Origin: Escherichia coli
Lineage (GTDB): Bacteria > Pseudomonadota > Gammaproteobacteria > Enterobacterales > Enterobacteriaceae
Assembly (NCBI RefSeq): GCF_003019035.1
Contig: NZ_CP027447.1
Direction: 5' to 3' (one strand)
Length of the DNA: 64,000 nucleotides
Positions within the stretch are counted from its first letter, which is position 1. Each line of letters opens with the position of its first letter. Positions 1 through 64,000 of this stretch are shown here, piece after piece. The notes beneath the pieces are model-generated. The model did not search any database. It saw only the letters and a list, made by a program, of their open reading frames with translations, and was not told the origin of the DNA. Made by a program: the position numbers and the translations under genes.

Positions 1-758
<758 letters not shown>

Positions 759-868
759 CTAACGAAATATCGCTACCAGCCGTTGCGTGTCGTTAACCGC
801 CCGGCTGGTAACTGAAAAGTGGGAATAAGATAAGTTTTCTTGACTGGGAAGTAAAATCCCGTATGCGT

Positions 869-1369
869 TCAGTCGGCAAAATTTCGCCAAATATCCTGGA
901 TATCTTCCATCAGATAGCCACGATAGAGCAGAAAACGCTGGATCTTAACTTTTTCTGAAAAGGCAGTTGGCAAAGGTTCGCCATATTTTCGCGTCGCCTG
1001 ATCGCGCGCCAGTTCGCACCAGTCGATGTCACATTCACGCATCGCTTTTTCTGTCGCTTCGCGGGAAATACCTTTCTGATTCAGTTCCTGACGAATACGC
1101 GCAGGTCCATAACCTTTGCGACTACGACTGGCAATAAAGCGCGCCACAAATCGGCTGTCATCGAGATAGCCATGTTCATGGCACCAGGCGATAACCCGCT
1201 CGTAATCTTCTGCCGTAGCATCAATCTCTTCCGGGCCATTTTTGCCCATAATCGGTGCCGCGAGTTTACGCCGCAGTTCTTGCTCACTGTGATCGCGCAC
1301 CGCCAGAATGCGTACCGCACGATCCAACAGGCGAGCATATGCCGGGCGACGGGATGTTGATTCTGTCAT
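869..1369 (-). CDS. recX: RecA regulator RecX
   Basis: 166 aa ORF directly downstream of recA on the same strand; length and sequence match RecX. Confidence 0.93.
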
Positions 1370-1437
1370 GGCATATCCTTACAACTTAAAAAAGCAAAAG
1401 GGCCGCAGATGCGACCCTTGTGTATCAAACAAGACGA

Positions 1438-2578
<1,141 letters not shown>

Positions 2579-3076
2579 TCAAGTGTTTTGTAGAAATTGT
2601 TGCCACAAGGTCTGCAATGCATACGCAGTAGCCTGACGACGCACCGCATCACGGTCACCGCTGAAGCATTCCCGCCGGGTAATGCCTTCACCACGGGCAG
2701 TGGCAAAAGCAAACCAGACGGTGCCGACAGGCTTCTCTTCACTGCCGCCATCCGGCCCGGCGATACCACTAATAGACACAGCATAATCAGCACGAGCCGC
2801 TTTCAGTGCGCCTATCGCCATTTCCACCACGACAGGCTCGCTCACCGCGCCATGCTGCGCCAGCGTCTCTTCACGTACGCCGATCATTTGCGCTTTGGCT
2901 TCGTTACTGTAGGTGACAAATCCGCGTTCAAACCAGGCGGAGCTACCGGCAATATCGGTAATCACTTTCGCTACCCAACCACCGGTACAAGACTCAGCAG
3001 TTGTTACGGTTGCGCCACGGACTTTCAGCGCCTGCCCAACCTGTTCGCTTAACTGCATCAGTTCACTGTCAGTCAT
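2579..3076 (-). CDS. pncC: NMN amidohydrolase PncC (CinA-like competence/damage-inducible domain)
   Basis: 165 aa MTDSELMQLSEQVGQALK...; conserved position immediately upstream of recA. Confidence 0.9.
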   Translation of the reverse strand: MTDSELMQLSEQVGQALKVRGATVTTAESCTGGWVAKVITDIAGSSAWFERGFVTYSNEAKAQMIGVREETLAQHGAVSEPVVVEMAIGALKAARADYAVSISGIAGPDGGSEEKPVGTVWFAFATARGEGITRRECFSGDRDAVRRQATAYALQTLWQQFLQNT

Positions 3077-3220
3077 CACAACCTCTGTCAGTCATAAATT
3101 TATGCCGGACAAGATAGCACTTTCGTCAGGAAGATGGTGTTGGCGTTGCAATTTTACGAGGAGGATTCAGAAAAAAGCTGATTAGCCAGAGGGAAGCTCA
3201 CGCCCCCCTCTTGCAAATAG

Positions 3221-4306
3221 TTACTGCACGCGCGCCAGCGCCACGGCTTGTCCTAACTGCCAGACCGCCATTGCGTAATGGGTGCTGTGGTTATAACGGG
3301 TAATGGTGTAGAAGTTCGGCAGACCGTACCAGTACTGGTAACCTGTTCCAACATCCAGACGCAGCAGGCTGGCTTGTTGATGGTTGCCCAGCGGCTGCTG
3401 TGGCGTTAAACCTGCCGCGGCAAGTTGTGAAATGCTGTACTTGGTTTTGAAGCCATTTGGCAAGCCTGGAGCCTGACCGTTTGCCATCACCGCAACCTGA
3501 TCACCTTTCACCCAGCCGTGCGCTTTGAAATAGTTCGCCACACTACCAATGGCATCAACCGGATCCCACAGGTTGATATGCCCGTCGCCGCTGAAATCTA
3601 CCGCATATTGTTTGTAAGACGACGGCATAAACTGTCCGTAGCCCATCGCCCCGGCAAAGGAACCTTTCAGATTGAGCGGATCGTCCTGCTCATCGCGCGC
3701 CATCAGCAGGAAAGTTTCCAGCTCGCCAGAGAAATACTCCGCGCGGCGTGGGTAGTTAAATGACAGCGTTGCCAGCGCATCGAGGATACGGGTTTTCCCC
3801 ATCACGCGCCCCCAACGGGTTTCAACGCCGATAATCCCGACGATAATTTCCGGCGGTACGCCATACACCTGCCACGCGCGATTCAACGCATCTTCATACT
3901 GATTCCAGAAAACCACACCATTCTGCACGTTGTCCGGCGTAATAAATTTTTTGCGATAACGCAGCCATGCGCCGTTCGGACCTGATGGCGGTTTCACCGA
4001 TGTGGTTGGTGCCTGGTTATCCATCAGCCGCAGTACCGAATCCAGACGTTTCGCCTGAGAGAGAATTTCCTGCAACTGCTGACGATCGAAACCGTGTTTG
4101 TTCACCATTTTGTCGATGAACTGCTGGGCATTCGGGTTATTGGCGAAGTCACCGCCCATCTGCATCACATTGTGCTGCGGCTCAAGCAGGAAGCCGCCAG
4201 ACGGCGTTCCGGTGGTCGTTTCAGTCTCAGTAGGTTTTGGCTTGCTGCTACAGGCGGCAAGCAACACAAAAAGGGGAAGCAATGTTACATAACGACGCTT
4301 GAACAT
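3221..4306 (-). CDS. mltB: Membrane-bound lytic murein transglycosylase B
   Basis: Lipoprotein N-terminus MFKRRYVTLLPLFVLLAACSS (lipobox LAAC); track ORF extends 35 codons upstream of the likely start. Confidence 0.9.
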   Translation of the reverse strand: MFKRRYVTLLPLFVLLAACSSKPKPTETETTTGTPSGGFLLEPQHNVMQMGGDFANNPNAQQFIDKMVNKHGFDRQQLQEILSQAKRLDSVLRLMDNQAPTTSVKPPSGPNGAWLRYRKKFITPDNVQNGVVFWNQYEDALNRAWQVYGVPPEIIVGIIGVETRWGRVMGKTRILDALATLSFNYPRRAEYFSGELETFLLMARDEQDDPLNLKGSFAGAMGYGQFMPSSYKQYAVDFSGDGHINLWDPVDAIGSVANYFKAHGWVKGDQVAVMANGQAPGLPNGFKTKYSISQLAAAGLTPQQPLGNHQQASLLRLDVGTGYQYWYGLPNFYTITRYNHSTHYAMAVWQLGQAVALARVQ

Positions 4307-4544
4307 GAGGGGTCCATTTAACAGATTCAACCAGGGGCAAGTATGGTAAAGCATCCCGCCCCGCACAAGGAAGCGGTAGTCACTGCCCGATACGGACTTT
4401 ACATAACTCAACTCATTCTCCTCACTACCTTCTTTATATAAACTTTCAAAATAAAATATTTATCTTTCATTTTGCGATCAAAATAACACTTTTAAATCTT
4501 TCAATCTGATTAGATTAGATTGCCGTTTGGTAATAAAACAATAA

Positions 4545-6082
<1,538 letters not shown>

Positions 6083-6092
6083 AGGCTGAAAC

Positions 6093-7247
<1,155 letters not shown>

Positions 7248-7292
7248 TTAACAGCGGAGATCCGTTAAGGATCTCCGCGAGACTAATAGAAT

Positions 7293-7321
7293 GCCTGATG
7301 CGCTACGCTTATCAGGCCTAC
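7293..7321. repeat. REP (repetitive extragenic palindrome) element, preceded by a perfect hairpin at 7254..7278
   Basis: gcctgatgcgctacgcttatcaggcctac matches the E. coli REP consensus; gcggagatccgttaaggatctccgc is a perfect stem-loop after srlD. Confidence 0.7.
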
Positions 7322-7352
7322 AGGACTTCCGCCACTACATTAAGGAGAAGTT

Positions 7353-7712
7353 ATGGTATCCGCACTCATCACCGTCGCCGTTATCGCCTGGTGTGCGCAA
7401 CTGGCCTTAGGCGGCTGGCAAATTTCTCGTTTTAACCGTGCCTTCGACACACTATGCCAGCAAGGGCGGGTTGGCGTGGGCCGTTCCAGCGGGCGCTTTA
7501 AACCGCGGGTCGTGGTCGCCATCGCCCTGGACGATCAGCAGCGCATCGTCGACACCTTGTTTATGAAAGGACTGACCGTCTTCGCCCGACCGCAAAAAAT
7601 TCCCGCAATTACCGGTATGCATGCGGGTGATTTACAGCCCGATGTGATCTTTCCCCATGATCCACTATCACAGAATGCTCTATCATTGGCGCTTAAACTG
7701 AAACGTGGATAA
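7353..7712 (+). CDS. gutM: Glucitol operon activator GutM
   Basis: 119 aa; position between srlD and srlR. Confidence 0.9.
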   Translation: MVSALITVAVIAWCAQLALGGWQISRFNRAFDTLCQQGRVGVGRSSGRFKPRVVVAIALDDQQRIVDTLFMKGLTVFARPQKIPAITGMHAGDLQPDVIFPHDPLSQNALSLALKLKRG

Positions 7713-7778
7713 TTTCGTTGTGAATGTTACTTGCTTGCGAAGTTATCATTTTGAAACCTAAATCAGGTAATCACGCCC

Positions 7779-8552
7779 ATGAAACCTCGTCAGCGTCAGG
7801 CCGCCATTCTGGAGTATCTGCAAAAGCAGGGTAAATGCTCGGTTGAAGAATTGGCGCAATACTTTGACACCACAGGCACAACCATTCGCAAAGATCTGGT
7901 CATTCTGGAACATGCCGGAACCGTCATTCGTACTTATGGCGGAGTGGTGTTGAATAAAGAGGAATCCGATCCGCCTATCGATCATAAAACACTCATCAAC
8001 ACCCACAAGAAAGAGCTGATTGCAGAAGCTGCCGTTAGTTTTATCCATGATGGCGATTCGATCATTCTTGATGCTGGCAGTACCGTTTTGCAGATGGTTC
8101 CCCTGCTCTCGCGCTTTAATAACATCACAGTGATGACCAACAGCCTGCATATCGTCAATGCGCTATCCGAACTGGATAACGAACAAACTATCCTGATGCC
8201 AGGCGGAACATTTCGTAAAAAATCGGCCTCATTTCACGGGCAACTGGCAGAGAATGCCTTCGAGCATTTCACCTTCGATAAATTGTTTATGGGCACCGAC
8301 GGCATCGATCTCAATGCGGGCGTAACCACCTTCAACGAGGTCTATACCGTCAGTAAGGCGATGTGTAATGCCGCGCGCGAAGTGATTTTGATGGCTGACT
8401 CATCGAAGTTTGGTCGTAAAAGCCCCAACGTGGTTTGTAGTCTTGAAAGCGTCGATAAGCTAATTACCGACGCAGGTATCGATCCAGCGTTTCGTCAGGC
8501 GCTGGAAGAAAAAGGGATCGACGTGATCATAACCGGAGAGAGCAATGAGTGA
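7779..8552 (+). CDS. srlR: DeoR-family glucitol operon repressor
   Basis: 257 aa, N-terminal HTH, DeoR-like sugar-binding C-terminus. Confidence 0.92.
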
Positions 8553-9510
8553 AGCACTACTGAACGCGGGACGTCAGACGTTAATGCTGGAGTTGCAGGA
8601 AGCAAGCCATTTACCGGAACGTCTGGGCGATGATTTTGTTCGCGCCGCCAATATCATCCTGCACTGCGAAGGCAAAGTGGTGGTTTCGGGAATTGGCAAA
8701 TCGGGCCACATTGGTAAGAAAATCGCCGCAACGCTTGCCAGCACTGGCACACCGGCTTTTTTTGTCCATCCGGCAGAAGCACTGCACGGCGATCTGGGGA
8801 TGATTGAAAGCCGCGATGTGATGCTGTTTATCTCTTACTCCGGTGGCGCGAAGGAACTGGATCTCATTATTCCGCGTCTGGAAGACAAATCTATCGCGCT
8901 GCTGGCAATGACCGGAAAACCGACGTCACCGCTGGGCCTGGCGGCGAAAGCGGTGCTGGATATCTCCGTAGAACGCGAAGCCTGCCCGATGCATCTTGCG
9001 CCGACCTCCAGCACCGTGAATACCCTGATGATGGGCGACGCGTTGGCGATGGCAGTCATGCAGGCGCGTGGTTTTAATGAAGAAGATTTTGCCCGCTCCC
9101 ACCCAGCCGGGGCACTGGGCGCTCGCTTGCTGAATAAAGTGCATCATCTGATGCGCCGTGATGACGCTATTCCGCAGGTAGCGTTAACCGCCAGCGTGAT
9201 GGATGCGATGCTGGAACTCAGCCGCACCGGTCTGGGGCTGGTGGCAGTATGTGACGCTCAGCAACAGGTACAAGGCGTCTTTACCGACGGTGATTTACGT
9301 CGCTGGCTGGTTGGCGGCGGCGCACTCACCACGCCAGTCAATGAAGCGATGACGGTCGGCGGCACCACGTTGCAATCGCAAAGCCGTGCCATCGACGCCA
9401 AAGAAATCCTGATGAAACGCAAAATCACCGCCGCACCGGTAGTGGATGAAAACGGCAAACTCACCGGCGCAATTAACCTGCAGGATTTCTATCAGGCCGG
9501 GATTATTTAA
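8545..9510 (+). CDS. gutQ: Arabinose-5-phosphate isomerase (SIS + CBS domains)
   Basis: 321 aa; SIS motif [14 protein letters not shown] and C-terminal CBS pair. Confidence 0.92.
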
Positions 9511-11021
9511 TCCTTCAGCCCCAGACGTTTCGCCAACCGATGCAAGTTGGCGACGTCGGTTTCCAGCATCCGTGCGCTGGCAGCCCAGTTGTGATGATTT
9601 TGTGCCAGTGCCTGACGAATGGTTTCACGCTGGAACGCTTCTGTCGCTTCACGCAGGTTTTGCTTAACGATAGGCACCGCCGCCGCTTCTGGCGGCGGCA
9701 ACGTCACCTCAGGAAAAGCAAAATGTTGCGCTTCAAGAATCACTTCATCGCCGCTGCGAGTGGCTCTCGCCAGCACTACCGCCCGATGAATAGCATGTTC
9801 CAGTTCACGAACGTTCCCCGGAAAATTGTAGTGTTGCAGTAAATTTCGCGCTCCGGCACTTAATACCACGCGGGAGAGCCCCAACCGCAGGCGGCACTGT
9901 TCGCAGAAATACCCCGCCAGCAGAATGACATCATCGCCCCGCTCACGCAGCGGCGGCACTGAAAGTGGAAACACGCTCAGGCGGTGGAACAAGTCAGCGC
10001 GAAATCGCCCTGCCAGTACCTCTTCGCGTAAGTCACGGTTAGTCGCCGCCAGCACGCGCACATCGACCCGCAAACTGCGGTCATCGCCAACGCGCTGAAT
10101 ATCGCCATACTGCAACACCCGCAGCAGCTTGGCCTGCAATGCCAACGACAACTCGCCGATCTCATCCAGAAACAGCGTGCCGTTATCCGCCATTTCAAAC
10201 TTCCCGCTGCGGTTACTGATAGCGCCAGTAAACGCCCCTTTCACGTGCCCGAACAACTCACTTTCCGCCACACTTTCCGGCAGTGCGGCACAGTTGAGAT
10301 AGACCAGCGGATTCACCGCCCTTGGCGAGGCTTCATGAATCGCTTTCGCCACCAGCTCCTTACCGGTTCCCGTCTCACCGCTGATTAAGACGTTGAGATC
10401 GGACGCCGCCACAATCTCAATCTCTTTTTTCAATTGCGTCATGCCTGGCGACAGACCGATCATCTGCGTCTGTTTCACCGCTTCAAACGGCGCGGCATCG
10501 CCCGGCAGCATATTCTGGCTTTCCAGTTGCTCAATCAGCAACGCATTGCTTAACGCTCCCGCCGCCAGCGCGGCAATCAGGCGTAACTCTTCGTCGCTGA
10601 AAACATCGAACTGATCGGGCTGCATCCCGTCGAGCGTCAATGCGCCGATCAGGTTTTGCCCGGCAAACAATGGCAGACCAACGCAGGCGTGAACCTTCAG
10701 ACTCTCCTGCCCGGGAATCAAACCGTCATAGGGATCGGGCAATTCGCTGTCTGCGGGAAAGCGCACCACGTCCCCGGCGCGGGCAATCGCTTCCAGCCGT
10801 GGATGCCCTTCCAGCGCAAAGCGTCTACCGAGTACATCCTTCGCCAGCCCGTCGATGGCAAGCGGAATAAACTGCCGCGAGTCATAACGTAGCAACGCAG
10901 AGGCATCACACTCCAGCACCTGACGCAGCGTGGTGATCAGGCGCTGAAAACGATCCTGATGACCAATCCCACGCTGCAATTCGATGGCGATATTCGCCAG
11001 CACATCAACGGAAAAACTCAT
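9507..11021 (-). CDS. norR: Sigma54-dependent anaerobic nitric oxide reductase regulator
   Basis: 504 aa; GAF-like N-terminus, AAA+ sigma54-interaction domain (GETGTGKE), C-terminal HTH. Confidence 0.95.
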
Positions 11022-11033
11022 CTTTGCCTCACT

Positions 11034-11089
11034 GTCAATTTGACTATAGATATTGTCATATCGACCATTTTATTGATAGTCATTTTGAC
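11034..11089. promoter_or_regulatory. Three NorR enhancer-binding sites
   Basis: gtcaatttgac, gtcatatcgac, gtcattttgac (GT-N7-AC inverted repeats) upstream of norV. Confidence 0.8.
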
Positions 11090-11144
11090 TACTCATTAAT
11101 GAGCACAATTTTATTTATAGAGTAAAAACAATCAGATAAAAAAC

Positions 11145-11160
11145 TGGCACGCAATCTGCA
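11145..11160 (+). promoter_or_regulatory. Sigma54 (-24/-12) promoter of norVW
   Basis: TGGCAC-N5-CTGCA about 50 bp upstream of the norV start. Confidence 0.8.
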
Positions 11161-11207
11161 ATTAGCAAGACATCTTTTTAGAACACGCTGAATAAATTGA
11201 GGTTGCT

Positions 11208-12647
11208 ATGTCTATTGTGGTGAAAAATAACATTCATTGGGTTGGTCAACGTGACTGGGAAGTGCGTGATTTTCACGGTACAGAATATAAAACGCTGCGC
11301 GGCAGCAGCTACAACAGCTACCTCATCCGTGAAGAAAAAAACGTGCTGATCGACACCGTCGACCATAAATTCAGCCGCGAATTTGTGCAGAACCTGCGTA
11401 ATGAAATCGATCTGGCGGATATCGATTACATCGTGATTAACCATGCAGAAGAGGACCACGCCGGGGCGCTGACCGAACTGATGGCGCAAATTCCCGATAC
11501 GCCGATCTACTGTACAGCCAACGCTATCGACTCGATAAATGGTCATCACCATCATCCGGAGTGGAATTTTAATGTGGTGAAAACTGGCGACACGCTGGAT
11601 ATCGGCAACGGCAAACAGCTCATTTTTGTCGAAACGCCAATGCTGCACTGGCCGGACAGCATGATGACTTACCTGACAGGCGACGTGGTGCTGTTCAGTA
11701 ACGATGCTTTCGGTCAGCACTACTGCGACGAGCATCTGTTCAACGATGAAGTGGATCAGACGGAGCTTTTCGAGCAGTGCCAGCGTTACTACGCCAATAT
11801 CCTGACGCCGTTCAGCCGCCTGGTAACGCCGAAAATTACCGAGATCCTGGGCTTTAACTTGCCAGTCGATATGATAGCGACCTCTCACGGCGTGGTATGG
11901 CGCGATAACCCGACGCAAATTGTCGAGCTGTACCTGAAATGGGCGGCGGATTATCAGGAAGACAGAATCACCATTTTCTACGACACCATGTCGAATAACA
12001 CCCGCATGATGGCTGACGCTATCGCCCAGGGGATTGCGGAAACCGACCCACGCGTGGCAGTGAAAATTTTCAACGTCGCCCGAAGCGATAAAAACGAAAT
12101 CCTGACCAATGTCTTCCGCTCAAAAGGCGTGCTGGTCGGCACCTCTACGATGAATAATGTGATGATGCCGAAAATCGCCGGGCTGGTGGAGGAGATGACC
12201 GGATTACGCTTCCGTAACAAACGCGCCAGTGCTTTCGGCTCTCACGGCTGGAGCGGCGGTGCGGTGGATCGTCTTTCCACGCGCCTGCAGGATGCGGGTT
12301 TCGAAATGTCGCTTAGCCTGAAAGCCAAATGGCGACCAGACCAGGACGCTCTGGAGTTATGTCGTGAACACGGTCGCGAAATCGCCCGTCAGTGGGCGCT
12401 CGCGCCGCTGCCACAGAGCACGGTGAATACGGTGGTTGAAGAAGAAACCTCTGCCGCCACGACGGCTGACCTCGGCCCACGGATGCAGTGCAGCGTCTGC
12501 CAGTGGATTTACGATCCGGCAAAAGGCGAGCCAATGCAGGACGTTGCGCCAGGAACGCCGTGGAGTGAAGTCCCGGATAACTTCCTGTGCCCGGAATGCT
12601 CTCTCGGCAAAGACGTCTTTGACGAACTGGCATCGGAGGCAAAATGA
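11208..12647 (+). CDS. norV: Flavorubredoxin (anaerobic NO reductase)
   Basis: 479 aa; metallo-beta-lactamase-like and flavodoxin domains plus C-terminal rubredoxin Cys motifs (CSVCQW...CPEC). Confidence 0.95.
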
Positions 12648-13777
12648 GCAACGGCATTGTGATCATTGGTTCGGGCTTCGCCGCCCGCCAACTGGTGAAA
12701 AATATTCGCAAACAGGACGCCTGTATTCCATTAACCCTGATTGCCGTCGACAGCATGGATGAGTACAACAAACCGGATCTCAGCCATGTTATCAGTCAGG
12801 GGCAACGTGCCGACGACCTTACCCGCCAGACGGCGGGTGAATTTGCCGGGCAGTTTAATCTGCACCTGTTTCCGCACACCTGGGTGACGGATATCGATGC
12901 CGAAGCCCATGTGGTGAAAAGCCAGAATAATCAGTGGCGATACGACAAGCTGGTGCTGGCAACTGGTGCCAGCGCCTTTGTCCCGCCTGTGCCCGGGCGT
13001 GAGTTAATGCTGACGTTAAATAGTCAGCAAGAGTATCGCGCCTGTGAAACGCAACTGCGGGATGCCCGACGCGTGTTGATTGTTGGCGGTGGCTTGATTG
13101 GTAGCGAGCTGGCGATGGATTTTTGTCGGGCAGGCAAAGCGGTCACGCTGATCGACAACGCTGCCAGTATTCTGGCGTCGTTAATGCCACCGGAAGTAAG
13201 CAGCCGCTTGCAGCATCGGTTGACGGAGATGGGCGTTCATCTGCTGTTAAAATCTCAGTTGCAGGGGCTGGAAAAAACGGATTCTGGCATTCTGGCAACG
13301 CTGGACCGCCAGCGTTGCATCGAAGTGGATGCGGTAATTGCCGCCACCGGGCTGCGCCCGGAAACCGCCCTGGCACGACGCGCCGGGCTGACGATTAATC
13401 GCGGCGTTTGCGTCGATAGTTATCTGCAAACCAGTAATGCCGATATTTATGCGCTGGGCGATTGCGCGGAAATTAACGGTCAGGTATTGCCGTTCCTCCA
13501 GCCGATTCAACTTAGCGCGATGGTGCTGGCAAAAAATCTTCTCGGCAATAACACGCCGCTGAAACTCCCGGCGATGCTGGTGAAAATCAAAACGCCAGAA
13601 TTACCGCTGCATCTGGCTGGCGAAACCCAGCGTCAGGATTTACGCTGGCAAATTAATACCGAACGCCAGGGAATGGTTGCGCGCGGTGTTGACGATGGTG
13701 ACCAGCTTCGCGCCTTTGTGGTCAGTGAGGATCGGATGAAAGAGGCGTTTGGATTGTTGAAAACGTTGTCGATGTAG
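12644..13777 (+). CDS. norW: NADH:flavorubredoxin reductase
   Basis: 377 aa; FAD/NAD dinucleotide-binding motifs ([22 protein letters not shown]). Confidence 0.95.
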
Positions 13778-13855
13778 GCATGGTTTTCTCCCTCGCCCAA
13801 AGGGCGAGGGGACTGTCCGCGCTACTTTTAACGCTTAGTTACGCCACATCCGCCA

Positions 13856-16096
13856 CTATGCAGCATGCAGGATGCGCGCCGCAGCAATAACCCCCTGCCC
13901 CAGAGACAAGCCGCCATCACCCGCCGGTAAACTCTGCGGAAAGAGTAATGTGAAATCAGCGAGATAATGCGCCAGGCGTGTACGCAGCAATCGGTTATGA
14001 ATAACCCCACCGCTAAATACCAGCGTAGTGATACCGCGCATCGTGGCCTGCTCACGCATCAACGCGGCAAAACCCTGCGCCAGCGCATCATGAAACGCCC
14101 ACGCGCGTTGATTAACCGGTGCCTGCCAGTTCAGCCACTGCTGCCAGAAAGTGGCGAGATCCAGTTGATTGTCCACCAGCGGTATCGTCACCGGATGCGT
14201 CACTCCGTCGCATGAGGCTGCGAGCGCCTCCAGAGCACAAGCCGCTTCACCTTCATAACTTAACGTGGCTGGCGCACAGCCCAGTGCCGCCGCCACAGCA
14301 TCGAACAAACGCCCACACGACGACGCCAGCGGCGCGTTAATTCCACGCTCAATGGCCCGCGCCAGCACGCTCCAGTTTTGCTGTTGCACACTTGCCGTTT
14401 CAGGGTAATTCTGCCACTCCGGCACAAAGCGCAGGCACTGCGCCAGCAGGTTACGCCACGGCTGCTTCGCCGCAAAATCGCCACCCGGAAGCGCCACCGC
14501 AGGCAAGCCGCCCAGATGCTGGCATTCGCGATAGTTCACCCGCAGACACTCGCCGCCCCACAAAGCGCCATTCTCCCCCATACCGATACCGTCGAGCGTC
14601 AACGCAATGACATCACCGCCATCCAGTGGCCAGTGATGTTCTGCCAGACACGCCGCCGCGTGGGCATGATGATGCAGCACCGTTTGCGTCGGCAGATTCA
14701 TTTCGCGCGCCCACTGGCTGGAGACATAGCCCGGATGCGCGTCATGCACAACGTATTGCGGAGTGAAATCGTAGATGTTTTGCATCAGGCGTAACGCTTC
14801 GCGCCACTGCATCTGGATGCCATCGTCACTTAAATCGCCCAGATGCTGACTCAACACCGCTTGTTCACCGCGCACCAGGCAGAAGGTGTTTTTCAGATCC
14901 GCGCCGAGACACAGCACAGGCGGAACATTTTTAAAGCCCGGAGGCAAAGCCAGCGCATCCGGCACATACCCCCGCGAACGGCGCAGCATTTCGCCGCTTT
15001 CGCGCACCACCGAATCATCCATCCGCTGCACGATGTCGCGGTTATGTATCAAGAATCCGTCGGCAATCCCCTGCAAATCCGCCAGCGCCTGTTCGTTGCT
15101 GATAGCTGGTGGTTTACCGCTCAGGTTGCCGGAGGTCATCACCAGCGGGCATTGCAGTTCCTGTAACAGCAAATGCTGGAGCGGGTTCGCAGGCAACATC
15201 ACCCCAACTTCGTTAAGGCCAGGGGCGATATCATCACAAAGCTCAGGTATGTATTTTTTATCCACCAGCACAATCGGCGCAGCGGGCGTGGTAAGCAACT
15301 GGCGCGCAGCGTCTGGTAAACTTTCTGCCACTGGCAACATGACTGCCAGCGGTTTCGCCGGGCGATATTTGCGCTCCCGCAGTGTTGCCACCGCGTTACT
15401 GTTACGCGCATCGCAGGCGAGATGAAATCCGCCAATCCCTTTGATGGCGACAATGTTGCCCATTTTTAACTGTGCGATAGCTGCCTGTAATGCCGCCTCT
15501 TGTTCTGCATGTTCACCATGACTTACCCATTCAAGATGTGGGCCACACTCCGGGCAGGCCACCGGCTGGGCGTGGAAGCGACGATCGAGCGGGTCGCGGT
15601 ACTCTTTATCGCAGGCCGGACATAGCGGAAACGCCTCCATCACGGTAAACGGGCGGTCGTAAGGCATCGCGCGAATAATAGTGAAACGTGGGCCGCAGTG
15701 AGTACAGTTGATAAACGGATAACGATAACGCCGCTCGCCTGGGGTATTCATTTCAGCAAGACAGGCAGGACAAGTGGCGGCATCGGGAACAATTTGCGTA
15801 TTCATGACGCCGCCTGCGCTCTGGCGGATAGTGAACTCAGTGGGCAGTTGTGACCAGATAAACGGCTCACGCTCGACGCTATCAATACGCGCCAGCGGCG
15901 GGCAGTGCTGATGCAACTGCACAAGAAACGTTTCCGGGGCTTCCAGCAGCCGGACTTCTACGCCATCGCCGTCATTACAGACATCGCCGTGAAGATTTAA
16001 TTGCTGTGCCAACTGCCAGACAAACGGACGAAAACCGACGCCCTGCACTTTGCCACGAATACGCAGTTGGACACCGCAAGATGTGTTTTTTGCCAT
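13856..16096 (-). CDS. hypF: Hydrogenase maturation carbamoyltransferase HypF
   Basis: Acylphosphatase N-terminus, two Zn-finger CxxC pairs, YrdC and Kae1-like domains; start at [11 protein letters not shown] (track ORF begins 24 codons upstream). Confidence 0.93.
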
Positions 16097-16248
16097 TGAG
16101 TTATTCCCGCCATCATGAATTGCGTAACCCGCCCTGCCGGACACGACAGCGTCGTATCCGGCAATCACAGGTCGGCGATACCGCCCGCTCCGTATTCTAC
16201 GAATATTTCCGGGAATTCCTTTGATGCCAGAACAGTTCAGTAAGATTT

Positions 16249-16776
16249 TTAGAACATCAGCGCCGTACGGCGACGTTTTTCTGCGCTCAGTTGTTCAAGT
16301 TTATTACGATCGACACAAATCAGCGCATGGGTCGGGCAAGCCGCCATACACGCCGGGCCGTCTTCACGATGGTTACAGAGGTCGCATTTATTAGCTTCGG
16401 CTTTGTCAGCGCGTACGTTAAGCCCTGCGCCGCTGTTGCGAATCACCGGACGTACCACCACTTCCATCGCGCCATACGGGCAAGCCACAACGCAGGTTTT
16501 GCAACCAATGCAACGTTCCTGCATCACATGAACAAACCCTTTATCACGGCTGATAGCACCATTCGGGCAGACGTTAGCGCACGGTGCATCTTCACACTGA
16601 CGGCAGACTGTTGCCGTGGAAATGTTCACACCTTTAATGACATGGATTCGCGGTAAAAAAGTTTCCGGGGTCAGCGATGCACAGTCCTGATTCTCCTGAT
16701 GAGAAACCACGCACGCCACTTCACAGGTACGGCAACCAATACATTTACTCGCGTCAGCAATGATGAAACGGTTCAT
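16249..16776 (-). CDS. hydN: Formate dehydrogenase-H electron-transfer ferredoxin-type subunit
   Basis: Multiple 4Fe-4S CxxCxxCxxxCP motifs; start at [11 protein letters not shown]. Confidence 0.93.
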
Positions 16777-16924
16777 CAAATTCTCCAGCAATGACAGTTA
16801 ATGCGCCGATACATTCACAAATCATGCCAGTTTTTAATTTACTGTTATTTAAAGAAATTAAATTCTGTAATGCAGGAAAAACGATGTCATCGACACTAGT
16901 GACGATGACATGTGTTGACAATGT

Positions 16925-17938
16925 TTATTGCGAAAGAGCAATGAGGGAGCCGCGGCGGATCAGTTTTCCGCTGAAGGTTTTCGGCGGTGAGAAATCCCCA
17001 CCATCGAGCATAAAAATCAGCCGTCCAATAATTTCCTGAATCATCTCAGTCACCGGAATTTTTACGCTGGAGAGCGCCGGAACGGTGTAGGGGGCAATAG
17101 CGATATCATCGAATCCGATAACTGACACCTGCTCTGGCACCGCTACGCCGCGCTCGTGCAACGCTTTCATCGCACCTATCGCCATATCGTCGTTACTGGC
17201 AACTAACGCGCTAAATTTAGCCCCACGTTCGAGCAACGTTTCTACCCCTTCGGCCCCGCTGGCGGGCGTCCATTTACCGTTAGCGATAAGTTTTTCATTG
17301 AGCGCAATACCATGCTGCGCCAGCGCGTCTTTATACCCGGCAAGACGTTCAACGCTGGTGGGGGAATCCATCGAGCCGGTAAGGAAAGCAATCTCCTGAT
17401 GTCCGGCGTTTATCAACTCTGCCACGGCGTTAAAGCTGGTCTGTTTATGATCGCACCAGACGCTATGGCTGGTGTTTTTGCGCAGGCGGCGATTAAGCAC
17501 CATTATCGGCTGACTGTGTGCGTCAATGATGTCATCAATCTCATCCACGCTTAAAAAACGCGGGTAAATCATAATGGCGTCGCAGCGCAAATCCAGCAGA
17601 TACTGAATCGCCTGGCGCTCTTCTTCGGCGCTGTGTTTACCATCTGCCAATAGCAACTGTCGCCCTTTCTCTTCCGCCATTCGCGCGGCATGAAACAGTA
17701 GTTCACTAAAATAAATGCCGTGGTAAAGCGTGTTGGTCACTACCAGCCCCAGCGTCTGAGTACTCTTCGCCGACAGATTGCGCGCCAGCAAGTTTGGGCG
17801 GTAACCGCTCTCTTCTACCGCCTGAAACACGCGATCTTTAGTCTCCTGGCTGACGTAGCCATTACCTGAAAGCACGCGGGAAACGGTCGCTTTTGAAACC
17901 CCGGCGCGCTTCGCCACTTCCAGCATCGTCGTCATCAT
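16925..17938 (-). CDS. ascG: LacI-family repressor of the asc operon
   Basis: HTH MTTMLEVAKRAGVSKATVSRVL; periplasmic-binding-like C-terminus; start chosen at internal Met. Confidence 0.9.
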   Translation of the reverse strand: MMTTMLEVAKRAGVSKATVSRVLSGNGYVSQETKDRVFQAVEESGYRPNLLARNLSAKSTQTLGLVVTNTLYHGIYFSELLFHAARMAEEKGRQLLLADGKHSAEEERQAIQYLLDLRCDAIMIYPRFLSVDEIDDIIDAHSQPIMVLNRRLRKNTSHSVWCDHKQTSFNAVAELINAGHQEIAFLTGSMDSPTSVERLAGYKDALAQHGIALNEKLIANGKWTPASGAEGVETLLERGAKFSALVASNDDMAIGAMKALHERGVAVPEQVSVIGFDDIAIAPYTVPALSSVKIPVTEMIQEIIGRLIFMLDGGDFSPPKTFSGKLIRRGSLIALSQ

Positions 17939-18193
17939 TTTCATCCCTTTACACGCAATCAACGCAGTGTACTGCACCGTTTGCCGATTGTCCTTGCGCA
18001 ATCGGCGGGAAAAATATTCAGGTGACCGGTTTCACAAATATAAAAAATGAACAATTAACTCTCTTGCTTATTTAGTGACAACTATTCATGATTTTGTGAA
18101 ACCGGTTTCCTAATTCCGTTTCAGCATCGGCATTTTCCGTCACGTCGACTGATAACAACTACATCTACCCTACTGATAACAGGATAAAATCCG

Positions 18194-21084
<2,891 letters not shown>

Positions 21085-21092
21085 GTAACCGT

Positions 21093-21155
21093 GCCGGATG
21101 CGGCGTGAACGCCTTATCCGGCCTACAAGGCCCGATAAGCGTTGCGCATCGGGCA
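21093..21155. repeat. REP elements (two palindromic units)
   Basis: gccggatgcggcgtgaacgccttatccggcctac is the classic REP consensus; second unit cccgataagcgttgcgcatcggg. Confidence 0.8.
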
Positions 21156-21170
21156 ATCTGGCGTTTGGCA

Positions 21171-21434
21171 TCAGAGCTGGTTCACCCCATCAAGAACATC
21201 CCCCTTTATCAAGCAACGCTGCGTCAGCGCCAGATCTTCCGATTGCGGGTCGCGCCCGGCGATGGGTTTGAGGACGAGTTTACGGTTGGGGGTATAAGTA
21301 AAACGCGTGAGCGCGGGATAGCTTAACTTGCCAAACCAGCCGTGAACACGCTGCCATTTGGCGTCTTTTACCTGATACAGACTGGTTATCCAGTAACCGG
21401 AATCAAACTGCATATCCAGCAATTGCGTGTGGCC
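21171..21434 (-). pseudogene. C-terminal fragment of a host ORF split by the prophage
   Basis: Frame is continuous with the N-terminal fragment at 57696..58204 once the prophage and one copy of the direct repeat are removed. Confidence 0.7.
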
Positions 21435-21440
21435 ATTCCT
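21435..21440. repeat. Left target-site duplication (ATTCCT; 5 or 6 bp)
   Basis: Identical ATTCCT immediately flanks the other prophage end at 57695..57700. Confidence 0.7.
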
Positions 21441-21483
21441 TGATCAGACATGAGATAAATGAAGGGGGATCCGTGAGATAAAT
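21441..21483. repeat. Left prophage end with putative transposase-binding repeats
   Basis: TGAGATAAAT at 21451 and 21474; inverted copy at the right end (57652..57661). Confidence 0.6.
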
Positions 21484-21801
21484 AACGAATTGGAGTGGGT
21501 TAACATGGGTTCTGGTGAACAGAACTGAAATTCTTTTTCGTTATACGATAGATAAGTCGGACATTGAAATCATCCTTTCTGGCAACTTAGAATCGAGTTT
21601 GCTGAAACATGACTCGTAACAAAAAGGATGATTCCAATGACTACTCAAAACAATAAGCATGATAGCCTGGATTACTCAGAAAAGCCCAAAAGCAAGCACA
21701 TCGTGACGTTCGAGCGCGATTCCGGTAGAAAAGGAGAATCGTCTTCCTCTGCCAATAAAAACACTATACCGGCAGCTCCTGCTCCGGGGAAAAAATAAAC
21801 A

Positions 21802-22434
21802 TCATTCATCGTTCGTTGCACGAACGCGCCTGATCTCCACTCTGGCAATCTGATCTGCTGGAATATAGGTTGCCAGAGCTCCCCAGTACTTATCAACCAC
21901 GCCTTTATACTCTTCCCATTCGTTACTGCCTGAAGGGCTGCTGTGTGTGACGTAAAGAACCATATCGCCTTTATTCCCCAGGGTAAACGGACCGTTAGGC
22001 CACTCTTCAAAGTTCCCTGGCAGTCGTGACATCATACCGGAACCATCGCGAAGAATCACTCTGACCTCGGTGACGCTGAAGTCTGTTTGATCAAACATTG
22101 CCTGCCATGCTGAGCTGGTATCGTCAGACCATGAAATATCATTATTCCACAGTAATCTGTACATCCATTTGCGACCGTACCTGCGCCACCACGCACCACA
22201 TGTAACAGCACACAGAAGTGCTGGTGGTGTTGCCAGCCAGGCATTCAGACCTGCCCACATAACAGCCTGGTAAGCCATCATTGCTGTCAGGCCAAAAATT
22301 AGCGAAGAAAAAGTCACCTCAATGGGTTTGTGCTGATCCTTCAGCCCCACATTCGCAATAAAATACCCAATATAGCCACTGGTCAGAGTCACCAGTGTTG
22401 CCCATGGCAAATTTAACAACGAAACGTCAAACAT
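21802..22434 (-). CDS. Hypothetical membrane protein (three predicted TM helices plus ~130 aa soluble domain); terminal moron
   Basis: ORF with GGAG RBS before MFDVSLLNL; lies between the mor terminator and the prophage left end; lower GC than neighbouring phage genes. Confidence 0.55.
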   Translation of the reverse strand: MFDVSLLNLPWATLVTLTSGYIGYFIANVGLKDQHKPIEVTFSSLIFGLTAMMAYQAVMWAGLNAWLATPPALLCAVTCGAWWRRYGRKWMYRLLWNNDISWSDDTSSAWQAMFDQTDFSVTEVRVILRDGSGMMSRLPGNFEEWPNGPFTLGNKGDMVLYVTHSSPSGSNEWEEYKGVVDKYWGALATYIPADQIARVEIRRVRATNDE

Positions 22435-22472
22435 ATTTTCTCCCTGCATCCTGAATACTACAGAGAGAGCAT

Positions 22473-22504
22473 AAAAAAAGCACGGTAAGGGGTCTACCGT
22501 GCTT
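22473..22504 (-). terminator. Rho-independent terminator downstream of mor
   Basis: Stem agcacggta/taccgtgct followed by a U7 run on the minus-strand transcript. Confidence 0.7.
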
Positions 22505-22548
22505 TTATACAATAAGGAGATTTTTGAAAGGACTTTAACAAGCAGGAA

Positions 22549-22947
22549 TTATCTGGATTTGTTAACGTCTCTCGTCTCTTCTGGCAGATCTTCATCAAAC
22601 AACCTGCCCTGCATCCGATCCAGTTCTTCTTTTCTGACCCGCTTAACCACGCTGTAGACCCACTGAAGCGAAACACCAAACTTGCGGGCCAGTTCATGGT
22701 GGTTGCGTCCGTTAAACTCCCGGAAGATTTCCCGGTCGCGCTGACTGACCTTCCATACCATGCCCATCGGGAAATAAACGTTTTGCCCGCCCCAGACCTG
22801 CATCATGCGGTTCGCGACGGCCTGACCAATCTGGTCGGCAATTGCGGGCTCAATATCAATAATCTCGCGAACGGTCTCAGAGGTATGCTGTGCCAGTTCC
22901 ACCAGGAGTTCCGGCCCTTTACTTCGAAACTGATTCAGGTCGCTCAT
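22549..22947 (-). CDS. mor: Mor/C-family middle/late transcription activator
   Basis: IFREFNGRNHHELARKFGVSLQWVYSVVKRVRK closely resembles the conserved Mu Mor C-terminal HTH region. Confidence 0.75.
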   Translation of the reverse strand: MSDLNQFRSKGPELLVELAQHTSETVREIIDIEPAIADQIGQAVANRMMQVWGGQNVYFPMGMVWKVSQRDREIFREFNGRNHHELARKFGVSLQWVYSVVKRVRKEELDRMQGRLFDEDLPEETRDVNKSR

Positions 22948-23371
22948 GTTTTACTCCCGCAGCTCTGCGCTGCCACTTCTTCAGTTTCTCAATAACACTG
23001 CTTGCCTGTTCTGTATTGAGCCAGCGCAGGGCGCTGATGCCCGTTTCCCGCTTGATCCACCGCGCTAATGCATTTTCTGAACGGTCACGAACAATGCCGG
23101 CAGCAGCCATTTCAAGCCATAGCGCACGGATTTTCCTGGACTGCGGATGGTTATCCAGCGGTAAACCGGAGCTGGCTTTTCCGGCAGGCTTAACGCGAAA
23201 GCCTTTCCTTTTCATGGATTCCAGCACGCAGTTTAGTTGTGTGGTATCCATTCCTTTGGTTGAGGCTTTACCGGTCAGCCCCTGTAACATCTGGCGGTAG
23301 GTGTCTTCATCCATACCCAGTTCATTACGGGCAATATGAATGAGCTGGATAAGACGTTGTTTAGTCATCAT
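22919..23371 (-). CDS. GemA-like (Mu gp16 family) protein
   Basis: Position immediately upstream of mor as in Mu; start codon uncertain (track ORF extends to 23410). Confidence 0.5.
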   Translation of the reverse strand: MMTKQRLIQLIHIARNELGMDEDTYRQMLQGLTGKASTKGMDTTQLNCVLESMKRKGFRVKPAGKASSGLPLDNHPQSRKIRALWLEMAAAGIVRDRSENALARWIKRETGISALRWLNTEQASSVIEKLKKWQRRAAGVKHERPESVSK

Positions 23372-23576
23372 CGTTGCTCCTTTTACCTGCGCCACCGATA
23401 TAATCGACATATAAAGGAAGCGCCACAGGCCAGCACAGGAACATCACCGACCAGCTAATCCAGTAGCCGGCACCACTGTAACGTGAATAAAACCCTGAAC
23501 GGCGGTGCAGTTCAGCAGTACACCAACCGACAAAACAATACCAGAACAGGGCACATACAACAGATTCAGCCGTCAT
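23361..23576 (-). CDS. Small hypothetical membrane protein (~71 aa, two hydrophobic segments)
   Basis: MTAESVVCALFWYCFVGW...; GGGGGA RBS; overlaps neighbouring genes in the early operon. Confidence 0.4.
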   Translation of the reverse strand: MTAESVVCALFWYCFVGWCTAELHRRSGFYSRYSGAGYWISWSVMFLCWPVALPLYVDYIGGAGKRSNDDD

Positions 23577-23796
23577 TCTGAATATCCCCCCAACTGATAT
23601 GAATATTACGGGCAGCAATGACAGGGTCGTTATCCCACCATGCACCTGACATGTATTTTTCAACCTGTTCGCGTCCGGCAATAACACCAATTGTGATCCC
23701 CGGCCTGACGTTCTTAAAAAAGGCGCGGGCAAAAAGGTATCTGGCAGATATTCGGCAGGCTTTTAATTTCCGGCTGTTACCTGATAGCGTAATCAT
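23566..23796 (-). CDS. Hypothetical early protein (76 aa)
   Basis: ATGA start/stop overlap with the upstream gene. Confidence 0.35.
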   Translation of the reverse strand: MITLSGNSRKLKACRISARYLFARAFFKNVRPGITIGVIAGREQVEKYMSGAWWDNDPVIAARNIHISWGDIQNDG

Positions 23797-24476
23797 CTGG
23801 CCTCCAGTTTCTGTTGTTCCTGCCCACTGACCGGGCGGTGCAGTCTGACGTTCTGCCCTTCACGAAACCCCGCATAGCGCGAGGCGTCACCATTGCGGCT
23901 TCTTCCCGGTTTACGCGCCCTGGTGGTTTGCGTTTGCGGGTATTTATGTTCCAGCCACTGCTGCATCAGTTCACGTTCGTCATCAGTCAGGGCGAAGGAC
24001 TGTATTTCACTGATAACGGCCAGCACCCAGCCTTCAGCAAACTGGTCTCCACGGCTGGTGCGGGTGGCGGTTTTTATTCTTTTGTTCTGTGTGCTGATAT
24101 ACTGCTGACGCGCCTTTTTCAGCTGGCGGGCCAGCACTTCCCAAGTGTACGCAGCCAGTGCGGCCCGTTCCCGGTTGCCGTAGAATCCCACACCCGGATA
24201 TGTGCCGGGGTGAATGATGGAGTTAACACCAAATGCCTCGCGGATGATGTTCATCAGGCCCAACATATAGCGCGGTGGACGGAGGCTGCCTGTCGGCCAG
24301 TAGTGGCTGATGGTTTCATCAATATCACTCATGGCAATGTCGGAATGTGTGATGCCGTGAACATCCATCAGTTTACGGGCACGGCGCAGTGCCAGAGCGG
24401 CCTCGTGCGGGTTGCCGGATGCAGCCAGCGCCAGCAGTTTTTTCAGTTTCTCAATGTGTTTATCCAGGTCTGTCAT
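23793..24476 (-). CDS. Hypothetical early protein (227 aa)
   Basis: Long ORF in the early operon; no recognisable catalytic motif. Confidence 0.5.
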   Translation of the reverse strand: MTDLDKHIEKLKKLLALAASGNPHEAALALRRARKLMDVHGITHSDIAMSDIDETISHYWPTGSLRPPRYMLGLMNIIREAFGVNSIIHPGTYPGVGFYGNRERAALAAYTWEVLARQLKKARQQYISTQNKRIKTATRTSRGDQFAEGWVLAVISEIQSFALTDDERELMQQWLEHKYPQTQTTRARKPGRSRNGDASRYAGFREGQNVRLHRPVSGQEQQKLEAR

Positions 24477-24778
24477 TGTTCGGTATCTCCGGTGTACATG
24501 ACGCCCAGCCGTGCGGCAAGGCGTTCCAGTTTTTTCTGTTTGTGGAAGTCAATCAGCCGGCCCATCCCCTGAAGACGCAACTGCTCTGTCATGATTTCCA
24601 CGTCTGCCAGCTCTGCCGCGAGGTCACTTTCGCTGCCCTGTCCGTTCAGGTTGCGGGCAGCACTGGCCGCCAGTTCGGCGGCCTCTTCTGTCAGTTTCAG
24701 GGCCTGTGCATCCGGCCCGAAACGCTGCAGAGCCAGACGATAGAGGGCAGTGCGTGTGAGTATGGTGTTCCGTGTCAT
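24473..24778 (-). CDS. Small all-alpha NTP pyrophosphohydrolase-like (MazG-like) protein
   Basis: LTEEAAELAASAARN...LAAELADVEIMTEQL resembles the paired E-rich helices of MazG-type domains. Confidence 0.45.
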   Translation of the reverse strand: MTRNTILTRTALYRLALQRFGPDAQALKLTEEAAELAASAARNLNGQGSESDLAAELADVEIMTEQLRLQGMGRLIDFHKQKKLERLAARLGVMYTGDTEQ

Positions 24779-24787
24779 GCCGCGCCC

Positions 24788-25060
24788 TCAGTGCTTCCGG
24801 TCGACGGTGATGTGCAGGCCGCCTTCTGCAGTGGTTTCCATCCGGTACGGCACCTCATGCTCTGCCGTGTGGGTGAGTGTGTTCACCAGTACCTGCAGGG
24901 CAGCCTCCTTTCCGTTGGTCGTCACAATGGCCTGAGCGGCCATGCTGATTAGCGCTGTCAGGACGTGCTTCACATCGGTGAGGTCGCGGCATTCACACTC
25001 GTTGACATAGTGTTCAACAAGGGTTCGGGTGCGCTGTCGTGCTTCCTGTGGGGTAATCAT
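24788..25060 (-). CDS. Hypothetical early protein (90 aa)
   Basis: ORF in the early operon. Confidence 0.4.
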   Translation of the reverse strand: MITPQEARQRTRTLVEHYVNECECRDLTDVKHVLTALISMAAQAIVTTNGKEAALQVLVNTLTHTAEHEVPYRMETTAEGGLHITVDRKH

Positions 25061-25251
25061 TGCGAGTCCTCCCTGTCAGGGCGGGAGAATTCCATGACGG
25101 GCACGTCCGCTGAAAAATGTTGGCTGCAGTACGGACAGACCAGGGTGACGCGCACTGCAGGTACGTGGTACTTACCGGACATCACGGCGATGGCGCTGTG
25201 AAAACGCAGGGCTGTTATATCCCTCTCGCACTGAATACATTTAAATATCAT
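25057..25251 (-). CDS. Small zinc-ribbon protein (64 aa)
   Basis: Two CxxC pairs (CIQC ... CPYC). Confidence 0.45.
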   Translation of the reverse strand: MIFKCIQCERDITALRFHSAIAVMSGKYHVPAVRVTLVCPYCSQHFSADVPVMEFSRPDREDSQ

Positions 25252-25348
25252 GATTTAATTCTCCTCTGTTTCCGGCGTGCAGAAGCCCACGGCGCTGACG
25301 CCGGAATAAAAAAGAAAATGTTTTTATTAAATAATTAACGTGGTGTGT

Positions 25349-25879
25349 TTACTGCACATCCTGCTCAAAAGGAATTATTGAAAAATCCTCAATATCACTT
25401 TTTATGGTAATACCGGGAATATTTTTCACGGCCTCTTTTTCATTCAGAATGGCATCTTTATTTATTTCCTCTTTTACACGAATAAAGCGCTCAAGCCCCA
25501 GACGTCTCAGTAGTTCAATAACATTATCCGCTCCACGGATACTGACTGATGGCGGACGGTTTCGCCACTGCACCTCGCCGGTGGTGAGGTTAGCGAACTT
25601 CACCTTCCCGTTGCCGGTCAGTTCATCACGGTGTGCCTCACACCATGTCTGAATACCGGACTGCAGTTCGGCCATGCGTTTTTTCAGGCTCTCGGTGAGC
25701 GGGGCATAACGTGCGGTGATATCGCCAATGGCGTCATTCATTTCTGTTTCAGCCCTGACCAGTTCACGTTGTGCGTCACCGAGCAGTCTGATTCCCTCAA
25801 TGACCTCTTCGCGTGTCCCCGGTACCCAGAGTGCCGCTGCGGACTTGATACGTTTTGCCCCTTTTGTACTTTTTGCCAT
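25349..25879 (-). CDS. gam: Gam-like host-nuclease inhibitor (DNA-end binding)
   Basis: 176 aa; AKRIKSAAA, RPPSVSIRG and GITIKSDIEDFSIIPFEQ closely match Mu Gam. Confidence 0.85.
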   Translation of the reverse strand: MAKSTKGAKRIKSAAALWVPGTREEVIEGIRLLGDAQRELVRAETEMNDAIGDITARYAPLTESLKKRMAELQSGIQTWCEAHRDELTGNGKVKFANLTTGEVQWRNRPPSVSIRGADNVIELLRRLGLERFIRVKEEINKDAILNEKEAVKNIPGITIKSDIEDFSIIPFEQDVQ

Positions 25880-25906
25880 ATCTTATGATTTCTCCGGTTG
25901 TGCTGA

Positions 25907-26176
25907 TTACCACAAAGATTCCGGCCACACGACGCGACAGCCGTGCAGTTCGAAAACGCCCTGACGGAAATATCCCCTGTGGTCATGTCCGGTATACAGA
26001 TAACAGGCCTTTCCCTGCTCAAGCATGCGCATGCAATGCGCACTTCGGGAAACGCGGATGACAGGTTTGTTACCCCTGATGGTGATGCTTTGTACATCCG
26101 TGTTCGTCGCCTTAAGCGCCATAATGGCTGACTGCACTTTGCTGATTTGCTGGTTGATACCTGTGGTGGATTTCAT
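25907..26176 (-). CDS. Hypothetical early protein (89 aa) in the position of Mu kil
   Basis: ORF immediately downstream of B. Confidence 0.4.
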   Translation of the reverse strand: MKSTTGINQQISKVQSAIMALKATNTDVQSITIRGNKPVIRVSRSAHCMRMLEQGKACYLYTGHDHRGYFRQGVFELHGCRVVWPESLW

Positions 26177-26178
26177 TA

Positions 26179-27345
26179 TTAAACCCCTTTGACAACGTCA
26201 GCGTTGACCTGTGGAACCCCGATTTCAGCGGCCAGATTCATGGCGGCTATCACCAGGTTACTGACGGCCAGCGGATACAACAGGCTGACCATATTTTTAC
26301 GATGACTTCCCGGATTGCTCAGGCGGGCACGTATGGCATCCACTGCACTGGCGTCCATAATGTCCGTCAGTTGTTTACCTGCCCGTTGCAGTTTGAACGT
26401 CAGAAACTCTTCAAGGTTATTGTCCAGAGGCAGAAGTTCGACCACCTCACAGCGCTGAACGACTTCACGGACTTCCATATTGCGTTCAGACAGTTTTGTC
26501 GCCAGTTCCGGCTGGCCAATCAGCACGATGGACAGCAGTTTTTTGAAACCGGACTCCAGCTCAAAAAAGCGTTTGAGGTGTTTCAGTGTCGGAATGGGCA
26601 GACTGTGGGCCTCCTCAATCACCAGAACGTGGCTGAACCCCGCCTGGCTGCTGTCTTTCAGGACGCGATGCAACTGGCGAAAGCGGGCGTCCTGACTGCG
26701 TCTGATGCTTTCCAGTGGTGCGATGGTACTGATAATGGCTTCGGCAATAGCTGCTGCCTTCAGGGTTTTCCCTTTCACATCGTTGTCTTCCATAGCGATG
26801 ATGTATGGCTCGATAACAATTACCGGCGCATTCTCGCGGTTGATACGTTCAGTCAGGTCGCGGCGCAGCGTGGATTTACCCGCACCGGACTCACCGATGA
26901 CGGCCATAAACCCACCATGACGGGCTGTCTGGTACAACGCCTCACGCACGTAGCGAATGTCCGGGGTGGTGAACACATCATCAGAACCCTGCATGGCTTC
27001 GTCGGCGAACGGGTCACGGAAAAGACCAAACGCTTTTTTGGTTGCTGGAAATAACACCTGTTTTTTGAGTAACATATTCTCTTCCTCACTGAGGCTCGTT
27101 TTATCTGTGGTACCCGCTGTACGGGGCGTGGCCGCGCCCTGTACAGCATCAAAACTCTTCGCTGTATCAATCCCCTGACTTTCCAGCCAGGACGCAAGAC
27201 GCCGGCGCACTTCTCCGGGGCTGGTGCGGGGCCACGCGTTATGATTCACAATCTGGGCCAGCGTGGCCTCAGAAACATCGACAGCTCTCGCCACCACCGC
27301 CTGTGGAATACGGGCCTCTTTCAGTTGCTGCTTCAGTACCAGCAT
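26179..27345 (-). CDS. Transposition ATPase (Mu B-like AAA+ protein)
   Basis: Walker A GESGAGKST; N-terminal HTH-like region; GAGGAGG RBS; immediately downstream of the transposase. Confidence 0.8.
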   Translation of the reverse strand: MLVLKQQLKEARIPQAVVARAVDVSEATLAQIVNHNAWPRTSPGEVRRRLASWLESQGIDTAKSFDAVQGAATPRTAGTTDKTSLSEEENMLLKKQVLFPATKKAFGLFRDPFADEAMQGSDDVFTTPDIRYVREALYQTARHGGFMAVIGESGAGKSTLRRDLTERINRENAPVIVIEPYIIAMEDNDVKGKTLKAAAIAEAIISTIAPLESIRRSQDARFRQLHRVLKDSSQAGFSHVLVIEEAHSLPIPTLKHLKRFFELESGFKKLLSIVLIGQPELATKLSERNMEVREVVQRCEVVELLPLDNNLEEFLTFKLQRAGKQLTDIMDASAVDAIRARLSNPGSHRKNMVSLLYPLAVSNLVIAAMNLAAEIGVPQVNADVVKGV

Positions 27346-27355
27346 GTTTCCCTCC

Positions 27356-29125
27356 TCAGTTGCCGTTAACAATGCTGATAACGCTGCTGCGGGCCGGCGT
27401 GGTCAGCGTGGCCATGACTTCATCCAGTGCGGCTTCCGGTACGCCGTCCGGGTACTGTGCCGTTAACTGGCGGTAATGTTCCGGCGTCCAGGTAAGGCCG
27501 TCGGCGCTGAACTTATCGCGCAGGGCTTTCGCGGCCTCCACATGAGTCATGGGACGTTGTTCAGTGCGCGGTCTGCGTACATCAGAGGCCTGACCGCGCT
27601 TCGGTATACAGGCCGGAAGTGTGGCGTCATCAATATGTTTATACGGGTCAAGCCGCCCGCCGAACGGCAGCGCCTTCGCCTTGCGTGCGGCAGCTGCATC
27701 TGCGGCGTTGTCTGTACCGGTGACCAGCGCTTCGGTTTCTTTTGCCGCCGTCTGTGCCGGTGTTTCCGGCAGGGCTTTGTAACTTTCGCCAAATACCGCC
27801 GCGCCTTCAGCAAAGCCAAACTCGTTCTTTCTGACCTCTTCGACCAGGAAGAACGTCTCGTGGCCGTCCTCACCGGTCAGAACCACCTGTGCCACATCGC
27901 TGCGCCATGGGTTACGGGTAATCATCAGTTTTTCACCAACCAGTACGCCCGGTACCGTTGATACGTCAAATTCAGTGCCCCGGAACGAGACACGAAGTTT
28001 TGGCGTGACTTTGCGGAGTTCTGGTGTCGTCACAGCCAGTTCACGGCATACCTCAACGGAAGGCGCTTTTTTCAGCTGCTCAGCAGTAATCTTCAGCCAG
28101 ATATCCGTGCGGGTTTTACCGTGGCGGCTGTGAACAGCTGTTGCGTTAAAGTGGCTACGCCATTTCGCGGCCAGCGCGTTGAGTTCTTCCAGACTGTGAA
28201 CCGGCCGGAACTTCAGACCCGGCTCCAGCTTGCGTTCGATAATGTCACGCGCCTTTTCCACCTGTCCGGTGGCGCGGGCGTTATGCGGCTTGTGCGCTAT
28301 CAGGTCGATGCCCAGTGAGCGGCACATGTTTTTCGTCATACCCGCGGTGTTTGCCGAGCCGGGGTCGAGATAGAGTATTTTCGGCACGCCGTGCAGCACG
28401 TCTGCGCCGCCACGCTCCTGCATGGCGTTGATAAGCACAGAACACAGGTTCTCACCGGATTCCGCACCCGTCACATACTCAACGTAAATCCAGCCGCTGG
28501 CATGGTCGGTAATCTCGTAACTCCACACGCGGTCACTGGCGATACGGGCAAGGTTAGCGGGCTTGTTCTTGTAGAACTTCGCGCTGTCCATCACCTGCAG
28601 CCCTTTGTGTCCATTGCTCAGGTAGTAAAGCGTGCAGAGAGAGGCATCAATCTGCCAGACATGATTGGGATGCAGACTGGCCACTTCGGTATGCGGCGCA
28701 GGGGCATCCAGTTGTTCCGGGTGCAGGCCATAGTTACGCAGGGCACGGCTGATAGCATCTTCGGACAACGGGAAAAACTCACCGGTGGTTTCATCTGTTC
28801 TGCCTGCGGAGATAAAGCCGTTAGCCCGCAGGGTTTCCACTGCATCTGCGATGGAATAGAGACGCTTACCGTTCTTGCGGGTGGCCTCACGTAGTGTGGC
28901 AGATATCAGCGCGGCTTCGTCGCGGGTCAGGGCGCTGCGCCCGGCATCGGCGCGTTTTTTGCGTTTATCAGTCACAGAGACCTCCTTCAGCCTGCGCAGC
29001 AGAGTGGCGCGGGACATGCCAAGTTCAGCACAGGCGGCGTCATATATTGCACCACGTTTACCATGCCCCGCGTCACGTGCCGCGCGGGCGACATAAACCA
29101 GTCGTTCAGTCAGGGCAGCATTCAT
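27356..29125 (-). CDS. DDE transposase (Mu A-like)
   Basis: 589 aa; N-terminal HTH-like region, integrase-core motifs (HVWQIDAS, YLDPGSANT). Confidence 0.8.
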   Translation of the reverse strand: MNAALTERLVYVARAARDAGHGKRGAIYDAACAELGMSRATLLRRLKEVSVTDKRKKRADAGRSALTRDEAALISATLREATRKNGKRLYSIADAVETLRANGFISAGRTDETTGEFFPLSEDAISRALRNYGLHPEQLDAPAPHTEVASLHPNHVWQIDASLCTLYYLSNGHKGLQVMDSAKFYKNKPANLARIASDRVWSYEITDHASGWIYVEYVTGAESGENLCSVLINAMQERGGADVLHGVPKILYLDPGSANTAGMTKNMCRSLGIDLIAHKPHNARATGQVEKARDIIERKLEPGLKFRPVHSLEELNALAAKWRSHFNATAVHSRHGKTRTDIWLKITAEQLKKAPSVEVCRELAVTTPELRKVTPKLRVSFRGTEFDVSTVPGVLVGEKLMITRNPWRSDVAQVVLTGEDGHETFFLVEEVRKNEFGFAEGAAVFGESYKALPETPAQTAAKETEALVTGTDNAADAAAARKAKALPFGGRLDPYKHIDDATLPACIPKRGQASDVRRPRTEQRPMTHVEAAKALRDKFSADGLTWTPEHYRQLTAQYPDGVPEAALDEVMATLTTPARSSVISIVNGN

Positions 29126-29128
29126 TGG

Positions 29129-30043
29129 TTATGCCTCCAGCCCGTTAATCTGTGGCGTCGGCTCAGTCAGCCATGAAGGCGCGACATCGCCTGTTGGCTC
29201 GTCCGGCAGGTCAAATGTGGAGCGCAGGCTACGCGCTGTGCTTTCCAGTTGACAGACCAGGCCTGCCATGAAGTCTCTGGGGGTATCAATCATGTTTTCA
29301 GCACAATATGCGCACAGCGTCTCAAAAGCGCTGGACAGTCGAACGGCGATAGCAGATTCCGCCTCAACCGCTAATGCTGTCACTTCCGCCCGCAGCTTCT
29401 TAACCTCTTCATCAGGCTCAGGCGGCTGAATACGGGATTTCTTCTCCAGTTTTGTGGAAAGCGAGTCGATTTTTTCGTTTTTGTCGGCCAGCACGCGCTG
29501 TTGTGCTGCGTTGGTTTCGCGGGCTTCGCGCAGGGCCTGACGCAATTCACGTACTGACATGCGATCAACGTCGTCAAGCGTCAGGCCGGCAACTGTGCCG
29601 CCGTCGGCCAATTCATCAAGTTCTTCATTATCCAGAACCATCAGGTCGTACAGTTTGGCTTTCCCCAAAACGCTCAACGTTGAGCGTTTTGTTGGCTCAT
29701 CACCTTCTCCCAAAAACTTCATACTGGCTTGCATCATGCGGCGAGCAACTTGTGGTGCAAGTCCGAGTTCATTTTCTAAAATGTTTGTAAAATCACCGTG
29801 TGGCTCATTTTCTTTTAAGATGATCAGCCGTTTACCCGCTTCCAGCATAGATTCAGCACTCTGCGCCATATAAAAACGTGCTTCGTGAACAATGCGATCA
29901 CGTTCATAAGGCAGTCCATCACCAAACTGCTGCATAATTTCCATGCGATGCTGTGTCATAGCGTTCAAATTGACATTGATGTTATCTGACAGCGGAACCT
30001 CAACATTCAGTTCAGTGTTAACGGGTGATTTGGTGCGTCCCAT
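29129..30043 (-). CDS. Hypothetical conserved early protein (304 aa, coiled-coil C-terminal half)
   Basis: ORF between the Ner-like genes and the transposase. Confidence 0.5.
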   Translation of the reverse strand: MGRTKSPVNTELNVEVPLSDNINVNLNAMTQHRMEIMQQFGDGLPYERDRIVHEARFYMAQSAESMLEAGKRLIILKENEPHGDFTNILENELGLAPQVARRMMQASMKFLGEGDEPTKRSTLSVLGKAKLYDLMVLDNEELDELADGGTVAGLTLDDVDRMSVRELRQALREARETNAAQQRVLADKNEKIDSLSTKLEKKSRIQPPEPDEEVKKLRAEVTALAVEAESAIAVRLSSAFETLCAYCAENMIDTPRDFMAGLVCQLESTARSLRSTFDLPDEPTGDVAPSWLTEPTPQINGLEA

Positions 30044-30053
30044 TGATTACTCC

Positions 30054-30425
30054 TTACAAACGACTACCTGAAATAACTCGTTGGTTGATTTCGTTAATAC
30101 GATCCTGTGCACGCGCCATCTCGTGACTGTGAGCCATGGCGATCTGTAGTAACTGGATTCCCGGTGCGAAACGTCCGTTCTCTAATTTCATGGCCAGTCC
30201 CTCTTCAATAAGGGTATTAAGTGCTCGATTGATATTCGCCGGGGACTCCCCCAGGGCTGATGCCAGTTCACCGTTAGAAACACCGTTCAGAGCATGACCG
30301 CGTAGAGCTTTGAGTACACGTAGGATGCGGCTCCCGGAACTGGAAATATTTACTTTACTCATGTCACATTTCCATTTTTGCAATATGTGATAACCTGTTG
30401 CATATGTGGAAAATTTATGCCGCAT
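30054..30425 (-). CDS. Putative winged-helix DNA-binding protein
   Basis: SRILRVLKALRGHALNGVSNGELASALGESPANINRALNTLIEEGL resembles MarR/IclR-type wHTH; start uncertain (alternative Met at 30362). Confidence 0.45.
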   Translation of the reverse strand: MRHKFSTYATGYHILQKWKCDMSKVNISSSGSRILRVLKALRGHALNGVSNGELASALGESPANINRALNTLIEEGLAMKLENGRFAPGIQLLQIAMAHSHEMARAQDRINEINQRVISGSRL

Positions 30426-30603
30426 TTGACGTGGGTTTTAATCCCAGTTTTACGGCAATTTCATGGGCTTTGCCGTAACGAGCTTTGGTCTGTCCATTGA
30501 GAACACGATAGACCTCATTGCGGCTGTAGCCGTGTTCTTCGGCCCAGCGGGTAAACGTGATACCACGCTGACGGAAGAGATTTTTAACTTGTTCGGAAGT
30601 CAT
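30415..30603 (-). CDS. Small HTH DNA-binding protein in the Ner position (first gene of the early operon)
   Basis: 62 aa with AGGAG RBS; divergent from the repressor gene. Confidence 0.55.
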   Translation of the reverse strand: MTSEQVKNLFRQRGITFTRWAEEHGYSRNEVYRVLNGQTKARYGKAHEIAVKLGLKPTSNAA

Positions 30604-30689
30604 TGTTGTCTCCTTTGTTGATGCAATGATGTTTGTTTTATATGTGATAGATTATGTGAACTATTGTTCTCATTGTCAATGAGGTTTAT
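30604..30689. promoter_or_regulatory. Divergent early/repressor promoter-operator region
   Basis: 86 bp AT-rich spacer between divergent starts; three direct copies of TATGTGA (30641, 30653, 30687). Confidence 0.55.
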
Positions 30690-31115
30690 GTGAATTTTGA
30701 TTCTCTTTGCGCGTCGCGGTTCAAAGCTGAGCGTTCGCGGTTATCACTCAAGCAGGCTGAAGTAGCAGCCCTTTGTGGCGTTTCAAGAGAAATGTGGGGG
30801 AAATATGAACGAGGGGTTGCTGTTCCCGGAGGTGAGTTACTTGCAGCCTTTGCAAGAATTGGGGCCAATGTACAGTTCATTCTTACCGGGGAGTCATCAG
30901 GTATAACTTTATCACGTGATGAAATGGAGTTACTGCAGCACTACCGGCAAGCACCGTTACAGGTCAAAGGTTCAGTTTTGTCGGCTTTGACTACTGGCTC
31001 CTCCAGAGAACGGGCGGAACAGGTTATTCATGGAGATGTTCTGGGGAATGTTATCAAAGGTAACGTAACCATAGGAACAGGTGGAATAATGAACAAAAAT
31101 ACCAAGAGAAGATGA
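30690..31115 (+). CDS. Prophage repressor (XRE-family HTH)
   Basis: GTG start with GAGG RBS; HTH LSLKQAEVAALCGVSREMWGKYERG; divergent from the transposition operon. Confidence 0.75.
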   Translation: MNFDSLCASRFKAERSRLSLKQAEVAALCGVSREMWGKYERGVAVPGGELLAAFARIGANVQFILTGESSGITLSRDEMELLQHYRQAPLQVKGSVLSALTTGSSRERAEQVIHGDVLGNVIKGNVTIGTGGIMNKNTKRR

Positions 31116-32098
31116 GTAAAGAGAAGCAAACAGTTAACGGGGATGTGGGTAACGTTGTCAGCGGTGATGTTACCATTCATAACTATTCTGCTGACATACT
31201 TCCTTCTGCCCAGCAACCAATTTCGTTGCTGCAAAAACGCGATTTACACAGATTGATGGATGAATTGGTTGATCTGGGGGAAAGTAAGCGCGAGCTATGG
31301 ATGACGATCCACACGAAACTTAATACCAAAACAGTTAATGAAATGACTGCGGCTGATTATCATGGTGCGGTTGAGATCCTTCAGAGATATGCACAACAGA
31401 TCCAGAATATGAAGGACTGTAATCTTCTGGTCAGCAAAATAATGGCGCTTACTGACCCTGGGTATCGTCTTGACCGTGACAGATACTGTCTGAAGCATTT
31501 CGGTACAACCCATCTTAAAGGCCTGGACAAAGAGCAGTTGCAGGCTGTGTTTGGTTATTTTGATGATCTGCTGAATATTCGTGATGAGAGTAAAACTCTA
31601 TCACCTCCATCGGAAAGCGGTGCAAAATCAGTCGCAACTGTACCAACCAGAAGCCGGAAGCCTCATGTAGTAGTGTTGGGGGGAGCGTTAGTTCTTGTAG
31701 CAATATTTTTCGTGGGAATGATTGTGTTCGCTGGTAAATGGGGAAATGCTAAAGCAGTAGCTTCTACTGAAACCAGCGTTTTTAACATTAAAACCAACGA
31801 CAAAATAATAGAAGATTCCATCCCCGCACTGCGCAGCATGTTTCCAGGATTAAATAAGTACTCAGATGATTTCCATTCGGTTTCAAGCTACAAGCAAAAA
31901 ACGGGCTGGCATACCCTTAAATTTACTGTATCAGCAAAGGCATCCGTCCCCGAAAATTATAGTGTTAAGGGCAAGGTTTGTTACATTAACATAAACCCTG
32001 ATGGTAGTTATGCTCGGGTTTTGACTGCTCCATGTCGTTCACTGCTACTTGATCAGCAAAGCACTCCTGACAGTAAGTACCGTTTTATTCTTAAATAG
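31112..32098 (+). CDS. Hypothetical single-pass membrane protein (moron), translationally coupled to the repressor
   Basis: ATGA overlap with the repressor stop; markedly AT-rich; one TM segment (VVVLGGALVLVAIFFVGMIVFAG) between N- and C-terminal domains. Confidence 0.6.
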   Translation: MSKEKQTVNGDVGNVVSGDVTIHNYSADILPSAQQPISLLQKRDLHRLMDELVDLGESKRELWMTIHTKLNTKTVNEMTAADYHGAVEILQRYAQQIQNMKDCNLLVSKIMALTDPGYRLDRDRYCLKHFGTTHLKGLDKEQLQAVFGYFDDLLNIRDESKTLSPPSESGAKSVATVPTRSRKPHVVVLGGALVLVAIFFVGMIVFAGKWGNAKAVASTETSVFNIKTNDKIIEDSIPALRSMFPGLNKYSDDFHSVSSYKQKTGWHTLKFTVSAKASVPENYSVKGKVCYININPDGSYARVLTAPCRSLLLDQQSTPDSKYRFILK

Positions 32099-32410
32099 AA
32101 AATAACAGCTGAATTACCATGGGAGCAGAAAAAAGACAAAGGCGATATCATGCTGCGTTCTAAAATTTTAATGTAAAAGGTGATGAACATGGCAGGGATT
32201 CAGGTTATCGCAGGAAGTTTTCCTAAAGGGTGGGCAAGCATGGGGTTCGGTACCATCGTGTTTGCCACCAATCCATGGAACGATGGGTAATGTCTGCATT
32301 TTCATAATCTGTAAGCCTTTTACAATTATTAAAAATATGGCAGGCTAGTCTGGTCTCGCGAGACTGACTGAACCTCGGTCGGCTCACAGTGCATTCCTGT
32401 GGGACGATGG

Positions 32411-32447
32411 CCAGCCCGGCTTTCGGGTGCCGGGCTGGTCGTTCTTT
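32411..32447 (+). terminator. Putative rho-independent terminator
   Basis: Perfect 10 bp stem ccagcccggc/gccgggctgg with 8 nt loop, followed by tcgttctttc. Confidence 0.5.
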
Positions 32448-32494
32448 CATGATGCGGCAGGGATAGTGGGATTTCTGTTAATGTGGTTTAGGGA

Positions 32495-32710
32495 TTATCC
32501 GGGGTGATTGTCTGCCTTTATCTGGTCCAGGGCATAAGTGATCCCTTCAGCAAAAACAGAAGTATCGAACTGCTTTTGTATTTCCTGAAAATGAACAGTG
32601 GCACGACAGATACTCAGTTCTCCGCGATGTAACCGGATAATATCTTCCAGAACATTGTTCACTGCTTCGGCACGGCGCTGATGTTCTGTTAACGTTAATC
32701 GGGGATTCAT
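32495..32710 (-). CDS. Hypothetical small protein (71 aa)
   Basis: Strong AGGAG RBS 7 nt before ATG. Confidence 0.5.
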   Translation of the reverse strand: MNPRLTLTEHQRRAEAVNNVLEDIIRLHRGELSICRATVHFQEIQKQFDTSVFAEGITYALDQIKADNHPG

Positions 32711-33113
32711 GATGCACTCCTTAAATGATGATTTTTATGTACTCACCGGCAAAATATTCTGCCGATTACTGAACACGCATCCGGCACCTCAGGTTTTGAT
32801 TTATTCTGGTTTTTTCGATATCCCGGACCAGGTTGATCACGACCAGAAAAAGTGCCGGTATTTTATTGATACGCTGATATGGCTTCGGGATAACAGCTAT
32901 ATTCGTTACTCTCAGTTGCTGGCTGTGGGAGCGGCTGATGTCGTCCTCACGGAAAAAACGCTCTGTCTGCTCAATGCCATGCCGACCTTTCTGCAGCCCC
33001 GGCCCGTACCATTTAAAGAGTTGCTTCTGGATGCAGTAAAAACCGGCGAAAATGCAGTCATCGCTGAATGCGTATCCCGGATTATGCGTTACGTGTTTAA
33101 TGAACGTAAGTGA
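32709..33113 (+). CDS. Hypothetical protein (134 aa), uncertain
   Basis: Only long ORF in the 380 bp gap; weak RBS; start overlaps the divergent 71 aa gene and 3' end overlaps the convergent NTPase gene. Confidence 0.3.
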   Translation: MMHSLNDDFYVLTGKIFCRLLNTHPAPQVLIYSGFFDIPDQVDHDQKKCRYFIDTLIWLRDNSYIRYSQLLAVGAADVVLTEKTLCLLNAMPTFLQPRPVPFKELLLDAVKTGENAVIAECVSRIMRYVFNERK

Positions 33114-33832
33114 GGTTTATCTGCTGTCTGCATAATCCCGATAGCCAGTGCGAGGGGAAGTAATTCCGGGGAAACTCTTTCAAACAGCGATGCCCATTCT
33201 CCTCTCGCCATCACTCTGTCCAGCCCGCCCCCCAGCTGCATTTCAGCAATCTTCCTGATTTCCCGGAACAACGCCGCTTTGATCTCTTCATGCTCAGCTT
33301 TATTTTCCGGTGTCAGAATGTATTCGTCGAAGAACCGGGGAGGCTGGTTAACGGGGATTGTGTTTACCGGGATGTGTTCCTGTTTCCCGTACTTCGGGGA
33401 CGAACAACATTCTGTTGGCTGACCGGTGAGTTTACGTAACTCCTTCATGAGCAGCTCCTGATCGTAAACTGTCATCAGTGCCGCAATGGTGGCATGCAGT
33501 GCATCGGGCAGTATCCAGGGTTGCCGGCCCGTGGGGCATATAACATCCAGTAGCTCATTCGTCCGACAGATACGCTCCTCTCCGTATGACAACAGGCCCT
33601 GTCCCGTGTATTCCTCCAGCCTGATCACTGTGCCAGCCCGTGGCTTCTGCCAGGTCGTCAGATCATCGCCACTCATACGGCGCTCATTCTCCACGTCAGC
33701 AGCATCGACAATGACGCTGTTTCCGAGTTCCTGTTTCACCACTTCCTCTATCCGCGCCAGTACGTAACTTTTACCGCTGCCCACAGGACCGGACACGGTG
33801 ACAGTGATGACCGGATTCAGTGTATGTGTCAT
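33089..33832 (-). CDS. P-loop NTPase/kinase-like protein (247 aa)
   Basis: N-terminal Walker A VSGPVGSGKSY and probable Walker B VIVDAAD; strong AGGAG RBS. Confidence 0.55.
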   Translation of the reverse strand: MTHTLNPVITVTVSGPVGSGKSYVLARIEEVVKQELGNSVIVDAADVENERRMSGDDLTTWQKPRAGTVIRLEEYTGQGLLSYGEERICRTNELLDVICPTGRQPWILPDALHATIAALMTVYDQELLMKELRKLTGQPTECCSSPKYGKQEHIPVNTIPVNQPPRFFDEYILTPENKAEHEEIKAALFREIRKIAEMQLGGGLDRVMARGEWASLFERVSPELLPLALAIGIMQTADKPHLRSLNT

Positions 33833-33962
33833 GTTGCATTCTCCTCTGTGAATAATTCATCGTTTATCCTGCACATCCCGTATCCCCGGCTCTCTTAACG
33901 CGCTTTAAAATCCTTCGCGCCCTGTATTTGTGATGCTGTCTCCACCAGACAAGGAGACACAC

Positions 33963-34313
33963 ATGAAAAACCTGAAAAAATTCATTCCCCCTGTTAAAAA
34001 ACCTCGCCTCAGCGGCTGGCTGCTGACCTCAGTGCTGTTGCTGGGCACCATCGCTCTGGTCTCGCCACAGCAGCTGCCTGTTGTGATCTACAAGCTGGCA
34101 CTCATCACGCTGGCAGCAGTGCTGGGTTACTGGCTTGACCGTTCACTCTTCCCCAAAGCCCGTCCCGGTCAGTACCTGAAACATGAAGACAGGCTGATGG
34201 CTGAAGGGCGTTTCCCTGTGCAGACCGGCCTTCACCTTGTATTTTCTGCTGCGTTAATCCGCCGTGCACTGATTGTTGCAGCGGTCTGTCTGGCTGTGGC
34301 AACAGGACTGTGA
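33963..34313 (+). CDS. Putative holin-like membrane protein
   Basis: AAGGAGA RBS; hydrophobic segments; immediately upstream of the endolysin. Confidence 0.4.
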   Translation: MKNLKKFIPPVKKPRLSGWLLTSVLLLGTIALVSPQQLPVVIYKLALITLAAVLGYWLDRSLFPKARPGQYLKHEDRLMAEGRFPVQTGLHLVFSAALIRRALIVAAVCLAVATGL

Positions 34314-35038
34314 CCATGAACTGGCCTCAAATCACCCTCATTATTCTGTTCGCCTTTGGTCTGGGCGTAACCGCCATCAGACACGGAGAACCACGTAACG
34401 ATAAATACAGCTTCTGGTGGCAGCTTGCTGGCAACCTGGTGATTGTCTGGCTGCTCTGGTGTGGCGGCTTCTTCAGTCAGGCCCGCGCAGCGCAGCCTCC
34501 GCAGGCTGCGCTGCAGTATCGCGATGATGTGATCCGTAATGCCCGGCTTGAATGGGGACTGTCTGCGCCGGTGGCCGATTTCGCTGCGCAACTGCATCAG
34601 GAAAGCGGCTGGCGACCTGATGCGGTCTCGCCGGCTGGCGCTCAGGGACTGGCGCAGTTCATGCCCGCCACTGCTGACTGGATAAGTCAGCTGATGCCGG
34701 GGCTTAACAGCCGTGAGCCGTTTAATCCGGCATGGGCCATCCGGGCGCTGGTCAGCTATGACCGCTGGCTGTGGCAGCGCGTCAGCGCCGCCAGTGACTG
34801 CGAACGTATGGCCATGACACTGTCGGGCTATAACGGTGGTCTGGGCTGGGTACAACGGGACAGGCAGCTAGCATCACAGAAAGGCCTGGACAGTACCCGC
34901 TGGTTCGGGCATGTCGCCACGGTGAATGCCGGACGCAATGCTGCCAGCTGGCGGGAGAACCGCCATTATCCGCAGCGCATCCTGCACGAACTGGCCCCCC
35001 GTTATCTGACATGGGGGGGCGGCAGCTGTGTGGACTAA
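34310..35038 (+). CDS. Endolysin, soluble lytic transglycosylase (SLT) family
   Basis: SLT motif ESGWRPDAVSPAGAQGLAQFMPATA. Confidence 0.75.
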   Translation: MTMNWPQITLIILFAFGLGVTAIRHGEPRNDKYSFWWQLAGNLVIVWLLWCGGFFSQARAAQPPQAALQYRDDVIRNARLEWGLSAPVADFAAQLHQESGWRPDAVSPAGAQGLAQFMPATADWISQLMPGLNSREPFNPAWAIRALVSYDRWLWQRVSAASDCERMAMTLSGYNGGLGWVQRDRQLASQKGLDSTRWFGHVATVNAGRNAASWRENRHYPQRILHELAPRYLTWGGGSCVD

Positions 35039-35681
35039 CCTGCTAAAAAATCTGCCGTGGCGCAGTCTGCTGCTGGCTGTGCTCATAAATGCTTTTCTGA
35101 TTGGACTTTATTACCTGGGCTACAAAAGCGGGCATGAAAACGCCACGCGCGACGGCGATAAGGCGATCAGTGAGTTGCAGTCAGCATTCGACACATACAA
35201 AACGGAGCAGGCAATGCTTGAGAACGCTGCGTTGCGAGCATGGGCAAAACGGTATCAGGAGCAGGTGGCCGCCGGGCAGCGGGCTGAAGCCGGTTATCTT
35301 GAGCAGATTGCTCAACTGGAGAGCCGGAACAAACAACTACAGGGGCAAATTAACGATGTCACACAGCGCTGGATTGATGAAAAAGGTAAGAGCCATCCCA
35401 TTGAGTGCGTGTTTACTCGCGGTTTCGTGCGCCAGTACAACGCCGCACTCGGGTATGACAACGCATCCGTCGACACCGGTCATTCAGACGCAACTGCCGC
35501 CGCTGGCACCGGCACTGGCGCAGCGACCGGGCAACCTGAAACCGCTGACGCCCGGTTACGCAATTCGGGTGTCTCCCAGCGTGACGTCCTCGCCAACATC
35601 ATCGACAACGCAGGGCAATGTCGTCGCTGGCGAAACCAGATAAACGCGCTGCTGGATGAACGGGAAGGATTACAGAAATGA
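35028..35681 (+). CDS. Putative i-spanin (Rz-like)
   Basis: GTG start; N-terminal TM anchor then coiled-coil; follows the endolysin. Confidence 0.5.
   Translation: MWTNLLKNLPWRSLLLAVLINAFLIGLYYLGYKSGHENATRDGDKAISELQSAFDTYKTEQAMLENAALRAWAKRYQEQVAAGQRAEAGYLEQIAQLESRNKQLQGQINDVTQRWIDEKGKSHPIECVFTRGFVRQYNAALGYDNASVDTGHSDATAAAGTGTGAATGQPETADARLRNSGVSQRDVLANIIDNAGQCRRWRNQINALLDEREGLQK
35377..35643 (+). CDS. Putative o-spanin (Rz1-like lipoprotein) embedded in the i-spanin gene
   Basis: Alternate frame inside 35028..35681; lipoprotein signal MKKVRAIPLSACLLAVSC and proline-rich mature part. Confidence 0.5.
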   Translation: MKKVRAIPLSACLLAVSCASTTPHSGMTTHPSTPVIQTQLPPLAPALAQRPGNLKPLTPGYAIRVSPSVTSSPTSSTTQGNVVAGETR

Positions 35682-36004
35682 CACTGCAGGTTGAATTCTG
35701 GACGGTGGTGAGTTTTCTGCTCACCTTCATGGGGTTTGTTGGAGGGCTCGCCAAATGGTTGTTCAGTAAAACAGAAGAACGCCAGGCGGCACGATTCGCC
35801 TCCCTTGAACAGGCCCTGCAACAGTCCGCCTCCAACTGGGGCGAGCTGGAAAAGGAATTTATGCGATTTAAAGCGGATTTACCGCTGAATTATGTCCGTC
35901 GCGAGGATTATATCCGTGGCCAGACAGTCATCGAGGCCAAACTGGACGCACTTTACAACAAACTGGAAGTGGTACAGCAGTACCGCAATACCGGAGGTCA
36001 ATAA
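35678..36004 (+). CDS. Hypothetical membrane protein (N-terminal TM, coiled-coil)
   Basis: ORF overlapping the spanin stop. Confidence 0.45.
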   Translation: MTLQVEFWTVVSFLLTFMGFVGGLAKWLFSKTEERQAARFASLEQALQQSASNWGELEKEFMRFKADLPLNYVRREDYIRGQTVIEAKLDALYNKLEVVQQYRNTGGQ

Positions 36005-36315
36005 TGGTCGATATTACCCGGGTACGCCGCGAATCCCTGCGCTGGAGTCTGCTGGTTGCCCTGAACAAAACCCGCCCTTACACCGCCAGCGAAACGTTGC
36101 TGCTGGACGTGTCCCGTGCCATCTACCCGGACACCACGCAACTGGAGCTGCGCCGGGAGCTTGATTATCTGGCAGATCGCAAAATGGTGGAGCTGGAGAA
36201 GAGACCGTCCGGTGACTGGTTTGCCGATCTGAGTCGCCTTGGTGTGGATATTGTGGAATACACCGTGGAATGCGGCCCGGGTATTGCCCGCCCGGAAAAA
36301 TACTGGAGTGAGTGA
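36004..36315 (+). CDS. Hypothetical protein (103 aa)
   Basis: ORF in operon context upstream of the packaging genes. Confidence 0.45.
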   Translation: MVDITRVRRESLRWSLLVALNKTRPYTASETLLLDVSRAIYPDTTQLELRRELDYLADRKMVELEKRPSGDWFADLSRLGVDIVEYTVECGPGIARPEKYWSE

Positions 36316-36866
36316 TTATGGGACGTCGCAGCAGCATTGATTCTCTGCCGACGGAGGTCCGCCGCTGGCTGGAGCGGGCACTGACGGAGAATAACTTCAG
36401 TGGATATGCCCGGCTGGAAGCCCTGCTGAAGGAGAAGGGATACGTCATCACCCGCTCTTCCCTGCAGCGGTTTGGCTACAAAATGGAGCGACAACTGGCC
36501 CGCATCCGCGCCGCCACCGAGGCCGCGCGTCTGATGGCGCAGGAAGCCGGTGACGAGGCGGACGATCGTTCTGCCGGGATGATGGCACTGATTCAGACCG
36601 AGATGCTGGATGTTCTGATGCGTCTGCAGGAAATCGGGGAAAGTGATGATCCTGCAAAACGCGCAAAACTGCTGGCCACTGCTTCGGAAAGTATAGCCAC
36701 ACTGGTACGGGCTTCGGTGACCCACAAGCGATTCCGGGCCGAGGTGCTGGCAAAAATTGAGGCGCGGATGAATGCTCTGGAAAAACAGGCGAAGTCCGGC
36801 GACACCCGCCTGAGTCTGGAAACCCTGAAGATGGTGCGGGAACAGATTTACGGGGTGATCTCATGA
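36312..36866 (+). CDS. Mu gp27-like protein (possible terminase small subunit)
   Basis: 184 aa immediately upstream of and overlapping the terminase large subunit. Confidence 0.5.
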   Translation: MIMGRRSSIDSLPTEVRRWLERALTENNFSGYARLEALLKEKGYVITRSSLQRFGYKMERQLARIRAATEAARLMAQEAGDEADDRSAGMMALIQTEMLDVLMRLQEIGESDDPAKRAKLLATASESIATLVRASVTHKRFRAEVLAKIEARMNALEKQAKSGDTRLSLETLKMVREQIYGVIS

Positions 36867-38179
36867 CAGCGGCCATTCAGCTGTATCCCTATCAGCAGTC
36901 GTGGTTTCTGGATCGTGCCCGTTTCAAGATTGGTATGTTTGCCCGTCAGACGGGCAAGACGTTCACCACCACGCTGGAACTGGTTGATGACTGTTTTGAA
37001 ACGGAGGCCTCAGGGGGACGTACACGCTGGGTGATCCTCTCGCGCGGGGAGCGTCAGGCAAAAGAAGCCATGGTGGAGGGGGTGAAAAAACACTGCAGCG
37101 CCTACCGGATGGCGGCCCGTGAGGTGGAAAGTTATTACCGTGCTGAAAGCGGCGAACGCTACACCATGCTTGAGGTGGAGTTACCCGGCGGCTCCCGTAT
37201 CACGGCCCTGCCGGCGAATCCCGACACGGCTCGTGGGTTTGCGGCTAACGTCTTTCTGGATGAGTTCGCCTTCCATGCCGACAGTCGCAAAATCTGGACC
37301 GCTCTGTTTCCGGTCATTTCCAACGGCTACAGACTGCGTGTGACATCGACACCGAACGGCAAGGGAAACAAGTTTTATGAACTGATGACCAGCAACGCCC
37401 TTGAAAATGTCTGGTCACGTCACATCGTGGATATTTACCGTGCCGTGCGTGATGGTCTGCCGCGGGATATTGCACAGATGCGACAGGCGCTCAACGATGA
37501 TGACGCCTGGGCACAGGAGTTTGAACTGAAGTGGCTGGATGAGGCATCGGCCTGGCTGACGTTTGAACTGATTGACGGCGTGGAGCACGATGCTGCCGGG
37601 CTGCCGGTGCACTATACGGGTGGCCCCTGCTTTGTGGGGGTGGATATTGCTGTTCGTAATGACCTGTTTGTCATCTGGGTGCTTGAACAGGTGGGGGATG
37701 TCTACTGGACCCGGGAAATCATCACCCGTAAACGGGCCACCTTTGCTGAGCAGGATGCTTTGCTGGATGACGTATTTTTCCGTTACCGCGTGCTGCGCTG
37801 CTGTATGGATCAGACCGGGATGGGAGAAAAGCCGGTGGAGGATGCACAGGGTCGCCATGGCAGAAGCCGTGTGGAGGGGGTGATATTTAACAGCCCGAAC
37901 AAGCTCACCCTCGCGACCCGTGGCAGGGAGATGTTTGAGGACCGCCGCCTGCGTATTCCGGCGGGAGATGTGGTCCTGCGCAGTGATCTGCATAAACTTC
38001 GCAAGGTTACCGGGCCTACCGGAACTCCCCGCTTTGTGGCCGAAAGTGATGCAGCAGGTCACGCCGACCGCACATGGGCCTGTTTTCTGGCAATAAACGC
38101 CACTGACGGACCGTCAGGGCCGGTGATGGCCCGTTCGCGTCACCGCCGTGAGGCTGGTCATATACTGGAGGGATTCTGA
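36863..38179 (+). CDS. Terminase large subunit (Mu gp28-like)
   Basis: 438 aa; Walker A-like FARQTGKTF; nuclease-like C-terminus. Confidence 0.8.
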   Translation: MTAAIQLYPYQQSWFLDRARFKIGMFARQTGKTFTTTLELVDDCFETEASGGRTRWVILSRGERQAKEAMVEGVKKHCSAYRMAAREVESYYRAESGERYTMLEVELPGGSRITALPANPDTARGFAANVFLDEFAFHADSRKIWTALFPVISNGYRLRVTSTPNGKGNKFYELMTSNALENVWSRHIVDIYRAVRDGLPRDIAQMRQALNDDDAWAQEFELKWLDEASAWLTFELIDGVEHDAAGLPVHYTGGPCFVGVDIAVRNDLFVIWVLEQVGDVYWTREIITRKRATFAEQDALLDDVFFRYRVLRCCMDQTGMGEKPVEDAQGRHGRSRVEGVIFNSPNKLTLATRGREMFEDRRLRIPAGDVVLRSDLHKLRKVTGPTGTPRFVAESDAAGHADRTWACFLAINATDGPSGPVMARSRHRREAGHILEGF

Positions 38180-39675
38180 TGGCGAGGGGTATCTGGGTTT
38201 CACCCGATGAATTTGTTGCTTTTTCTGAGCCTCAGAAATCACTGACCGCGCAGATTGCCTCCCGCAGCCGCGCGATCGACTTTTACGGACTGGGCATGTA
38301 TCTGCCCAATCCTGATCCCATTCTCAAGGCTCAGGGACGGGATATCCGTATCTACCGCGAACTGCGCACCGACCCGCTGGTCGGGGGCTGTATCCGCAGA
38401 CGTAAAGCAGCGCTCAAATCGCTGGAGCGTGGACTGGAGCGCGGTCACGCTTCTGCCCGGGTCTTCCGTTTCATCCGCGACATGCTCGACGATCTGGATC
38501 TGTCCCGCATCATCGGTGAGATGAGCGATGCCGTGCTCTACGGGTATCAGCCCTGTGAAATCATGTGGGGCCGTTCGGTCAGGGCGTGGGCGGTGACGGA
38601 TATTGTCGGCAAACCGCCTGAGTGGTTTCAGTTTGATACGGACAACTGCCTGCGCTTCCGGGCGCGTGATGCGGGTGTGGAGGGTGAGCTGCTGTCACCG
38701 TCAAAATTCGTGGTGCCGGCACAGGATGCCTCGTATGACAATCCTTACGGTTTCCCTGACCTGTCCATGTGCTTCTGGCCGGTCGCCTTCAAGAAAGGCG
38801 GGATGAAATTCTGGCTCCGCTTTGCCGAAAAGTTTGGCTCCCCATGGGTGATCGGTAAGCACCCGAGGGGTGCAAATGATGCAGAGATTGAAAAACTGCT
38901 GGACTCCATGGAGCAGATGGTGGAGGACGCGGTGGCCGCCATCCCTGATGACAGCAGCATCGAACTCAAAGCAGCGGATGGCAAGGCGGACAGCAGCGAG
39001 GTATTCCGCGAGCTGATCACACTGTCACGCAGTGAGATCTCCATTGCATTACTCGGTCAGAATCAGACCACGGAAGCGAACAGTAACAAGGCCTCTGCAC
39101 AGGCCGGGCTGGAGGTGACGGCTGATATCCGCGATGCGGATGCGGACATCATTCAGGCGGCAGTGAATCAGGTCATAAGAACGGTGGTCACCCTGAACTT
39201 CGGCGATGTGCCGTGTCCGGTCTGGGCCATGTGGGAACAGGAGGCCATTGATGACACCCGTGCCACCCGCGACGAAAAACTCACCCGGGCGGGTCTGCGT
39301 CTGACCCCGCAATACTTCAAGCGTGAGTACCAGCTGCAGGACGGCGATATTGACGAGACACCACCGTCAGAACGCGAGAAGAACATGCTGCCGCTGTCAT
39401 TTGCCGAGGCGATTGATGCCGATATTCAGGCTCAACAGCAGCTTGACGACGCGCTGGACATTCTGATGAACGGAGGTGTGTTAAATGGCACGCTGGAACC
39501 CGTCCTGGCACCTCTGTTTAAGCGGGTCGAAAACGGGGTTAACCCGTCTGAGCTGCTGGGCGAACTGGCGGAGCTCTACCCTCAGATGAACACGGACGAT
39601 CTGCAGGAACGGCTGGCCCGCATTCTCTTTGTGGCAAATATCCGGGGGCGTCTGCATGAGCGTGACAACGGCTGA
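38179..39675 (+). CDS. Portal protein (Mu gp29-like)
   Basis: 498 aa directly after the terminase; Mu-like head gene order. Confidence 0.75.
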   Translation: MARGIWVSPDEFVAFSEPQKSLTAQIASRSRAIDFYGLGMYLPNPDPILKAQGRDIRIYRELRTDPLVGGCIRRRKAALKSLERGLERGHASARVFRFIRDMLDDLDLSRIIGEMSDAVLYGYQPCEIMWGRSVRAWAVTDIVGKPPEWFQFDTDNCLRFRARDAGVEGELLSPSKFVVPAQDASYDNPYGFPDLSMCFWPVAFKKGGMKFWLRFAEKFGSPWVIGKHPRGANDAEIEKLLDSMEQMVEDAVAAIPDDSSIELKAADGKADSSEVFRELITLSRSEISIALLGQNQTTEANSNKASAQAGLEVTADIRDADADIIQAAVNQVIRTVVTLNFGDVPCPVWAMWEQEAIDDTRATRDEKLTRAGLRLTPQYFKREYQLQDGDIDETPPSEREKNMLPLSFAEAIDADIQAQQQLDDALDILMNGGVLNGTLEPVLAPLFKRVENGVNPSELLGELAELYPQMNTDDLQERLARILFVANIRGRLHERDNG

Positions 39676-40477
39676 ACTGGCGTACTGCATGACGCTTCCC
39701 CCGAAGCGGGCAGTCAGTTACCTGAAGTCCAAAGGGTATCAGATTACCTGGGACTGGGAAGAAATGTGGCAGGAAGCCCATGCCCGCGCCTTTACCGTCG
39801 CTAAAGTGACCCGCCTGGATATTCTGGAAGATATTCGCGGGGCACTGCAGCAGGCTGTCGATGAAGGAAAAACCGATCGCTGGTTCCGGCAGGAGCTGGA
39901 GCCGGTGCTGAAGCGTAAGGGATGGTGGGGACCACGTGACACGACTGACCCGGTAACGGGTGAGCCGGTCACCATTCAGCAGGGCAGCCCGTGGCGGCTC
40001 GACACCATCTTTCGCACCAATATGTCCGTACTCTACAGCGCCGGTCGTTGGGCGGAGCAGATGGAAAACGTCGACGACAGGCCGTACTGGATGTATACCG
40101 GCATCAACGACAGCCATACCCGCAGGAGCCATCTGGCGCTGCATGGTCTGGTGCTGCGCTGGGATGACCCGTTCTGGCAGGCATTTTACCCGCCGAACGG
40201 CTGGCGCTGCCGCTGTAGTGTGATTGCCCTGAGTGCGGCGGATGTACGTGCCCGGGGCCTGAAGGTTATCAGCTCCGGCTCTGCCATGGGCCAGGAACTG
40301 AAACTGGTCTCAGAGAAAACCGGCGAAATGCGGAACGTGGCCACCTTTAATACCGGCACCACGAAGGTGACCACCGACGTCGGCTGGTCTTATGCACCGG
40401 GGGCAGCATACCGTCCCGACCTGGCCCGCTATCAGGGTACGCTTCAGCCACTGGCACAACAGGAACTGAGAGGATAA
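39656..40477 (+). CDS. Head morphogenesis protein (Mu F-like)
   Basis: Follows the portal as in Mu; start at ATG for MSVTTAEL. Confidence 0.7.
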   Translation: MSVTTAELAYCMTLPPKRAVSYLKSKGYQITWDWEEMWQEAHARAFTVAKVTRLDILEDIRGALQQAVDEGKTDRWFRQELEPVLKRKGWWGPRDTTDPVTGEPVTIQQGSPWRLDTIFRTNMSVLYSAGRWAEQMENVDDRPYWMYTGINDSHTRRSHLALHGLVLRWDDPFWQAFYPPNGWRCRCSVIALSAADVRARGLKVISSGSAMGQELKLVSEKTGEMRNVATFNTGTTKVTTDVGWSYAPGAAYRPDLARYQGTLQPLAQQELRG

Positions 40478-40479
40478 CA

Positions 40480-40938
40480 ATGGCTTCCGATAACCTGGTC
40501 AGTATCACCATTAACGATAAATCCCTGCGCCGGAGCCTCCGTGCGCTGGATCTTGCTGCCACAGACCTGGAGCCCGCGATGCGCAAAATCGCCGGAACCC
40601 TGCTGGCGGAAACACAGTTTAACTTTCTTGATGAGGGGCGTCCGGGGTGGATGCCCTCGCTGGCAGCGGAAGAACGTGACGGGCAGACACTGCAGGATAC
40701 CGGGCGTCTGATGGGGTCAGTATCAACCGACCATGACGCCCGGCAGGCTGTTGTGGGGACCAACGTTGTTTACGGTGCCATTCACCAGTTCGGGGGTAAA
40801 ACGGGGCGTAATGAGTCTGTTGAACTTCCGGCCCGCCCGTTCCTGCCGGTGACGGGGGATGGAGAACTACAGCCTGAAGTGGTAATCCCCATCCTCGATA
40901 CCATTGTCCGCCATCTTGAATCAGCGGCCCGTCGCTGA
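40480..40938 (+). CDS. Virion morphogenesis protein (Mu G-like)
   Basis: 152 aa, position after F. Confidence 0.65.
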   Translation: MASDNLVSITINDKSLRRSLRALDLAATDLEPAMRKIAGTLLAETQFNFLDEGRPGWMPSLAAEERDGQTLQDTGRLMGSVSTDHDARQAVVGTNVVYGAIHQFGGKTGRNESVELPARPFLPVTGDGELQPEVVIPILDTIVRHLESAARR

Positions 40939-40980
40939 GTTTTCTCTCTTCAGGCGGGTGATTTATCATTGCCAGCGAAT

Positions 40981-41026
40981 GAGGGGCTGTATTACCTTTA
41001 TAAAGGCTTTACAGCCTCTGTTTTAT
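40981..41026 (+). terminator. Putative terminator between head-assembly and capsid operons
   Basis: Stem ggggctgta/tacagcctc followed by gttttat. Confidence 0.45.
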
Positions 41027-41152
41027 AACCGCTTCCGGTTCACCGCATTGCTTTCCCTGTCCTTCTCCCCTGATGTTTTCTAAAGCAGATTAAAATCGCC
41101 GGGCCTGCATTTCTCACAAACTGTCTCCGACAACATAACGCGGGACAGCAAA

Positions 41153-42268
41153 ATGTCAGCCATTCACATTTTTAAAGCCGGTACTCATACCGATATGCAC
41201 GGCAAAAAACTGCCGTTCACGCCAGACGATCTTGCCGCCTGCGTGAAAGCCTATGACCCGTCCGTCCATGAAGCACCACTCGTGATTGGTCATCCCAGAA
41301 CGGAAGACCCGGCGTGGGGCTGGGTGAAAGCCCTGTCGCTCAGCGGCGTCGATCTGATGGCAGAGCCTGCCCAGCTGGACCCGCAGTTTGCTGAGATGGT
41401 CACCGACGGACGATTCAAAAAAGTGTCCGCCTCTTTCTACCTCCCGGATTCACCGTCCAATCCGAAGCCCGGCGTGCTCTACCTGCGCCATGTGGGCTTT
41501 CTCGGGGCACAGCCACCTTCCGTCAAGGGGCTGAAACAGGTGTCCTTCAGTGAGCAGGAAGAAGGTGTGGTGGAGTTCGCCGACTGGCAGGCCATCACGA
41601 ATGCCTCCCTGTGGGGAAAGCTGCGCGATTTTCTGATCGCCCGCTTCAGTCTGGACGAGGCAGAAAAAGTCCTGCCGGAATGGCAGCTCAACAGTCTGCG
41701 CGAAGAGGCGTACCGCGACACACTGTCGCAGGATGCAGCAGGTGCCCAATTCAGTGAGACAGGCCCGGGGCCGTCTTCCGCAAGTAACGAGGAATCATCG
41801 ATGACAAAAGAAGAGATTGAAGCCCTTCAGGAGGAGAACCGCCGCCTGAAGCAGCAGGCTGCTGATCGCGATGCGCGTGATGCACAGGTCAGACAGGAGC
41901 AACTGCATAAGGACAATGTGGCCTTTGCAGAAAAACTGGTCGCAGAGGGCCGTCTGGCTCCCCGCGCCTCCTCCGTGGTGGTTGCCCTGCTGGATGCCGT
42001 CGCCGGTGGCGACAAGCCGGTGGAGTTTGCTGAGGGGGAAAGCCGCACACCGCTGGCCACCGCCTTTCGTTCATTGCTCTCCGACGGGGAGCCGGTGATG
42101 AATTTCGCCGAACAGGCCACAAAAGAGCGTGTCGGCGACACGGTGAAGGTGGATGTGGCGGAGTTTGCGGAAGCCGATCCTGAGCGTCTGGCCCTGCATC
42201 AGAAAGCAGTGGCCCTGTCCAAAAAAGAAGGCATCAGCTATGAGGCTGCTGTCGCACGCTGCCTGTAA
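41153..42268 (+). CDS. Putative head protease/scaffold (Mu I-like)
   Basis: 371 aa with coiled-coil C-terminal half, immediately before the major capsid gene. Confidence 0.55.
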   Translation: MSAIHIFKAGTHTDMHGKKLPFTPDDLAACVKAYDPSVHEAPLVIGHPRTEDPAWGWVKALSLSGVDLMAEPAQLDPQFAEMVTDGRFKKVSASFYLPDSPSNPKPGVLYLRHVGFLGAQPPSVKGLKQVSFSEQEEGVVEFADWQAITNASLWGKLRDFLIARFSLDEAEKVLPEWQLNSLREEAYRDTLSQDAAGAQFSETGPGPSSASNEESSMTKEEIEALQEENRRLKQQAADRDARDAQVRQEQLHKDNVAFAEKLVAEGRLAPRASSVVVALLDAVAGGDKPVEFAEGESRTPLATAFRSLLSDGEPVMNFAEQATKERVGDTVKVDVAEFAEADPERLALHQKAVALSKKEGISYEAAVARCL

Positions 42269-42282
42269 TTTAAGGAGAAATC

Positions 42283-43236
42283 ATGTCTGATTACTTAAAA
42301 GGTAAACGTGTCGTTGATCCGGTACTGACCAGTATCGCCCGTGGCTATAAAAATGCCGCATTCATCGGCGAACGTATTTTCCCCGTCGTGCTGACGGACA
42401 AGGAAGGCGTGCGTGTACCGACCTTCGGGAAAACCGCCTTTGTGGAATATGACACCGAGCGCGCCGTCGGGGCGGACAGCAATGTTCTGGTCCGTGAGAA
42501 AACCGGCACGCTTGATCTGGTGCTGGGTGAACACGATCTGGCAGCGCCGGTGGATTACCGCGAACAGGCGGAGTCCATGTTTAACGAGGAGAGCAAGGCC
42601 ATCCGTCGCGCCACGAATGGCGTGAACCTGCGCCGTGAACTTATCGCTGCCCGTCTGGCTCAGGATGAAAAGGTCTACCGTACCGGACACGTCAAAAAAC
42701 TGACGTCCGGCGACCGCTGGGCCGGTGGTAAGGGTGACCCCATCGGGGTGATTGAAGCCGGTATGGAAGCGGTCCGTACGGCCACAGGGCTGCGTCCTAA
42801 CCTGATGACCATGGGTGCCGGCGTGATGGCGCTGCTGAAGTTCCATCCAGCACTTCAGGCAGCCATCGGAGCCAACGAGCGTAAGCGCATCACCACGGAG
42901 ATCCTGCAGGACCTCTTTCAGATCGAAGAGATCGTCATCGGTGCTCCTGTTTCCCTGCCATCCATGAAAGCGGCAATGGATAAAAACAGCGTGCCGGCGG
43001 ATATCTGGGGAGACAACCTGATGCTGCACTATGTCGGCAAACCGCAGCCCGGGGCGGACAGCGCGGACGAGAACGAGCCGTCCTTCGGCTACACTCTGCG
43101 TCGTAAGGGGATGCCTGTTGCTGACAAATACGACGGAGCCGGTGGCAAGGTGAAGTACTGCCGTTATACCGATATCTACAAAGTCGCCGTGGTTGGTGGC
43201 GATGCCGGGTATCTCATCACCGGTATCAGTAAATAA
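42283..43236 (+). CDS. Major capsid protein (Mu T-like)
   Basis: 317 aa; strong AAGGAGA RBS; position after protease/scaffold. Confidence 0.7.
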   Translation: MSDYLKGKRVVDPVLTSIARGYKNAAFIGERIFPVVLTDKEGVRVPTFGKTAFVEYDTERAVGADSNVLVREKTGTLDLVLGEHDLAAPVDYREQAESMFNEESKAIRRATNGVNLRRELIAARLAQDEKVYRTGHVKKLTSGDRWAGGKGDPIGVIEAGMEAVRTATGLRPNLMTMGAGVMALLKFHPALQAAIGANERKRITTEILQDLFQIEEIVIGAPVSLPSMKAAMDKNSVPADIWGDNLMLHYVGKPQPGADSADENEPSFGYTLRRKGMPVADKYDGAGGKVKYCRYTDIYKVAVVGGDAGYLITGISK

Positions 43237-43245
43237 GGAGGCGTT

Positions 43246-43584
43246 ATGGGAACCACTCAGCAGGTCATTCTGATTACAACCGTAACGGCAGGGGCAGAAC
43301 TGGCACAGCAGCGTTTTGTCGGGGCAGATAATACCCCCTGTAAAGCCGGTGCCGCAGCGCTCGGGGTTGCCGATGTGGATGCTGTTACCGGCGACAGCAC
43401 GCCGGTGAGCGTTCTGGGCATTATTGCTGTTGAGGCCGGTGCTGCGGTCAGCCGTGGTGTGGCTGTTCAGTCAGATGCTCAGGCCAGAGCCGTGCCGCAG
43501 TCCGGCGACGGTAAATCCTGTGGTATTGCACTTGATGAAGCCGGGGGTGAAGGCGACGTCATTCGTATCCTGCGCGGGGTGTGA
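43246..43584 (+). CDS. Small Ala/Gly-rich head protein (possible decoration protein)
   Basis: 112 aa following the capsid gene. Confidence 0.45.
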   Translation: MGTTQQVILITTVTAGAELAQQRFVGADNTPCKAGAAALGVADVDAVTGDSTPVSVLGIIAVEAGAAVSRGVAVQSDAQARAVPQSGDGKSCGIALDEAGGEGDVIRILRGV

Positions 43585-43585
43585 C

Positions 43586-44032
43586 ATGTACTGCACCCTG
43601 GAGGATTTGCTTGCGCAGGTGCCGGAACGAACGCTGATCGAGCTCACCAGTGAAGAGATGGACTTCGACTCGCCTGCAACAGTGAATACCCGTGTGGTGG
43701 ACAGCTGTATCCGCTATGCCGACGAGCTGATTGATGCCCATCTGCGCGGACGCTATATCCTGCCACTGGCAGAGATACCGACTGTTCTGCGGGACATTGC
43801 CATCACGCTGGTCCGTTACCGGCTCTACGCCCGCCGCCCGGAAGGTGACCTCCCGGATACGGTGAAGGATGACCACAAAGAAGCGCTGCGGCAACTCAGG
43901 GAGTTACGTGATAACAGGCTCACGCTGGGGCTGCCGTCCACTCAGAAAGATGTGCCTGAGCCTGGCGAGTTTCGTGTACGCAGCCGCCTGGCCACTTTCG
44001 GCGGTCGTGACGGTTTACTGGAGAAATACTGA
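43586..44032 (+). CDS. Head-tail joining protein (Mu gp36-like)
   Basis: Start at MYCTLEDLL; position. Confidence 0.5.
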   Translation: MYCTLEDLLAQVPERTLIELTSEEMDFDSPATVNTRVVDSCIRYADELIDAHLRGRYILPLAEIPTVLRDIAITLVRYRLYARRPEGDLPDTVKDDHKEALRQLRELRDNRLTLGLPSTQKDVPEPGEFRVRSRLATFGGRDGLLEKY

Positions 44033-44496
44033 TGAACGTTCTGCCCGTCCTTGATGCGGTACTGGCCCGGTTACGCGAGAAGCTGCCGCAACTGCAGGTG
44101 GAGTACTTCCCGGAGAAACCGGCTGAATATCGCCTGAACCATCCGGTTGGCGCGTTGCTGCTGAGCTATGCCGGTTCGCGCTTTGACAGGCCGGATGATA
44201 CCGGTGCGGTGATCCAGTCTCAGACTATCCAGCTCTACGTCACGGTGGTCTTCCGCCAGCTCAACGGTAAAAAAGGGGCGATTAATGTCCTGGATGCTGT
44301 CCGCCGCATTCTCGGCGGCCACACCCCGCCCGGCTGCCGCCGCCGTATCTGGCTGACCCGCGAGGTGTTCATCGGTGAAGTCAGGGGGCTGTGGCAATAC
44401 GCCCTCGACTTCGCGACTGAAAGCGTCTTTATCGAAGACAGCGATTTACCGTCCGGCCCGCTGTTAACCGAAGTGAACTATGAGGAAAGCGAGTGA
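44032..44496 (+). CDS. Head-tail completion protein (Mu gp37-like)
   Basis: 154 aa; position. Confidence 0.45.
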   Translation: MNVLPVLDAVLARLREKLPQLQVEYFPEKPAEYRLNHPVGALLLSYAGSRFDRPDDTGAVIQSQTIQLYVTVVFRQLNGKKGAINVLDAVRRILGGHTPPGCRRRIWLTREVFIGEVRGLWQYALDFATESVFIEDSDLPSGPLLTEVNYEESE

Positions 44497-44747
44497 TGAA
44501 AGAATACCGCTATTCCGGCCCGGCCAGCGGCGTCACGCTGTGGGACGGAACCGAAATCCTGCTCTGGCCGGGGAAGACGGTTTCCCTGCCGGAGGAGCAT
44601 GACTACGTGAAGGTACTGGTGGCGCTGAAGCATCTGACGCCGGTACCAGAAGATACTAAACCCGCCGTCACACCGGCAGTGCAGTCACCAAAGCGCAGAA
44701 GCAGCAGTGACAGCGAAGTGAAAACGGAGGACTCCCATGGCAGCTAA
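44493..44747 (+). CDS. Hypothetical small protein (84 aa)
   Basis: ORF overlapping both neighbours. Confidence 0.45.
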   Translation: MMKEYRYSGPASGVTLWDGTEILLWPGKTVSLPEEHDYVKVLVALKHLTPVPEDTKPAVTPAVQSPKRRSSSDSEVKTEDSHGS

Positions 44748-46164
44748 CTATCTGCATGGCGTCGAAACCATTGAGGTGGAAAACGGAGCCCGCCCGGTTA
44801 AAACGGTGAAATCTGCCGTTATTGGCCTGATTGGTACCGCCCCGATGGGGGATGTCAATACGCTGGTACAGTGCCTGTCTGAGAAAGACGCTGCGGCATT
44901 TGGCAGCCAGTTCACCGGCTTTACCATTCCGCAGGCGCTGGATGCGATTTATGACCATGGTGCAGGCACCGTTCTGGTCATTAACGTACTCGATCCGTCT
45001 GTGCATAAAACCGCTGTGGTCAGTGAGAATGTGTCGTTCGACAAGGCGACAGGCAGAGCCCGGCTGGCTAATCCGGTGGTCGCGCAGCTGGTACTGAAAC
45101 CGGACAGCGACGGTCAGCCTTATGTTGAAGGTCAGGACTACTCGCTTGATGCACAGACCGGGGTGATTACTAACCTGGGTAAAAGCATTGCTGCAGATGC
45201 AACGGTGAAGGCCAGCTATAACTATGCTGATCCGACCAAAGTCACCCCGGCTGATATCATCGGTACCGTTAACGCTGCAGGCAACCGTACCGGCATGAAG
45301 CTGCTTAACGACAGTTTTAACCTGTTTGGCTACTTCGCCAAAATCCTGATTGCTCCGGTATTCTGCACCCAGAATAGCGTCTCGGTTGAGCTTATCGCCA
45401 TGGCTGAGAAACTGGGAGCAGTAACCTATATTGATGCGCCGGTTGGTACCACTTTTGCGCAGGCTCTGGCGGGACGTGGCCCGGAAGGCACCATTAACTT
45501 TAATACCAGCTCTGACCGTGTCCGCCTGTGCTACCCGCATGTGAAGGTATATGACCCGGTGACGAACACGGAGCGTCTGGAGCCACTGAGCCAGCGTGCG
45601 GCGGGCCTGCGTGCCAAAGTCGACCTGGACAAAGGGTACTGGTGGTCATCCTCCAATCAGGAAATTCTGGGGATCACCGGCGTGGAGCGCCAGCTGTCGG
45701 CAATGATTGACGATCCGCAGAGCGAGGTGAACCTGCTTAACGAACAGGGGATCACCACGGTATTCAGCAGTTACGGCAGCGGCCTTCGTCTGTGGGGTAA
45801 CCGGACGGCAGCATGGCCAACGGTCACCCATATGCGTAACTTTGAGAACGTTCGCCGCACCGGTGATGTGATCAACGAGTCCATTCGTTACTTCAGCCAG
45901 CAGTACATCGACATGCCGATTACTCAGGCGCTGATTGATGCACTGACGGAGTCGGTCAACGCCTACGGTCGCAAAATGACTGGTGATGGTGCGGTACTGG
46001 GCTTCCGTTGCTGGTTTGATCCGGCCCGCAATCCGGAGACGGAGCTGGCCGCCGGGCACCTGTTGCTGAGCTACAAATATACGCCACCACCGCCGCTGGA
46101 GCGACTGACGTTTGAGACTGAAATCACCTCGGAATACCTGTTAACCCTGAAAGGGGGCAACTGA
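44737..46164 (+). CDS. Contractile tail sheath protein
   Basis: 475 aa directly upstream of the tube gene. Confidence 0.8.
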   Translation: MAANYLHGVETIEVENGARPVKTVKSAVIGLIGTAPMGDVNTLVQCLSEKDAAAFGSQFTGFTIPQALDAIYDHGAGTVLVINVLDPSVHKTAVVSENVSFDKATGRARLANPVVAQLVLKPDSDGQPYVEGQDYSLDAQTGVITNLGKSIAADATVKASYNYADPTKVTPADIIGTVNAAGNRTGMKLLNDSFNLFGYFAKILIAPVFCTQNSVSVELIAMAEKLGAVTYIDAPVGTTFAQALAGRGPEGTINFNTSSDRVRLCYPHVKVYDPVTNTERLEPLSQRAAGLRAKVDLDKGYWWSSSNQEILGITGVERQLSAMIDDPQSEVNLLNEQGITTVFSSYGSGLRLWGNRTAAWPTVTHMRNFENVRRTGDVINESIRYFSQQYIDMPITQALIDALTESVNAYGRKMTGDGAVLGFRCWFDPARNPETELAAGHLLLSYKYTPPPPLERLTFETEITSEYLLTLKGGN

Positions 46165-46685
46165 TGTCAAAGATTGAGATAAACCGAATCACGAATGCCA
46201 ACATCTATCTGGATGGTACTAACCTGCTGGGACGGGCTGAGGAAGTTAAACTCCCCGATGTCTCCATGATTATGCAGGAGCACAAGGCACTGGGGATGGT
46301 GGGTAAGGTGGAACTCCCGGCTGGTTTTGACAAACTGGAAGGCGAAATCAAATGGAACAGCTTTTACCGCGATGCGATGTTGTCTGCCGCGAACCCGTAC
46401 AGGTCGCTGGCGCTGCAGTGTCGCTCCAGCGTCCAGCGCTACAGCTCGCAGGGGCTGATCGACGAAATCCCGCTGGTCACCTTCCTGACAATTATGTTCA
46501 AGAAGAACCCGCTGGGGACGTTCAAACAGCACGAGAACGCCGAGTTCTCCAGTAGCTTCACCTGCACGTATATCAGACAGGTACTGGATGGTGAAGAGTT
46601 GCTGCAACTGGACTATCTGGCCAACATCTTCCGCGTCGGTGGCGTTGATCAACTGACTGACTATCGAATCAATATCGGGGGCTGA
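46164..46685 (+). CDS. Tail tube protein
   Basis: 173 aa following the sheath. Confidence 0.8.
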   Translation: MSKIEINRITNANIYLDGTNLLGRAEEVKLPDVSMIMQEHKALGMVGKVELPAGFDKLEGEIKWNSFYRDAMLSAANPYRSLALQCRSSVQRYSSQGLIDEIPLVTFLTIMFKKNPLGTFKQHENAEFSSSFTCTYIRQVLDGEELLQLDYLANIFRVGGVDQLTDYRINIGG

Positions 46686-46687
46686 CG

Positions 46688-46969
46688 GTGAGTGTTGAAC
46701 TGACTGACAAAGGAGGGCGATGTGCGTCACTGGGCATGTCAAATGGTACGTGGTTTACCCTCCTTGATATTCCGGGGGTGGAGACCCTCTTTAATACCCG
46801 TAAAACCAATGACCCGATTGACTGCACACGTTCAAAGGCCCGCAAACTGGCCGATTTGATTGAAGCATGGGAGCCGCCCGACCAGTGGTTCTCCGGCACC
46901 GGCAACTCTGAGGGAAAGGCGCTTCTCATCGCTTTCCTGCGTAACTGCAAGGGTTTTCGCACTTGCTGA
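46688..46969 (+). CDS. Hypothetical small protein (93 aa) followed by a terminator
   Basis: GTG-start ORF between tube and chaperone genes. Confidence 0.4.
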   Translation: MSVELTDKGGRCASLGMSNGTWFTLLDIPGVETLFNTRKTNDPIDCTRSKARKLADLIEAWEPPDQWFSGTGNSEGKALLIAFLRNCKGFRTC

Positions 46970-46976
46970 CATCACA

Positions 46977-47001
46977 GGGGCTCCGGCCCCTTCTTTTTAA
47001 T
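46977..47001 (+). terminator. Rho-independent terminator inside the tail operon
   Basis: GGGGC-TCCG-GCCCC hairpin followed by TTCTTTTTAAT. Confidence 0.65.
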
Positions 47002-47066
47002 CCCCTTTAATATCCGTCACGTCCACCGCCAGACATACTGCTCTGAATTTACAAAGGAGTATGATC

Positions 47067-47402
47067 ATGTCACAGACCCAGTCCGATACTTTTACGCTGT
47101 CTTATCCTTTCACCACTGCTGCAGGTACCAGAATTGAACAGATTGAACTGAAACGCCTGACAGTAAAAGACCTGAAGCAGGTGCGCAAAATCAACAAAGA
47201 CCCGACAGACTGGGACGAACCACTGATTGCCCGTAGCACCGGTATCCTCCCGGAAGACCTCGATAACATGGATCTTGCCGACTATATGGAGCTGCAGAAA
47301 CGATTTCAGAAAATCACTGGGCTGGGCAAGAGCGACAAAAACACTGATGCAGGCGCAGGGCCTGCTGGCGAGATGGTTCAGGTTTCAACCGGGGGAGATT
47401 GA
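47067..47402 (+). CDS. Tail assembly chaperone (frame-0 product)
   Basis: AGGAG RBS 7 nt upstream; position between tube and tape measure. Confidence 0.65.
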   Translation: MSQTQSDTFTLSYPFTTAAGTRIEQIELKRLTVKDLKQVRKINKDPTDWDEPLIARSTGILPEDLDNMDLADYMELQKRFQKITGLGKSDKNTDAGAGPAGEMVQVSTGGD

Positions 47403-47484
47403 TGCCCTCGATACTGACGATCTGGAGATGTGGCTGGAGCAGGCTGAAGAGCAAATCAAAAGCGAGTTCGGCGACAATCAGTAA
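47227..47484 (+). CDS. Overlapping ORF, probable frameshift extension of the tail chaperone
   Basis: ORF in the other frame overlapping the chaperone 3' half and extending 82 nt beyond its stop. Confidence 0.5.
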   Translation: MPVAPVSSRKTSITWILPTIWSCRNDFRKSLGWARATKTLMQAQGLLARWFRFQPGEIDALDTDDLEMWLEQAEEQIKSEFGDNQ

Positions 47485-47577
47485 CAACGTATCACTTAAC
47501 AGCCGCCAGTCGCGGCTGTTCTGCATGGGTTTCAGACACTTCCCTTCCGTTTTTTTTGCTTTCAGAGGATAGCCACC

Positions 47578-50043
47578 GTGGCCAGTGAATTTTCAGTCGG
47601 CGTCATTATTGGCGGCATTGTCGGGAGCAGCTTCCGCTCAGCCGTCAGTGGCACCCGACGCGCCCTTGATTCCCTTGGTGATACCTCCCGCCGTCTGCAG
47701 GAACGCCAGAATGCCTTAACCCGGGCAACAGAACGTTATGGTCAACTGGGTTCTTCCCGGATGCAGCATCTCAACAGCGAGTTGCTGCGGGTAAGCCGCA
47801 CCATGGAGCAAATTGAACGTCAGCAGCGCCGTCTGTCAGCAGTATCAGCCACCGGTGATGCGTTGAAGGCTAACCGCCTGGCGCTCTATGGTCAGGGTGC
47901 AGAAACCTATGCTATTGGCAGAACGCTGGGCGCACCGGTCATGGCCTCGGTTAAACAATATGCCTCGTTTGAATCACAGTTGCGGGATATCAGTGTCACA
48001 GGAGACCTGGATGCAAAACAGGAACGTGCAATTGGCCAGGCTATCAGACAGGCCTCGCTGAAGGTTAACCAACTGCAGGAGTCTCTGTTAGGGGGAGTCG
48101 GACAATTAGTTGCTGATGGTATGGCCCCCGAACGGGCAGCAACGTTTGCAGAGATGCTTGGAAAGACCGCTACAGCAACCAAAGCCGATATGACCGACCT
48201 TGCCAAAATGACTTATGCCTTCAGCGATGCACTCAGAATCACTGATGCGAAAGAACTTGAACAGGCGTTTGGTATTGCGGCAACAGGAGCCAAACTTGGG
48301 TCATTTGAGCTGAAGGATATGGCAAAAGCATTACCCGGTATGGCTAAAGCCTTCGCTGCTCGTGGTATTTATGGAAAAGATGCGATTACCCAGATTGTTG
48401 CCAGTCTGGAGGTCGGTAAAGGTAGTGGCTCTGCAGAGGAAGCGGTCACCAATATGTCCAACTGGCTGGCAGCAATGGGCCGCGGAGATACCATCCAGAA
48501 ATATGCTAAAGCCGGGGTGGATTACCAGGGGTCAATGCAGAATTACGTCGCTCAGGGTTTTTCGCAGTACGAAGCTTCACTGATGATTGCCAACCGTTTT
48601 ATCGACAGTAAAGGCAAAGCGTTCTTGCAGCAATGGAAAGCTGCAGGAGCAAGAGGCGATCAGGAAGGTCAGCAGAAACTCATGGAGTCATTTGGTCTGG
48701 CTGAGGTCTTTACCGATATTCAGACTGTCAACCATTTACTGTCAATGCGACAGGGCTGGGATAAATACCTTTCCAGTAAGCAGGAAATGAATGCTCCGGC
48801 TGCAATGTCTACCCTGGATAAGGATGCTGCAAAGCAGAATGATACGCTTGAAGGTCGCTGGCGCAGAATGCAGATCGGCTTTAATGATTCTGCTATCAGC
48901 ATCGGGCAATCCTTGCGTCCGGCTTTGCTCCAGTTGGGTGAAACATTTATTCCTTTAATGGACAGCGTCGGCAAATGGATAGCGGCAAATCCGCAGCTCG
49001 TCAGCAGCACCATAAAGGTTGTGGGCGCATTACTCGCTTTCAGGATGGCCACTATCGGTCTCAAGTTTGGGCTGAATCTCCTTATTTCCCCCTTTGTAAG
49101 CGTCTGGAAAAATGCTGTTTTACTTCGGGCCAACTGGCTTCGTCTGATGCTCGCACTGGGGGAAGGCGGTAAACTCCGCTGGCTGGTGACAGGCTTTGGT
49201 GCCGTCGCCAGAGGAGCCAGAACACTGGGGGGTGTGCTCTCAGGGGGGCTGGTTCGCGGAATTATGAGCGCCGGGCGTGCCGTTCTCTGGATTGGCCGGG
49301 CGCTGATGATGAATCCCATCGGTCTCGCTATCACCGCCGTCGCGGCAGCAGCTTACCTTATCTACCGCAACTGGGGCGCGGTCAGTAGCTGGTTTAAACA
49401 GCGCTGGGCTGACATTCAGGAAGCCTTTAACGGCGGTATCGCGGGAATTGGTAAACTGCTGGTTAACTGGTCTCCGGCAGGTCTGCTTTATAAAGCCTTT
49501 GCGGCTGCGCTGAAATATCTCGGCGTTGATTTGCCGGCGAAATTCACCGACTTCGGTGGTCATCTTATTGACGGGCTGATAAATGGCATCAGAAACAAAT
49601 GGGAGTCACTGAAAACCAGCATAACCGGAATGGGTGACAGCATCAGTGACTGGTTCAGCGAAAAGCTGGGCATCCATTCACCGAGTCGCGTGTTTATAGG
49701 CTTTGGTGACAATATCGCGCAGGGTGCCGCCATTGGCCTGCAACGGACCACTCCGCTTGCTGCACTGGCCGGGCAGCGCCTGGCCGCTGAAATGACACCG
49801 GATGTTCCCCGTATCCCGTCGCCGGAAATCATGGCTGCCGGATATTCAGGCCGTGGCGCAACGGCAACCGGCGGTGGAGCGTCTGGCGGTATCCAGGTCA
49901 GCTTTAATCCTCAGTTTTTCCTCAATGGTAAGGAAACCGCAGCGCCTGCCGGGCTGACTGGTGCCCTGAATATGAGCCTGCATGAGCTGGAAAAAATGCT
50001 GGAGCGTCTGCTGGCTCAGAAACAACGTAAGGAGTACAGCTGA
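47578..50043 (+). CDS. Tail tape measure protein
   Basis: 821 aa, helical, Ala/Gly-rich with hydrophobic central segments; GTG start with AGAGGA RBS. Confidence 0.85.
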   Translation: MASEFSVGVIIGGIVGSSFRSAVSGTRRALDSLGDTSRRLQERQNALTRATERYGQLGSSRMQHLNSELLRVSRTMEQIERQQRRLSAVSATGDALKANRLALYGQGAETYAIGRTLGAPVMASVKQYASFESQLRDISVTGDLDAKQERAIGQAIRQASLKVNQLQESLLGGVGQLVADGMAPERAATFAEMLGKTATATKADMTDLAKMTYAFSDALRITDAKELEQAFGIAATGAKLGSFELKDMAKALPGMAKAFAARGIYGKDAITQIVASLEVGKGSGSAEEAVTNMSNWLAAMGRGDTIQKYAKAGVDYQGSMQNYVAQGFSQYEASLMIANRFIDSKGKAFLQQWKAAGARGDQEGQQKLMESFGLAEVFTDIQTVNHLLSMRQGWDKYLSSKQEMNAPAAMSTLDKDAAKQNDTLEGRWRRMQIGFNDSAISIGQSLRPALLQLGETFIPLMDSVGKWIAANPQLVSSTIKVVGALLAFRMATIGLKFGLNLLISPFVSVWKNAVLLRANWLRLMLALGEGGKLRWLVTGFGAVARGARTLGGVLSGGLVRGIMSAGRAVLWIGRALMMNPIGLAITAVAAAAYLIYRNWGAVSSWFKQRWADIQEAFNGGIAGIGKLLVNWSPAGLLYKAFAAALKYLGVDLPAKFTDFGGHLIDGLINGIRNKWESLKTSITGMGDSISDWFSEKLGIHSPSRVFIGFGDNIAQGAAIGLQRTTPLAALAGQRLAAEMTPDVPRIPSPEIMAAGYSGRGATATGGGASGGIQVSFNPQFFLNGKETAAPAGLTGALNMSLHELEKMLERLLAQKQRKEYS

Positions 50044-50927
50044 TGTTTGCCGTACTGGGTGATATTGAGTTTGAACTGATTACCTACTGGGACGGCTTCG
50101 AGGCCACGTTTGGCGTCGATTATGCGGAGCATGCCCGCATCGAGGGTAAACCCGGCCTGCAGTTCGTCGGCGACAGGCTGGACGAAATCCAGATAAGCCT
50201 GGTCTTCCATCAGCATTATTGTGTGCCCGACGTGGAGCTGGCGAGAGTGCGAACAGCCATGAAGGCCCATCAGGCACTGGCGCTGGTCTTCGGCAACGGT
50301 GACTATCGCGGCTGGTTCGTGATTACCGATGTGACCGCAACCAGCGAGCAGACAGACAGCACCGGTAACGTGCTGGCTGTCAGTGCCACCGTGTCTCTCC
50401 GGGAATACACCGGTGACCCGAAAAATCCTCTGCAACCGCCGGCAATACGCAGGCAGGTTCCCGGTGCCGGGGCCGTATCTGGTGCTGTTCCATCGCCTTC
50501 CGGGGTGGCGCAGTTCGTCCGTAACGGCGTCAACTATGCGAAACAGGCGCAGTCTGTACTCCAGACCACCATCAGTGCCGTTCGGGTGGCACAGAAAATG
50601 AAGGGTAACCCTGTTGTCGCGCTGACCCGTGTACCGGGACTGATGAGCGGACTGGGTAATATATCCGTGGCTCTGGGGAAAAGTGTTCCGGCGTTTAATG
50701 CACTCTCTGAATCCATGCCCGATGCCATCAGTCTGGCCAGAACAGCCAGTGAGGCAGCCACGTATGTACAGCAGGCGCAGTCGGCGCTGAGTGGTGTGGA
50801 CAAAAGAAATATTGCAGGTGCTCTGGATACCGTTTCCGGGCAGCTTAACGCCGCCGGCACAGCATTCAACCGCATGTCTCCGGGATTAAGTGCAATGGCC
50901 GCCAGAATACTGACGAGGAGTGTGTGA
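50043..50927 (+). CDS. Tail protein (P2 gpU / Mu gpN-like, by position)
   Basis: 294 aa immediately after the tape measure. Confidence 0.5.
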   Translation: MFAVLGDIEFELITYWDGFEATFGVDYAEHARIEGKPGLQFVGDRLDEIQISLVFHQHYCVPDVELARVRTAMKAHQALALVFGNGDYRGWFVITDVTATSEQTDSTGNVLAVSATVSLREYTGDPKNPLQPPAIRRQVPGAGAVSGAVPSPSGVAQFVRNGVNYAKQAQSVLQTTISAVRVAQKMKGNPVVALTRVPGLMSGLGNISVALGKSVPAFNALSESMPDAISLARTASEAATYVQQAQSALSGVDKRNIAGALDTVSGQLNAAGTAFNRMSPGLSAMAARILTRSV

Positions 50928-51139
50928 TGTTTCTTGAACATATTACCCGTGACGGAGAGCGCTGGGATTCGCTGGCATGGCAGTACTACGGTGACCCGCT
51001 GGGCTATCCCCGGATTATTGCAGCCAATCCGCACGTGGCCATTACGCCGGTGCTGCCCTCCGGGTTGTTGTTACTGATCCCGGTTATTGAGGCTGAAGAT
51101 GCCCGTACAGAAGAGGATATTGCCCCATGGCTGAGATAA
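50924..51139 (+). CDS. Tail protein X (LysM-like)
   Basis: 71 aa resembling P2 gpX. Confidence 0.6.
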   Translation: MMFLEHITRDGERWDSLAWQYYGDPLGYPRIIAANPHVAITPVLPSGLLLLIPVIEAEDARTEEDIAPWLR

Positions 51140-52281
51140 ACAGTACTGCGCAAGCCACATCAGCGTTAACCGGCGTCAGCGATGTGCTGACGCCGGTATT
51201 CACTCTGTGGTATCTGCAGAAAAACATCACCTCTGATATCGCGCCTTATGTCACCCGTGTGGTCTGGAGCGATAACATCAAAAATGAGTCCGATACCATT
51301 GAGGTGGAGCTGGACGACACCGATGGCCGCTGGCTGGATAAGTGGTATCCGGGCAAGGGTGACACGCTGACGCTGAAAATGGGTTATCAGGGCGAGAAAC
51401 TGCTGTCCTGCGGTACATTCTCAATAGACGAGATCGAAGTGAGTTCGCCCGCGTCCGTTGTCGCTATCCGTGGGGTGGCCACCTCGGTTAACAGTGCTCT
51501 GCGGACTAAATCCAGCCGTGGTTTTGAGAACACCACGCTGGCAGCTGTTGCGGGGCGGATTGCCAGAAAGCACCGGCTGAAACTGGTGGGCAGCATTGAG
51601 TCCATCAGAATCGACCGGGTGACCCAGTATGCTGAAACCGACGTGGGTTTTCTGCGCCGGCTGGCCAGCGAGTATGGTTATGCAGTGAAAGTGGTCAGTG
51701 ACCAGTTGATTTTTTCTCATCTGGCCACACTGCGCAGTCAGGAGCCGGTCAGGCAGTTAAAACCGCAGGATGTGGCCTGCTTTTCCCTGCGTGACACCAT
51801 CAACCGGGTCTATAAATCTGCAAAGGTAAAACACCAGAAAAGCAGCAGTAAAAAACTGATCGTCTACGAAGCTGATGGTGGTACCCGTGAAAGCGACAAA
51901 AAGCTCAAAGGCGGTAAGGTTACCAGCGCTGACTCACTTAAAGTTAACAGCCGCGTCAGCGACCCGGACAGTGCCCGGATTAAAGCGGATTCAGCACTGG
52001 CCAGACATAACGAATACCAGCAGAACGGCTCCCTGACGCTGACGGGAACGCCTCAACTGACAGCAGGCAACAAAATTGAACTGGTGGGCTTTGGACAGTT
52101 ATCCGGTCCATGGCTGATAATCACTGCCCGCCATGCGTTTGAGCGTAACAGCGGCTACACCACAGAGCTGGAAGTGGCACGGGGGCCAGTCACAAGAGGG
52201 AAAAAACAAAAAACTCAGAAACTCACGGTTTATCACCCGGATGGCAGTACATCGACGGTGATTAAGGAGAAGAAAAAATGA
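51127..52281 (+). CDS. Baseplate hub (P2 gpD / Mu gpP-like)
   Basis: 384 aa; position between X-like and spike genes. Confidence 0.7.
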   Translation: MAEINSTAQATSALTGVSDVLTPVFTLWYLQKNITSDIAPYVTRVVWSDNIKNESDTIEVELDDTDGRWLDKWYPGKGDTLTLKMGYQGEKLLSCGTFSIDEIEVSSPASVVAIRGVATSVNSALRTKSSRGFENTTLAAVAGRIARKHRLKLVGSIESIRIDRVTQYAETDVGFLRRLASEYGYAVKVVSDQLIFSHLATLRSQEPVRQLKPQDVACFSLRDTINRVYKSAKVKHQKSSSKKLIVYEADGGTRESDKKLKGGKVTSADSLKVNSRVSDPDSARIKADSALARHNEYQQNGSLTLTGTPQLTAGNKIELVGFGQLSGPWLIITARHAFERNSGYTTELEVARGPVTRGKKQKTQKLTVYHPDGSTSTVIKEKKK

Positions 52282-52805
52282 CTGGTGTCACCCGTCAGAT
52301 CGGTACGGTCAGTGCCGTTGATGCCGACAGGGTTCAGGCCCGCGTTCGTCTGCCTGAATGCGATAATCTGCGCACAAACTGGCTTAACGTGCTACAGCGC
52401 AATACCCAGGATAACAAGGATTACTGGCTCCCTGACGTGGGGGAGCAGGTTGAGGTGCTGCTCGATGCCAACGGCGAGGATGGTGTTATTCTGGGCGCGG
52501 TGTACTCAGACGTCGATAAACCGCCGTTCAGTGATAAAAACGTCCGGGGTACGAAATACGCTGATGGCGCGGAGTTCAGTTATAACCGCGCGACCCATAC
52601 GCTGACGGTCAGAGGAGGTATTGAGCGTATCGTGGTGGAGGTTGCCGCTGATATCTCTCTCAAAGGGAAAAAACTCGACCTCACGGGAGTTACCACGATC
52701 AACGGCCCCGCGACACTCAATGGTGATCTGGAAATCAACGGAAGCGCCCATGCAACGGGTAACATATTTGCTGATGGTCAGAACTCTAATCACCATTCCC
52801 ATTGA
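52278..52805 (+). CDS. Baseplate spike (P2 gpV-like)
   Basis: 175 aa; position. Confidence 0.7.
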   Translation: MTGVTRQIGTVSAVDADRVQARVRLPECDNLRTNWLNVLQRNTQDNKDYWLPDVGEQVEVLLDANGEDGVILGAVYSDVDKPPFSDKNVRGTKYADGAEFSYNRATHTLTVRGGIERIVVEVAADISLKGKKLDLTGVTTINGPATLNGDLEINGSAHATGNIFADGQNSNHHSH

Positions 52806-52861
52806 ACCTTCTTAAACGCCTTTAATATCGGCGCTTACTTCCCGGGGGCAATACTGCCTCC

Positions 52862-53209
52862 ATGAAAACGACCTCAGTATTCTGGCAACCAGCTCTGCAG
52901 GCTCCCGGCGAAATCGTCCGGGGGCTGGATGATATCCGGCAGTCCATCCAGATCATCCTGCGGACTCCCCGCGGCAGCGACCCGCATCGCCCGGAGTTCG
53001 GCAGCAATCTGCACCTTTATATCGACTGGCCTGTCGACCGGGCCATTCCGCATGTGGTTCGCGAATCCGTCGATGCCATCAGGCGCTGGGAACCCCGCTG
53101 CCAGCTTATGTCGGTTAAACCCGCCGTCGACGGCGAACATCTTACGCTCCGGGTGAGCTGGAAAGGCTCAGACGGACAACCCCGTACTCAGGAACTGCTA
53201 TGGCGCTGA
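52862..53209 (+). CDS. Baseplate wedge (GPW/gp25-like)
   Basis: 115 aa; position. Confidence 0.7.
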   Translation: MKTTSVFWQPALQAPGEIVRGLDDIRQSIQIILRTPRGSDPHRPEFGSNLHLYIDWPVDRAIPHVVRESVDAIRRWEPRCQLMSVKPAVDGEHLTLRVSWKGSDGQPRTQELLWR

Positions 53210-54303
53210 CAGAACCCGATTTTATTGAACGCGATGCCGATAAAATCACGGCAGAAATGATTGCGAAGTATGAAGAGGATACCGGAAAAACGCTGTACCC
53301 GGCACAGGCTGAACGTCTGCTGATTGACCTGTGGGCCTATCGCGAAATGCTGGTCAGGGTGGCAGTACAGGAGGCGGCGAAGCAGAATCTGGTCGCTTTT
53401 TCCCGTGAGCCGATGATTGATTACCTCGGTGAACTGGTCGGTGTATACCGCCTTGCCGCGCAGCCTGCCACCACCACACTTCAGTTCTCTGTGGATGAGG
53501 CACTGGCCATTGATGTGCTGATCCCGGCAGGCACCCGCGTCAGCGCTTCCGACAGTATTATTTTTGCCACCGATACAGACGTGGTGCTGAAGGCCGGATT
53601 GCTGCTGGTCAATGTCACGGCCACCTGTACCGAGCCGGGTACCGCTGGCAACGGCTGGCAACCGGCGCAGGTCAGTCAGTTACTCGATGAGATTGATAAC
53701 ATTGACCTGCTGGTGACCAATCTGACGGCCAGCTCTGGCGGTTCAGAGCAGGAAGACGATGACCGGCTCCGGGAGCGTATCAGGCTGGCCCCGGAGTCAT
53801 TCACCAATGCCGGAAGCCGTGGTGCATACCGTTTTCATGCTATGGGGGCGCATCCCGGCATTGTCGACGTTGCTGTTCTTTCTCCCGCTCCCGGCACTGT
53901 CGAGCTGTATCCGCTGCTCAGCACTGGTCTGCCGGACAGCAGTATCCTCACTCTGGTAGAGAGTTTCTGTTCTGACGAAAAAGTCAGACCACTCACTGAT
54001 ACCGTGCGGGCTAAAACACCTGTTCAGGTGGATTACACCATTGAAGCCAGGATTACGATCTATCGTGATCAGGATGCAAGGTTGGTAAAGGACAACGCTA
54101 ACAGCGCCATACAGAACTGGGTGGCATCCCGTACCGCCACGCTGGGGCGCGATATTGTTCCCAGCCAGATTATCAGCGTGTTGTCCGTTTCCGGGGTGTA
54201 CCAGGTCGAACTGGTGACACCGGCACTGAGGGTGGTGGCAGAAAACGAATGGGCAAACTGTACGGCGATCACTCTTAACATGACCGGGGTGTCCGATGGC
54301 TAA
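53200..54303 (+). CDS. Baseplate J-like protein
   Basis: 367 aa; position. Confidence 0.75.
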   Translation: MALTEPDFIERDADKITAEMIAKYEEDTGKTLYPAQAERLLIDLWAYREMLVRVAVQEAAKQNLVAFSREPMIDYLGELVGVYRLAAQPATTTLQFSVDEALAIDVLIPAGTRVSASDSIIFATDTDVVLKAGLLLVNVTATCTEPGTAGNGWQPAQVSQLLDEIDNIDLLVTNLTASSGGSEQEDDDRLRERIRLAPESFTNAGSRGAYRFHAMGAHPGIVDVAVLSPAPGTVELYPLLSTGLPDSSILTLVESFCSDEKVRPLTDTVRAKTPVQVDYTIEARITIYRDQDARLVKDNANSAIQNWVASRTATLGRDIVPSQIISVLSVSGVYQVELVTPALRVVAENEWANCTAITLNMTGVSDG

Positions 54304-54874
54304 GGTGCTACAACTCCCGCCACCGCTTGAGGGTGATATCAGTCTCAGAACGCTGGGAAGACTGGCCGGACGGCTGGATAACATCGACCTGAGCGTACTG
54401 ATGGTCGGTCTCGTCGATATTGTCGACAGTTCCGCGCTGCCATGGCTTGGCGAGCAGTTCTCGCTGTTCGGCGATGGCTGGGAACTGGCGGAATCGGACG
54501 ATGTACGCCGCATGCTTATCAAATCCGCTATCGAGCTACACCGCTATAAAGGAACACCGTGGTCAATCCGGGAAATTATCCGCCGTTTTGGCTTCGGCGA
54601 AGTGGATCTGATTGAAGGTACGGGGCAGATTGGCTATGACGGCAGACACACGTACAACGGGCTTTTCGTCCATGGTGATGCACAAGCCTGGGCAGTCTAT
54701 CGCGTCATCTTTCAACAACCCATCACTAACGATCAGGCGGCGCTGTTACGTCAGACGCTTGCTGCCTTTGCTCCGGCTCGCTGTCATCTGGCAAGTCTGG
54801 AATATCAGTCTGTCGCCATTCGATACAACAGTACTACCTGTTATGACGGTAGTTACAACCACGGGAGCAGTTAA
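54296..54874 (+). CDS. Tail protein I (P2 gpI / Mu gp48-like)
   Basis: 192 aa; position before the fibre gene. Confidence 0.65.
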   Translation: MAKVLQLPPPLEGDISLRTLGRLAGRLDNIDLSVLMVGLVDIVDSSALPWLGEQFSLFGDGWELAESDDVRRMLIKSAIELHRYKGTPWSIREIIRRFGFGEVDLIEGTGQIGYDGRHTYNGLFVHGDAQAWAVYRVIFQQPITNDQAALLRQTLAAFAPARCHLASLEYQSVAIRYNSTTCYDGSYNHGSS

Positions 54875-54876
54875 TT

Positions 54877-55845
54877 ATGGCAAATCTACCCGAAACCCCG
54901 CAGTGGGAAAGCGGCATCTACCAGATTGAGGTCTCTGACCCCGTTCTGGGCGGACCTGACGGAATTTCTAACCGCCAGGCTAAACAACTGGCCAGCCGAA
55001 CGTCATACCTCAAACAGAAGGTCGAAAAAAGCGGAACAGACCTGGCTGCACATATCGCGGCAGTTGACCCGCATACCCAGTACGCGACGAAAGCCAGTCC
55101 GACATTCACCGGCACACCAACAGCACCTACACCTGCAAATGGTGATAACAGCAAAAAGCTGGCGACGACGGAGTTTGTGGCCAAAGCACTTGCGGCACTT
55201 GCAGGCAGCGCCCCTGAGACACTGGATACGCTTAAAGAGCTGGCTGACGCTCTCGGTAATGATCCAAACTTTGCGACTACGGTACTGAACAAGCTGGCGG
55301 AAAAGCTGGCTAAAGACCAGAACGGCGCAGATATTCCTGAGCCTGCGCTGTTTGTCAAAAACCTTGGTTTGGGGGAAGGCTCTGCACTGCCCGTTGGTGT
55401 GCCCGTTCCGTGGCCCTTAGCAACACCACCAACGGGCTGGCTGAAATGTAACGGTGCAGCATTTTCTTCTGAAATGTACCCCAAACTGGCAAAAGCCTAC
55501 CCCGCGAATAAATTACCGGATTTACGCGGAGAATTTATCCGTGGCTGGGATGATGGGCGAGGAATTGATGCGGCACGCGCTTTATTGAGCATTCAAAACG
55601 GGATGTTGGAAAAACACCGCCATATTGTTGTAGCTAACGATGGATATGACACAAAAGATGAATGGGAGTTGGCTACGATTTTCAAAAAAACATATACACA
55701 AGGCAGGGGGCTTGATGCCACAAATACAGGAGGGAGTTTGACTCCATCACCAACGCTTCATTCACGAGGAAGTATTGGTAACACAGGTGGTAGTGAAACC
55801 CGCCCCCGCAATATTGCATTTAACTATATCGTGAGGGCGGCTTAG
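54877..55845 (+). CDS. Tail fibre protein (constant N-terminus plus invertible C-terminal variant 1)
   Basis: 322 aa; tail-collar-like domain (GWLKCNGAAFSSEMYPKLAKAY...LPDLRGEFIRGWDDGRGID); C-terminal part lies inside the invertible segment. Confidence 0.8.
   Translation: MANLPETPQWESGIYQIEVSDPVLGGPDGISNRQAKQLASRTSYLKQKVEKSGTDLAAHIAAVDPHTQYATKASPTFTGTPTAPTPANGDNSKKLATTEFVAKALAALAGSAPETLDTLKELADALGNDPNFATTVLNKLAEKLAKDQNGADIPEPALFVKNLGLGEGSALPVGVPVPWPLATPPTGWLKCNGAAFSSEMYPKLAKAYPANKLPDLRGEFIRGWDDGRGIDAARALLSIQNGMLEKHRHIVVANDGYDTKDEWELATIFKKTYTQGRGLDATNTGGSLTPSPTLHSRGSIGNTGGSETRPRNIAFNYIVRAA
55352..55377. other. Left invertase crossover site (gix/hix-like)
   Basis: TTGTCAAAAACC-TT-GGTTTGGGGGAA; outer half-site matches the Hin/Gin half-site TTATCAAAAACC. 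Confidence 0.7.
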
Positions 55846-55851
55846 TTATAT

Positions 55852-56469
55852 TCAACTGGCTGCTGCCAGAGGCATTTCCGGCCAGTTGATATCCGGTGCA
55901 GTGCTGATGTCAGTCGCATTAAGCACATCTATGAAATCAAGCACGGCGTTTAGTTTTTCCGTCTCCTGGGGCGTCAATCGGCGTCCGGCTCGTAGTTTGA
56001 GATTTATAAGCTCAACAGATGCCATTGCCTGTTCCTCAAGTTGCTGACGATGCACTCCGGCAGCTTCCAGTTCTGCTGCGTGCTGTCGTCCCGCATCTGT
56101 CACCCAGGTCTCACCATCCCAGACATCATAGATAGTAGCTGGCTGTTTCACCGTCGTATCAGGAGGGTAATCTCCCGGTTGTGTGATTTGCACAGCGTTA
56201 CCATTCTCTGTGCTGTAAACCGTTTCGCCTCTGTGGTCTGGAACATATTTCCAGATGTTCTGGTCGGTATCACGACAGACAGCGAAGCCGGGGCGTTTTT
56301 CTGGTGGCGCGTCAATGCATGAGTGAGCCGGAATTCCAACACCATAAGCGAGATACTCAACAGTGGCAGAGAGATATTCACGGTTTTCAGCATCGTAGTT
56401 ATAAACGGTAATATCGCCTGCAGTTATAGCGATACCATTCTGATCAAGTACTGCAGCAGCATTATTCAT
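55852..56469 (-). CDS. Tail fibre assembly protein (Tfa)
   Basis: 205 aa; C-terminal TDISTAPDINWPEMP resembles the Tfa motif DTSTAPDIEWP. Confidence 0.8.
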   Translation of the reverse strand: MNNAAAVLDQNGIAITAGDITVYNYDAENREYLSATVEYLAYGVGIPAHSCIDAPPEKRPGFAVCRDTDQNIWKYVPDHRGETVYSTENGNAVQITQPGDYPPDTTVKQPATIYDVWDGETWVTDAGRQHAAELEAAGVHRQQLEEQAMASVELINLKLRAGRRLTPQETEKLNAVLDFIDVLNATDISTAPDINWPEMPLAAAS

Positions 56470-56966
56470 TAAGTAGCCCTTACAATATAGTTAAACGCAA
56501 TATTACGGGGGCGGTTTTCCGTTCCTGTATTCCCTCCGTTGGCACCTAATCTATAAACACCACGAGTGCCAATAGCACGTAGTGAAGATGGAACTTTTAC
56601 ACCTGACTCATCTGTTTTAACAATCCCGCCATCACCGTATGTAGCCAGTATACCAGGGTTTGTTCCTGCACGGGTGCTATTTGCGGCAAGCCCTTCACCA
56701 GTCCATAACTCCATATAGTGAATATGATCTATAACCGAATGTGATTGTGCATTAAGCAAGGAACGCCCTGAATCAATTCCCCGCCCGTCATCCCAGCCGC
56801 GAATAAACTCACCCCGTAAATCCGGTAATTTATTCGCGGGGTAGGCTTTTGCCAGTTTGGGGTACATTTCAGAAGAAAATGCTGCACCGTTACATTTCAG
56901 CCACCCTGCTGGCGGTGTGGCTGAGGGCCACGGAACGGGCACACCAACGGGCAGTGCAGAGCCTTC
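56469..56966 (-). CDS. Alternative tail-fibre C-terminal cassette (expressed after inversion)
   Basis: Encodes the same tail-collar region (GEGSALPVGVPVPWP...RGWDDGRGID) followed by a different C-terminus. Confidence 0.7.
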   Translation of the reverse strand, partial: EGSALPVGVPVPWPSATPPAGWLKCNGAAFSSEMYPKLAKAYPANKLPDLRGEFIRGWDDGRGIDSGRSLLNAQSHSVIDHIHYMELWTGEGLAANSTRAGTNPGILATYGDGGIVKTDESGVKVPSSLRAIGTRGVYRLGANGGNTGTENRPRNIAFNYIVRAT

Positions 56967-56978
56967 CCCCAAACCAAC
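56953..56978. other. Right invertase crossover site (gix/hix-like)
   Basis: TTCCCCCAAACC-AA-CGTTTTCGTCTT; inner half-site is the inverted copy of the left inner half-site. Confidence 0.7.
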
Positions 56979-57043
56979 GTTTTCGTCTTAACTCCCACCT
57001 ATACCAGCTATGTATTTTTAACAAAACAAAGAGGATATTTTTC

Positions 57044-57616
57044 ATGCAAATTGGCTACATTCGTGTGTCAACAAATGACCAGAATACAGATTTACAACGA
57101 AACGCACTGAACTGCGCAGGATGTGAACTGATTTTTGAGGATAAAATCAGCGGAACAAAGTCAGCCCGACCGGGATTGAAAAAGCTGCTCAGAACGTTAT
57201 CAGAAGGAGATACGCTCGTTGTCTGGAAGCTGGACAGGCTGGGCAGAAGCATGAAACACCTCATCACTCTTATTGAGGAACTGCGGGAAAAAGGGGTTAA
57301 CTTCCGTAGTCTTACAGACAGCATTGATACGTCAACACCCATGGGACGTTTCTTTTTTCACGTCATGGGGGCTTTAGCGGAAATGGAGCGTGAATTAATA
57401 GTTGAACGAACACTGGCCGGACTTGAAGCAGCACGTGCACAGGGGCGTATTGGTGGACGTCGTCCGAAACTGACAAAAGAGCAACATGAACAAATAGCAA
57501 GGCTGATCAAAAATGGCTATAGCAGGAAACAGTTGGCAATTATTTACGATATCGGTATATCGACGATTTATCGTTATCACCCTGTAGAGGAACTTCAAAC
57601 TCAAGCTGAGTTGTAA
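57044..57616 (+). CDS. gin: Serine DNA invertase (Gin/Hin/Pin family)
   Basis: MQIGYIRVSTNDQNTDLQRNAL... with catalytic Ser in the YIRVST motif and C-terminal HTH; AAGAGGA RBS. Confidence 0.9.
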   Translation: MQIGYIRVSTNDQNTDLQRNALNCAGCELIFEDKISGTKSARPGLKKLLRTLSEGDTLVVWKLDRLGRSMKHLITLIEELREKGVNFRSLTDSIDTSTPMGRFFFHVMGALAEMERELIVERTLAGLEAARAQGRIGGRRPKLTKEQHEQIARLIKNGYSRKQLAIIYDIGISTIYRYHPVEELQTQAEL

Positions 57617-57651
57617 TTCTTTTTCTGATATTGAAATGCCGCGGCGATGTA

Positions 57652-57694
57652 ATTTATCTCACGGAAATAGGTACGTTTATCGCGCGGCGCATCA
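57652..57694. repeat. Right prophage end with putative transposase-binding repeat
   Basis: ATTTATCTCA (inverse of TGAGATAAAT) 33 bp inside the terminus, symmetric with the left end; terminus ...GCGCATCA. Confidence 0.6.
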
Positions 57695-57700
57695 ATTCCT
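57695..57700. repeat. Right target-site duplication (ATTCCT; 5 or 6 bp)
   Basis: Identical to 21435..21440. Confidence 0.7.
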
Positions 57701-58204
57701 TTGTAAATCCAGCAAATCATCAATGCCAGTTTCACTTGCGGTATAAAAACTATCGGACTGAAAAACACACGGGCGACCTTGCTGATTAAAGGTCATCAGA
57801 ATCAAAAACGCGTTAGGTGCCAGACCATTTCCTGAAATACCCCGCCAGATAACCAGATCCTGAATGCCGTTACGATCAAGATCGGCACGGTAAAGTTGCG
57901 CATTACCCGCCATATTTTGCAGCACCCCCACAGGCACAGACCAGGATTTACCGGCGCGATCTTTACCGTTCAATTGCCATTCACTATCATCATTTGGCAT
58001 CTTTTCAAGCGTCACGCCAGCAACGCCGACTTTTCTAAAATGCCAGGTTTGCTCGGCATCATAAGGCATGGTCAGGAGAGGTTTCAGCGCCCGCTTTTGC
58101 GCGTATTCGCTGTCACTCATCGGCAGATATTCGGTAAAGCTGGTGGCCTGTGCAGGCAGCACTAAGCTCAATAAAAAAGCGCACATCCCTGTTCTGATGT
58201 TCAA
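57696..58204 (-). pseudogene. N-terminal fragment of the host ORF split by the prophage (signal-peptide protein)
   Basis: Signal-peptide-like N-terminus (MCAFLLSLVLPAQA); terminated by a TGA formed by the prophage's last 3 bp; in frame with 21171..21434. Confidence 0.7.
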
Positions 58205-58228
58205 TTCCCTGAATTCCTTACTGAAAAA

Positions 58229-58699
58229 CTACTCTTCTTCCACCGCTAACTGCGCGAAGCCGCCGTTCCCTTCCCAGCCTTCCAGACGTTGATAAACGGT
58301 TTCCACCGCATCTTTAATCGGCTGGGTCATCGGGTAGTAAAAGCCGACGATATCCGGCTGGATGCCGAGGAAAATCACTTCGCCAATGTCTTCTTTCAAC
58401 TGGTCGATAAGGTAGTTCAGCGGCATGTTATGGGTAGTCATCATAAACATCTCGGCGATGTCATCCGGGTCGATGATGCGGATCTCGCCGGGGTTTAGCC
58501 CCATATCCGTGGCGTCGACAATCAGCAGTCGTGTCGGGCGCAGTTCACGGATGGCGACGATATCGTTTTCCGGTGCGCTACCGCCGTCAATCACCACCCA
58601 GTTACCTTTCGGCGCGGCGGCGCACTTTTCCGCCAGCAGCGGGCCTGCGCCATCATCGCCCATCATGCTATTGCCAACACAGAGTAAAACGTCAGTCAC
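58229..58699 (-). CDS. hycI: Hydrogenase 3 maturation endopeptidase
   Basis: 156 aa; hyc operon context. Confidence 0.93.
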   Translation of the reverse strand: MTDVLLCVGNSMMGDDGAGPLLAEKCAAAPKGNWVVIDGGSAPENDIVAIRELRPTRLLIVDATDMGLNPGEIRIIDPDDIAEMFMMTTHNMPLNYLIDQLKEDIGEVIFLGIQPDIVGFYYPMTQPIKDAVETVYQRLEGWEGNGGFAQLAVEEE

Positions 58700-59102
58700 G
58701 CAATCTCCTCACCATCAAATAGATGGCATTTTCCTGATAAATATCATGCAGCATACTTAACAGCATGGTACTCCATTCTTTCTGCTGCGAAGTTTGCGCT
58801 GCCCGGGCTTTATCGAATGCGTTAGCCAGCATCGGCACATGGTTAATGTCGATGACGATCTCACCGTACTTCGGCACGCCTTCCATTTTACGGCGGGCTT
58901 CACTGCCCGCCTCCAGAGTGGCAATCCATGCCAGATATTCATCCCACGGGCAGGTGAGCGCGGCTTCCAGGCAATCGATAACCCCAAGGTGGTGACCAAT
59001 CGCCAGGCTGTAATAGACCACCTGCTGCGCCTCGGCGGGCGTGGCATCGTTCTCATCAATAAATTTACGGCTCAGTTGACTGAACACCACCTTTTCACTC
59101 AT
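58692..59102 (-). CDS. hycH: Formate hydrogenlyase maturation protein
   Basis: 136 aa; operon order. Confidence 0.92.
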
Positions 59103-59866
59103 CGGATACGCGCCTCTTCAACAACATGATTCAGATGGCTGACAATCTCGTTCAGACGCGGATCGTTTTCCGCTTCCAGCCAGCGTGCAACCTGTTCTTC
59201 ACCCTGCCCTAACTGTGTCAGGAAGTCATCGGCAATCTGACGACCGTAACGATAACCCGCCAGGCGGCGTGCTTCGCGATCCACTTTCACACGCAGCGGC
59301 TGCACCATATCGCCATGAAGGATTTCCGCCGGTTGTTCATCCTGCTCACCCGGGCCACGGGCGTGAATTTTCTGCTCCAGCAGGCCGAGCGCCATTGCAA
59401 AGCCGTACAGCGTGGCGGCTGGCGTTGGCGGGCACCCCGGAATGTAGACATCCACCGGGACGATTTTATCCGTACCGCCCCACACGCAGTAGAGATCGTG
59501 GAAAATGCCGCCGCTGTTACCGCAGGCACCGTAGGAGATACAGATTTTCGGGTCCGGCGCGGACTGCCACGCACGCAGCGCAGGGGATCGCATTGCACGG
59601 GTGACCGCGCCGGTAAACAGTAAAATATCCGCATGACGCGGTGACGGGACGACTTTAATGCCGAAGCGTTCTGCATCGAACAGCGGCGAAAGCGTGGCGA
59701 AAATTTCGATTTCACAGCCGTTGCAGCCGCCGCAGTCCACGCGGTAAACGTAGGCAGAACGTTTGATTTTTTTCAGTAACGACGCCTTCATGCTGGCGAT
59801 GGATTCATCCACCGTCATCGGGACCGGAATGCCGTTGGCGTCACGGGGGCCTAATAAATTGCTCAT
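59099..59866 (-). CDS. hycG: Hydrogenase 3 small subunit (NuoB-like)
   Basis: 255 aa with NuoB-like Cys motifs ([12 protein letters not shown]). Confidence 0.95.
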
Positions 59867-60408
59867 CAGATGGCCTCTTTCATATGGCGAGTCAGTTCAA
59901 TACGGTCGGACGGCACCAGGCATTTCTGGCGCTTACATTCCGGGCAAGTCTCAAAGCTTTCGCGGTGGTTTTCCGCGCGGCTGTCACCATTGTGCTTAAG
60001 CAGCGCAATGGCGTAGTCGATCTCTTTCTGGACGGCGAAAGGACGATTGCAGACGCGGCAGTTGCACAGCGCGAAGCGGGACTGTTGCAGGAAGTCTTCT
60101 TTCTTCCACACCGCCAGTTCGTACTCTTGCGACAGTTTGATCGCCGCCGTCGGGCAAACTTCTTCGCAGCGTCCACAGAAGATGCAGCGCCCGAGATTAA
60201 ACTCCCAGGCAAGCTCTCCTGTGGCGAGGTCGGTTTCAACCGTTAAGGCGTTTGACGGGCAGGCATTGACGCAGGCCGCGCAGCCGATGCACTGCTGCGG
60301 GTTCTGCTCTGGCTTACCACGGAAGTTTTTATCAACCGCAATCGGCTCCAGCGGATAAGACGAGGTCGCCGTGCCGGTTTTGATGACTTTTTTGATAAAG
60401 GTAAACAT
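59866..60408 (-). CDS. hycF: Formate hydrogenlyase 4Fe-4S subunit
   Basis: 180 aa with two CxxCxxCxxxCP ferredoxin motifs. Confidence 0.95.
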
Positions 60409-60417
60409 GGCGATTCC

Positions 60418-62127
60418 TTATTTCAGCGGCGAGTTTTTACGCTCAATGCTGTAGCGCTCGAGTTCTTTGTACGGCACCACTTTGCTCTTCTTCTTACGTA
60501 CATCGACCACGGTCATGCGGTCGGTACAGGAGTAGCAAGGGTCCAGGCTACCGATAATCAGCGGCGCATCGGAAACGGTGTTGCCGCGCAGCATGTAGCG
60601 CAGGGTCGGCCAGTTCGCGTAGGTCGCCGCACGGCAGCGCCAGCGGTACAGCTTCTGGTTGTCGCCGGTCATGCTCCAGTGGATATCGTCGCCGCGCGGC
60701 GCTTCGGCAAAGCCCAGCGCGAAACGGTGCGGAATATAGGTAAAGCCTTCCACCATCAGCGGACCGCCCGGCAGGTTATCCAGACCGTAGTCGATCATGT
60801 TCAGCGCGGTATAGACCTCGTTGATTCGCACTTTCAGACGGGAAATAACGTCGCAGCCCTGCTCGCTGTGGACTTCCATTGGCAGCAGGCCATAACCGAC
60901 AAACGGGTGATCGGCGCGAGTATCGCGGGCGTGACCGCTGGCGCGAACCATCGGGCCAACGTTACTGAAGTCGCGAGCGATTTCCGGGTCCAGACGACCA
61001 ATACCGACGGTGCGTTGTTCCATGTTCGGTGTGCTCAGCAGCACATCCACCAGCTCCTGCACTTCACGACGCATCTGTTGTGCCAGCTGGCGGGTCTGGA
61101 TCATGTCGTCTTTCAGCAGATCGCGACGAATCCCGCCGATCAGGTTCAGGCCGTAGGTTTTACGTGCACCGGTAAGGATCTCTGCCATTTTCATGGAGGT
61201 TTCACGCACGCGGAAGAACTGCATAAAGCCGGAGTCGAAGCCGGTAAAGTGACAGGCCAGGCCGAGATTGAGCAGATGCGAGTGCAGGCGTTCTACCTCC
61301 AGCAGAATGGCGCGGATCATCTGCGCGCGTTCTGGCACCTGAATACCCATCGCGTTTTCCACCGACGTGGTATAGGCGGTGCTGTGAGCAAAGCCGCAGA
61401 TCCCGCACACACGGTCAGAGAGGAAGGTCACTTCGTTGTAACCCATACGGGTTTCCGCCAGTTTTTCCATGCCGCGATGGACGTAGAACAGGCGGTAGTC
61501 GGCGTCGATAATGTTTTCACCATCGACGAACAGACGGAAGTGACCCGGTTCGTCAGAAGTGACGTGCAGTGGACCAATCGGCACGACATTGTTTTTCTTG
61601 TCGCCCAGTTCGTTGATGAACTCGTAGGTTTCAGCATCAGTAGTCGGTGCCGGACGCTGACGATAATCCATGCTGTCTTTACGCAGCGGATAAAGTTCAT
61701 CCGGCCAGTCATCCGGCAGCACCAGACGACGTTCATCCGGCAGACCAACCGGAATCAAACCGTACATATCGCGCACTTCGCGCTCGCCCCACACCGCCGC
61801 CGGAACGCGCGGCGTTACGGACGGATATTCCGGTTTGTTGGCGTCAACTTCGACGCGCACCGTTACCCAGCACTTAGTCCCCTTCTCCATCGACAGCACG
61901 TAGTAAACGGCGTAATGACCATTAAGTTTGCGTTCGTCGTTACCAAACAGCACCGACAGCCAGCCCCCCTGCTTGTAATAGAGAAACTCCACCACTTCCG
62001 GCAGGTAGTTCACCTTCACGGTCACGGTCAGCTGATCTTTGGTCTGCCAGGCGTGGTCCAGCACGACGCCCGGAAATGCCTCATTCAGCGCGGCGAGATA
62101 ATGTTGACCTAATTTTTCTTCAGACAT
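60418..62127 (-). CDS. hycE: Hydrogenase 3 large subunit
   Basis: NiFe large-subunit motifs (RVCGICGFAH N-terminal, DPCYSC C-terminal); start at MSEEKLGQHYL. Confidence 0.95.
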   Translation of the reverse strand: MSEEKLGQHYLAALNEAFPGVVLDHAWQTKDQLTVTVKVNYLPEVVEFLYYKQGGWLSVLFGNDERKLNGHYAVYYVLSMEKGTKCWVTVRVEVDANKPEYPSVTPRVPAAVWGEREVRDMYGLIPVGLPDERRLVLPDDWPDELYPLRKDSMDYRQRPAPTTDAETYEFINELGDKKNNVVPIGPLHVTSDEPGHFRLFVDGENIIDADYRLFYVHRGMEKLAETRMGYNEVTFLSDRVCGICGFAHSTAYTTSVENAMGIQVPERAQMIRAILLEVERLHSHLLNLGLACHFTGFDSGFMQFFRVRETSMKMAEILTGARKTYGLNLIGGIRRDLLKDDMIQTRQLAQQMRREVQELVDVLLSTPNMEQRTVGIGRLDPEIARDFSNVGPMVRASGHARDTRADHPFVGYGLLPMEVHSEQGCDVISRLKVRINEVYTALNMIDYGLDNLPGGPLMVEGFTYIPHRFALGFAEAPRGDDIHWSMTGDNQKLYRWRCRAATYANWPTLRYMLRGNTVSDAPLIIGSLDPCYSCTDRMTVVDVRKKKSKVVPYKELERYSIERKNSPLK

Positions 62128-62144
62128 GCTCAAACTCTCTTTAA

Positions 62145-63068
62145 TCACGCCGCCAGCAAGGAGACGAACGCTAAAAATGCAAAGCCAAACCCGGCCCAGG
62201 TAATGCGTGGTGTAATATCAAGACGCAGACGGGCCATGCTGTTTTCGAACAGCGCGATAACCAGGACGCCAACCACCAGTTTGACGATGGCAATCACCAG
62301 CGCCAGCAGCAGCCCACCGACGGTGAAGGTTTCCATTTGTCCCCACGGAATAAACACCCCGACGAACATCTGCAACACCACCAACTGTTTCAGGCTGATG
62401 CCCCATTTCATGACGCCAAAACCGCTGCCGCTATACTCAGAGAGCGGACCTTCCTGCAACTCCTGCTCGGCTTCCGCCAGGTCGAACGGCAGTTTGCCCA
62501 TTTCGATAAAAGTGGCGAACGCACAGGCACAAAGCGCCAGCACCAGCGGGATGCTCTGGCTCAGTGGCCAGTGATAAACGGTGTCGGTGATGTTGCTGAT
62601 GTTGGTGGAACCGGCAACCTGTGCGGCAACCCACAGACCAAGCAGCAGCATCGGTTCAACCAACACGCCAAGCATCGCTTCACGGCTCGCGCCGATAGCG
62701 GTAAACGGGCTACCGGTATCCAGACCAGAAATGGCAAAGAAGAAACGCGCGATGGCGAAGAGATACAGTAAGGTGATCAAATCGCCCAGTTGCGGCAGCG
62801 GAGAACCGACGGTCACCACCGGCAGCGCAGTGGCGATAGTCAGCATGACGCCCACCATCACATACGGCGTCAGGCGGAACACCCAGCCGGAGGCATCCGG
62901 GCCAACGCTCTGACGCCCCAGCAGTTTGATAATGTCGCGATACTCCTGCAACACACCCGGCCCACGACGGTTATGCAGACGGGCGCGCGCTACGCGGGTA
63001 ATACCGGAGAGCAGCGGCGCAACGGCAAATAGCACCAGCGCCTGAATTAACGGATATAAAACACTCAT
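62145..63068 (-). CDS. hycD: Formate hydrogenlyase membrane subunit (NuoH-like)
   Basis: 307 aa polytopic membrane protein; operon position. Confidence 0.93.
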   Translation of the reverse strand: MSVLYPLIQALVLFAVAPLLSGITRVARARLHNRRGPGVLQEYRDIIKLLGRQSVGPDASGWVFRLTPYVMVGVMLTIATALPVVTVGSPLPQLGDLITLLYLFAIARFFFAISGLDTGSPFTAIGASREAMLGVLVEPMLLLGLWVAAQVAGSTNISNITDTVYHWPLSQSIPLVLALCACAFATFIEMGKLPFDLAEAEQELQEGPLSEYSGSGFGVMKWGISLKQLVVLQMFVGVFIPWGQMETFTVGGLLLALVIAIVKLVVGVLVIALFENSMARLRLDITPRITWAGFGFAFLAFVSLLAA

Positions 63069-63070
63069 TC

Positions 63071-64000
63071 TCAGGCTCCTCGTGAAACAATAATCACCAC
63101 CAGCACCGCCAGTTCAACCAGCGCCATCCGGCGGAACAGCAACGCACTCCCCTCGCACTGCCAGCCCGGTACCAGCGACACCGGATTCAGCCATTTGCGC
63201 AGTTTCAGCACCGGCGCAAACGCCTGTTTCACCGGCATGGCAAAACCGTGAGCGGTAATCACCATTGATTTTTCATGGTCGTAGCCGCACACCCAGGCCG
63301 CGCCGCGGGAACGCGACGGCAAACGATCGCCTTTGCAAATCGCCATAATGATGAATGGCAGCAGCGGGCAGGCAATCAGCAGCAACGTGATCATTGGTTG
63401 AGAAACGGTGGTGTTAGCAGGCTCCAGCGGCAGAGGTACAGCAGCAGAGAGCATCGGCAGTAGCCACGGCGCAGCAACACCGCCAATTACGCAGCAAATC
63501 GCCAGTGCCACTACGCTTACGCTCATCAGGAGCGGCGCACAGGTGGCGTTTTCGGCTTCTTTGGTACGCGGCGCGCCGAGGAAAGTAACACCATAGACTT
63601 TCGCCATACACATCACCGCCAGCGCACCGGTAATTGCCAGCCCCACGGCGAGCAGCGGCCCGAGAAGACGGGCAACAAACGCGCCACTATTGCTCAGTTT
63701 GAAGAAGGATTGATAGATAACCCATTCCCCGGCAAACCCGTTCAGTGGCGGCAGCGCAGCCATTGCCATCAGCCCGACTAACATGGCGATGGAGATAACC
63801 GGCATTTTCTTGCCAATACCACCGAGTTTTTCGATATCGCGATGACCGGTACGGAACCAGACGCTCCCCGCCCCGAGGAAAAGCACGCTTTTGAACAGGC
63901 TATGGTTAAGCAGATGGTACAGACCACCGACCAGGCCAAGGGCAATCAGCGCCGGTTGTTCGAGCGCGATACCCGTTACGCCAGCGCCCAGCCCCAGCAG
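63071..64000 (-). CDS. hycC: Formate hydrogenlyase membrane subunit (NuoL-like), C-terminal part; gene continues beyond window end
   Basis: Open minus-strand frame to the window edge; polytopic membrane sequence; operon position upstream of hycD. Confidence 0.9.
   Translation of the reverse strand: MLGLGAGVTGIALEQPALIALGLVGGLYHLLNHSLFKSVLFLGAGSVWFRTGHRDIEKLGGIGKKMPVISIAMLVGLMAMAALPPLNGFAGEWVIYQSFFKLSNSGAFVARLLGPLLAVGLAITGALAVMCMAKVYGVTFLGAPRTKEAENATCAPLLMSVSVVALAICCVIGGVAAPWLLPMLSAAVPLPLEPANTTVSQPMITLLLIACPLLPFIIMAICKGDRLPSRSRGAAWVCGYDHEKSMVITAHGFAMPVKQAFAPVLKLRKWLNPVSLVPGWQCEGSALLFRRMALVELAVLVVIIVSRGA

Follow-up and report, generated by a model that had tools for sequence, protein, structure and literature searches.

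Apparent transposition of a BcepMu-like prophage into an accessory gene for a predicted exported protein downstream of hycI in Escherichia coli

In the Escherichia coli DNA analyzed here (a stretch of 64,000 nucleotides, hereafter the window), a prophage lies between ascB and hycI and is flanked on either side by a short open reading frame (ORF) on the minus strand. This arrangement raises the question of whether the two frames are the separated halves of one host gene and, if so, what kind of element divided it and what the host lost as a result. A first-pass annotation had proposed that the prophage splits a host ORF whose fragments rejoin in frame. Our overall explanation, to which we assign a probability of about 0.95, is that a BcepMu-like phage transposed into an accessory gene for an exported protein located just downstream of hycI. 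Coordinates of the relevant features are listed in Table 1.

Table 1. Features of the interrupted locus and of the prophage. Positions are those of the window; the strand is left empty for repeats and for the invertible segment.
Feature	Position	Strand	Remarks
ascB, 6-phospho-beta-glucosidase	19648..21084	+	Host gene to the left, transcribed toward the interrupted gene; annotated under this name in TCM3e1 and K-12
3' host-gene fragment	21171..21434	-	Codons G171-L257 of the 257-codon frame; stop codon at 21171-21173; 100% identical to the 3' part in TCM3e1
Left target-site duplication, ATTCCT	21435..21440		6 bp
Mu-like (BcepMu-like) transposable prophage	21441..57694	+	36,254 bp; ends 5'-TGATCAG...GCGCATCA-3', set by comparing independent insertions
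Phage left end	21441..21490	+	Two copies of GAGATAAAT, at phage positions 12 and 35
Mor-family transcription activator	22549..22947	-	Orthologous CDS annotated as Mor family
MuB-like DNA transposition ATPase (ExeA family)	26179..27372	-	phrog_296 "DNA transposition protein", E 2e-93; RefSeq annotation of orthologues
DDE (rve) transposase, 589 aa	27356..29125	-	phrog_310 transposase, E 2e-146; orthologues "integrase catalytic domain-containing protein"
Invertible tail-fibre segment	55358..56983		212-nt inverted repeats 55358-55569 and 56772-56983, 93% complementary
Gin/Hin-type serine DNA invertase, 190 aa	57044..57616	+	phrog_125 DNA invertase, E 1.5e-98
5' host-gene fragment	57692..58204	-	Signal peptide (predicted) and 170 codons; TGA from the last 3 bp of the phage
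Right target-site duplication, ATTCCT	57695..57700		6 bp; corresponds to the last two codons (R169, N170) of the truncated ORF
hycI, last named gene of the formate hydrogenlyase operon	58229..58699	-	Same strand as the interrupted gene, which follows 24 nt downstream

Reconstruction and distribution of the interrupted gene

Read on the minus strand, the 5' ORF runs from 58204 to 57695 and comprises 170 codons (MNIRTG...DLQRN). Its final two codons, AGG AAT, coincide with the right copy of the repeat, and its TGA stop codon (57694-57692) is the reverse complement of the terminal TCA of the phage, as the first-pass annotation had recognized. That annotation also placed the high end of the ORF correctly, at 58204; the low end, given as 57696, is actually at 57695, or 57692 if the stop codon is included.

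When the phage and one copy of the repeat are deleted, the sequence reads ...DLQRN-GHTQLLDMQFDSGYW... and continues unbroken for 257 codons (251 counted from the first ATG) to its end at 21171. The insertion point falls between N170 and G171 of this frame, which corresponds to N164/G165 in the 251-aa numbering. The proposed in-frame junction thus stands, apart from the spelling of the junction peptide, in which two leucines are present (GHTQLLDMQ). The reconstructed empty site (902 bp) is 100% identical to the uninterrupted site of E. coli TCM3e1, so the split is not a product of chance. In TCM3e1, RefSeq annotates an intact CDS for a 251-aa hypothetical protein with ascB on one side and hycI on the other, which is the locus at which an intact gene had been expected.

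It could be argued that the fragments are independent small genes, or the remains of a dead pseudogene, and that they fit in frame by coincidence, given that one chance junction in three would do so and that many truncated versions of the protein are present in databases. However, the intact 251/257-aa protein is recorded on hundreds of contigs and annotated as a single CDS, and each fragment is 100% identical to the intact allele. Moreover, the junction is spanned without interruption by 11 full-length homologues (from E. coli, E. albertii, Salmonella, Klebsiella and Leminorella), by homologues down to 48% identity and by a family of 327 members, whose best-conserved motif, GxDDLLDLQxNGxxQLL, contains the insertion junction. 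A structure model with one domain covering both parts, discussed below, also argues against separate genes. The first-pass annotation had named two outcomes that would contradict it, namely the lack of any intact homologue with this junction and homologues in which the fragments are independent genes, and neither was encountered. We consider a coincidental fit to have a negligible probability and, judging from the sequence, read the two fragments as one gene disrupted by the prophage.

The distribution of this gene is patchy within the species. At least 80% of the empty site is carried by 1,462 of 5,426 complete E. coli genomes (about 27%), and an intact copy is absent from the remaining 73% or so. 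In K-12 NCM3722, the gap between ascB and hycI measures only about 160 bp and the host gene is absent, which bears out the earlier impression that this is not a K-12 gene. The interrupted gene is accessory and dispensable, and is missing or truncated in most E. coli. Three distant family members (P0048, P0058 and P0064) have uninformative genomic contexts, as they lie on short contigs or beside unrelated genes. A literature search for the Salmonella homologue (with its locus tag guessed as STM2844) or for a gene downstream of hycI found nothing.

Nature of the inserted element

The two junctions have seven identical bases in common (ATTCCTT). Comparison with other insertions identifies the seventh base, the T at 21441, as the first base of the phage, which leaves a duplication of 6 bp. 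In three further, independent insertions, this phage is flanked by different 6-bp duplications, namely GATATT in rhaS, TCGAGA in ssuB and CATTCC in an amino-acid permease gene, and the duplication is therefore 6 bp long in four of the four insertions for which both ends were read. Right ends were also found in two further genes, one for a 4Fe-4S protein and one for a methyltransferase, and across strains the phage occupies still other unrelated sites, sfaA among them. Its TG...CA termini are invariant across six other insertions. Such ends, together with duplications of 5 or 6 bp, are hallmarks of transposable phages (PMC8705779; PMC2628397).

Two other readings of the duplication were set aside. 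A Mu-style duplication of 5 bp was rejected on the grounds that the bases preceding TGATCAG differ among insertions (T, T, A and C) and that six flanking bases are repeated everywhere. A "6 bp" mentioned in a paper on Citrobacter rodentium concerns a deletion, not phage duplications.

In addition to the transposase and its MuB-like partner, the phage carries genes for Mor, Gam and GemA as well as late genes of the myovirus type, in the same order as in annotated relatives. The GAGATAAAT repeats of the left end have a single counterpart at the right end, at the mirrored position 35, and are candidate transposase-binding repeats. On these features of its sequence, we classify the prophage as a transposable BcepMu-like phage, that is, a presumptive Mu-type myovirus. 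The first-pass annotation was silent on the transposable, Mu-like nature of the element, which is not an integrase-type prophage. Among genes of the phage variable regions, PADLOC called no defence system; only a weak resemblance to RmrA was seen, at the level of a helix-turn-helix (HTH).

Given the short direct repeat on either side of the element, the exact in-frame restoration of the gene and the presence of a recombinase gene at the right end, the arrangement might also be explained by site-specific recombination at an att core within the gene. The repeats would then represent attL and attR, and the gene could be subject to a reversible "active lysogeny" switch. However, the sole recombinase is the Gin-type invertase, which is adjacent to the segment bounded by inverted repeats and serves that segment rather than integration; both tyrosine and large serine integrases are absent, and a DDE transposase and MuB-like ATPase are encoded instead. 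Also, these phage ends recur at unrelated loci, where the 6-bp repeat is different each time, and therefore no att core is shared. As the prophage is a transposable Mu-like phage, its flanking repeat represents a target-site duplication of 6 bp rather than an att core. Mu-type prophages excise precisely only on very rare occasions, which makes a reversible switch unlikely. We regard recombination at an att core as effectively refuted.

Under the preferred reading, transposition of the phage, the transposase would have cut the target with a stagger of 6 bp, and subsequent repair would have left a copy of ATTCCT on each side of the phage. The palindromic phage terminus TGATCA supplies the TGA that ends the 5' fragment.

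Assembly integrity deserves attention at such a locus. Multi-copy transposable phages often break short-read assemblies, and an independent contig (L018) stops 134 nt into the phage, as might be expected if a phage contig had been mis-joined into the chromosome. Such an artefact would not be expected to place a perfect 6-bp duplication exactly at termini defined from other genomes. In addition, an assembly from an independent read set contains an identical right junction (no mismatch over 3,647 nt), and 67 contigs, including one of 5.17 Mb, carry precisely this truncated product of 170 aa. A mis-assembly is thus very improbable. The insertion is inherited by a lineage of isolates, and the fact that neither fragment has diverged from intact alleles (100% identity) marks it as evolutionarily recent. 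A search for both junctions in 5,426 complete RefSeq E. coli genomes found the insertion in none of them.

The interrupted protein and its genomic neighbourhood

By inspection, the N-terminus of the interrupted protein has an n-region (MNIRTG), an h-region (MCAFLLSLVL) and a c-region (PAQA), followed by TS, and is devoid of a lipobox. UniProt entry B7LED0 is labeled "Periplasmic or exported protein". Both observations agree with the earlier suggestion of a secreted protein with a signal-peptide-like N-terminus, and we infer that the protein is probably exported to the periplasm through a Sec-type signal peptide.

The first-pass annotation had also recommended domain prediction on the intact protein. 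Pfam and NCBIfam scans yielded no match to the reconstructed E. coli protein (in Pfam, none even at E<=10), and PDB sequence searches with both profiles gave nothing beyond E values of about 1 (the integrin alpha-V FG-GAP Ca site and NTF2_HH). FG-GAP family membership was tested against Pfam FG-GAP (PF01839) or FG-GAP_3 (PF13517); among 61 family members, FG-GAP_3 matched three at E<=0.001 and 19 at E<=0.1. A fold was nonetheless predicted by AlphaFold. A model based on a 12-sequence alignment (pLDDT 55) was unusable, and an alignment of 61 sequences was used in its place. The resulting model has a pLDDT of 93 and a single domain spanning both fragments, and its predicted fold, which is confidently modelled, is all-beta and FG-GAP/VCBS-like. 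The closest known systems for the host protein are PliI, Tsi1 and X-Tfi XAC2610, which are periplasmic FG-GAP/VCBS-like partial beta-propellers.

The insertion truncates the product at residue 170 of 257, and six or seven beta-strands of the modelled domain fall after the break. The TGA contributed by the other phage end precedes the 3' fragment in frame, so no fusion protein is possible. The one product that can still be made is a truncated precursor of 170 residues, and the interrupted gene is therefore almost certainly null, a loss of function deduced from the sequence and the model. The fragment retains the signal peptide and one FG-GAP-like motif, and some residual or altered activity is conceivable. 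In view of the predicted removal of these strands, the earlier description of the lysogen as a natural knock-out appears sound. The phenotypic effect of the insertion may be nil.

In E. coli and Salmonella, the gene follows hycI on the same strand at a distance of 24-27 nt. The order is kept in Klebsiella, where the homologue adjoins hycI; the Leminorella homologue is located elsewhere. No promoter-like or terminator-like site was found in the gap between hycI and the gene. This synteny suggests that the gene may be co-transcribed with the hyc genes. The lysogen retains intact copies of hycI and ascB. The interrupted gene comes last in the direction of its transcription, and its disruption should therefore have no polar consequences for the hyc genes.

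A more ambitious reading is that the interrupted gene, rather than being a random accessory ORF, is an ancestral, unnamed tenth member of the enterobacterial hyc (formate hydrogenlyase) transcription unit that E. coli has lost repeatedly. Its product would be an FG-GAP-like protein of the periplasm that may belong, as a binding protein or an inhibitor, to the PliI/Tsi1/X-Tfi structural class. The losses listed under this reading are the K-12 deletion, a truncation associated with higBA and the phage insertion. In K-12, the hyc operon works although the interrupted gene is absent. We consider a tenth hyc gene unlikely; if this reading were true, the lysogenic lineage would be a ready-made natural knock-out in which to search for a phenotype.

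Comparison with known phages and implications

The prophage resembles Mu in representing a temperate myovirus of ~36 kb that is expected to insert essentially anywhere by DDE transposition and to inactivate target genes. Likenesses extend to the TG...CA ends, the short duplication, the MuA/MuB-type proteins, Mor, Gam and GemA and, at the right end, an invertible tail-fibre segment of the Gin type. However, the duplication is 6 bp here and 5 bp in Mu (PMC8705779). Also, the early and transposition genes of the prophage are oriented leftward and run toward the left end from a control region in the interior, at about 30.5 kb, whereas those of Mu itself run rightward from the left end. Mu was not among the nucleotide matches of the phage search.

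Escherichia phage PhiKM (Bcepmuvirus) is 95.6% identical over 79% of 23.5 kb; similarity covers most of the early and head/tail regions, and gene order is shared. The BcepMu-like group includes PhiKM, Klebsiella phage KP12 and prophages in E. coli ST131 and other lineages, and the prophages of SK1144, G749 and IAL7250 are colinear with this one. Relatives of BcepMu have TG...CA termini and an rve-type transposase (PMC2628397), as does this prophage. It differs from BcepMu-like phages in its insertion site and in mosaic patches at 30657-32259 (the immunity region, in which a DNA adenine methylase is absent), 36731-38115 (large terminase), 47898-49043 (tape measure) and 54885-57000 (tail fibres). 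A 6-bp target-site duplication has been reported for the transposable Pseudomonas phage B3 (PMC8705779), but B3 has another host, and the phage search detected no nucleotide similarity to it.

This case is a real but ordinary instance of phage insertional mutagenesis; its biology is textbook and overturns nothing known. For annotation, the two flanking "hypothetical protein" fragments become one disrupted gene, the bounds of the prophage are fixed to the base, and its label becomes transposable BcepMu-like rather than integrase-type. Four clean cases document 6-bp duplications in this group of E. coli phages, as opposed to the 5-bp duplications of Mu. Finally, the locus documents a widespread and unstudied family of putative exported proteins, whose enterobacterial members lie directly after hycI, and identifies a lineage that is in all likelihood naturally null for it.

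A host gene split by the prophage

The first-pass annotation held that the prophage divides a minus-strand ORF, that the phage itself supplies the TGA ending the 5' fragment, and that the two fragments rejoin in frame to encode about 257 aa. The window sequence bears this out (see the table), and the finding was correct in both observation and interpretation, with some adjustment of detail. The upstream end of the 5' fragment at 58204 stands, but at its low end the fragment reaches 57695 (57692 if the stop is counted), not 57696. Its TGA comes from the final three bases of the element, TCA, read in reverse complement. ATTCCT, which encodes the last two residues (R and N) of the 5' fragment, occurs again beside the 3' fragment; 7 bases are identical between the two junctions, but only 6 of them are truly duplicated. 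Deletion of the element and one repeat copy leaves an unbroken 257-codon frame (251 codons if the second possible start, an ATG at 58186, is used) that ends at 21171. The peptide at the rejoined junction reads ...DDLLDLQRN, then GHTQLLDMQFDSGYW...; the in-frame join was as described, but two leucines follow GHTQ.

Features of the locus and prophage (window coordinates)
Feature	Position	Strand	Remarks
REP-like palindromic sequences (GCCGGATGCGGCGTGAACGCCTTATCCGGCCTAC...)	21085-21170		between ascB stop and 3' end of interrupted gene
3' fragment	21171-21434	-
Copies of ATTCCT	21435-21440; 57695-57700
Element	21441-57694		36,254 bp; ends set by aligned independent insertions
TGATCA termini	21441-21446; 57689-57694
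Mosaic replacement patches	30657-32259; 36731-38115; 47898-49043; 54885-57000
Variable immunity-region patch	30690-32098	+
Invertible tail-fibre segment	55358-56983		beside invertase; 212-nt inverted repeats, 93% complementary
Inner inverted pair	55795-55844 / 56470-56519		50 nt
Gin-type invertase	57044-57616		190 aa; right end; phrog_125
5' fragment ORF	TTG 58204; last codon AAT 57697-57695; TGA 57694-57692	-	sequence reading
hycI	58229-58699		intact

The empty site rebuilt in silico (902 bp) matches E. coli TCM3e1 at 100% identity over its full length, and in that strain RefSeq annotates one 251-aa hypothetical protein (WP_077902345.1) between ascB and hycI. Among complete E. coli genomes (5,426 searched), 1,462 have at least 80% of the empty site. 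In K-12 NCM3722 the interval is only ~160 bp and lacks the gene, which the first-pass annotation had not recognised as a K-12 gene. A protein search recovered full-length homologues, none of them named, in several genera, including E. albertii (88-89% identity), Salmonella enterica (~70%), Klebsiella spallanzanii (61%) and Leminorella (48%). When 12 sequences were aligned, the junction fell within the best-conserved block of the family, GxDDLLDLQxNGxxQLL. Because this block runs unbroken through the junction in every homologue, the proposed search for an intact counterpart gave neither of the refuting outcomes, a lack of any intact homologue or evidence for two independent genes. The possibility that the fragments are independent genes is excluded by these continuous homologues and by a single-domain AlphaFold model, and the sequence comparisons show that the two fragments are one gene.

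The insertion is known from more than this one sequence. Database records place the truncated product, exactly 170 aa and unaltered, on 67 contigs, the length of one being 5.17 Mb. An assembly from an independent read set (SRR31111281) agrees with the window at every position over 3,647 nt (0 mismatches), a stretch that takes in 134 nt from the right end of the phage. The junction was not found in any complete RefSeq genome of the collection searched (5,426 E. coli). An assembly artefact is very unlikely: the duplication is perfect at termini that were defined independently, and other assemblies contain an identical junction.

A transposable phage with a 6-bp target duplication

Rather than an integrase-type prophage, the inserted element is a transposable phage of the Mu-like kind. 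Its sequence shares 95.6% identity with Escherichia phage PhiKM (classified in Bcepmuvirus) and ~85% with Klebsiella phage KP12. Among its products are a DDE transposase of 589 aa (phrog_310, E 2e-146), encoded next to a MuB-like transposition ATPase (phrog_296, E 2e-93), and homologues of Mor, Gam and GemA/gp16; the myovirus late gene set is complete. Gene order is colinear with that of related prophages, with ordinary mosaic replacement patches. The immunity-region patch carries genes for an HTH regulator of 141 aa, for which PADLOC gave a weak RmrA-like match at the HTH level, and a 328-aa protein (phrog_10002) with no assigned function; in their place, PhiKM and the related prophages of SK1144 and G749 have a DNA adenine methylase.

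Other E. coli carry the same phage ends at many loci unrelated to this one. To fix the ends, junctions from several of these insertions were retrieved and aligned. The left end is constant (TGATCAGACATGAGATAAATG), and the base before it is T, T, A or C across the insertions; the T at 21440 therefore belongs to the host. A constant sequence was likewise seen at the right end (...CGCGCGGCGCATCA), and together these ends define the span of the element. The termini are the canonical 5'-TG...CA-3'; BcepMu relatives are described with such ends and with an rve transposase akin to the Tn552 enzyme (PMC2628397). A GATC Dam site lies within the palindromic terminal hexamer TGATCA at either extreme end.

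In all four insertions for which both ends were read, exactly 6 flanking bases are duplicated, different each time: ATTCCT in the window, GATATT in rhaS (IAL7250), TCGAGA in ssuB (SK1144, an ST131-type insertion) and CATTCC in an amino-acid permease gene (G749). The flanking repeat is thus a target-site duplication. In the literature Mu duplicates 5 bp and phage B3 duplicates 6, and a duplication of either length is treated as the scar of transposable prophages (PMC8705779); this E. coli BcepMu-like group differs from Mu in duplicating 6. The variation of the repeat between sites and the lack of an integrase exclude integration at a specific site, and with it a reversible "active lysogeny" switch. 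ATTCC is common to two of the four targets (ATTCCT and CATTCC), though with only four sites no preference can be called. The rhaS copy in IAL7250 is a defective derivative: it is 99.96% identical to this phage over the left 7.5 kb, but an internal deletion joins a truncated transposase gene to late genes, leaving ~30 kb.

The interrupted protein and its locus

The protein had no match in Pfam, NCBIfam or PDB sequences. Searched with a profile, 1.84 billion representatives yielded 327 relatives. Most of these are 330-360 aa long; a C-terminal extension of ~100 residues is thus missing from the enterobacterial form. When 61 family members were scanned singly, 19 gave weak FG-GAP_3 matches (3 at E<=0.001); AFDB labels distant relatives "VCBS repeat-containing" or "FG-GAP repeat", and labels the 98% identical E. 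coli 55989 protein (B7LED0) "Periplasmic or exported protein". The TTG start is preceded by an AAGGAA Shine-Dalgarno sequence, and the N-terminus from it, MNIRTG-MCAFLLSLVL-PAQA/TS, looks by inspection like a putative Sec signal peptide.

In E. coli the gene directly follows hycI on the same strand after a 24-nt gap. The Salmonella homologue lies 27 nt after hycI on the same strand, between hycI and hydN, and that of K. spallanzanii adjoins hycI on the same strand among toxin-antitoxin modules; the Leminorella homologue is located elsewhere. Because this position is kept in three genera, it suggests an unnamed extra gene ending the hyc transcription unit. Neither a promoter-like nor a terminator-like site was found in the hycI-gene gap, which is weak evidence, and a literature search found nothing on this gene.

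The ascB-hycI locus is a polymorphic hot spot in E. coli, with the gene intact, intact beside a higBA toxin-antitoxin module (CU39ES-1), reduced to an N-terminal remnant of 55-61 aa with a higA-like gene (W224N, p4A), or absent (K-12). Given these states, the gene is dispensable and repeatedly lost, and phage insertion is one further route to its loss. In p4A and CU39ES-1 the far side of the locus carries hydN or other genes instead of ascFB. Part of the REP-like stretch is what K-12 retains.

Consequences of the insertion

At most 170 residues, the putative signal peptide and ~148 mature residues, can be made from the 5' fragment. Since TGATCA is palindromic, either phage end gives an in-frame TGA on the minus strand; one stops the 5' fragment, and the other lies two codons upstream of the duplicated RN preceding the 3' fragment. 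As read from the sequence, a phage-host fusion protein is impossible. An AlphaFold model from the 61-sequence alignment (mean pLDDT 93, pTM 0.89) is a single all-beta domain. Loss of function is a reasonable inference, because predicted strands of this domain (168-175, 178-187, 190-193, 196-198, 201-203 and 205-208, in 251-aa numbering) lie past the break. Both hycI and ascB are intact, and as the interrupted gene comes last in its transcription direction, no polarity on hyc is to be expected. The insertion is recent, since both fragments remain 100% identical to intact alleles.

This event is a new instance of known behavior, textbook for a mutator-type phage, in a non-essential, uncharacterized accessory gene. 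Mildly useful by-products are prophage boundaries exact to the base, evidence that this E. coli phage group duplicates 6 bp, and a putatively exported, unstudied protein family that synteny ties to hycI. For the phage, the invertase and inverted repeats would imply alternative tail-fibre C-termini and host ranges.

Follow-up and report, generated by a model that had tools for sequence, protein, structure and literature searches.

A BcepMu-like transposable prophage with a 6-bp target duplication at the ascB-hycI locus of Escherichia coli

What kind of element separates ascB from hycI in this E. coli chromosome, and how did it enter? An earlier note on the window, the whole 64-kb stretch of DNA analyzed here, had described a Mu-like transposable prophage with TG...CA ends and identical ATTCCT hexamers at both borders. 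Both features are exact in the window sequence. The left and right ATTCCT copies (21435..21440 and 57695..57700, no strand), delimited from the window sequence and an empty-site comparison, enclose an element of 36,254 bp (21441..57694, + strand) that starts with TGATCAGACATGAGATAAATG at 21441 and finishes with GCGCATCA at 57694. Deletion in silico of the prophage and one ATTCCT yielded an empty site identical (100% across 1,000 nt) to that of at least nine prophage-free complete E. coli genomes, in which the expected single-copy hexamer and contiguous ORF were both found. Strain TCM3e1 aligns collinearly and without gaps with the 27.7 kb of DNA that flanks the prophage, and the only overlap between the two flank alignments is the duplication and a single T that matches by coincidence. 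Because these comparisons are joined by six independent insertions with 6-bp duplications of their own, the ATTCCT duplication is real and not a chance match. The prophage did not land in an intergenic gap, as the placement between ascB and hycI might imply: the locus is correct, but the target is a 251-aa accessory ORF, split approximately 486 nt into its 756-nt gene. Its 3′ fragment (21171..21440, - strand), WP_077902345-like and lacking a Pfam match, lies to the left of the prophage and its 5′ fragment (57695..58186, - strand) to the right. Since a search of K-12 found this ORF to be absent, K-12 is unsuitable as an empty-site comparator, and its map is not the right reference at the ascB-hycI locus.

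The termini of the prophage recur, identical, at six further chromosomal sites in other strains, each flanked by its own exact 6-bp duplication. With the present copy this amounts to seven independent insertions and seven different duplications (7/7), the targets being the ascB-hycI ORF, rhaS, sfaA, an amino-acid permease gene, ssuB, the ybaP-ybaQ region and a phosphopentomutase/alkaline phosphatase-family gene. The same ends joined to different 6-bp duplications at seven loci indicate insertion by transposition with a short target duplication, as first proposed, rather than att/tRNA integration. Site-specific recombination at a short att core, ATTCCT, through a serine recombinase or an unseen integrase could appeal to the serine recombinase encoded at the right end and to the short direct repeat flanking the element. 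However, the flanking hexamers differ among seven unrelated loci, the 64-kb window contains no tRNA gene, and neither a tyrosine nor a large serine integrase is found among the genes of the element; moreover, the 190-aa recombinase lies beside 212-nt inverted repeats with hix/gix-like sites in fibre genes, the arrangement expected of an invertase. We consider integration at an att core extremely improbable, target-site diversity being sufficient to refute it. Among 5,426 complete E. coli genomes, 1,647 contain related left ends, at many loci. Over its first 7,489 bp the prophage matches a copy in another strain's rhaS with 100% identity, which points to recent mobility of the lineage.

Transposition should have left its signature at the ends of the element. 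Exact copies of TGAGATAAAT are located at 21451-60 (+), 21474-83 (+) and 57652-61 (-), and the 64-kb window contains no other (chance expectation of ~0.1). One copy begins 33 bp inside each terminus, as had been noticed, and the extra left-end copy, at offset 10, is also genuine but can now be assigned to a terminal repeat, L1, whose right-end counterpart R1 occupies an equal offset but is degenerate (GCGCGATAAAC). The copies are in fact the cores of 23-bp repeats, two in tandem at the left end (L1, TGATCAGACATGAGATAAATGAA, and L2, GGGGGATCCGTGAGATAAATAAC; 21441..21486, + strand) and two at the right end (R1, TGATGCGCCGCGCGATAAACGTA, and R2, CCTATTTCCGTGAGATAAATTAC; 57649..57694), the latter pair pointing inward on the - strand. 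All four share the core GNGNGATAWWT and are presumed to be transposase-binding sites, and their offsets match those of the 23-bp repeats described for the ends of BcepMu (PMC2920897).

The transposition genes also point to BcepMu relatives. The DDE transposase (589 aa; 27356..29125, - strand) has an rve core and shares 68% identity over 581 aa (E = 0) with BcepMu gp9, a Tn552/IS1604-type rve protein; its candidate catalytic residues, D160, D254 and E290, sit in motifs conserved with gp9. Directly downstream and co-directional is the gene of an ExeA-like AAA+ ATPase (26179..27345, - strand), 59% identical to BcepMu gp8, which presumably acts as the transposition target/activator protein, that is, in the role of MuB without being a MuB homologue. 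Pfam returned only rve for the former and only AAA_22 for the latter. BLASTP revealed no similarity of the transposase to MuA (Mu gp3, E = 0.48) or of the ATPase to MuB (Mu gp4, E = 2.5), no Mu transposase Pfam domain was found in the transposase, and MuA is absent from its PDB sequence matches at E ≤ 1.

These results bear on whether the element is a true Mu-family (Muvirus) prophage using MuA/MuB-type transposition. The resemblance to Mu (NC_000929) includes the transposable lifestyle, the TG...CA termini, homologues of Mor/C, GemA and Gam, head and packaging genes of the Mu type (TerS, portal, F and G) and, adjoining the right end, a Gin-type invertible tail-fibre segment. On the other hand, the transposase and ATPase sequences are unrelated to those of Mu, all seven insertions show a 6-bp duplication instead of the 5 bp of Mu, and each end has two binding-site repeats where Mu has three. 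Furthermore, the tail genes are P2-like and the early region is inverted, its operon being transcribed toward the left end with the transposase gene 6-8 kb from that end, whereas the Mu order c, ner, A, B runs away from it. Muvirus identity is thus refuted at the sequence level, and we hold it to be very improbable. The initial label, Mu-like or Mu-family, remains appropriate in the loose sense that covers BcepMu but not in the strict one. A duplication of 6 bp is the footprint of B3/Tn552-family transposases, compared with 5 bp for Mu (PMC8705779), and Pseudomonas phage B3 and Tn552 have in common with the prophage both this duplication length and an rve-type DDE transposase with an AAA+ partner. 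They differ from it in other respects: B3 is a siphovirus with Mu-like orientation of its early genes, and Tn552 is not a phage.

We conclude, with a probability of roughly 0.93, that the element is an intact prophage of the BcepMu-like transposable myoviruses, equipped with a Tn552/IS1604-type DDE transposase and its ExeA-like AAA+ partner, and that it entered the chromosome by DDE transposition; no observation speaks against this identification. The transposase would bind the two 23-bp repeats at each end, expose the 3′-OH of the terminal CA and join the ends to a target cut with a 6-bp stagger, and gap repair would then generate the ATTCCT duplication. By analogy with BcepMu and Mu, induction would be followed by replication through repeated transposition and by headful packaging along with flanking host DNA.

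The layout of the prophage fits the description of the BcepMu-like group (PMC2771037). PHROGs annotation resolves two clusters: bottom-strand early genes directed toward the left end, and a top-strand cluster in which the repressor interface is followed by genes for lysis, head and P2-like tail. From the left-end Mor to the tail fibre, the genes are collinear with those of BcepMu. Besides the transposase and the ATPase, BcepMu (NC_005882; Bcepmuvirus) and phiE255 share with the prophage the leftward early operon ending in a left-end Mor, a divergent repressor region, a holin-SLT-Rz cassette, a Mu-type head, a P2-type tail, TG...CA termini and two 23-bp repeats per end (PMC2771037, PMC2920897). 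Nevertheless, BcepMu is a Burkholderia phage whereas the host of the prophage is enterobacterial, it is reported to have neither a Gin-type invertase nor an invertible fibre segment (PMC2771037), and it has a right-end acyltransferase that is absent here. BcepMu is also missing from the megablast matches for 33 kb of the element, that is, there is no genus-level nucleotide similarity. Although NCBI files a close relative, Escherichia phage PhiKM, under Bcepmuvirus, sequence comparison supports membership at the level of the group and makes it doubtful at the level of the strict genus.

At the left end, an accessory pair (21637..22434) comprises a 53-aa ORF (21637-21798, +) and a 210-aa ORF (21802-22434, -; phrog_12870). 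It is followed by the early operon, all on the - strand, whose last gene encodes a Mor/C-type late transcription activator (22549..22947) in the position held by gp1 in BcepMu. Upstream of it are genes for a GemA/gp16-family protein (22919..23368) and a Mu Gam-like DNA-end protection protein (25349..25879), then the ATPase and the transposase, and the start of the operon (29129..30603) encodes a DUF3102-type protein (29129-30043), an HTH regulator (30054-30362) and a Ner-like HTH protein (30415-30603). Gene order suggests a divergent control region around 30.6-31.1 kb that would set a rightward repressor gene against the leftward early operon, the latter being expressed in the order Ner-like, HTH, transposase, ATPase, Gam, GemA and Mor; Mor may in turn switch on the rightward late genes for lysis, Mu-type head and packaging, P2-type tail and Gin-type invertible fibre. 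The immunity module (30690..32098, + strand) is specific to this variant and consists of an HTH repressor candidate (30690-31115) and a co-directional 328-aa ORF (31112-32098) that stands where relatives have a Dam methylase gene. Because PHROGs, NCBIfam and PADLOC matched this small repressor candidate to nothing beyond an HTH-type regulator, SOS inducibility should not be assumed.

The late genes bear out the claim that transposition, lysis, head, tail and invertase sets are complete, since all are present in the PHROGs annotation. On the + strand, a lysis cassette of holin, SLT-type endolysin and Rz-like spanin (33963..35681) precedes the packaging and head genes (36312..43236), which code for TerS, TerL, portal, Mu F-like and G-like proteins, protease/scaffold and major head protein. 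The TerL gene (36863-38179) is a divergent, swapped allele: its product is only 24% identical to BcepMu gp28 and falls in the B3/RcapMu-like TerL lineage, a different lineage from that of BcepMu and one that the prophage has in common with B3; it is full length and was found in 19 other genomes. Next come the connector and P2-like contractile tail genes (43246..54874, + strand), for sheath, tube, tape measure (821 aa), gpU/X/D-like and baseplate V/W/J/I-like proteins, and the tail-fibre gene in its present orientation (322 aa; 54877..55845, + strand). Inverted repeats of 212 nt, with hix/gix-like crossover sites (AAAACCTTGGTTT and AAACCAACGTTTT) at the outer boundaries, delimit an invertible tail-fibre segment (55358..56983, no strand); the 26-bp crossover motif occurs three times in the window against 0.11 expected. 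Within the segment lie an alternative fibre C-terminus (56469-56972, - strand) and the only fibre-assembly chaperone gene (55852-56469, - strand), which in the present orientation is antisense to late transcription. Beside the segment, a gene for a Hin/Gin-type serine DNA invertase (190 aa, phrog_125; 57044..57616, + strand) completes what its sequence features, namely invertase, inverted repeats and crossover sites within a fibre gene, identify as a putative Hin/Gin-type invertible tail-fibre switch.

BcepMu-like prophages are already known, common in E. coli and represented by sequenced relatives, and the element is an ordinary new member of this family. PhiKM (PQ738613), which comes from uropathogenic E. 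coli, aligns with about 80% of the element at 94-97% identity, and Klebsiella phage KP12 (OM835952) is 86-89% identical to the prophage at the nucleotide level. Both belong to the same phage family, as do Escherichia phage Phi06_2974 B (KM389306), also related at the nucleotide level, and the prophages of about 1,650 complete E. coli genomes, with identical termini in E. coli prophages at other loci. Compared to these E. coli and Klebsiella relatives, the prophage is a distinct mosaic, with its own immunity module (the repressor, and the 328-aa ORF in place of Dam), a shorter tape measure and a TerL swapped together with the TerS C-terminus; its fibre cassettes and right-end sequence also differ.

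A correctly identified prophage could still be dead or domesticated, and give rise to no induction, transposition or infectious particles. Some relatives are plainly decayed, among them a 30.2-kb rhaS copy whose transposase is truncated and several copies in which tape-measure or fibre genes are broken, and the present copy has an unusual TerL module, no Dam gene unlike its relatives, and its fibre chaperone in antisense orientation. Yet a comparison of 51 genes with an intact relative found 47 at full length, free of frameshifts and truncations; the remaining four reflect allele swaps or an accessory-gene replacement, not lesions. The TerL allele recurs in prophages that are otherwise complete and is related to TerLs from other transposable phages; both ends and the ATTCCT duplication are perfect; and a search of 5,426 complete E. 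coli genomes did not turn up the insertion in the ascB-hycI ORF, in agreement with a recent event. We judge a dead prophage unlikely, while granting it appreciable weight. Only tentatively, at somewhat less than even odds, do we propose in full that this is a live, recently transposed, E. coli-adapted copy of a lineage whose role as an insertional mutagen of clinical E. coli is under-appreciated, with its own 6-bp target preference and with modules, such as TerL, exchanged with other transposable-phage lineages. If so, the Tn552-type branch of phage transposition would gain a tractable model in E. coli. No solved structure is closely related to the transposase-ATPase pair, a reason why an apparently intact E. 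coli-borne copy could serve as an experimental Tn552-type phage transposition system.

The value of the finding as a discovery is small, as it provides a correct and cleanly bounded annotation of a common type of prophage. Prophage finders often mis-bound such prophages or rate them "questionable" (PMC10955171), and the exact ends and 6-bp duplication rule established for the E. coli BcepMu-like lineage may help in delimiting them. It also documents that the family lands inside genes of clinical strains, independent copies disrupting sfaA, rhaS, ssuB, the permease gene and the ascB-hycI accessory ORF.

The prophage is an apparently intact, well-bounded and ordinary member of a known, widespread prophage group. 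It measures 36,254 bp, starts at position 21441 with TGATCAGACATGAGATAAATG, ends at position 57694 with GCGCATCA and is bounded by copies of ATTCCT at 21435-21440 and 57695-57700. The empty site was rebuilt by fusing the left-hand 500 nt, up to and including ATTCCT, with the first 500 nt beyond the right ATTCCT. This sequence was found at 100% identity over 1,000/1,000 nt in nine or more complete E. coli genomes, and 1,140 genomes covered 80% or more of it. Each genome also gave tens of additional matches in this search, owing to a REP-like palindromic repeat, GCCGGATGCGGCGTGAACGCCTTATCCGGCCTAC, located at about 21085-21135 between ascB and the target open reading frame (ORF). The full flanks were then compared with the prophage-free E. 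coli strain TCM3e1, a type of alignment suggested in an earlier note on this DNA, and proved collinear with it (window 1-21441 at 99.1% and 57695-64000 at 98.2% identity, zero gaps); the two alignments share just the single ATTCCT hexamer and one coincidental T. In TCM3e1, the empty site falls within a 251-aa hypothetical ORF (WP_077902345) of the ascB-hycI interval, for which a Pfam search gave no match, even at E ≤ 10. The earlier note had placed the insertion between ascB and hycI as neighbours in K-12. The location holds and the two genes are indeed neighbours in K-12 MG1655, but the target is the interior of the 251-aa ORF. This ORF is absent from MG1655, which makes K-12 unusable as an empty-site comparator.

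The left-end sequence of the element is present at many loci in 1,647 of the 5,426 complete E. coli genomes searched, with homology that begins at, or a few bases from, window position 21441. None of these 5,426 genomes shares the insertion junction of the window. We retrieved six further prophages (L002-L005, L012 and L013) from rhaS, sfaA, an amino-acid permease gene, ssuB, the ybaP-ybaQ region and a phosphopentomutase/alkaline-phosphatase-family gene. All six start with TGATCAGACATG and finish with CGCGGCGCATCA, and each has its own exact 6-bp duplication (GATATT, ACTTCC, CATTCC, TCGAGA, ACACCT and ATATCC). Counting ATTCCT, an exact 6-bp duplication thus accompanies seven of seven insertions, a result that indicates transposition with target cleavage staggered by 6 bp and excludes an att core. 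Together with the empty site, it confirms the defined ends and flanking ATTCCT repeat first noticed in the sequence alone. Integration at a tRNA-type att site was also considered and rejected, as searches of the window gave no tRNA, no tmRNA and, at gathering score, no match to any Rfam family. The duplications carry a C at position 5 in five of seven cases and a pyrimidine at position 6 in six of seven, although seven is too small a sample to call a target-site preference.

On the + strand, exact copies of TGAGATAAAT occur at 21451 and 21474, and the − strand has a third at 57652-57661, so that one copy begins 33 bp inside each terminus and a second left-end copy lies at offset 10. This additional copy, previously described as an extra one, is present but belongs to L1, the first of two 23-bp left-end repeats presumed to be transposase-binding sites (L1, TGATCAGACATGAGATAAATGAA; L2, GGGGGATCCGTGAGATAAATAAC). 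L1 does have a right-end partner, the degenerate R1 (TGATGCGCCGCGCGATAAACGTA), which accompanies R2 (CCTATTTCCGTGAGATAAATTAC). The ends of the Burkholderia phage BcepMu, for which 23-bp end repeats have been described (PMC2920897), are built alike, with TGA followed by two 23-bp repeats that share the core GNGNGATAWWT. GATC (Dam) sites are found at 21442-21445 and 21468-21471, within L1 and L2, and none in R1 or R2. Many relatives carry a Dam methylase gene that the window copy lacks, and methylation might modulate use of the left end. Inward of the left terminus, a conserved ORF pair (21637-22434) precedes the gene for Mor: a + strand ORF of 53 aa, directly preceded by a 20-nt inverted repeat (21562-21581/21620-21639), and a − strand ORF of 210 aa (phrog_12870).

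According to PHROGs searches, the early operon lies on the − strand and reads leftward, and the late region reads rightward. The early operon encodes a Ner-like HTH protein (30415-30603), an HTH regulator, a DUF3102-type protein, the transposase (27356-29125), the DNA transposition ATPase (26179-27345), Gam (25349-25879), an NTP pyrophosphohydrolase followed by a DUF2786 protein and a GemA/gp16-family protein, and Mor (22549-22947). An HTH repressor candidate (30690-31115) is divergent from it. The late region encodes lysis proteins (holin, SLT endolysin and Rz-like spanin), head and packaging proteins (TerS, TerL, portal, Mu F-like and G-like proteins, protease/scaffold and major head protein), tail proteins (sheath, tube, tape measure, P2-like U/X/D/V/W/J/I proteins and tail fibre) and a serine invertase (57044-57616). 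From the left-end Mor through the fibre, these genes are arranged collinearly with those annotated in BcepMu. The arrangement also fits the published description of BcepMu-like viruses, in which the early genes, including one for a Tn552/IS1604-type transposase, cluster on the bottom strand, the lysis, head and P2-like tail genes occupy the top strand, and there is a terminal CA (PMC2771037).

The transposase is 68% identical to BcepMu gp9 over its whole length, and the ATPase 59% identical to gp8. Homology to the Mu counterparts was rejected (E = 0.48 for MuA and 2.5 for MuB). Pfam recognized only the rve core in the transposase, whose candidate catalytic residues D160, D254 and E290 lie within motifs conserved with gp9, and only AAA_22 in the ATPase; searches for relatives of solved structure gave marginal matches only, to retroviral integrase cores and generic P-loop proteins. 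The earlier label of Mu-like prophage therefore stands only in the loose sense used for BcepMu, and the element failed four defining Muvirus features that were tested. The short target duplication expected of a Mu-family phage is likewise present, but it is 6 bp long, the reported footprint of B3/Tn552-family transposases, versus 5 bp for Mu (PMC8705779), and this length too makes the element Mu-like only in that loose sense.

One feature in which the E. coli lineage does resemble Mu, unlike BcepMu, which reportedly has no such system (PMC2771037), is an invertible tail-fibre segment. Inverted repeats of 212 nt (55358-55569/56772-56983, 93% complementary) enclose an alternative fibre C-terminus and the sole fibre-assembly chaperone gene. 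Hix/gix-like sites AAAACCTTGGTTT and AAACCAACGTTTT are found at the outer boundaries; the motif occurs three times in the window versus 0.11 expected. The segment (55358-56983) provides a choice of two fibre C-termini but a single chaperone gene (55852-56469), which is antisense to late transcription in the present orientation, and one orientation may therefore give fibres made without a co-transcribed chaperone.

Compared with the intact relative L004, the element contains full-length counterparts of 47 of 51 annotated genes, most at 81-100% identity. The four exceptions are the repressor, a different allele; the Dam methylase gene, in whose place lies a 328-aa ORF reading in the same direction as the repressor; the tape measure, 821 aa versus 1,070 aa; and TerL, 438 aa versus 500-531 aa in BcepMu and E. 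coli relatives. Truncation of TerL was rejected because the protein aligns with BcepMu gp28 from one end to the other (24% identity) and because otherwise complete prophages in 19 other complete E. coli genomes have this 438-aa allele, as annotated there. Its closest phage relatives are TerLs of transposable phages: Pasteurella AFS-2018a (66%), Alteromonadaceae B23 and Rhodovulum P1 (61-63%) and B3 (32%). The TerL difference is a module exchange, neither a lesion nor a deletion. The swapped module (36730-38179) comprises TerL, which shares 24% identity with the TerL usual in the family, and the 3′ end of TerS; for the flanking portal gene, identity to the E. coli relatives is 99%.

The immunity region (30690-32098) is also unlike that of most relatives, with a 141-aa HTH repressor candidate followed by the co-directional 328-aa ORF (phrog_10002); this module was found in 126 complete genomes. 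The 328-aa ORF is a candidate lysogen-expressed accessory gene. A defence or moron role was considered for the variant-specific and left-end ORFs and rejected: PADLOC gave no match for the ORFs at 21637-22434, 29129-30043, 31112-32098 and 32223-33832, and NCBIfam only a sub-threshold, weakly Flk-like match at the N-terminus of the 328-aa ORF.

Escherichia phage PhiKM, which comes from a uropathogenic strain and which NCBI files under Bcepmuvirus, is 94-97% identical across about 80% of the element. The element is matched at 86-89% identity by Klebsiella phage KP12 and Escherichia phage Phi06_2974 B. Megablast found no match between the element and BcepMu itself, which leaves strict genus membership doubtful; membership of the BcepMu-like group is clear. 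The literature already contains PHASTER-type reports of "BcepMu" prophages in UPEC genomes (PMC10955171). A 2026 preprint on active gut prophages deals with MuA/B phages of Bacteroidales, which have no bearing on this element. The first 7,489 bp (21441-28929) are 100% identical to the rhaS copy of strain IAL7250 (L002, NZ_CM130729), an internally deleted prophage of 30.2 kb with a truncated transposase, versus 68-97% for the remainder, which indicates a recent mosaic. This identity, the perfect duplication and the uniqueness of the insertion suggest that the lineage has been recently active. The transposase-ATPase pair also occurs at 84-98% identity on the plasmid records CP088398, CP054248, NZ_CP043512, NZ_CP132021 and NZ_CP151203, of which NZ_CP132021, a phage-sized 40.5-kb E. 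coli "plasmid", may be an assembled phage genome.

Follow-up and report, generated by a model that had tools for sequence, protein, structure and literature searches.

The window, a stretch of 64,000 nucleotides from Escherichia coli (contig NZ_CP027447.1), contains a BcepMu-type (Mu-like) transposable prophage of 36,254 bp (positions 21441-57694, with TG...CA ends), which is surrounded by DNA of the E. coli chromosome, with ascF/ascB-like genes upstream and hycI downstream. A close E. coli relative of this prophage has been classified in Bcepmuvirus. Leftward from approximately 30.4 kb, the minus strand encodes an HTH protein, a 589-aa rve-type DDE transposase, its AAA+ partner, Gam, DUF2786/GemA-type genes and finally Mor, and from 30.7 kb the plus strand carries the late genes, which end with an invertible tail-fibre segment and a resolvase-type invertase. 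Between Mor and the left end of the element, and divided from the early operon by the terminator that follows Mor, lies a cassette of two convergent genes, namely a small ORF reading inward and the gene of a 210-aa membrane protein reading towards the end. The features of this region and of the prophage ends are listed in Table 1.

Table 1. Features of the left end of the prophage, with the corresponding elements of the right end (positions are those of the window)
Feature	Position	Strand	Details
Target-site duplication ATTCCT, 6 bp	left 21435-21440; right 57695-57700	.	in-silico removal
Left terminal repeat region	21441-21490	+	5'-TG start; two direct copies of a putative transposase-binding motif
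Left-end motif copies	21449-21462 (CATGAGATAAATGA); 21472-21485 (CGTGAGATAAATAA)	+	motif search
Terminator-like hairpin, GGTTCTG-GTGAA-CAGAACT followed by a U-rich tract	21508-21539	+	consensus scan
Inverted repeat/hairpin	21562-21581 / 21620-21639	.	20 nt, 90% complementary
Sigma-70-type promoter-like site, TTGAAA-18 nt-TAGAAT, inward	21564-21593	+	10/12 consensus positions
Ribosome-binding (Shine-Dalgarno) motif AAGGA	21624-21628	+	8 nt 5' of the ATG
Small ORF, 53 codons, hydrophilic protein	21637-21798	+	PHROG 15726; RefSeq WP_023892643.1-type hypothetical protein
Convergent partner gene, 210 aa	21802-22434	-	PHROG 12870; stop 3 nt from the small ORF stop
Hairpin terminator after Mor, strong, flanked by an A-run and a T-run (looks bidirectional)	22476-22506	-	consensus scan
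Mor-family transcription activator, last gene of the leftward early operon	22549-22947	-	PF08765, E 1e-43
Right terminal repeat region	57650-57694	-	same two motifs, same spacing, inverted; ends ...CA

The ends of the prophage were placed by removing it in silico. Excision of 21441-57694 together with one copy of ATTCCT restored a 265-codon host ORF, which was not obtained when a duplication of 5 or 7 bp was assumed. The same element was present at many unrelated sites in E. coli (rhaS, sfaA, ssuB, xylR, an amino-acid permease gene and others), and every independent insertion begins with TGATCAGAC, which corresponds to window position 21441, in agreement with the preliminary description, where the ORF had been assigned to the extreme left end of the prophage. 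At each terminus, a GAGATAAAT-type motif occurs twice, with identical spacing. When the motif, (C/G)(A/G)TGAGATAAAT, was searched with up to 3 mismatches, copies were found at 21449, 21472 and, inverted, at the right end (57650-57663), together with two chance-level matches elsewhere, and none was found inside the small ORF. These terminal repeats are the best candidates for transposase-binding sites.

The small ORF starts with an ATG located 196 nt inward from the left end and stops at 21796-21798. The preliminary description, made from the sequence and an ORF list, had given its position, strand and length correctly, and the translation is exactly the peptide quoted there; as stated there, the product is hydrophilic and of low complexity. 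GRAVY ranges from -1.3 to -1.8 in the family, whose members contain few or no cysteines and have pI values of 4.1-10.4. The AAGGA motif reported upstream of the ATG is present as well, although at a spacing of 8 nt and not of about 10 nt. An alternative in-frame ATG at 21628, which would yield a product of 56 aa, lies inside the AAGGA motif and lacks a ribosome-binding site of its own, and the start selected by PGAP is that at 21637. What did not hold was the statement that the ORF lies in unassigned DNA, as public annotation (PGAP and PHROGs) already includes it as a gene. PGAP reports a hypothetical protein in every close E. coli relative inspected, with an identical 53-aa annotation, and the peptide matched the profile of PHROG 15726 over its entire length (E 6.9e-40, residues 1-53 on profile positions 1-53 of 53), to which a diverged 50-aa variant, 35% identical, could also be assigned (E 3.5e-5). 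PHROG 15726 and the RefSeq proteins WP_023892643.1 and WP_001571575.1 represent the same protein family, which has no assigned function, and the small gene is thus already catalogued as a hypothetical protein. Searches with the peptide in Pfam, PADLOC, NCBIfam and PDB sequences yielded no match, and a literature search (BcepMu in E. coli, DUF6338, the WP accessions and Mu-like prophages in ST131) retrieved no report on the small gene.

The ORF list contains 82 ORFs of at least 30 aa within 7 kb, and a length of 53 codons alone is within chance, so the significance of the ORF rests on the comparison with its relatives. Among 53-codon alleles differing by up to about 15% at the DNA level, NG86 dN/dS values were 0.05-0.56, mostly 0.1-0.3, and the variable sites were distributed as 8/9/21 over codon positions 1/2/3 (p=0.016). 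The frame is also preserved, via in-frame indels, in a second allele class of 50 aa and 35% identity (CUVET21 type), two of whose members differ by 8 synonymous versus 7 non-synonymous codon changes; dN/dS in this class was about 0.27. Because one antisense frame has its wobble positions in common with the sense frame and shows a low pN/pS too, dN/dS alone cannot fix the coding strand; the pattern of stop codons does, as the sense frame is open in all 19 variants compared, whereas stop codons interrupt every one of the five remaining frames in 14-19 variants. A 112-aa antisense ORF (21672-22010), which overlaps the 210-aa gene out of frame, was considered and rejected, the antisense frames being interrupted by stop codons in most variants. 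A purine-rich motif of the ribosome-binding type precedes the ATG in all variants with upstream sequence to inspect, and frame, ribosome-binding site, ATG and N-terminal motif are retained down to approximately 35% identity. Conservation across related prophage ends, which had been proposed as a check of the ORF, was found, with 19 diverged variants retaining the reading frame together with its ATG and ribosome-binding site. Taken together, these comparisons show that the amino-acid sequence is under purifying selection, and on this basis the 53-codon frame is very probably a translated gene.

A profile search of 1.84 billion representative proteins returned relatives of 46-56 aa that share an N-terminal motif, M-T-T-(Q/K)-N-N-x-x-D-(S/T)-L-D-Y-(S/T)-E-N-P-K-(G/S)...V-x-F-E (in short form, NNxxDSLDYSENPKG); the tail beyond it is variable, rich in Ser, Asp and Pro, and in many cases has KK at its end. 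The motif is kept while its synonymous sites vary. All of these relatives are located 190-260 nt from an interrupted host gene and converge on a gene of 211-215 aa, beyond which Mor and GemA are found. Two samplings independent of the ORF were also made. When loci were picked only through the neighbour gene, 8 of the 10 with enough flanking sequence carried a convergent 46-53-codon ORF of the family, the two exceptions being a locus at which the ORF was lost by deletion (L056) and a different phage context (L062), a P2-like phage with a 60%-identical partner gene and no small ORF. When metagenome contigs were picked only by the promoter pattern described below, the ORF was intact in 13/13 true left ends, all of the E. 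coli type and hence without added diversity, and 25 chance matches had no ORF. The same scan applied to contigs of species-representative genomes gave only 3 chance matches, in unrelated phyla, because the species representatives do not carry this prophage. In a widespread Salmonella lineage, a 1-nt deletion frameshifts the canonical ORF and the cassette is retained; given this frameshift, the loss in L056 and the absence in L062, the small ORF is dispensable and not an obligatory partner of the membrane protein. The prophage type occurs in about 2% of complete E. coli genomes (117/5,426), including ST131-type strains such as SK1144; in strain IAL7250 the locus is 100% identical. The prophage type or its cassette was also detected in Salmonella, Klebsiella, Serratia and insect symbionts.

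The non-coding segment 21529-21639, which comprises about 110 nt 5' of the ATG, is more conserved than the body of the ORF. It contains the promoter-like site of Table 1, from which a transcription start near 21600 is predicted, and in 15 variants a -35 element TTG(A/T)A(A/C) and a -10 element (C/T)TAGAATC are found at a fixed distance from the ATG. In a minority class (L049 and L051) the upstream region is different and, by eye, includes an extended -10 element (TGGTAAAAT). Consensus match and conservation thus support a predicted inward sigma-70 promoter belonging to the small ORF itself. Closer to the terminus, the terminator-like hairpin could block host transcription entering the element. 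As a conserved feature it was discarded, being confined to the E. coli lineage and absent from diverged relatives, although the motif that follows it, TAATTnnTTTTC(A/C)G, is conserved in those relatives.

The promoter-like site and the start of the ORF are connected by an inverted repeat. Its first arm includes the -35 hexamer and its second arm the AAGGA motif and the ATG, and a loop of 38 nt between them contains the -10 hexamer as well as the predicted 5' UTR; since the -35 hexamer of the predicted promoter lies in arm 1, this arm is upstream of the predicted start. Folding of the RNA gave -36.3 kcal/mol (z -5.5) for the minus strand and -27.1 kcal/mol (z -3.4) for the plus strand, and the minus strand was the more stable one in 12/12 variants, by a mean of 11.9 kcal/mol. 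In an alignment restricted to the arms (11 distinct sequences), compensatory changes on both sides were observed in 8 of the 20 pairs, as in L061, where TTGAAA/TTTCAA is replaced by TTGTAA/TTACAA, and in L025, where AAATC/GATGA is replaced by AAACC/GATGG. Paired cells of this alignment amounted to 86.8% when read as the minus strand versus 75.5% as the plus strand, with 31 versus 6 G-U cells, and pairing was specific to the register, as 30-57% of cells were paired in slid controls compared with 75-87% in register. The minus strand is accordingly favoured as the strand that forms the hairpin, with base composition explaining part of the asymmetry. Rfam, searched with 21300-22700, yielded nothing for the hairpin and only sub-threshold noise near the Mor terminator. 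A consensus scan for a separate promoter on the minus strand (antisense) found none, and candidate antisense -10 sequences noted by eye in the first codons are not conserved among the variants. The minus-strand RNA would accordingly arise as a 3' extension of the convergent mRNA. The structure is demonstrated by these comparisons, and from it we infer the mechanism described below.

The product of the convergent gene has three predicted transmembrane helices and a C-terminal small beta-barrel. It is conserved at 59-89% identity, far above the small peptide. Its relatives are distributed throughout Enterobacterales, and others, with about 40% identity, occur in soil bacteria. DUF6338 (PF19865) gave no match with the partner protein of the window, and a few of the distant relatives from soil bacteria scored 23.9-25.9 bits, just below the cut-off of 26.5. 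In a viral fold library the partner matched only weakly, to three-helix holins, and for neither protein of the cassette was there a defence or toxin-antitoxin match in Pfam, PADLOC or NCBIfam. No terminator separates the two genes. The comparison of loci shows that, in this phage lineage, the small ORF constantly converges, stop to stop, on the gene of the approximately 211-aa membrane protein, and the strict synteny suggests that the peptide acts on or with this protein; we infer a regulatory link between the two. In an AlphaFold model of the fused pair (partner, linker and peptide), the peptide was unstructured (pLDDT 30-39) and did not dock, a result that is weak either way given the shallow pairing (16 paired rows). 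A disordered peptide with a conserved short motif at its N-terminus is the most economical reading of these predictions.

We therefore consider the locus to be a genuine small-protein gene, the outermost one at the left end of a BcepMu-type prophage, and assign a probability of roughly 0.6 to this reading as a whole, including its promoter, hairpin and cassette. Coding and non-coding DNA had been regarded as equally likely in the preliminary description, which proposed that the segment might hold transposase-binding sites at the end of the element. Frame, ribosome-binding site, ATG and dN/dS support the coding reading of 21637-21798, and the non-coding one was rejected. That the segment binds the transposase or host factors in transposition would fit its location within 360 bp of the element end, and attL of phage Mu spans roughly 180 bp. 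This explanation is nonetheless extremely unlikely: copies of the terminal motif are confined to 21449-21485 and the right end and are absent from the ORF, the right end extends only about 78 bp past the invertase gene, synonymous sites of the ORF vary freely, in contrast to DNA to which a protein binds, and BcepMu and solo-end remnants lack this segment. A role as transposase-binding DNA fails because there is no copy of the motif, synonymous variation is free and the segment is absent from BcepMu and the solo-end remnants. A different non-coding explanation holds that the RNA is the functional product and the ORF incidental, with a transcript that runs antisense through the 210-aa gene to the terminator at 22476-22506 and exerts control by transcriptional interference or double-stranded RNA. 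The convergent arrangement with a 3-nt gap and no terminator between the genes, the higher conservation of 21529-21639 relative to the ORF body, the covarying hairpin, the predicted disorder of the peptide and the retention of the cassette in the Salmonella lineage with the frameshifted ORF are all in line with it. It is made unlikely by the purifying selection on the peptide, by in-frame indels and the retention of ATG and ribosome-binding site down to about 35% identity, and by a peptide motif that is conserved over variable synonymous sites; RNA and peptide may also both have a role.

Two further explanations accept translation and differ in what it is for. The ORF could act in cis as a leader or arrest-peptide ORF, in which translation to, or stalling at, a proline-rich C-terminus alters antisense pairing or the stability of the overlapping transcript. 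Many variants do end in a proline-rich sequence (PAAPAPGKK, PPPLPSKKS, PPLPLKKK, PPPPKK, APPPRD), the stop codons of the ORF abut or overlap that of the partner gene, and the start region lies within an RNA structure; yet the conserved part of the peptide is the N-terminus and not the C-terminus, whose sequence and charge vary widely, and L005, L055 and L061 have no polyproline run, so that we give this explanation little credence. It is likewise improbable that the peptide is an antidote (antitoxin or immunity protein) for a toxic membrane protein, the two forming a cassette of the toxin-antidote or abortive-infection type. In its favour, the pair is strictly syntenic in Mu-like prophages of Enterobacterales, the partner has three transmembrane helices and weak holin-like structural matches, and a convergent small ORF is found in an analogous position beside the Bradyrhizobium homologue. 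Against it, the partner gene occurs without the small ORF (L062 and L056) or with a frameshifted one (Salmonella), PADLOC, Pfam and NCBIfam gave no match, the fused AlphaFold model, weak for its shallow pairing, showed no interaction, and the Bradyrhizobium ORF has no detectable homology. The latter, an abutting convergent 57-aa Pro/Lys-rich ORF, was tried as a homologue of the family and rejected, as it scored 0.7 bits, similar to a reversed-sequence control (-2.7).

For the small-protein gene preferred here, the hairpin suggests how expression could depend on the origin of the transcript. Host promoters often read into a randomly inserting phage. In IS10, fold-back inhibition protects from translation of read-through transcripts. 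A plus-strand transcript entering from the host would contain both arms, so that the hairpin would fold and hide the start site, while a transcript from the element's own promoter would lack arm 1 and be translatable. Translation would in this way be limited to own-promoter transcripts, which is comparable to fold-back protection in IS10 and IS200. In a minus-strand transcript, the hairpin would be situated about 165 nt past the stop codon of the 210-aa gene, in a 3' extension antisense to the whole small ORF, where it could stabilise or define the 3' end of the partner mRNA or modulate antisense pairing. With low confidence, we picture the peptide as a disordered, hydrophilic protein whose conserved N-terminal motif serves as a short binding motif and, equally tentatively, as one that works with or against the membrane protein in an accessory cassette expressed from the prophage. 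It is doubtful, though conceivable, that the small ORF, the hairpin and the membrane protein with its possibly Sm-like cytoplasmic barrel constitute one self-contained antisense-RNA-regulated switch at the end of a transposable phage. If they did, a membrane effector, acting for instance in superinfection exclusion or abortive infection, would be gated by the disordered peptide together with the RNA hairpin, and these two would also shield the cassette from any host promoter downstream of which the phage had inserted.

For annotation, the question is settled in favour of a real gene and not end sequence, with the putative transposase-binding repeats and the exact prophage ends placed. In addition, a conserved two-gene cassette, consisting of a predicted small disordered protein and a predicted membrane protein, is defined at the prophage end, and the IS-like hairpin is a concrete, testable regulatory element and illustrates a way in which a phage that inserts at random could protect a gene close to its end from host transcription. 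The present analysis adds the exact ends with their target duplication, the positions of the terminal repeats and the observation that the small ORF is constantly paired, in convergent orientation, with the membrane-protein gene, as well as the conserved promoter-like block and the covarying hairpin over promoter and start site. The practical importance is modest for now.

The closest known system for the element as a whole is BcepMu, a Burkholderia phage that has the same divergent layout, with Mor as the last early gene beside the left end and GemA before it, and that also encodes a DDE (rve) transposase, an AAA+ partner and Gam. The terminal repeats of the two are homologous: the left end of BcepMu opens with TGAAGAGAGGTGAGATATTT...GCGCGATATTT, and its arrangement TGA..GTGAGATATTT..GCGCGATATTT corresponds to TGATCAGACATGAGATAAAT..GTGAGATAAAT in the prophage. 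In BcepMu, however, Mor is gene 1, with 364 bp between it and the end, and neither the small ORF nor the 210-aa gene has a homologue in that phage. The two-gene cassette is an addition seen in Enterobacterales relatives. The cassette resembles phage morons in its position outside the early operon past a strong terminator, in its own sigma-70-like promoter and in its absence from the type phage of the genus. Nevertheless, the neighbouring gene, which had been described as a moron, is a constant partner of the small ORF in the phage lineage, and the two form a constant convergent module, with no known phenotype of lysogenic conversion, and not a sporadic single gene.

The arrangement at the start of the small ORF is most reminiscent of the left ends of IS10 and IS200, where the gene that first reads inward has its start site masked by an inverted repeat, the outer arm of this repeat overlaps the promoter of that gene and the complementary strand forms a stem-loop antisense to the start site (PMC4513863). 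In IS10 the left-end control region comprises RNA-IN and RNA-OUT, and in IS200 the left end contains a terminator, a hairpin hiding the ribosome-binding site and the antisense RNA art200 (PMC4513863). As in both of these elements, the site described here is located at a terminus of a transposable element, an upstream sequence overlapping the promoter pairs with the ATG and ribosome-binding site of the gene that first reads inward, and the complementary strand is also predicted to form a stable stem-loop, with a 5' arm antisense to the start site; as in IS200, a terminator-like hairpin is located just upstream, in the E. coli lineage of the prophage. The prophage differs from the insertion sequences in that the loop of its hairpin is large (32-39 nt), in that its arrangement is predicted from sequence and the scan found no separate antisense promoter, and in that the gene that would be controlled encodes a 53-aa protein and not a transposase.

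In a Salmonella enterica lineage, the CAAAAC run at codons 4-5 has lost 1 nt, which puts the canonical small ORF out of frame (comparison of 1501-1689 of the fetched Salmonella locus L071 with 21637-21798 of the window). This frameshifted lineage was widespread, being listed in 167 index blocks, and the product predicted by the gene callers was instead a 62-aa protein starting at an upstream ATG within the 5' UTR. The prophage of the lineage had itself inserted into the tail-gene region of a P2-like prophage.

Upstream of the small ORF, the conserved block listed in the table was near-invariant among the E. coli variants, and part of it was recognisable in distant relatives as TAATTnnTTTTCAGTATGTGAAAC; the block could represent a third site for the transposase, or one for a host factor. 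The left end of the prophage was also observed as a solitary remnant of ~145 bp in ~200 E. coli records, with 88-89% identity to positions 21450-21594 of the window, many of the carriers being large plasmids of avian pathogenic E. coli (APEC). These remnants retained both terminal repeats and the promoter-like block, as TTGAAA...CAGAAT, while the ORF and the phage genes were absent downstream and the remnant sites had no annotation.

Features at the prophage ends and in the comparison loci
Feature	Position	Strand	Remarks
Conserved block	21529-21561		Between terminal repeats and promoter; AATTCTTTT(T/C)CG(T/C)TATACGATAGATAAG
Hairpin terminator after Mor	22476-22506		A-run on one side, T-run on the other
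Left-end remnant (example)	L006:3001-3144		Plasmid pEND_Eco 18006
Split host gene, two parts	21171-21422 and 57692-58204	-	Between ascB and hycI
Invertible tail-fibre segment	55358-56983		212-nt inverted repeats, 93% complementary
Resolvase-family invertase gene	57047-57616		Adjoins invertible tail-fibre segment

Since both types of run flank the hairpin after Mor, this is possibly a bidirectional terminator. In that case, the small-ORF transcript would meet its first stop there, after an antisense run through the whole 210-aa gene.

The host gene interrupted by the prophage encodes ~250 aa with a signal-peptide-like N-terminus and had no match in Pfam; excising the prophage together with one 6-bp repeat restores it exactly. 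At the right end, the invertible segment encodes alternative fibre C-termini on opposite strands, and just 78 bp separate the end of the invertase gene from the terminus.

Homologues of the 210-aa gene were also found elsewhere. An Ogr-like zinc-finger gene lies upstream of the one at L062:1501-2127 (60% identical), in an apparent P2-type phage. Behind this homologue comes a clean hairpin terminator, and no small convergent ORF was present beside the gene. In Bradyrhizobium sp. (L067:4001-4798), a homologue with 45% identity, in a non-Mu context, is abutted with a 0-nt gap by a convergent, hydrophilic 57-aa ORF with the C-terminus PPPSPKKK. Sequence homology between this ORF and the enterobacterial peptides was not detectable; in position and composition they are alike.

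Follow-up and report, generated by a model that had tools for sequence, protein, structure and literature searches.

Background

The closest described counterparts of the locus reported here are phage morons, among which genes for protective inner-membrane proteins are established (PMC3594210 and PMC10883804). We describe a two-gene cassette, formed by a membrane-protein gene and a convergent micro-ORF, at the left end of a transposable prophage within a stretch of Escherichia coli DNA of 64,000 nucleotides (the whole stretch analysed is called the window throughout). Like the morons HK97 gp15 and P22 SieA, this cassette is optional and separates genes that stand side by side in related phages, and it shares with morons of that type a deviating composition, a terminator at the border, a small inner-membrane product and a temperate phage as carrier. 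It departs from HK97 gp15 and P22 SieA in having no sequence or profile similarity to them, in comprising two convergent genes and in the cytoplasmic Sm-like domain predicted for its membrane protein.

A further comparison is offered by Cap15 and OptE (CBASS, Panoptes), effectors built of membrane helices and a beta domain. Their oligomers, governed by a small ligand, disrupt the inner membrane; OptE is kept inactive by its small ligand, and removal of this ligand leads to membrane disruption (PMC12657218). The membrane protein studied here resembles them in its N-terminal helices, its predicted cytoplasmic beta-rich domain and its length of about 200 aa, and differs from them in having three helices, not two, and a micro-protein partner. 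AlphaFold DB labels one relative, A0A2E2SZZ5 (26% identity, Foldseek E = 2e-17), an S-2TM-beta effector. The S_2TMBeta profile of Pfam and the Cap15 profile of PADLOC were matched neither by the window protein nor by any of the relatives searched (33 and 107 with Pfam, 10 with PADLOC), no Cap15 or OptE structure appeared among the matches listed in two fold searches of the PDB, and neither the window nor the approximately 25 genomic contexts examined held a gene for a CD-NTase or mCpol nucleotide synthase. Because a profile match, a topology with two helices and a linked synthase gene are all lacking, we take this annotation as a lead and not as membership.

The arrangement of the two genes calls to mind the type I toxin-antitoxin systems with convergent antisense genes that overlap at their 3' ends, such as txpA/RatA and bsrG/SR4 from prophage regions of B. 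subtilis, whose toxins are single-helix peptides of 30-60 aa and whose partner is a non-coding RNA. The cassette has in common with txpA/RatA and bsrG/SR4 a membrane gene, a small convergent gene with a promoter of its own, the lack of a terminator between the two and a location on a prophage. In contrast to them, its membrane protein has 210 aa and a folded domain and its partner encodes a conserved peptide; and unlike type II toxin-antitoxin systems, the genes converge instead of forming a co-directional autoregulated operon. The membrane protein is also similar in size and in its membrane N-terminus to the uncharacterised integral membrane proteins of DUF6338.

The prophage and its limits

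The window is a segment of the E. coli chromosome in which ascF/ascB-like genes at 18194-21084 are followed by a BcepMu-like transposable prophage of 36.3 kb. When complete E. coli genomes were searched by megablast, similarity to the element always broke at ~21441 on the left and at 57694 on the right, beyond which the element was joined to differing host genes (rhaS, sfaA, mdfA, kefF, yodD and others), and the left end at 21441 is shared by copies at more than 10 different insertion sites. The ends of the prophage have the form TG...CA with repeated ATTTATCTCA motifs: the left terminus (21441..21483) starts with TG and contains TGAGATAAAT twice, at 21451-21460 and 21474-21483, and the same motif is found inverted at the right end (ATTTATCTCA, 57652-57661). 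These repeated motifs are presumably the end sites bound by the transposase. The hexamer ATTCCT flanks the prophage on both sides (21435-21440 and 57695-57700), and the host ORF split by the insertion shows a duplication of its 'RN' codons. Similarity limits, end motifs, ATTCCT flanks and duplicated codons therefore place the prophage at 21441-57694.

The early genes are transcribed leftward and include those for the transposase (27356-29125), the ExeA-like B protein (26179-27372), Gam, a DUF2786 protein and GemA. The last core gene of the early operon is mor (22549-22947, minus strand), which encodes a late activator of the Mor/C family according to the RefSeq annotation and to phrog_532. Transcription of the late genes runs rightward from ~30690. 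The prophage transposase shares 97.6% identity with the one encoded by Escherichia phage PhiKM, which is classified in Bcepmuvirus, and 68% with BcepMu gp09.

The membrane-protein gene and its product

A preliminary description of this DNA had proposed that an ORF of about 210 aa, coding for three transmembrane helices and a soluble C-terminal domain, lies between a strong leftward terminator and the prophage terminus and has a lower GC content than its neighbours, and all these points agree with our results. The gene (21802-22434, minus strand) codes for 210 aa and is located between a terminator hairpin (22476-22506) and the left end of the prophage. The list of open reading frames gave its extent as 21802-22512; the actual start is the ATG at 22434, which is preceded by AGGGAGAA and whose position is common to every homologue. 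Since the prophage ends at 21441, the gene lies 361-994 bp from the terminus. Its GC content is 0.488, compared with 0.526 in mor, 0.538 in the early region and 0.54 in the whole prophage, and its GC3 is 0.49, compared with 0.62 in mor and a range of 0.60-0.63 over mor, A and B.

The AF2 model of the protein (pLDDT 82) places helices at residues 11-27, 37-60 and 65-97 and a beta-rich domain at residues 119-205. Hydrophobicity in the three membrane segments is only moderate, with Kyte-Doolittle means of 1.1-1.4 over 17 residues. A cluster of basic residues, RRYGRK, follows directly after helix 3 and, by the positive-inside rule, this puts the C-terminal domain in the cytoplasm. In the predicted topology the N-terminus lies outside, three helices cross the membrane and the C-terminal part forms a small beta-barrel of the Sm-like/LSm fold in the cytoplasm, the matches listed for the beta domain in two fold searches of the PDB being Sm/LSm proteins.

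Searching 1.84 billion representative proteins with a profile yielded a family of 529 clusters at 50% identity, with members that nearly all measure 200-215 aa and present a single architecture. The family members that could be located belong to Alpha- and Gammaproteobacteria and to a cyanophage record, and the longer relatives (P0148, P0170 and P0179) differ by low-complexity extensions only. Protein fusions gave no clue to the function.

Profile and structure searches, which had been suggested in advance as a check, assigned no function to the protein through Pfam, NCBIfam, PADLOC or PHROGs, and gave Sm/LSm folds in the PDB. It belongs to phrog_12870, a group without assigned function. No Pfam family matched the window protein, DUF6338 being unmatched even at E <= 10. 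DUF6338 (PF19865) was matched weakly by 11 of 33 and by 11 of 107 relatives (E <= 1e-3, best E 2e-6), which would make the membrane-protein family a distant relative of DUF6338 at most. Two isolated matches concerned a single relative each, one to Cpta_toxin (E = 4e-4) and the other to Phage_holin_9 (E = 8e-4). NCBIfam contained no match, nor did PADLOC-DB v2.0 (2023) when queried with the window protein and 10 diverse relatives, and a profile search against PDB sequences gave nothing significant, with RRP4 as the best match at E = 0.46. Foldseek against AFDB50 returned members of the family itself, a few of them annotated as DUF421. Searches of the literature for the RefSeq accessions, or for Sm-like transmembrane anti-phage proteins of prophages, brought up nothing informative, and DUF6338 was found in one paper, in one passing mention.

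Presence and absence of the gene in related phages

The last gene of BcepMu is the Mor/C-like gp01, which lies 364 bp from the end, and in PhiKM mor is the last phage gene and no homologue of the membrane ORF is present. A tblastn search of 50,697 phage records for homologues of the membrane ORF retrieved one distant match only, in a 'Synechococcus phage' record. The B gene of the prophage is present in 638 of 5,426 complete E. coli genomes, and the membrane ORF in 131 of the 5,426 (121 of these copies being near full-length). An insert-free junction of ~150 bp between mor and the terminus was detected in 532 of these 5,426 genomes, a count inflated by a clonal group of ST131 genomes with a common insertion beside ycaL. 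The prophages that bear the cassette occupy many different chromosomal sites, indicating that they are mobile now or were so recently. The E. coli strains that carry them come mainly from extra-intestinal, human and poultry sources.

Within phages that are otherwise nearly identical, the membrane ORF occurs as alleles of 98%, 87%, 75% and 68% identity, and in some alleles a further ORF of 78-95 aa lies between mor and the membrane gene. The existence of several alleles, together with this additional ORF in some of them, marks the interval between mor and the terminus as a hotspot for cargo. The possibility that the membrane ORF is a conserved core gene of the phage is ruled out by the relatives without the insert, namely BcepMu, PhiKM and the 532 genomes. 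These same phages, which end directly after mor, bear out the earlier proposal that the gene stands outside the conserved early set and is a moron; homology to a conserved core phage protein, named there among the findings that would speak against it, was not found. Under the comparative definition of a moron, as given in PMC3594210, the membrane ORF is a moron and optional cargo of the BcepMu-like prophage.

A convergent partner encoding a micro-protein

The preliminary description had portrayed a moron consisting of one gene, and this part of it does not stand, a convergent ORF of 53 aa at 21637-21798 having been missed. This micro-ORF (plus strand; MTTQNNKHDSLDYSEKPKSKHIVTFERDSGRKGESSSSANKNTIPAAPAPGKK) is annotated in RefSeq as hypothetical protein WP_023892643, matches phrog_15726 with E = 8.5e-40 and has an alternative ATG at 21628. 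It converges on the membrane gene with 3 nt between the two stop codons. The encoded micro-protein is hydrophilic and predicted to be disordered, with a C-terminal tail that is proline-rich and basic.

The pairing was surveyed in every related locus with enough downstream DNA, covering enterobacterial Mu-like prophages (Klebsiella, Salmonella, Citrobacter, Serratia and others), alphaproteobacterial loci in which the membrane protein is 30-45% identical (Bradyrhizobium, Afipia, Devosia, Pseudochrobactrum, Sphingobium, Allosphingosinicella and others) and metagenomic contigs. A convergent hydrophilic micro-ORF of 40-66 aa stands beside the membrane gene in 23 of the 25 non-redundant loci, the distance from stop to stop ranging between -20 and +43 nt. 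Shuffling of the downstream sequence in 23 tested loci led to a chance expectation of ~6 such ORFs, and of ~1 with a proline-rich tail. When aligned, the micro-proteins share an N-terminal motif of the S..PK type, which reads DYSE.PK in enterobacteria and SY.P.T in alphaproteobacteria, and they end in PAPGKK in the window and in PPPPKK, PPPSPKKK or PPLPLKKK elsewhere. The micro-ORFs can be repeated in tandem, as seen in the cyanophage record (three copies), on a 16.6-kb Rhodobacteraceae plasmid (five copies) and at loci L066 and L056 (two copies each); the tandem stretch carries no annotated gene in the cyanophage record or on the plasmid. We found no description of the pair formed by membrane gene and micro-ORF in the searchable literature.

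The two exceptions in the survey, L033 and L050, come from a symbiont-associated lineage, where the prophage ends ~170 nt beyond the membrane gene and the micro-ORF is absent. Because these loci retain the membrane gene without its partner, they argue against the micro-ORF being a strictly required antitoxin. We also asked whether the proline-rich tail docks on the Sm/SH3-like barrel. For this we modelled in AF2 the target, a Gly-Ser linker of 30 aa and the micro-protein as one chain, with a linked paired alignment of 23 sequences; no contact between micro-protein and membrane protein was predicted and the pLDDT of the micro-protein was 31-43. Such docking is hence unsupported, and the run, a monomeric model on a shallow alignment, does not amount to a refutation.

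Signals for transcription and RNA structure

Between mor and the membrane gene lies an intrinsic terminator hairpin (22476-22506, minus strand) of 13 pairs followed by seven T, which ends the early operon after mor. It folds with -19.1 kcal/mol (z = -6.6) on the minus strand; on the plus strand the same hairpin folds with -16.7 kcal/mol and is followed by UUUUAU, and for this reason the terminator may act in both directions. A bidirectional terminator would possibly insulate the cassette from mor, and mor from the transcript of the micro-ORF. A hairpin is kept at the equivalent position in many enterobacterial alleles, and in many alleles hairpin and T-run are followed by TATTCT or TATGCT upstream of the membrane gene.

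Inspection of the sequence beyond the terminator for a promoter belonging to the membrane gene, which the preliminary description had envisaged there, uncovered no canonical one; the best promoter-like match (TAGACC, 17 nt, TATGCT; 8/12) is weak and lies inside the hairpin. The idea that the hairpin is the Mor-binding site of a middle-type promoter gained no support, as its dyad occurs once in the window (<=3 mismatches allowed) and there is consequently no motif shared with late promoters. The micro-ORF is preceded by a sigma-70-type promoter at 21564-21593 on the plus strand (TTGAAA, 18 nt, TAGAAT; 10/12) that reads inward. The divergent enterobacterial alleles compared (L047, L030/32, L036, L051 and L008) retain both of its hexamers with the same spacing at 32-40 nt ahead of the micro-ORF, in surroundings of differing sequence.

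A conserved inverted repeat (21562..21639) with arms of 20 nt at 21562-21581 and 21620-21639, 90% complementary, pairs the -35 region of this promoter with the Shine-Dalgarno sequence and the start codons of the micro-ORF. Across 7 alleles it comprises 17 pairs, 7 of them with compensatory changes, and it folds with -25.4 kcal/mol (z = -3.7) on the plus strand and -33.2 kcal/mol (z = -5.4) on the minus strand. The repeat could occlude the ribosome-binding site on transcripts reading in from outside, or could form a 3' stem-loop on the mRNA of the membrane gene. No Rfam family matched in 21300-22700, and no intrinsic terminator was found between the two converging genes, so that their transcripts must overlap unless Rho intervenes. 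Judging by these signals, the transcript of the micro-ORF would cover the full length of the membrane gene in antisense and continue as far as the hairpin.

Occurrence of the cassette in unrelated elements

In every enterobacterial locus the cassette directly follows Mor, with the membrane gene oriented as the early operon; across these loci the identity of the transposase falls to 45-50% and that of Mor to 32-41%, the membrane protein still being 57-69% identical. The alphaproteobacterial copies sit inside HK97/GTA-like clusters of structural genes. At L041 the cassette is inserted in the order terminase, portal, protease, capsid, head-tail adaptor, cassette, head closure, tail terminator, and at L043 in the order tape measure, distal tail protein, cassette, tail fibre; the membrane gene is co-oriented with the upstream structural genes in L041 and L044. 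The cassette is also present in the cyanophage record and on the small Rhodobacteraceae plasmid, and its non-phage surroundings include DUF4411 with an M78 peptidase, HigB-like with HTH-M78, ImmA/IrrE and a recombinase, neighbours that are typical of toxin-antitoxin, defence or mobile-element loci. An all-against-all comparison of the flanking ORFs in 12 loci showed no neighbour shared besides the membrane gene, with the micro-ORF as the exception. Going by these gene contexts, the two-gene cassette is a horizontally mobile unit that has spread over unrelated phage types.

Proposed function and alternatives

Taking these results together, we propose, with a probability of roughly 0.45, that the membrane protein is an effector controlled by its small partner and serves in phage exclusion or abortive infection, or in addiction. 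From its predicted topology, the protein would act at the cytoplasmic membrane. Sm-like domains usually form oligomeric rings, and those of this protein may assemble into an oligomer, possibly a ring, that perturbs the membrane or blocks the entry of DNA. In the healthy lysogen the micro-ORF would restrain the membrane protein, either through the encoded protein, through the antisense transcript or through both, and the lysogen would gain protection from other phages, whether by abortive infection or by superinfection exclusion, and may also become addicted to the element. Exclusion or lysogenic conversion had been suggested in the preliminary description as putative roles for cargo at such a position. 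In favour of the proposal we count the optional status of the cassette, its deviating composition, its mobility between unrelated elements, the conserved pairing, the architecture of the protein, the precedents among morons and in Cap15 and OptE, and the toxin-antitoxin-like or defence-like neighbours outside phages. Against it speak the lack of a PADLOC match and of a solved relative by sequence, the absence of Cap15 and OptE among the fold matches listed, the AF2 run that predicted no contact with the micro-protein, the loci L033 and L050 and the failure to find a canonical promoter for the membrane gene. A narrower version, which we consider doubtful, is that the proline-tailed micro-proteins, encoded by one to five tandem genes, are what keeps the membrane protein with its Sm-like domain inactive, and that their loss or titration upon infection results in a permeabilised membrane or in a block to DNA entry. 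If true, this release by the micro-protein would constitute a new class of abortive-infection or exclusion module, distributed among transposable phages, HK97/GTA-like elements, the cyanophage record and plasmids.

Other functions have to be weighed against this proposal. The membrane protein might be a helper of the lytic cycle, the gene being silenced in the lysogen by the antisense transcript of the micro-ORF and expressed only after induction, when transcription would pass the mor terminator or start at a Mor-dependent promoter that overlaps the hairpin, so that the altered membrane would exclude superinfecting phage, change the timing of lysis or stop the progeny from re-adsorbing. Phage Mu has a Mor-dependent middle promoter right after mor, and such a role is in keeping with the co-orientation of the membrane gene with the early operon right after mor in all enterobacterial loci, with the lack of an independent canonical promoter, with the hairpin, T-run and TATTCT/TATGCT kept upstream in many alleles and with the co-orientation with upstream structural genes in L041 and L044. 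However, the uniqueness of the dyad leaves no late-promoter motif to mark a Mor site, the hairpin is a strong terminator, relatives without the membrane gene are viable and the cassette also exists outside phages, where there is no Mor; we regard a lytic helper as unlikely. Pure addiction, whereby the carrier owes its stability to a membrane toxin with a labile antidote (be it protein, antisense RNA or both) and contests between phages play no part, would account for a very small and fast-evolving partner with its own constitutive-looking promoter and for its multiple copies, and agrees with the presence of the cassette on a plasmid and beside other toxin-antitoxin-like genes; the convergent layout without a terminator is also reminiscent, by analogy, of type I systems. 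A transposable prophage gains little from post-segregational killing, though, the membrane gene persists without the micro-ORF in L033 and L050, and similarity to known toxin families is limited to the single-relative matches to Cpta_toxin and Phage_holin_9, all of which makes this explanation quite unlikely in our judgement.

The gene could alternatively be lysogenic-conversion cargo that favours host fitness in a manner unrelated to phages, as a small channel, a transporter or a membrane protein of the stress response. Membrane helices joined to an Sm-like domain recall the MscS-type channels, and the mainly extra-intestinal, human and poultry origin of the carriers would fit a contribution of this kind. 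No transporter or channel family was matched, however, MscS is absent among the fold matches listed, and the distribution follows phages and mobile elements over very different hosts and habitats and not one niche; cargo for host fitness is therefore distinctly improbable. It could finally be argued that the micro-ORFs are non-genic by-products of a conserved C-rich/G-rich 3' flank (with a part in Rho loading or termination, for example) and that the membrane gene acts alone. PPPPKK does correspond to a C-rich and then A-rich tract immediately beside the stop codon of the membrane gene, AF2 predicts no structure for the peptide and sequence searches find its close relatives only. Against this stand the open frames in 23 of the 25 loci, the N-terminal motifs (DYSE.PK, SY.P.T and S..PK) kept at the amino-acid level, the ATG of every micro-ORF, the Shine-Dalgarno sequence and promoter upstream of the enterobacterial ones and the retention of complete ORFs in the tandem repeats, so that we give this last explanation very little credence.

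Conclusions

The cassette is a phage moron and a candidate two-gene module for defence or addiction, not yet a new category. What it adds to the known morons is a conserved micro-protein partner and its spread across unrelated phage types. As a predicted case of a small protein that regulates a membrane effector, it can be put to a concrete test, and it draws attention to tandem genes for proline-tailed micro-proteins, which annotation readily overlooks. In phages of the Bcepmuvirus type, it also marks the stretch from mor to the terminus as a cargo hotspot. If the cassette, which ~2% of complete E. coli genomes carry, mostly from human and poultry sources, protects its lysogens, it would be a compact addition (<1 kb) to the defences encoded by prophages.

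Insertion site and ends of the prophage

The prophage splits a host ORF on the minus strand, whose two parts flank it at 57695-58204 and 21171-21440. The N-terminus of this ORF resembles a signal peptide (MCAFLLSLVLPAQA...), the N-terminal part ends in ...DLQRN and the C-terminal part begins with RNGHTQLL..., and the AGGAAT that is duplicated in the ORF is the ATTCCT target-site duplication of the prophage. Further to the left, a REP-type palindromic element (21085-21135) directly follows the host gene ascB. Because this element was in the query, a megablast search with the region containing it gave dozens of matches per genome in 5,425 of the 5,426 E. coli genomes.

Near the right end, 55358-57616 is an invertible region resembling the G segment of Mu. 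Two pairs of inverted repeats, one of 212 nt (55358-55569 and 56772-56983, 93% complementary) and the other of 50 nt, bracket the tail-fibre and tail-fibre-assembly genes, and an ORF for a Gin-like recombinase (56849-57616, plus strand) lies just inside the prophage end.

Signals upstream of the micro-ORF

Between mor and the left terminus lies a cassette formed by the membrane gene and a convergent micro-ORF. In a conserved inverted repeat (21562-21639), the -35 region of the promoter that precedes the micro-ORF is complementary to the Shine-Dalgarno sequence and start codons of the micro-ORF, and comparison of seven alleles revealed compensatory changes in 7 of its 17 pairs. Upstream of this promoter and just inside the left end, a terminator-like hairpin (21508-21526, plus strand; GGTTCTGGTGAACAGAACT followed by a T-rich tail) points inward and could insulate the cassette against read-in transcription from the host.

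Related cassettes and their neighbours

In two related loci the membrane-gene homologue is followed by a tandem array of convergent micro-ORFs, five in a Rhodobacteraceae plasmid (CP081163.1; 5056-5830 of locus L069) and three in the 20-kb phage record PP438431.1, 'Synechococcus phage Ssp-JY41' (1125-1554 of locus L061). Every micro-ORF of both arrays ends in PPPPK(PK)(K/R), neither record has annotated genes in the array stretch, and the two versions of the module are very similar.

In three contexts outside Mu-like prophages (L006 9756-11371, L066 4031-5473 and L069 5862-6656, counted within each locus), the opposite strand carries a gene for an ImmA/IrrE (M78) peptidase at a distance of 0.7-2.7 kb downstream of the cassette, accompanied by DUF4411, a HigB-like gene or hypothetical genes. 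This proximity could reflect a functional link, or ImmA/IrrE could simply be common cargo of mobile elements.

In other alleles of this type of prophage, mor and the membrane gene are separated by an additional ORF of 78-95 aa (L060 3130-3366, L033 5758-6000 and L008 7690-7977), which in L033, L035 and L036 contains a ...THWMPLP motif that we take to be DUF551-like. The stretch from mor to the terminus is a hotspot for cargo.

Follow-up and report, generated by a model that had tools for sequence, protein, structure and literature searches.

A BcepMu-like early operon, inverted relative to that of phage Mu, in an Escherichia coli prophage

Phage phiE255 is a member of the BcepMu family of transposable myoviruses, in which Summer et al. 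reportedly also included enterobacterial prophages in 2004. According to one account (PMC3091646, citing Summer 2004), an inversion of the left end is common to this family; BcepMu-like prophages are known in E. coli (PMC11610265, PMC10955171), and TG...CA termini as well as an rve transposase core occur in relatives of BcepMu (PMC2628397). The inverted early layout has been described since 2004, and observing it in the prophage treated here is correct but ordinary. The same inverted early block, a related transposition module, a DUF3102 gene and the lysis cassette are also found in Pseudomonas phage B3 (Beetrevirus), and the layout is thus not exclusive to BcepMu. In Mu, the early block faces the other way with respect to both the ends and the late genes. 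The window analysed here is a stretch of 64,000 nucleotides of an E. coli chromosome; very probably, it contains an intact-looking transposable prophage of the BcepMu family (21441-57694), whose early operon is the region 22476-30679.

Limits and insertion site of the prophage

The prophage and its left-hand terminal region comprise the following features:

21441..57694: whole BcepMu-like transposable prophage, 36,254 bp, with 5'-TG...CA-3' ends
21441..21483, plus strand: left end with two candidate transposase-binding repeats, ATGAGATAAAT (21450-21460) and GTGAGATAAAT (21473-21483)
21802..22512, minus strand: extra cargo ORF between mor and the left end (phrog_12870, E 3e-132)

Homology to the prophage of an ST131 strain begins exactly at 21441, host homology restarts at 57695, and the empty site of strain SCU-301 aligns over both prophage junctions. 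The element lies between ascB and hycI, where it disrupts a gene, with the 6-bp target-site duplication ATTCCT on either side (21435-21440 and 57695-57700). The prophage of ST131 strain 2822, a second insertion, shares these ends and is bordered by the 6-bp duplication CGTAGC, so that TG...CA termini and a 6-bp duplication were seen at two independent insertions. The target duplication of Mu is 5 bp. Taken by itself, the junction in the window leaves the choice between 5 and 6 bp open only for a phage end of ...CAA, and a Mu-like 5-bp duplication was ruled out by the ST131 insertion. The candidate repeats of the left end are in the same register as those at the left end of BcepMu, and at the right end CGCGATAAAC and GTGAGATAAAT (57652-57662, minus strand) are spaced from the tip just as the left-end repeats are from theirs. 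The right end of the ST131 copy differs from that in the window (76% identity over the last 294 nt). Mu also has TG...CA ends, and the tips of the right ends agree in 16 of the first 20 nt by count.

Gene content and control signals of the early operon

The ORF layout, family assignments and tblastn searches delineated fifteen tightly packed minus-strand genes, transcribed leftward. Candidate signals give the operon an extent of 22476-30679, from promoter to hairpin terminator. From the control region to the left end, its features and the divergent repressor gene are:

30690..31115, plus strand: Cro/C1-type repressor, read divergently from the early operon; GTG start preceded at 6 nt by a GAGG ribosome-binding site
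30651..30679, minus strand: candidate early promoter, -35 TTGACA, 17-nt spacer, -10 CATAAT
30415..30603, minus strand: small HTH protein in the Ner/Cro position, first early gene, 45% identity to BcepMu gp16
30054..30362, minus strand: HTH transcriptional regulator, homologue of BcepMu gp12
29129..30043, minus strand: DUF3102 protein, homologue of BcepMu gp10
27356..29125, minus strand: DDE (rve) transposase, 67% identity to BcepMu gp09, phrog_310
26179..27345, minus strand: ExeA-like AAA+ transposition ATPase, 58% identity to BcepMu gp08
25907..26176, minus strand: small early gene, phrog_2041
25349..25879, minus strand: Gam host-nuclease inhibitor, 63% identity to Mu Gam, phrog_491
25057-25251 and 24788-25060, minus strand: small early genes (PHROG matches, ST131 annotation)
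24473-24778, minus strand: MazG-like NTP pyrophosphohydrolase (PHROG match, ST131 annotation)
23793-24476, minus strand: DUF2786 gene (PHROG match, ST131 annotation)
23566-23796 and 23361-23576, minus strand: small early genes (PHROG matches, ST131 annotation)
22919..23368, minus strand: GemA (Mu gp16 family), 44% identity to BcepMu gp02 and 36% to Mu GemA, phrog_286
22549..22947, minus strand: Mor/C-family late transcription activator, phrog_532
22476..22506, minus strand: hairpin resembling a terminator, with a 13-bp stem and a T run after it, immediately downstream of mor

The repressor gene and the early operon are separated by a divergent control region of 86 bp (30604-30689). The candidate promoter is strong and sigma-70-like, its 11 of 12 matching positions being the best pattern match within 21300-34000, and three TATGTGA repeats found by pattern matching at 30641, 30653 and 30687 are candidate operators. 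The repressor has 39% identity to BcepMu gp17 and a sub-threshold similarity to RstR/DicA-type HTH proteins. A start at 30654, as in the ST131 annotation, was rejected because this frame meets a stop codon at once in the window, and the GTG at 30690 with its GAGG site was therefore taken as the start. At the other end, the hairpin at 22506-22476, about 1 kb from the left end, probably marks the end of the operon, judging from its predicted structure and position.

The first early protein belongs to the 'BcepMu_gp16 family' TIGR04111 (94.4 bits against a cut-off of 34) and matched Pfam HTH_31 (4e-5), whereas its Pfam match to HTH_35 (Ner) was not significant (E 0.046). In the transposase, rve was the only Pfam match, besides a sub-threshold similarity to IS481/IS21; the ATPase matched AAA_22 (9.6e-20) and phrog_296, 'DNA transposition protein'. 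By their predicted families, these two proteins are functional analogues of MuA and MuB, respectively, without detectable homology to them. Mor is 56% identical to BcepMu gp01, 31% to Mu Mor and 35% to Mu C, and tblastn detected no second Mor/C homologue in the prophage.

An initial annotation of this DNA, given for 22549-31115, had the early genes run on the minus strand from 30603 to the left terminus. The strand and the starting point hold, but 22549 is the stop codon of mor, not the phage terminus, and the true end lies at 21441. The labels A, B and Ner used there denote functional analogues; the homology to Mu that they imply is not detectable. Annotation should label the prophage as BcepMu-type, not Mu-type, and the behaviour of Mu A, B, Ner and c should not be assumed for its transposase, ATPase, Ner-position protein and repressor.

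Relationship to BcepMu, Mu and B3

In tblastn searches, 36 of the 49 proteins of BcepMu (NC_005882) matched the window, all collinear and on the same strand with identities of 24-77%, and this collinearity runs from Mor near the left end to the tail fibre protein H at the right. On the nucleotide level, 13 blastn HSPs, again all collinear, gave a coverage of 25.8% at 67.7% identity. As in BcepMu, a minus-strand early block extends from beside the repressor to the left end, GemA and Mor being its final genes, and the repressor and the late genes face rightward. Also common to both are an rve-core DDE transposase (Tn552-like, not MuA-like) with an ExeA-like ATPase; a DUF3102 protein; a gp16-family HTH protein encoded by the first early gene, divergent from a Cro/C1-type repressor; a late region in BcepMu order with a holin/SLT endolysin/Rz lysis cassette, Mu-like head genes, and a contractile P2-like tail with baseplate; TG...CA termini with a short target duplication and two end repeats in equal register; and conserved motifs at four late intergenic gaps. 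The inverted early region, the transposase type with its ATPase, the first early gene, the order of the late region and the termini are all traits of the BcepMu family. The prophage differs from BcepMu by lacking gp03-07 (SSB, HU, DUF3164), gp11, gp13-15, gp18-20 and the gp53 acyltransferase, and by having a Mu-like Gam (without counterpart in BcepMu according to tblastn with the BcepMu proteins), the DUF2786 gene, the extra left-end ORF, other cargo after the repressor, a divergent TerL (24% identity), and a Gin invertase with an invertible tail-fibre segment. The ICTV genus criterion is about 70% nucleotide identity across the genome length. Nucleotide similarity to BcepMu or phiE255 as high over the whole genome as in a strict genus Bcepmuvirus was not found, and genus-level membership by nucleotide identity is doubtful because the similarity to BcepMu spans only about 26% of the prophage.

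The closest deposited phage is Escherichia phage PhiKM (PQ738613), which aligns with 76% of the prophage at 94% nucleotide identity. NCBI places PhiKM in unclassified Bcepmuvirus. PhiKM and the E. coli relatives have an early-operon order and a left end identical to those of the prophage, and the same layout was found in about 640 of 5,426 complete E. coli genomes (approximately 12%), including ST131 strain 2822 and ABU 83972, with copies at up to three places per genome. The early/late junctions were kept in 11 of 12 records drawn at even intervals from the ranked list of 644 complete genomes, and none of the sampled E. coli records had the early block in Mu orientation.

Mu shares with the prophage Gam (63%), GemA (36%) and Mor/C (31-35%), all of which tblastn placed on the inverted strand, whereas the Mu terminase, portal, F, G and gin match in direct orientation. 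Its four blastn HSPs, with 3% coverage, show the same division: that of gam is inverted and three late or right-end HSPs are direct. Set against Mu, everything from the repressor through mor lies in reverse between the left end and the late genes, an old, family-wide arrangement and no local rearrangement. Of the features characteristic of Muvirus, homologues of MuA, MuB, Ner and c were not detectable, since Mu A, B, ner and c had no tblastn match in the prophage (all E > 0.2), and the early operon does not point from the left end toward the late genes. Neither megablast nor blastn against the phage collection yielded a nucleotide match of Mu or D108 to the early region. The prophage also differs from Mu in its 6-bp target duplication, its P2-like tail, its SLT transglycosylase endolysin and its single Mor/C activator, of which Mu has two; a Gin invertase (75% identity) with an invertible fibre segment is present in both. 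These comparisons bear out the initial annotation in regarding the early region as inverted relative to canonical Mu and its architecture as that of the BcepMu group, not of Mu/D108: the proposed synteny comparison revealed no collinear Mu/D108 identity.

The reading as a basically Mu-like (Mu/D108) prophage whose early block was inverted recently, or is inverted only through an artefact of assembly, has nothing in its favour beyond an orientation that is unusual relative to Mu, and can be regarded as practically negligible. Apart from the unmatched Mu A, B, ner and c and the small extent of Mu nucleotide similarity, it is contradicted by the occurrence of the same junctions in PhiKM, the sampled genomes, BcepMu and B3, and by the lack of inverted repeats around the early block; the sole invertible segment is that of the tail fibre at 55.4-57.0 kb. 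A layout present in PhiKM and so many E. coli genomes is explained neither by an error of assembly nor by an inversion of recent date. An element of B3 type (Beetrevirus-like) has more to commend it, since the annotation of B3 lists Mor, GemA, ATPase, transposase, DUF3102 and HTH genes on the minus strand, followed on the plus strand by repressor, holin, SLT endolysin and terminase, and the nucleotide similarity is approximately 68% across the transposase, ATPase and DUF3102 genes. Outside the transposition genes, however, similarity to B3 is much lower, and BcepMu collinearity spans the entire late region. The prophage encodes a contractile P2-like tail, with sheath and tube 77% and 67% identical to BcepMu gp39 and gp40, respectively, and its baseplate V/W/J/I genes match BcepMu, whereas phages of the B3 group have long flexible tails (PMC4378225). 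PhiKM, too, is filed in Bcepmuvirus, and a B3-type affiliation is very improbable.

A further reading takes the prophage for a defective remnant, in which the early operon would be a functionless fossil of gene order. PHASTER-type calls for similar E. coli regions are indeed sometimes 'questionable' (PMC10955171). This reading is nevertheless unlikely: the early and late ORFs are all intact and of full length compared with BcepMu, both ends are present with a clean target duplication, and a 94%-identical genome has been deposited under a phage name (PhiKM). Moreover, the insertions of the window and of ST131 are independent and at different sites, which, together with the up to three places per genome, indicates recent mobility.

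Late region, proposed cascade and variable modules

The remaining part of the prophage, to the right of the repressor gene, contains:

31112..33832: variable cargo block of low GC (~0.44) between the repressor and lysis genes
33895..33911, plus strand: candidate Mor-dependent late promoter motif, TTAACGCGCTTTAAAAT
33963..55845, plus strand: lysis, head, tail and baseplate genes, collinear with BcepMu gp21-gp52
55358..57616: invertible tail-fibre segment and invertase, with 212-nt inverted repeats at 55358-55569 and 56772-56983
57044-57616: Gin-like invertase, 75% identity to Mu Gin, phrog_125

The late genes on the plus strand include those of holin, SLT endolysin, spanin, terminase and portal (tblastn, PHROG). 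The initial annotation had assigned the repressor and all late genes to this strand, which is right for the repressor and the lysis and virion genes but too broad with 'all': a few non-structural cargo ORFs within this part (32495-32710, 33089-33832) and the alternative tail-fibre genes of the invertible segment (55852-56972) are on the minus strand.

Further copies of the candidate late promoter motif start at 41081, 46997 and 52812. All four copies of T[TA]AA-N5-6-TTAA[AT]AT are in late intergenic gaps, and related motifs occur at the orthologous gaps of BcepMu; no match was found in the first 16 kb of B3 that were scanned. Because the motif was built from the same four sites on which it is counted, its enrichment is circular, and its conservation in BcepMu is the sole independent support.

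Loss of repression would be expected to give rise to the early transcript and hence to transposase and ATPase, which might then act on the TG...CA ends, each with its paired GAGATAAAT-type repeats. The predicted outcome at the ends is replicative transposition with 6-bp target duplications. Gam would shield DNA ends. Mor, encoded by the last gene of the operon, could work in trans on the four rightward late promoters; if it acts on them directly, the cascade would have two tiers (early to late), unlike the early-Mor-C-late cascade of Mu. We tentatively propose, as a possibility rather than a probability, that such a two-tier cascade, with a single Mor/C activator on four late promoters whose motif is conserved from E. 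coli to Burkholderia, characterizes an enterobacterial BcepMu branch, and that this lineage is a chimera with acquired Mu-type gam and gin/invertible-fibre modules.

The cargo was also screened for a defence function, but PADLOC returned nothing for the left-end ORF, the post-repressor cargo, and the DUF2786 and DUF3102 genes. The left-end ORF, which had no NCBIfam match either, is 633 bp long in the annotation of relatives, is listed as 'hypothetical protein' in ST131 and is absent from BcepMu. The E. coli relatives differ from the prophage in TerL allele, insertion site and cargo, with a DNA adenine methylase or other genes at the position of the post-repressor block; by inserting at varied sites, the family adds to strain-level variation in E. 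coli.

Limits of the prophage and organization of its early region

The prophage encompasses 36,254 bp (21441–57694) of the E. coli chromosome, with ascB in its left and hycI-hycE in its right flank. By inserting between ascB and hycI, it disrupted a hypothetical gene. The left limit is the exact start of homology to the prophage of E. coli ST131 strain 2822, and host homology restarts at 57695. Alignment of both junctions to the uninterrupted site in E. coli SCU-301 placed TG and CA at the tips and revealed a duplicated ATTCCT on the flanks (21435–21440 and 57695–57700). An independent insertion in ST131 strain 2822, whose left end is identical and whose right tip is identical over the last ~20 nt, is flanked by a duplicated CGTAGC (L002 ~2936–2941 and L006 ~4988–4993, both segments from that strain). 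These two duplications around common ends thus establish a target duplication of 6 bp, in contrast to the 5 bp of Mu. Two GAGATAAAT-like repeats are present at each prophage end, with offsets from the tip that are equal for both ends, and the repeats at the BcepMu ends are in the same register. The right-end tip TGATGCGCCGCGCGATAAAC (57675–57694, reverse complement) equals that of Mu, TGAAGCGGCGCACGAAAAAC (last 20 nt of the Mu sequence L005), at 16 of 20 positions (manual count) despite transposases without detectable homology; this likeness may reflect convergence or common ancestry of the ends.

Fifteen closely packed minus-strand genes were found within 22549–31115, in line with the initial annotation, which had assigned the early genes (22549–30603) to this strand; both the ORF layout and family searches bear this out. 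It had also taken 22549 as the left terminus, but this position is the mor stop codon, the real left end being 21441.

Features of the early region and left end
30690–31115, plus: repressor (GTG start behind GAGG)
30415–30603, minus: small HTH protein (NCBIfam TIGR04111 "BcepMu gp16 family", 94 bits with the cut-off at 34)
30054–30362, minus: HTH regulator (tblastn with BcepMu proteins, family search)
29129–30043, minus: DUF3102 protein (family search, ST131 annotation)
27356–29125, minus: DDE transposase (rve as sole significant Pfam domain)
26179–27345, minus: AAA_22/ExeA-like ATPase (family search)
23361–26176, minus: seven small genes, one right and six left of gam, including DUF2786 and a MazG-like pyrophosphohydrolase (family searches)
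25349–25879, minus: Gam (family search)
22919–23368, minus: GemA (tblastn, family search)
22549–22947, minus: Mor-family activator (tblastn, family search)
22506–22476: terminator-like hairpin with a 13-bp stem, between mor and the left end
21802–22512, minus: extra ORF between mor and the left end (phrog_12870)

The best sigma-70-like promoter match in 21300–34000 (TTGACA, 17 nt, CATAAT; 30679–30651, minus strand; 11 of 12 positions matching) sits in the 86-bp gap separating the two regulator genes and is surrounded by three TATGTGA repeats, which are candidate operators. The extra ORF has no counterpart in BcepMu and no match to defence systems or NCBIfam; located behind the strong terminator-like hairpin, it is possibly a moron with expression of its own.

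Relationship to BcepMu and Mu and spread of the layout

Proteins translated from the BcepMu and Mu annotations were compared with the window by tblastn. At E < 1e-3, 36 of the 49 BcepMu proteins matched with both order and strand kept, from gp01 (Mor, 56% identity) beside the left end to the tail fibre gp52; among them are the ATPase (58%), transposase (67%), gp16 (45%), repressor gp17 (39%), portal (59%), and sheath (77%), as well as the holin and SLT endolysin. From Mu, 12 of 53 proteins matched: Gam (63%), GemA, Mor, and C on the opposite strand, and TerL, portal, F, G, a baseplate protein, fibre fragments, and Gin (75%) on the same strand, whereas the best E-value for Mu A, B, Ner, and c against the window was 0.29. 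On the nucleotide level, BcepMu yielded 13 HSPs, all collinear (coverage 25.8%, identity 67.7%), and Mu four (coverage 3%), with the gam HSP alone inverted. Every BcepMu family-level feature tested was present, and nucleotide identity fell below the strict value used for the BcepMu genus. This synteny comparison, a check that the initial annotation had proposed, supports its assignment of a BcepMu-like rather than Mu-like architecture.

The initial annotation had named an assembly artefact or a recent inversion of the early block as an alternative. This is ruled out by several observations. Escherichia phage PhiKM, which is classified under Bcepmuvirus, shows 94% identity and keeps collinearity over the early/late junction. 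Among 5,426 complete E. coli genomes, 643 matched a query reaching from the left end past the repressor, and in 225 of these the match covered 80% or more of the query; a transposase-to-portal query matched 644 genomes, and 11 of 12 records taken at even intervals through this ranking contained it at full length on one strand. Inverted repeats bracketing the early block were searched for and not found. Finally, Pseudomonas phage B3, which belongs to a different genus from BcepMu, likewise has its early block inverted, with Mor at the left end and a divergent repressor at the other (L007 124–10400). Since B3 shares the arrangement, the inverted layout predates the BcepMu group and is not specific to it.

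A passage in PMC3091646, citing Summer et al., describes the left-end inversion as common to the BcepMu family, and TG...CA termini and an rve core occur in BcepMu-related elements (PMC2628397). Earlier studies describe BcepMu-like prophages from E. coli (PMC10955171; with an invertible region, PMC11610265) and Salmonella (PMC7302871). The inverted early block was accurately observed and well interpreted at the outset, but its architecture was already known, and the prophage is one that is common in E. coli and has been deposited before. Modest additions are the 6-bp duplication, the left-end terminator and extra ORF, the mosaic of Mu-type gam and gin, the divergent TerL, and a four-site late motif.

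Predicted regulatory cascade and late motif

Loss of the repressor would permit a leftward transcript of ~8.2 kb ending at the hairpin after mor. The transposase and ATPase would then work on the repeat-bearing TG...CA ends, Gam would protect DNA ends, and Mor, the single Mor/C homologue of the prophage, would switch on the rightward late genes in trans. This last step is supported by a motif, T[TA]AA-N5-6-TTAA[AT]AT, of which a pattern scan of the 64-kb window found four copies, one in each of the four intergenic gaps within the late region and none elsewhere; the gaps precede the holin, the protease/scaffold gene, the tail chaperone, and baseplate W.

Copies of the late motif
33895–33911, plus
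41081–41096, plus
46997–47013, plus
52812–52828, plus

Shuffling gave an expectation of 0.1 against the four copies found, a value that is biased since the pattern was derived from those same four sites. Closely related elements at the orthologous gaps of BcepMu (L004 11486, 18813, ~24530, and 30773) are independent support for the motif, whose copies are candidate activator-dependent late promoters.

Late region, cargo and exchanged modules

The initial annotation had placed the repressor and all late genes on the plus strand. This holds for the repressor and for every lysis, head, tail, and baseplate gene (33963–55845), but the minus strand of this part also encodes a few cargo ORFs as well as the alternative fibre genes that belong to an invertible segment. 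The variable cargo block between repressor and holin (31112–33832) has a low GC content (~0.44 vs. 0.55–0.58 elsewhere) and encodes a 328-aa protein with a Flk-like N-terminus (sub-threshold) and proteins of phrog_4490, phrog_2266, and phrog_3787; PADLOC gave no match in it, and relatives carry a Dam methylase at this position. At the right end (55358–57616), a Gin-like invertase sharing 75% identity with Mu Gin adjoins the invertible segment, which comprises a tail-fibre C-terminus and an assembly protein and has an inverted repeat of 212 nt at either border (the two copies 93% complementary), whereas BcepMu has an acyltransferase there.

TerL (36863–38179, plus) is 24% identical to its BcepMu counterpart, and the otherwise 94% identical PhiKM has a TerL without nucleotide match to it, although the flanking TerS and portal are conserved, which suggests an allele swap of the large terminase. 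Gam (25349–25879, minus), where BcepMu proteins have no match, shares 63% identity with Mu Gam, as if Mu-type and BcepMu-type phages had exchanged this module in enterobacteria.
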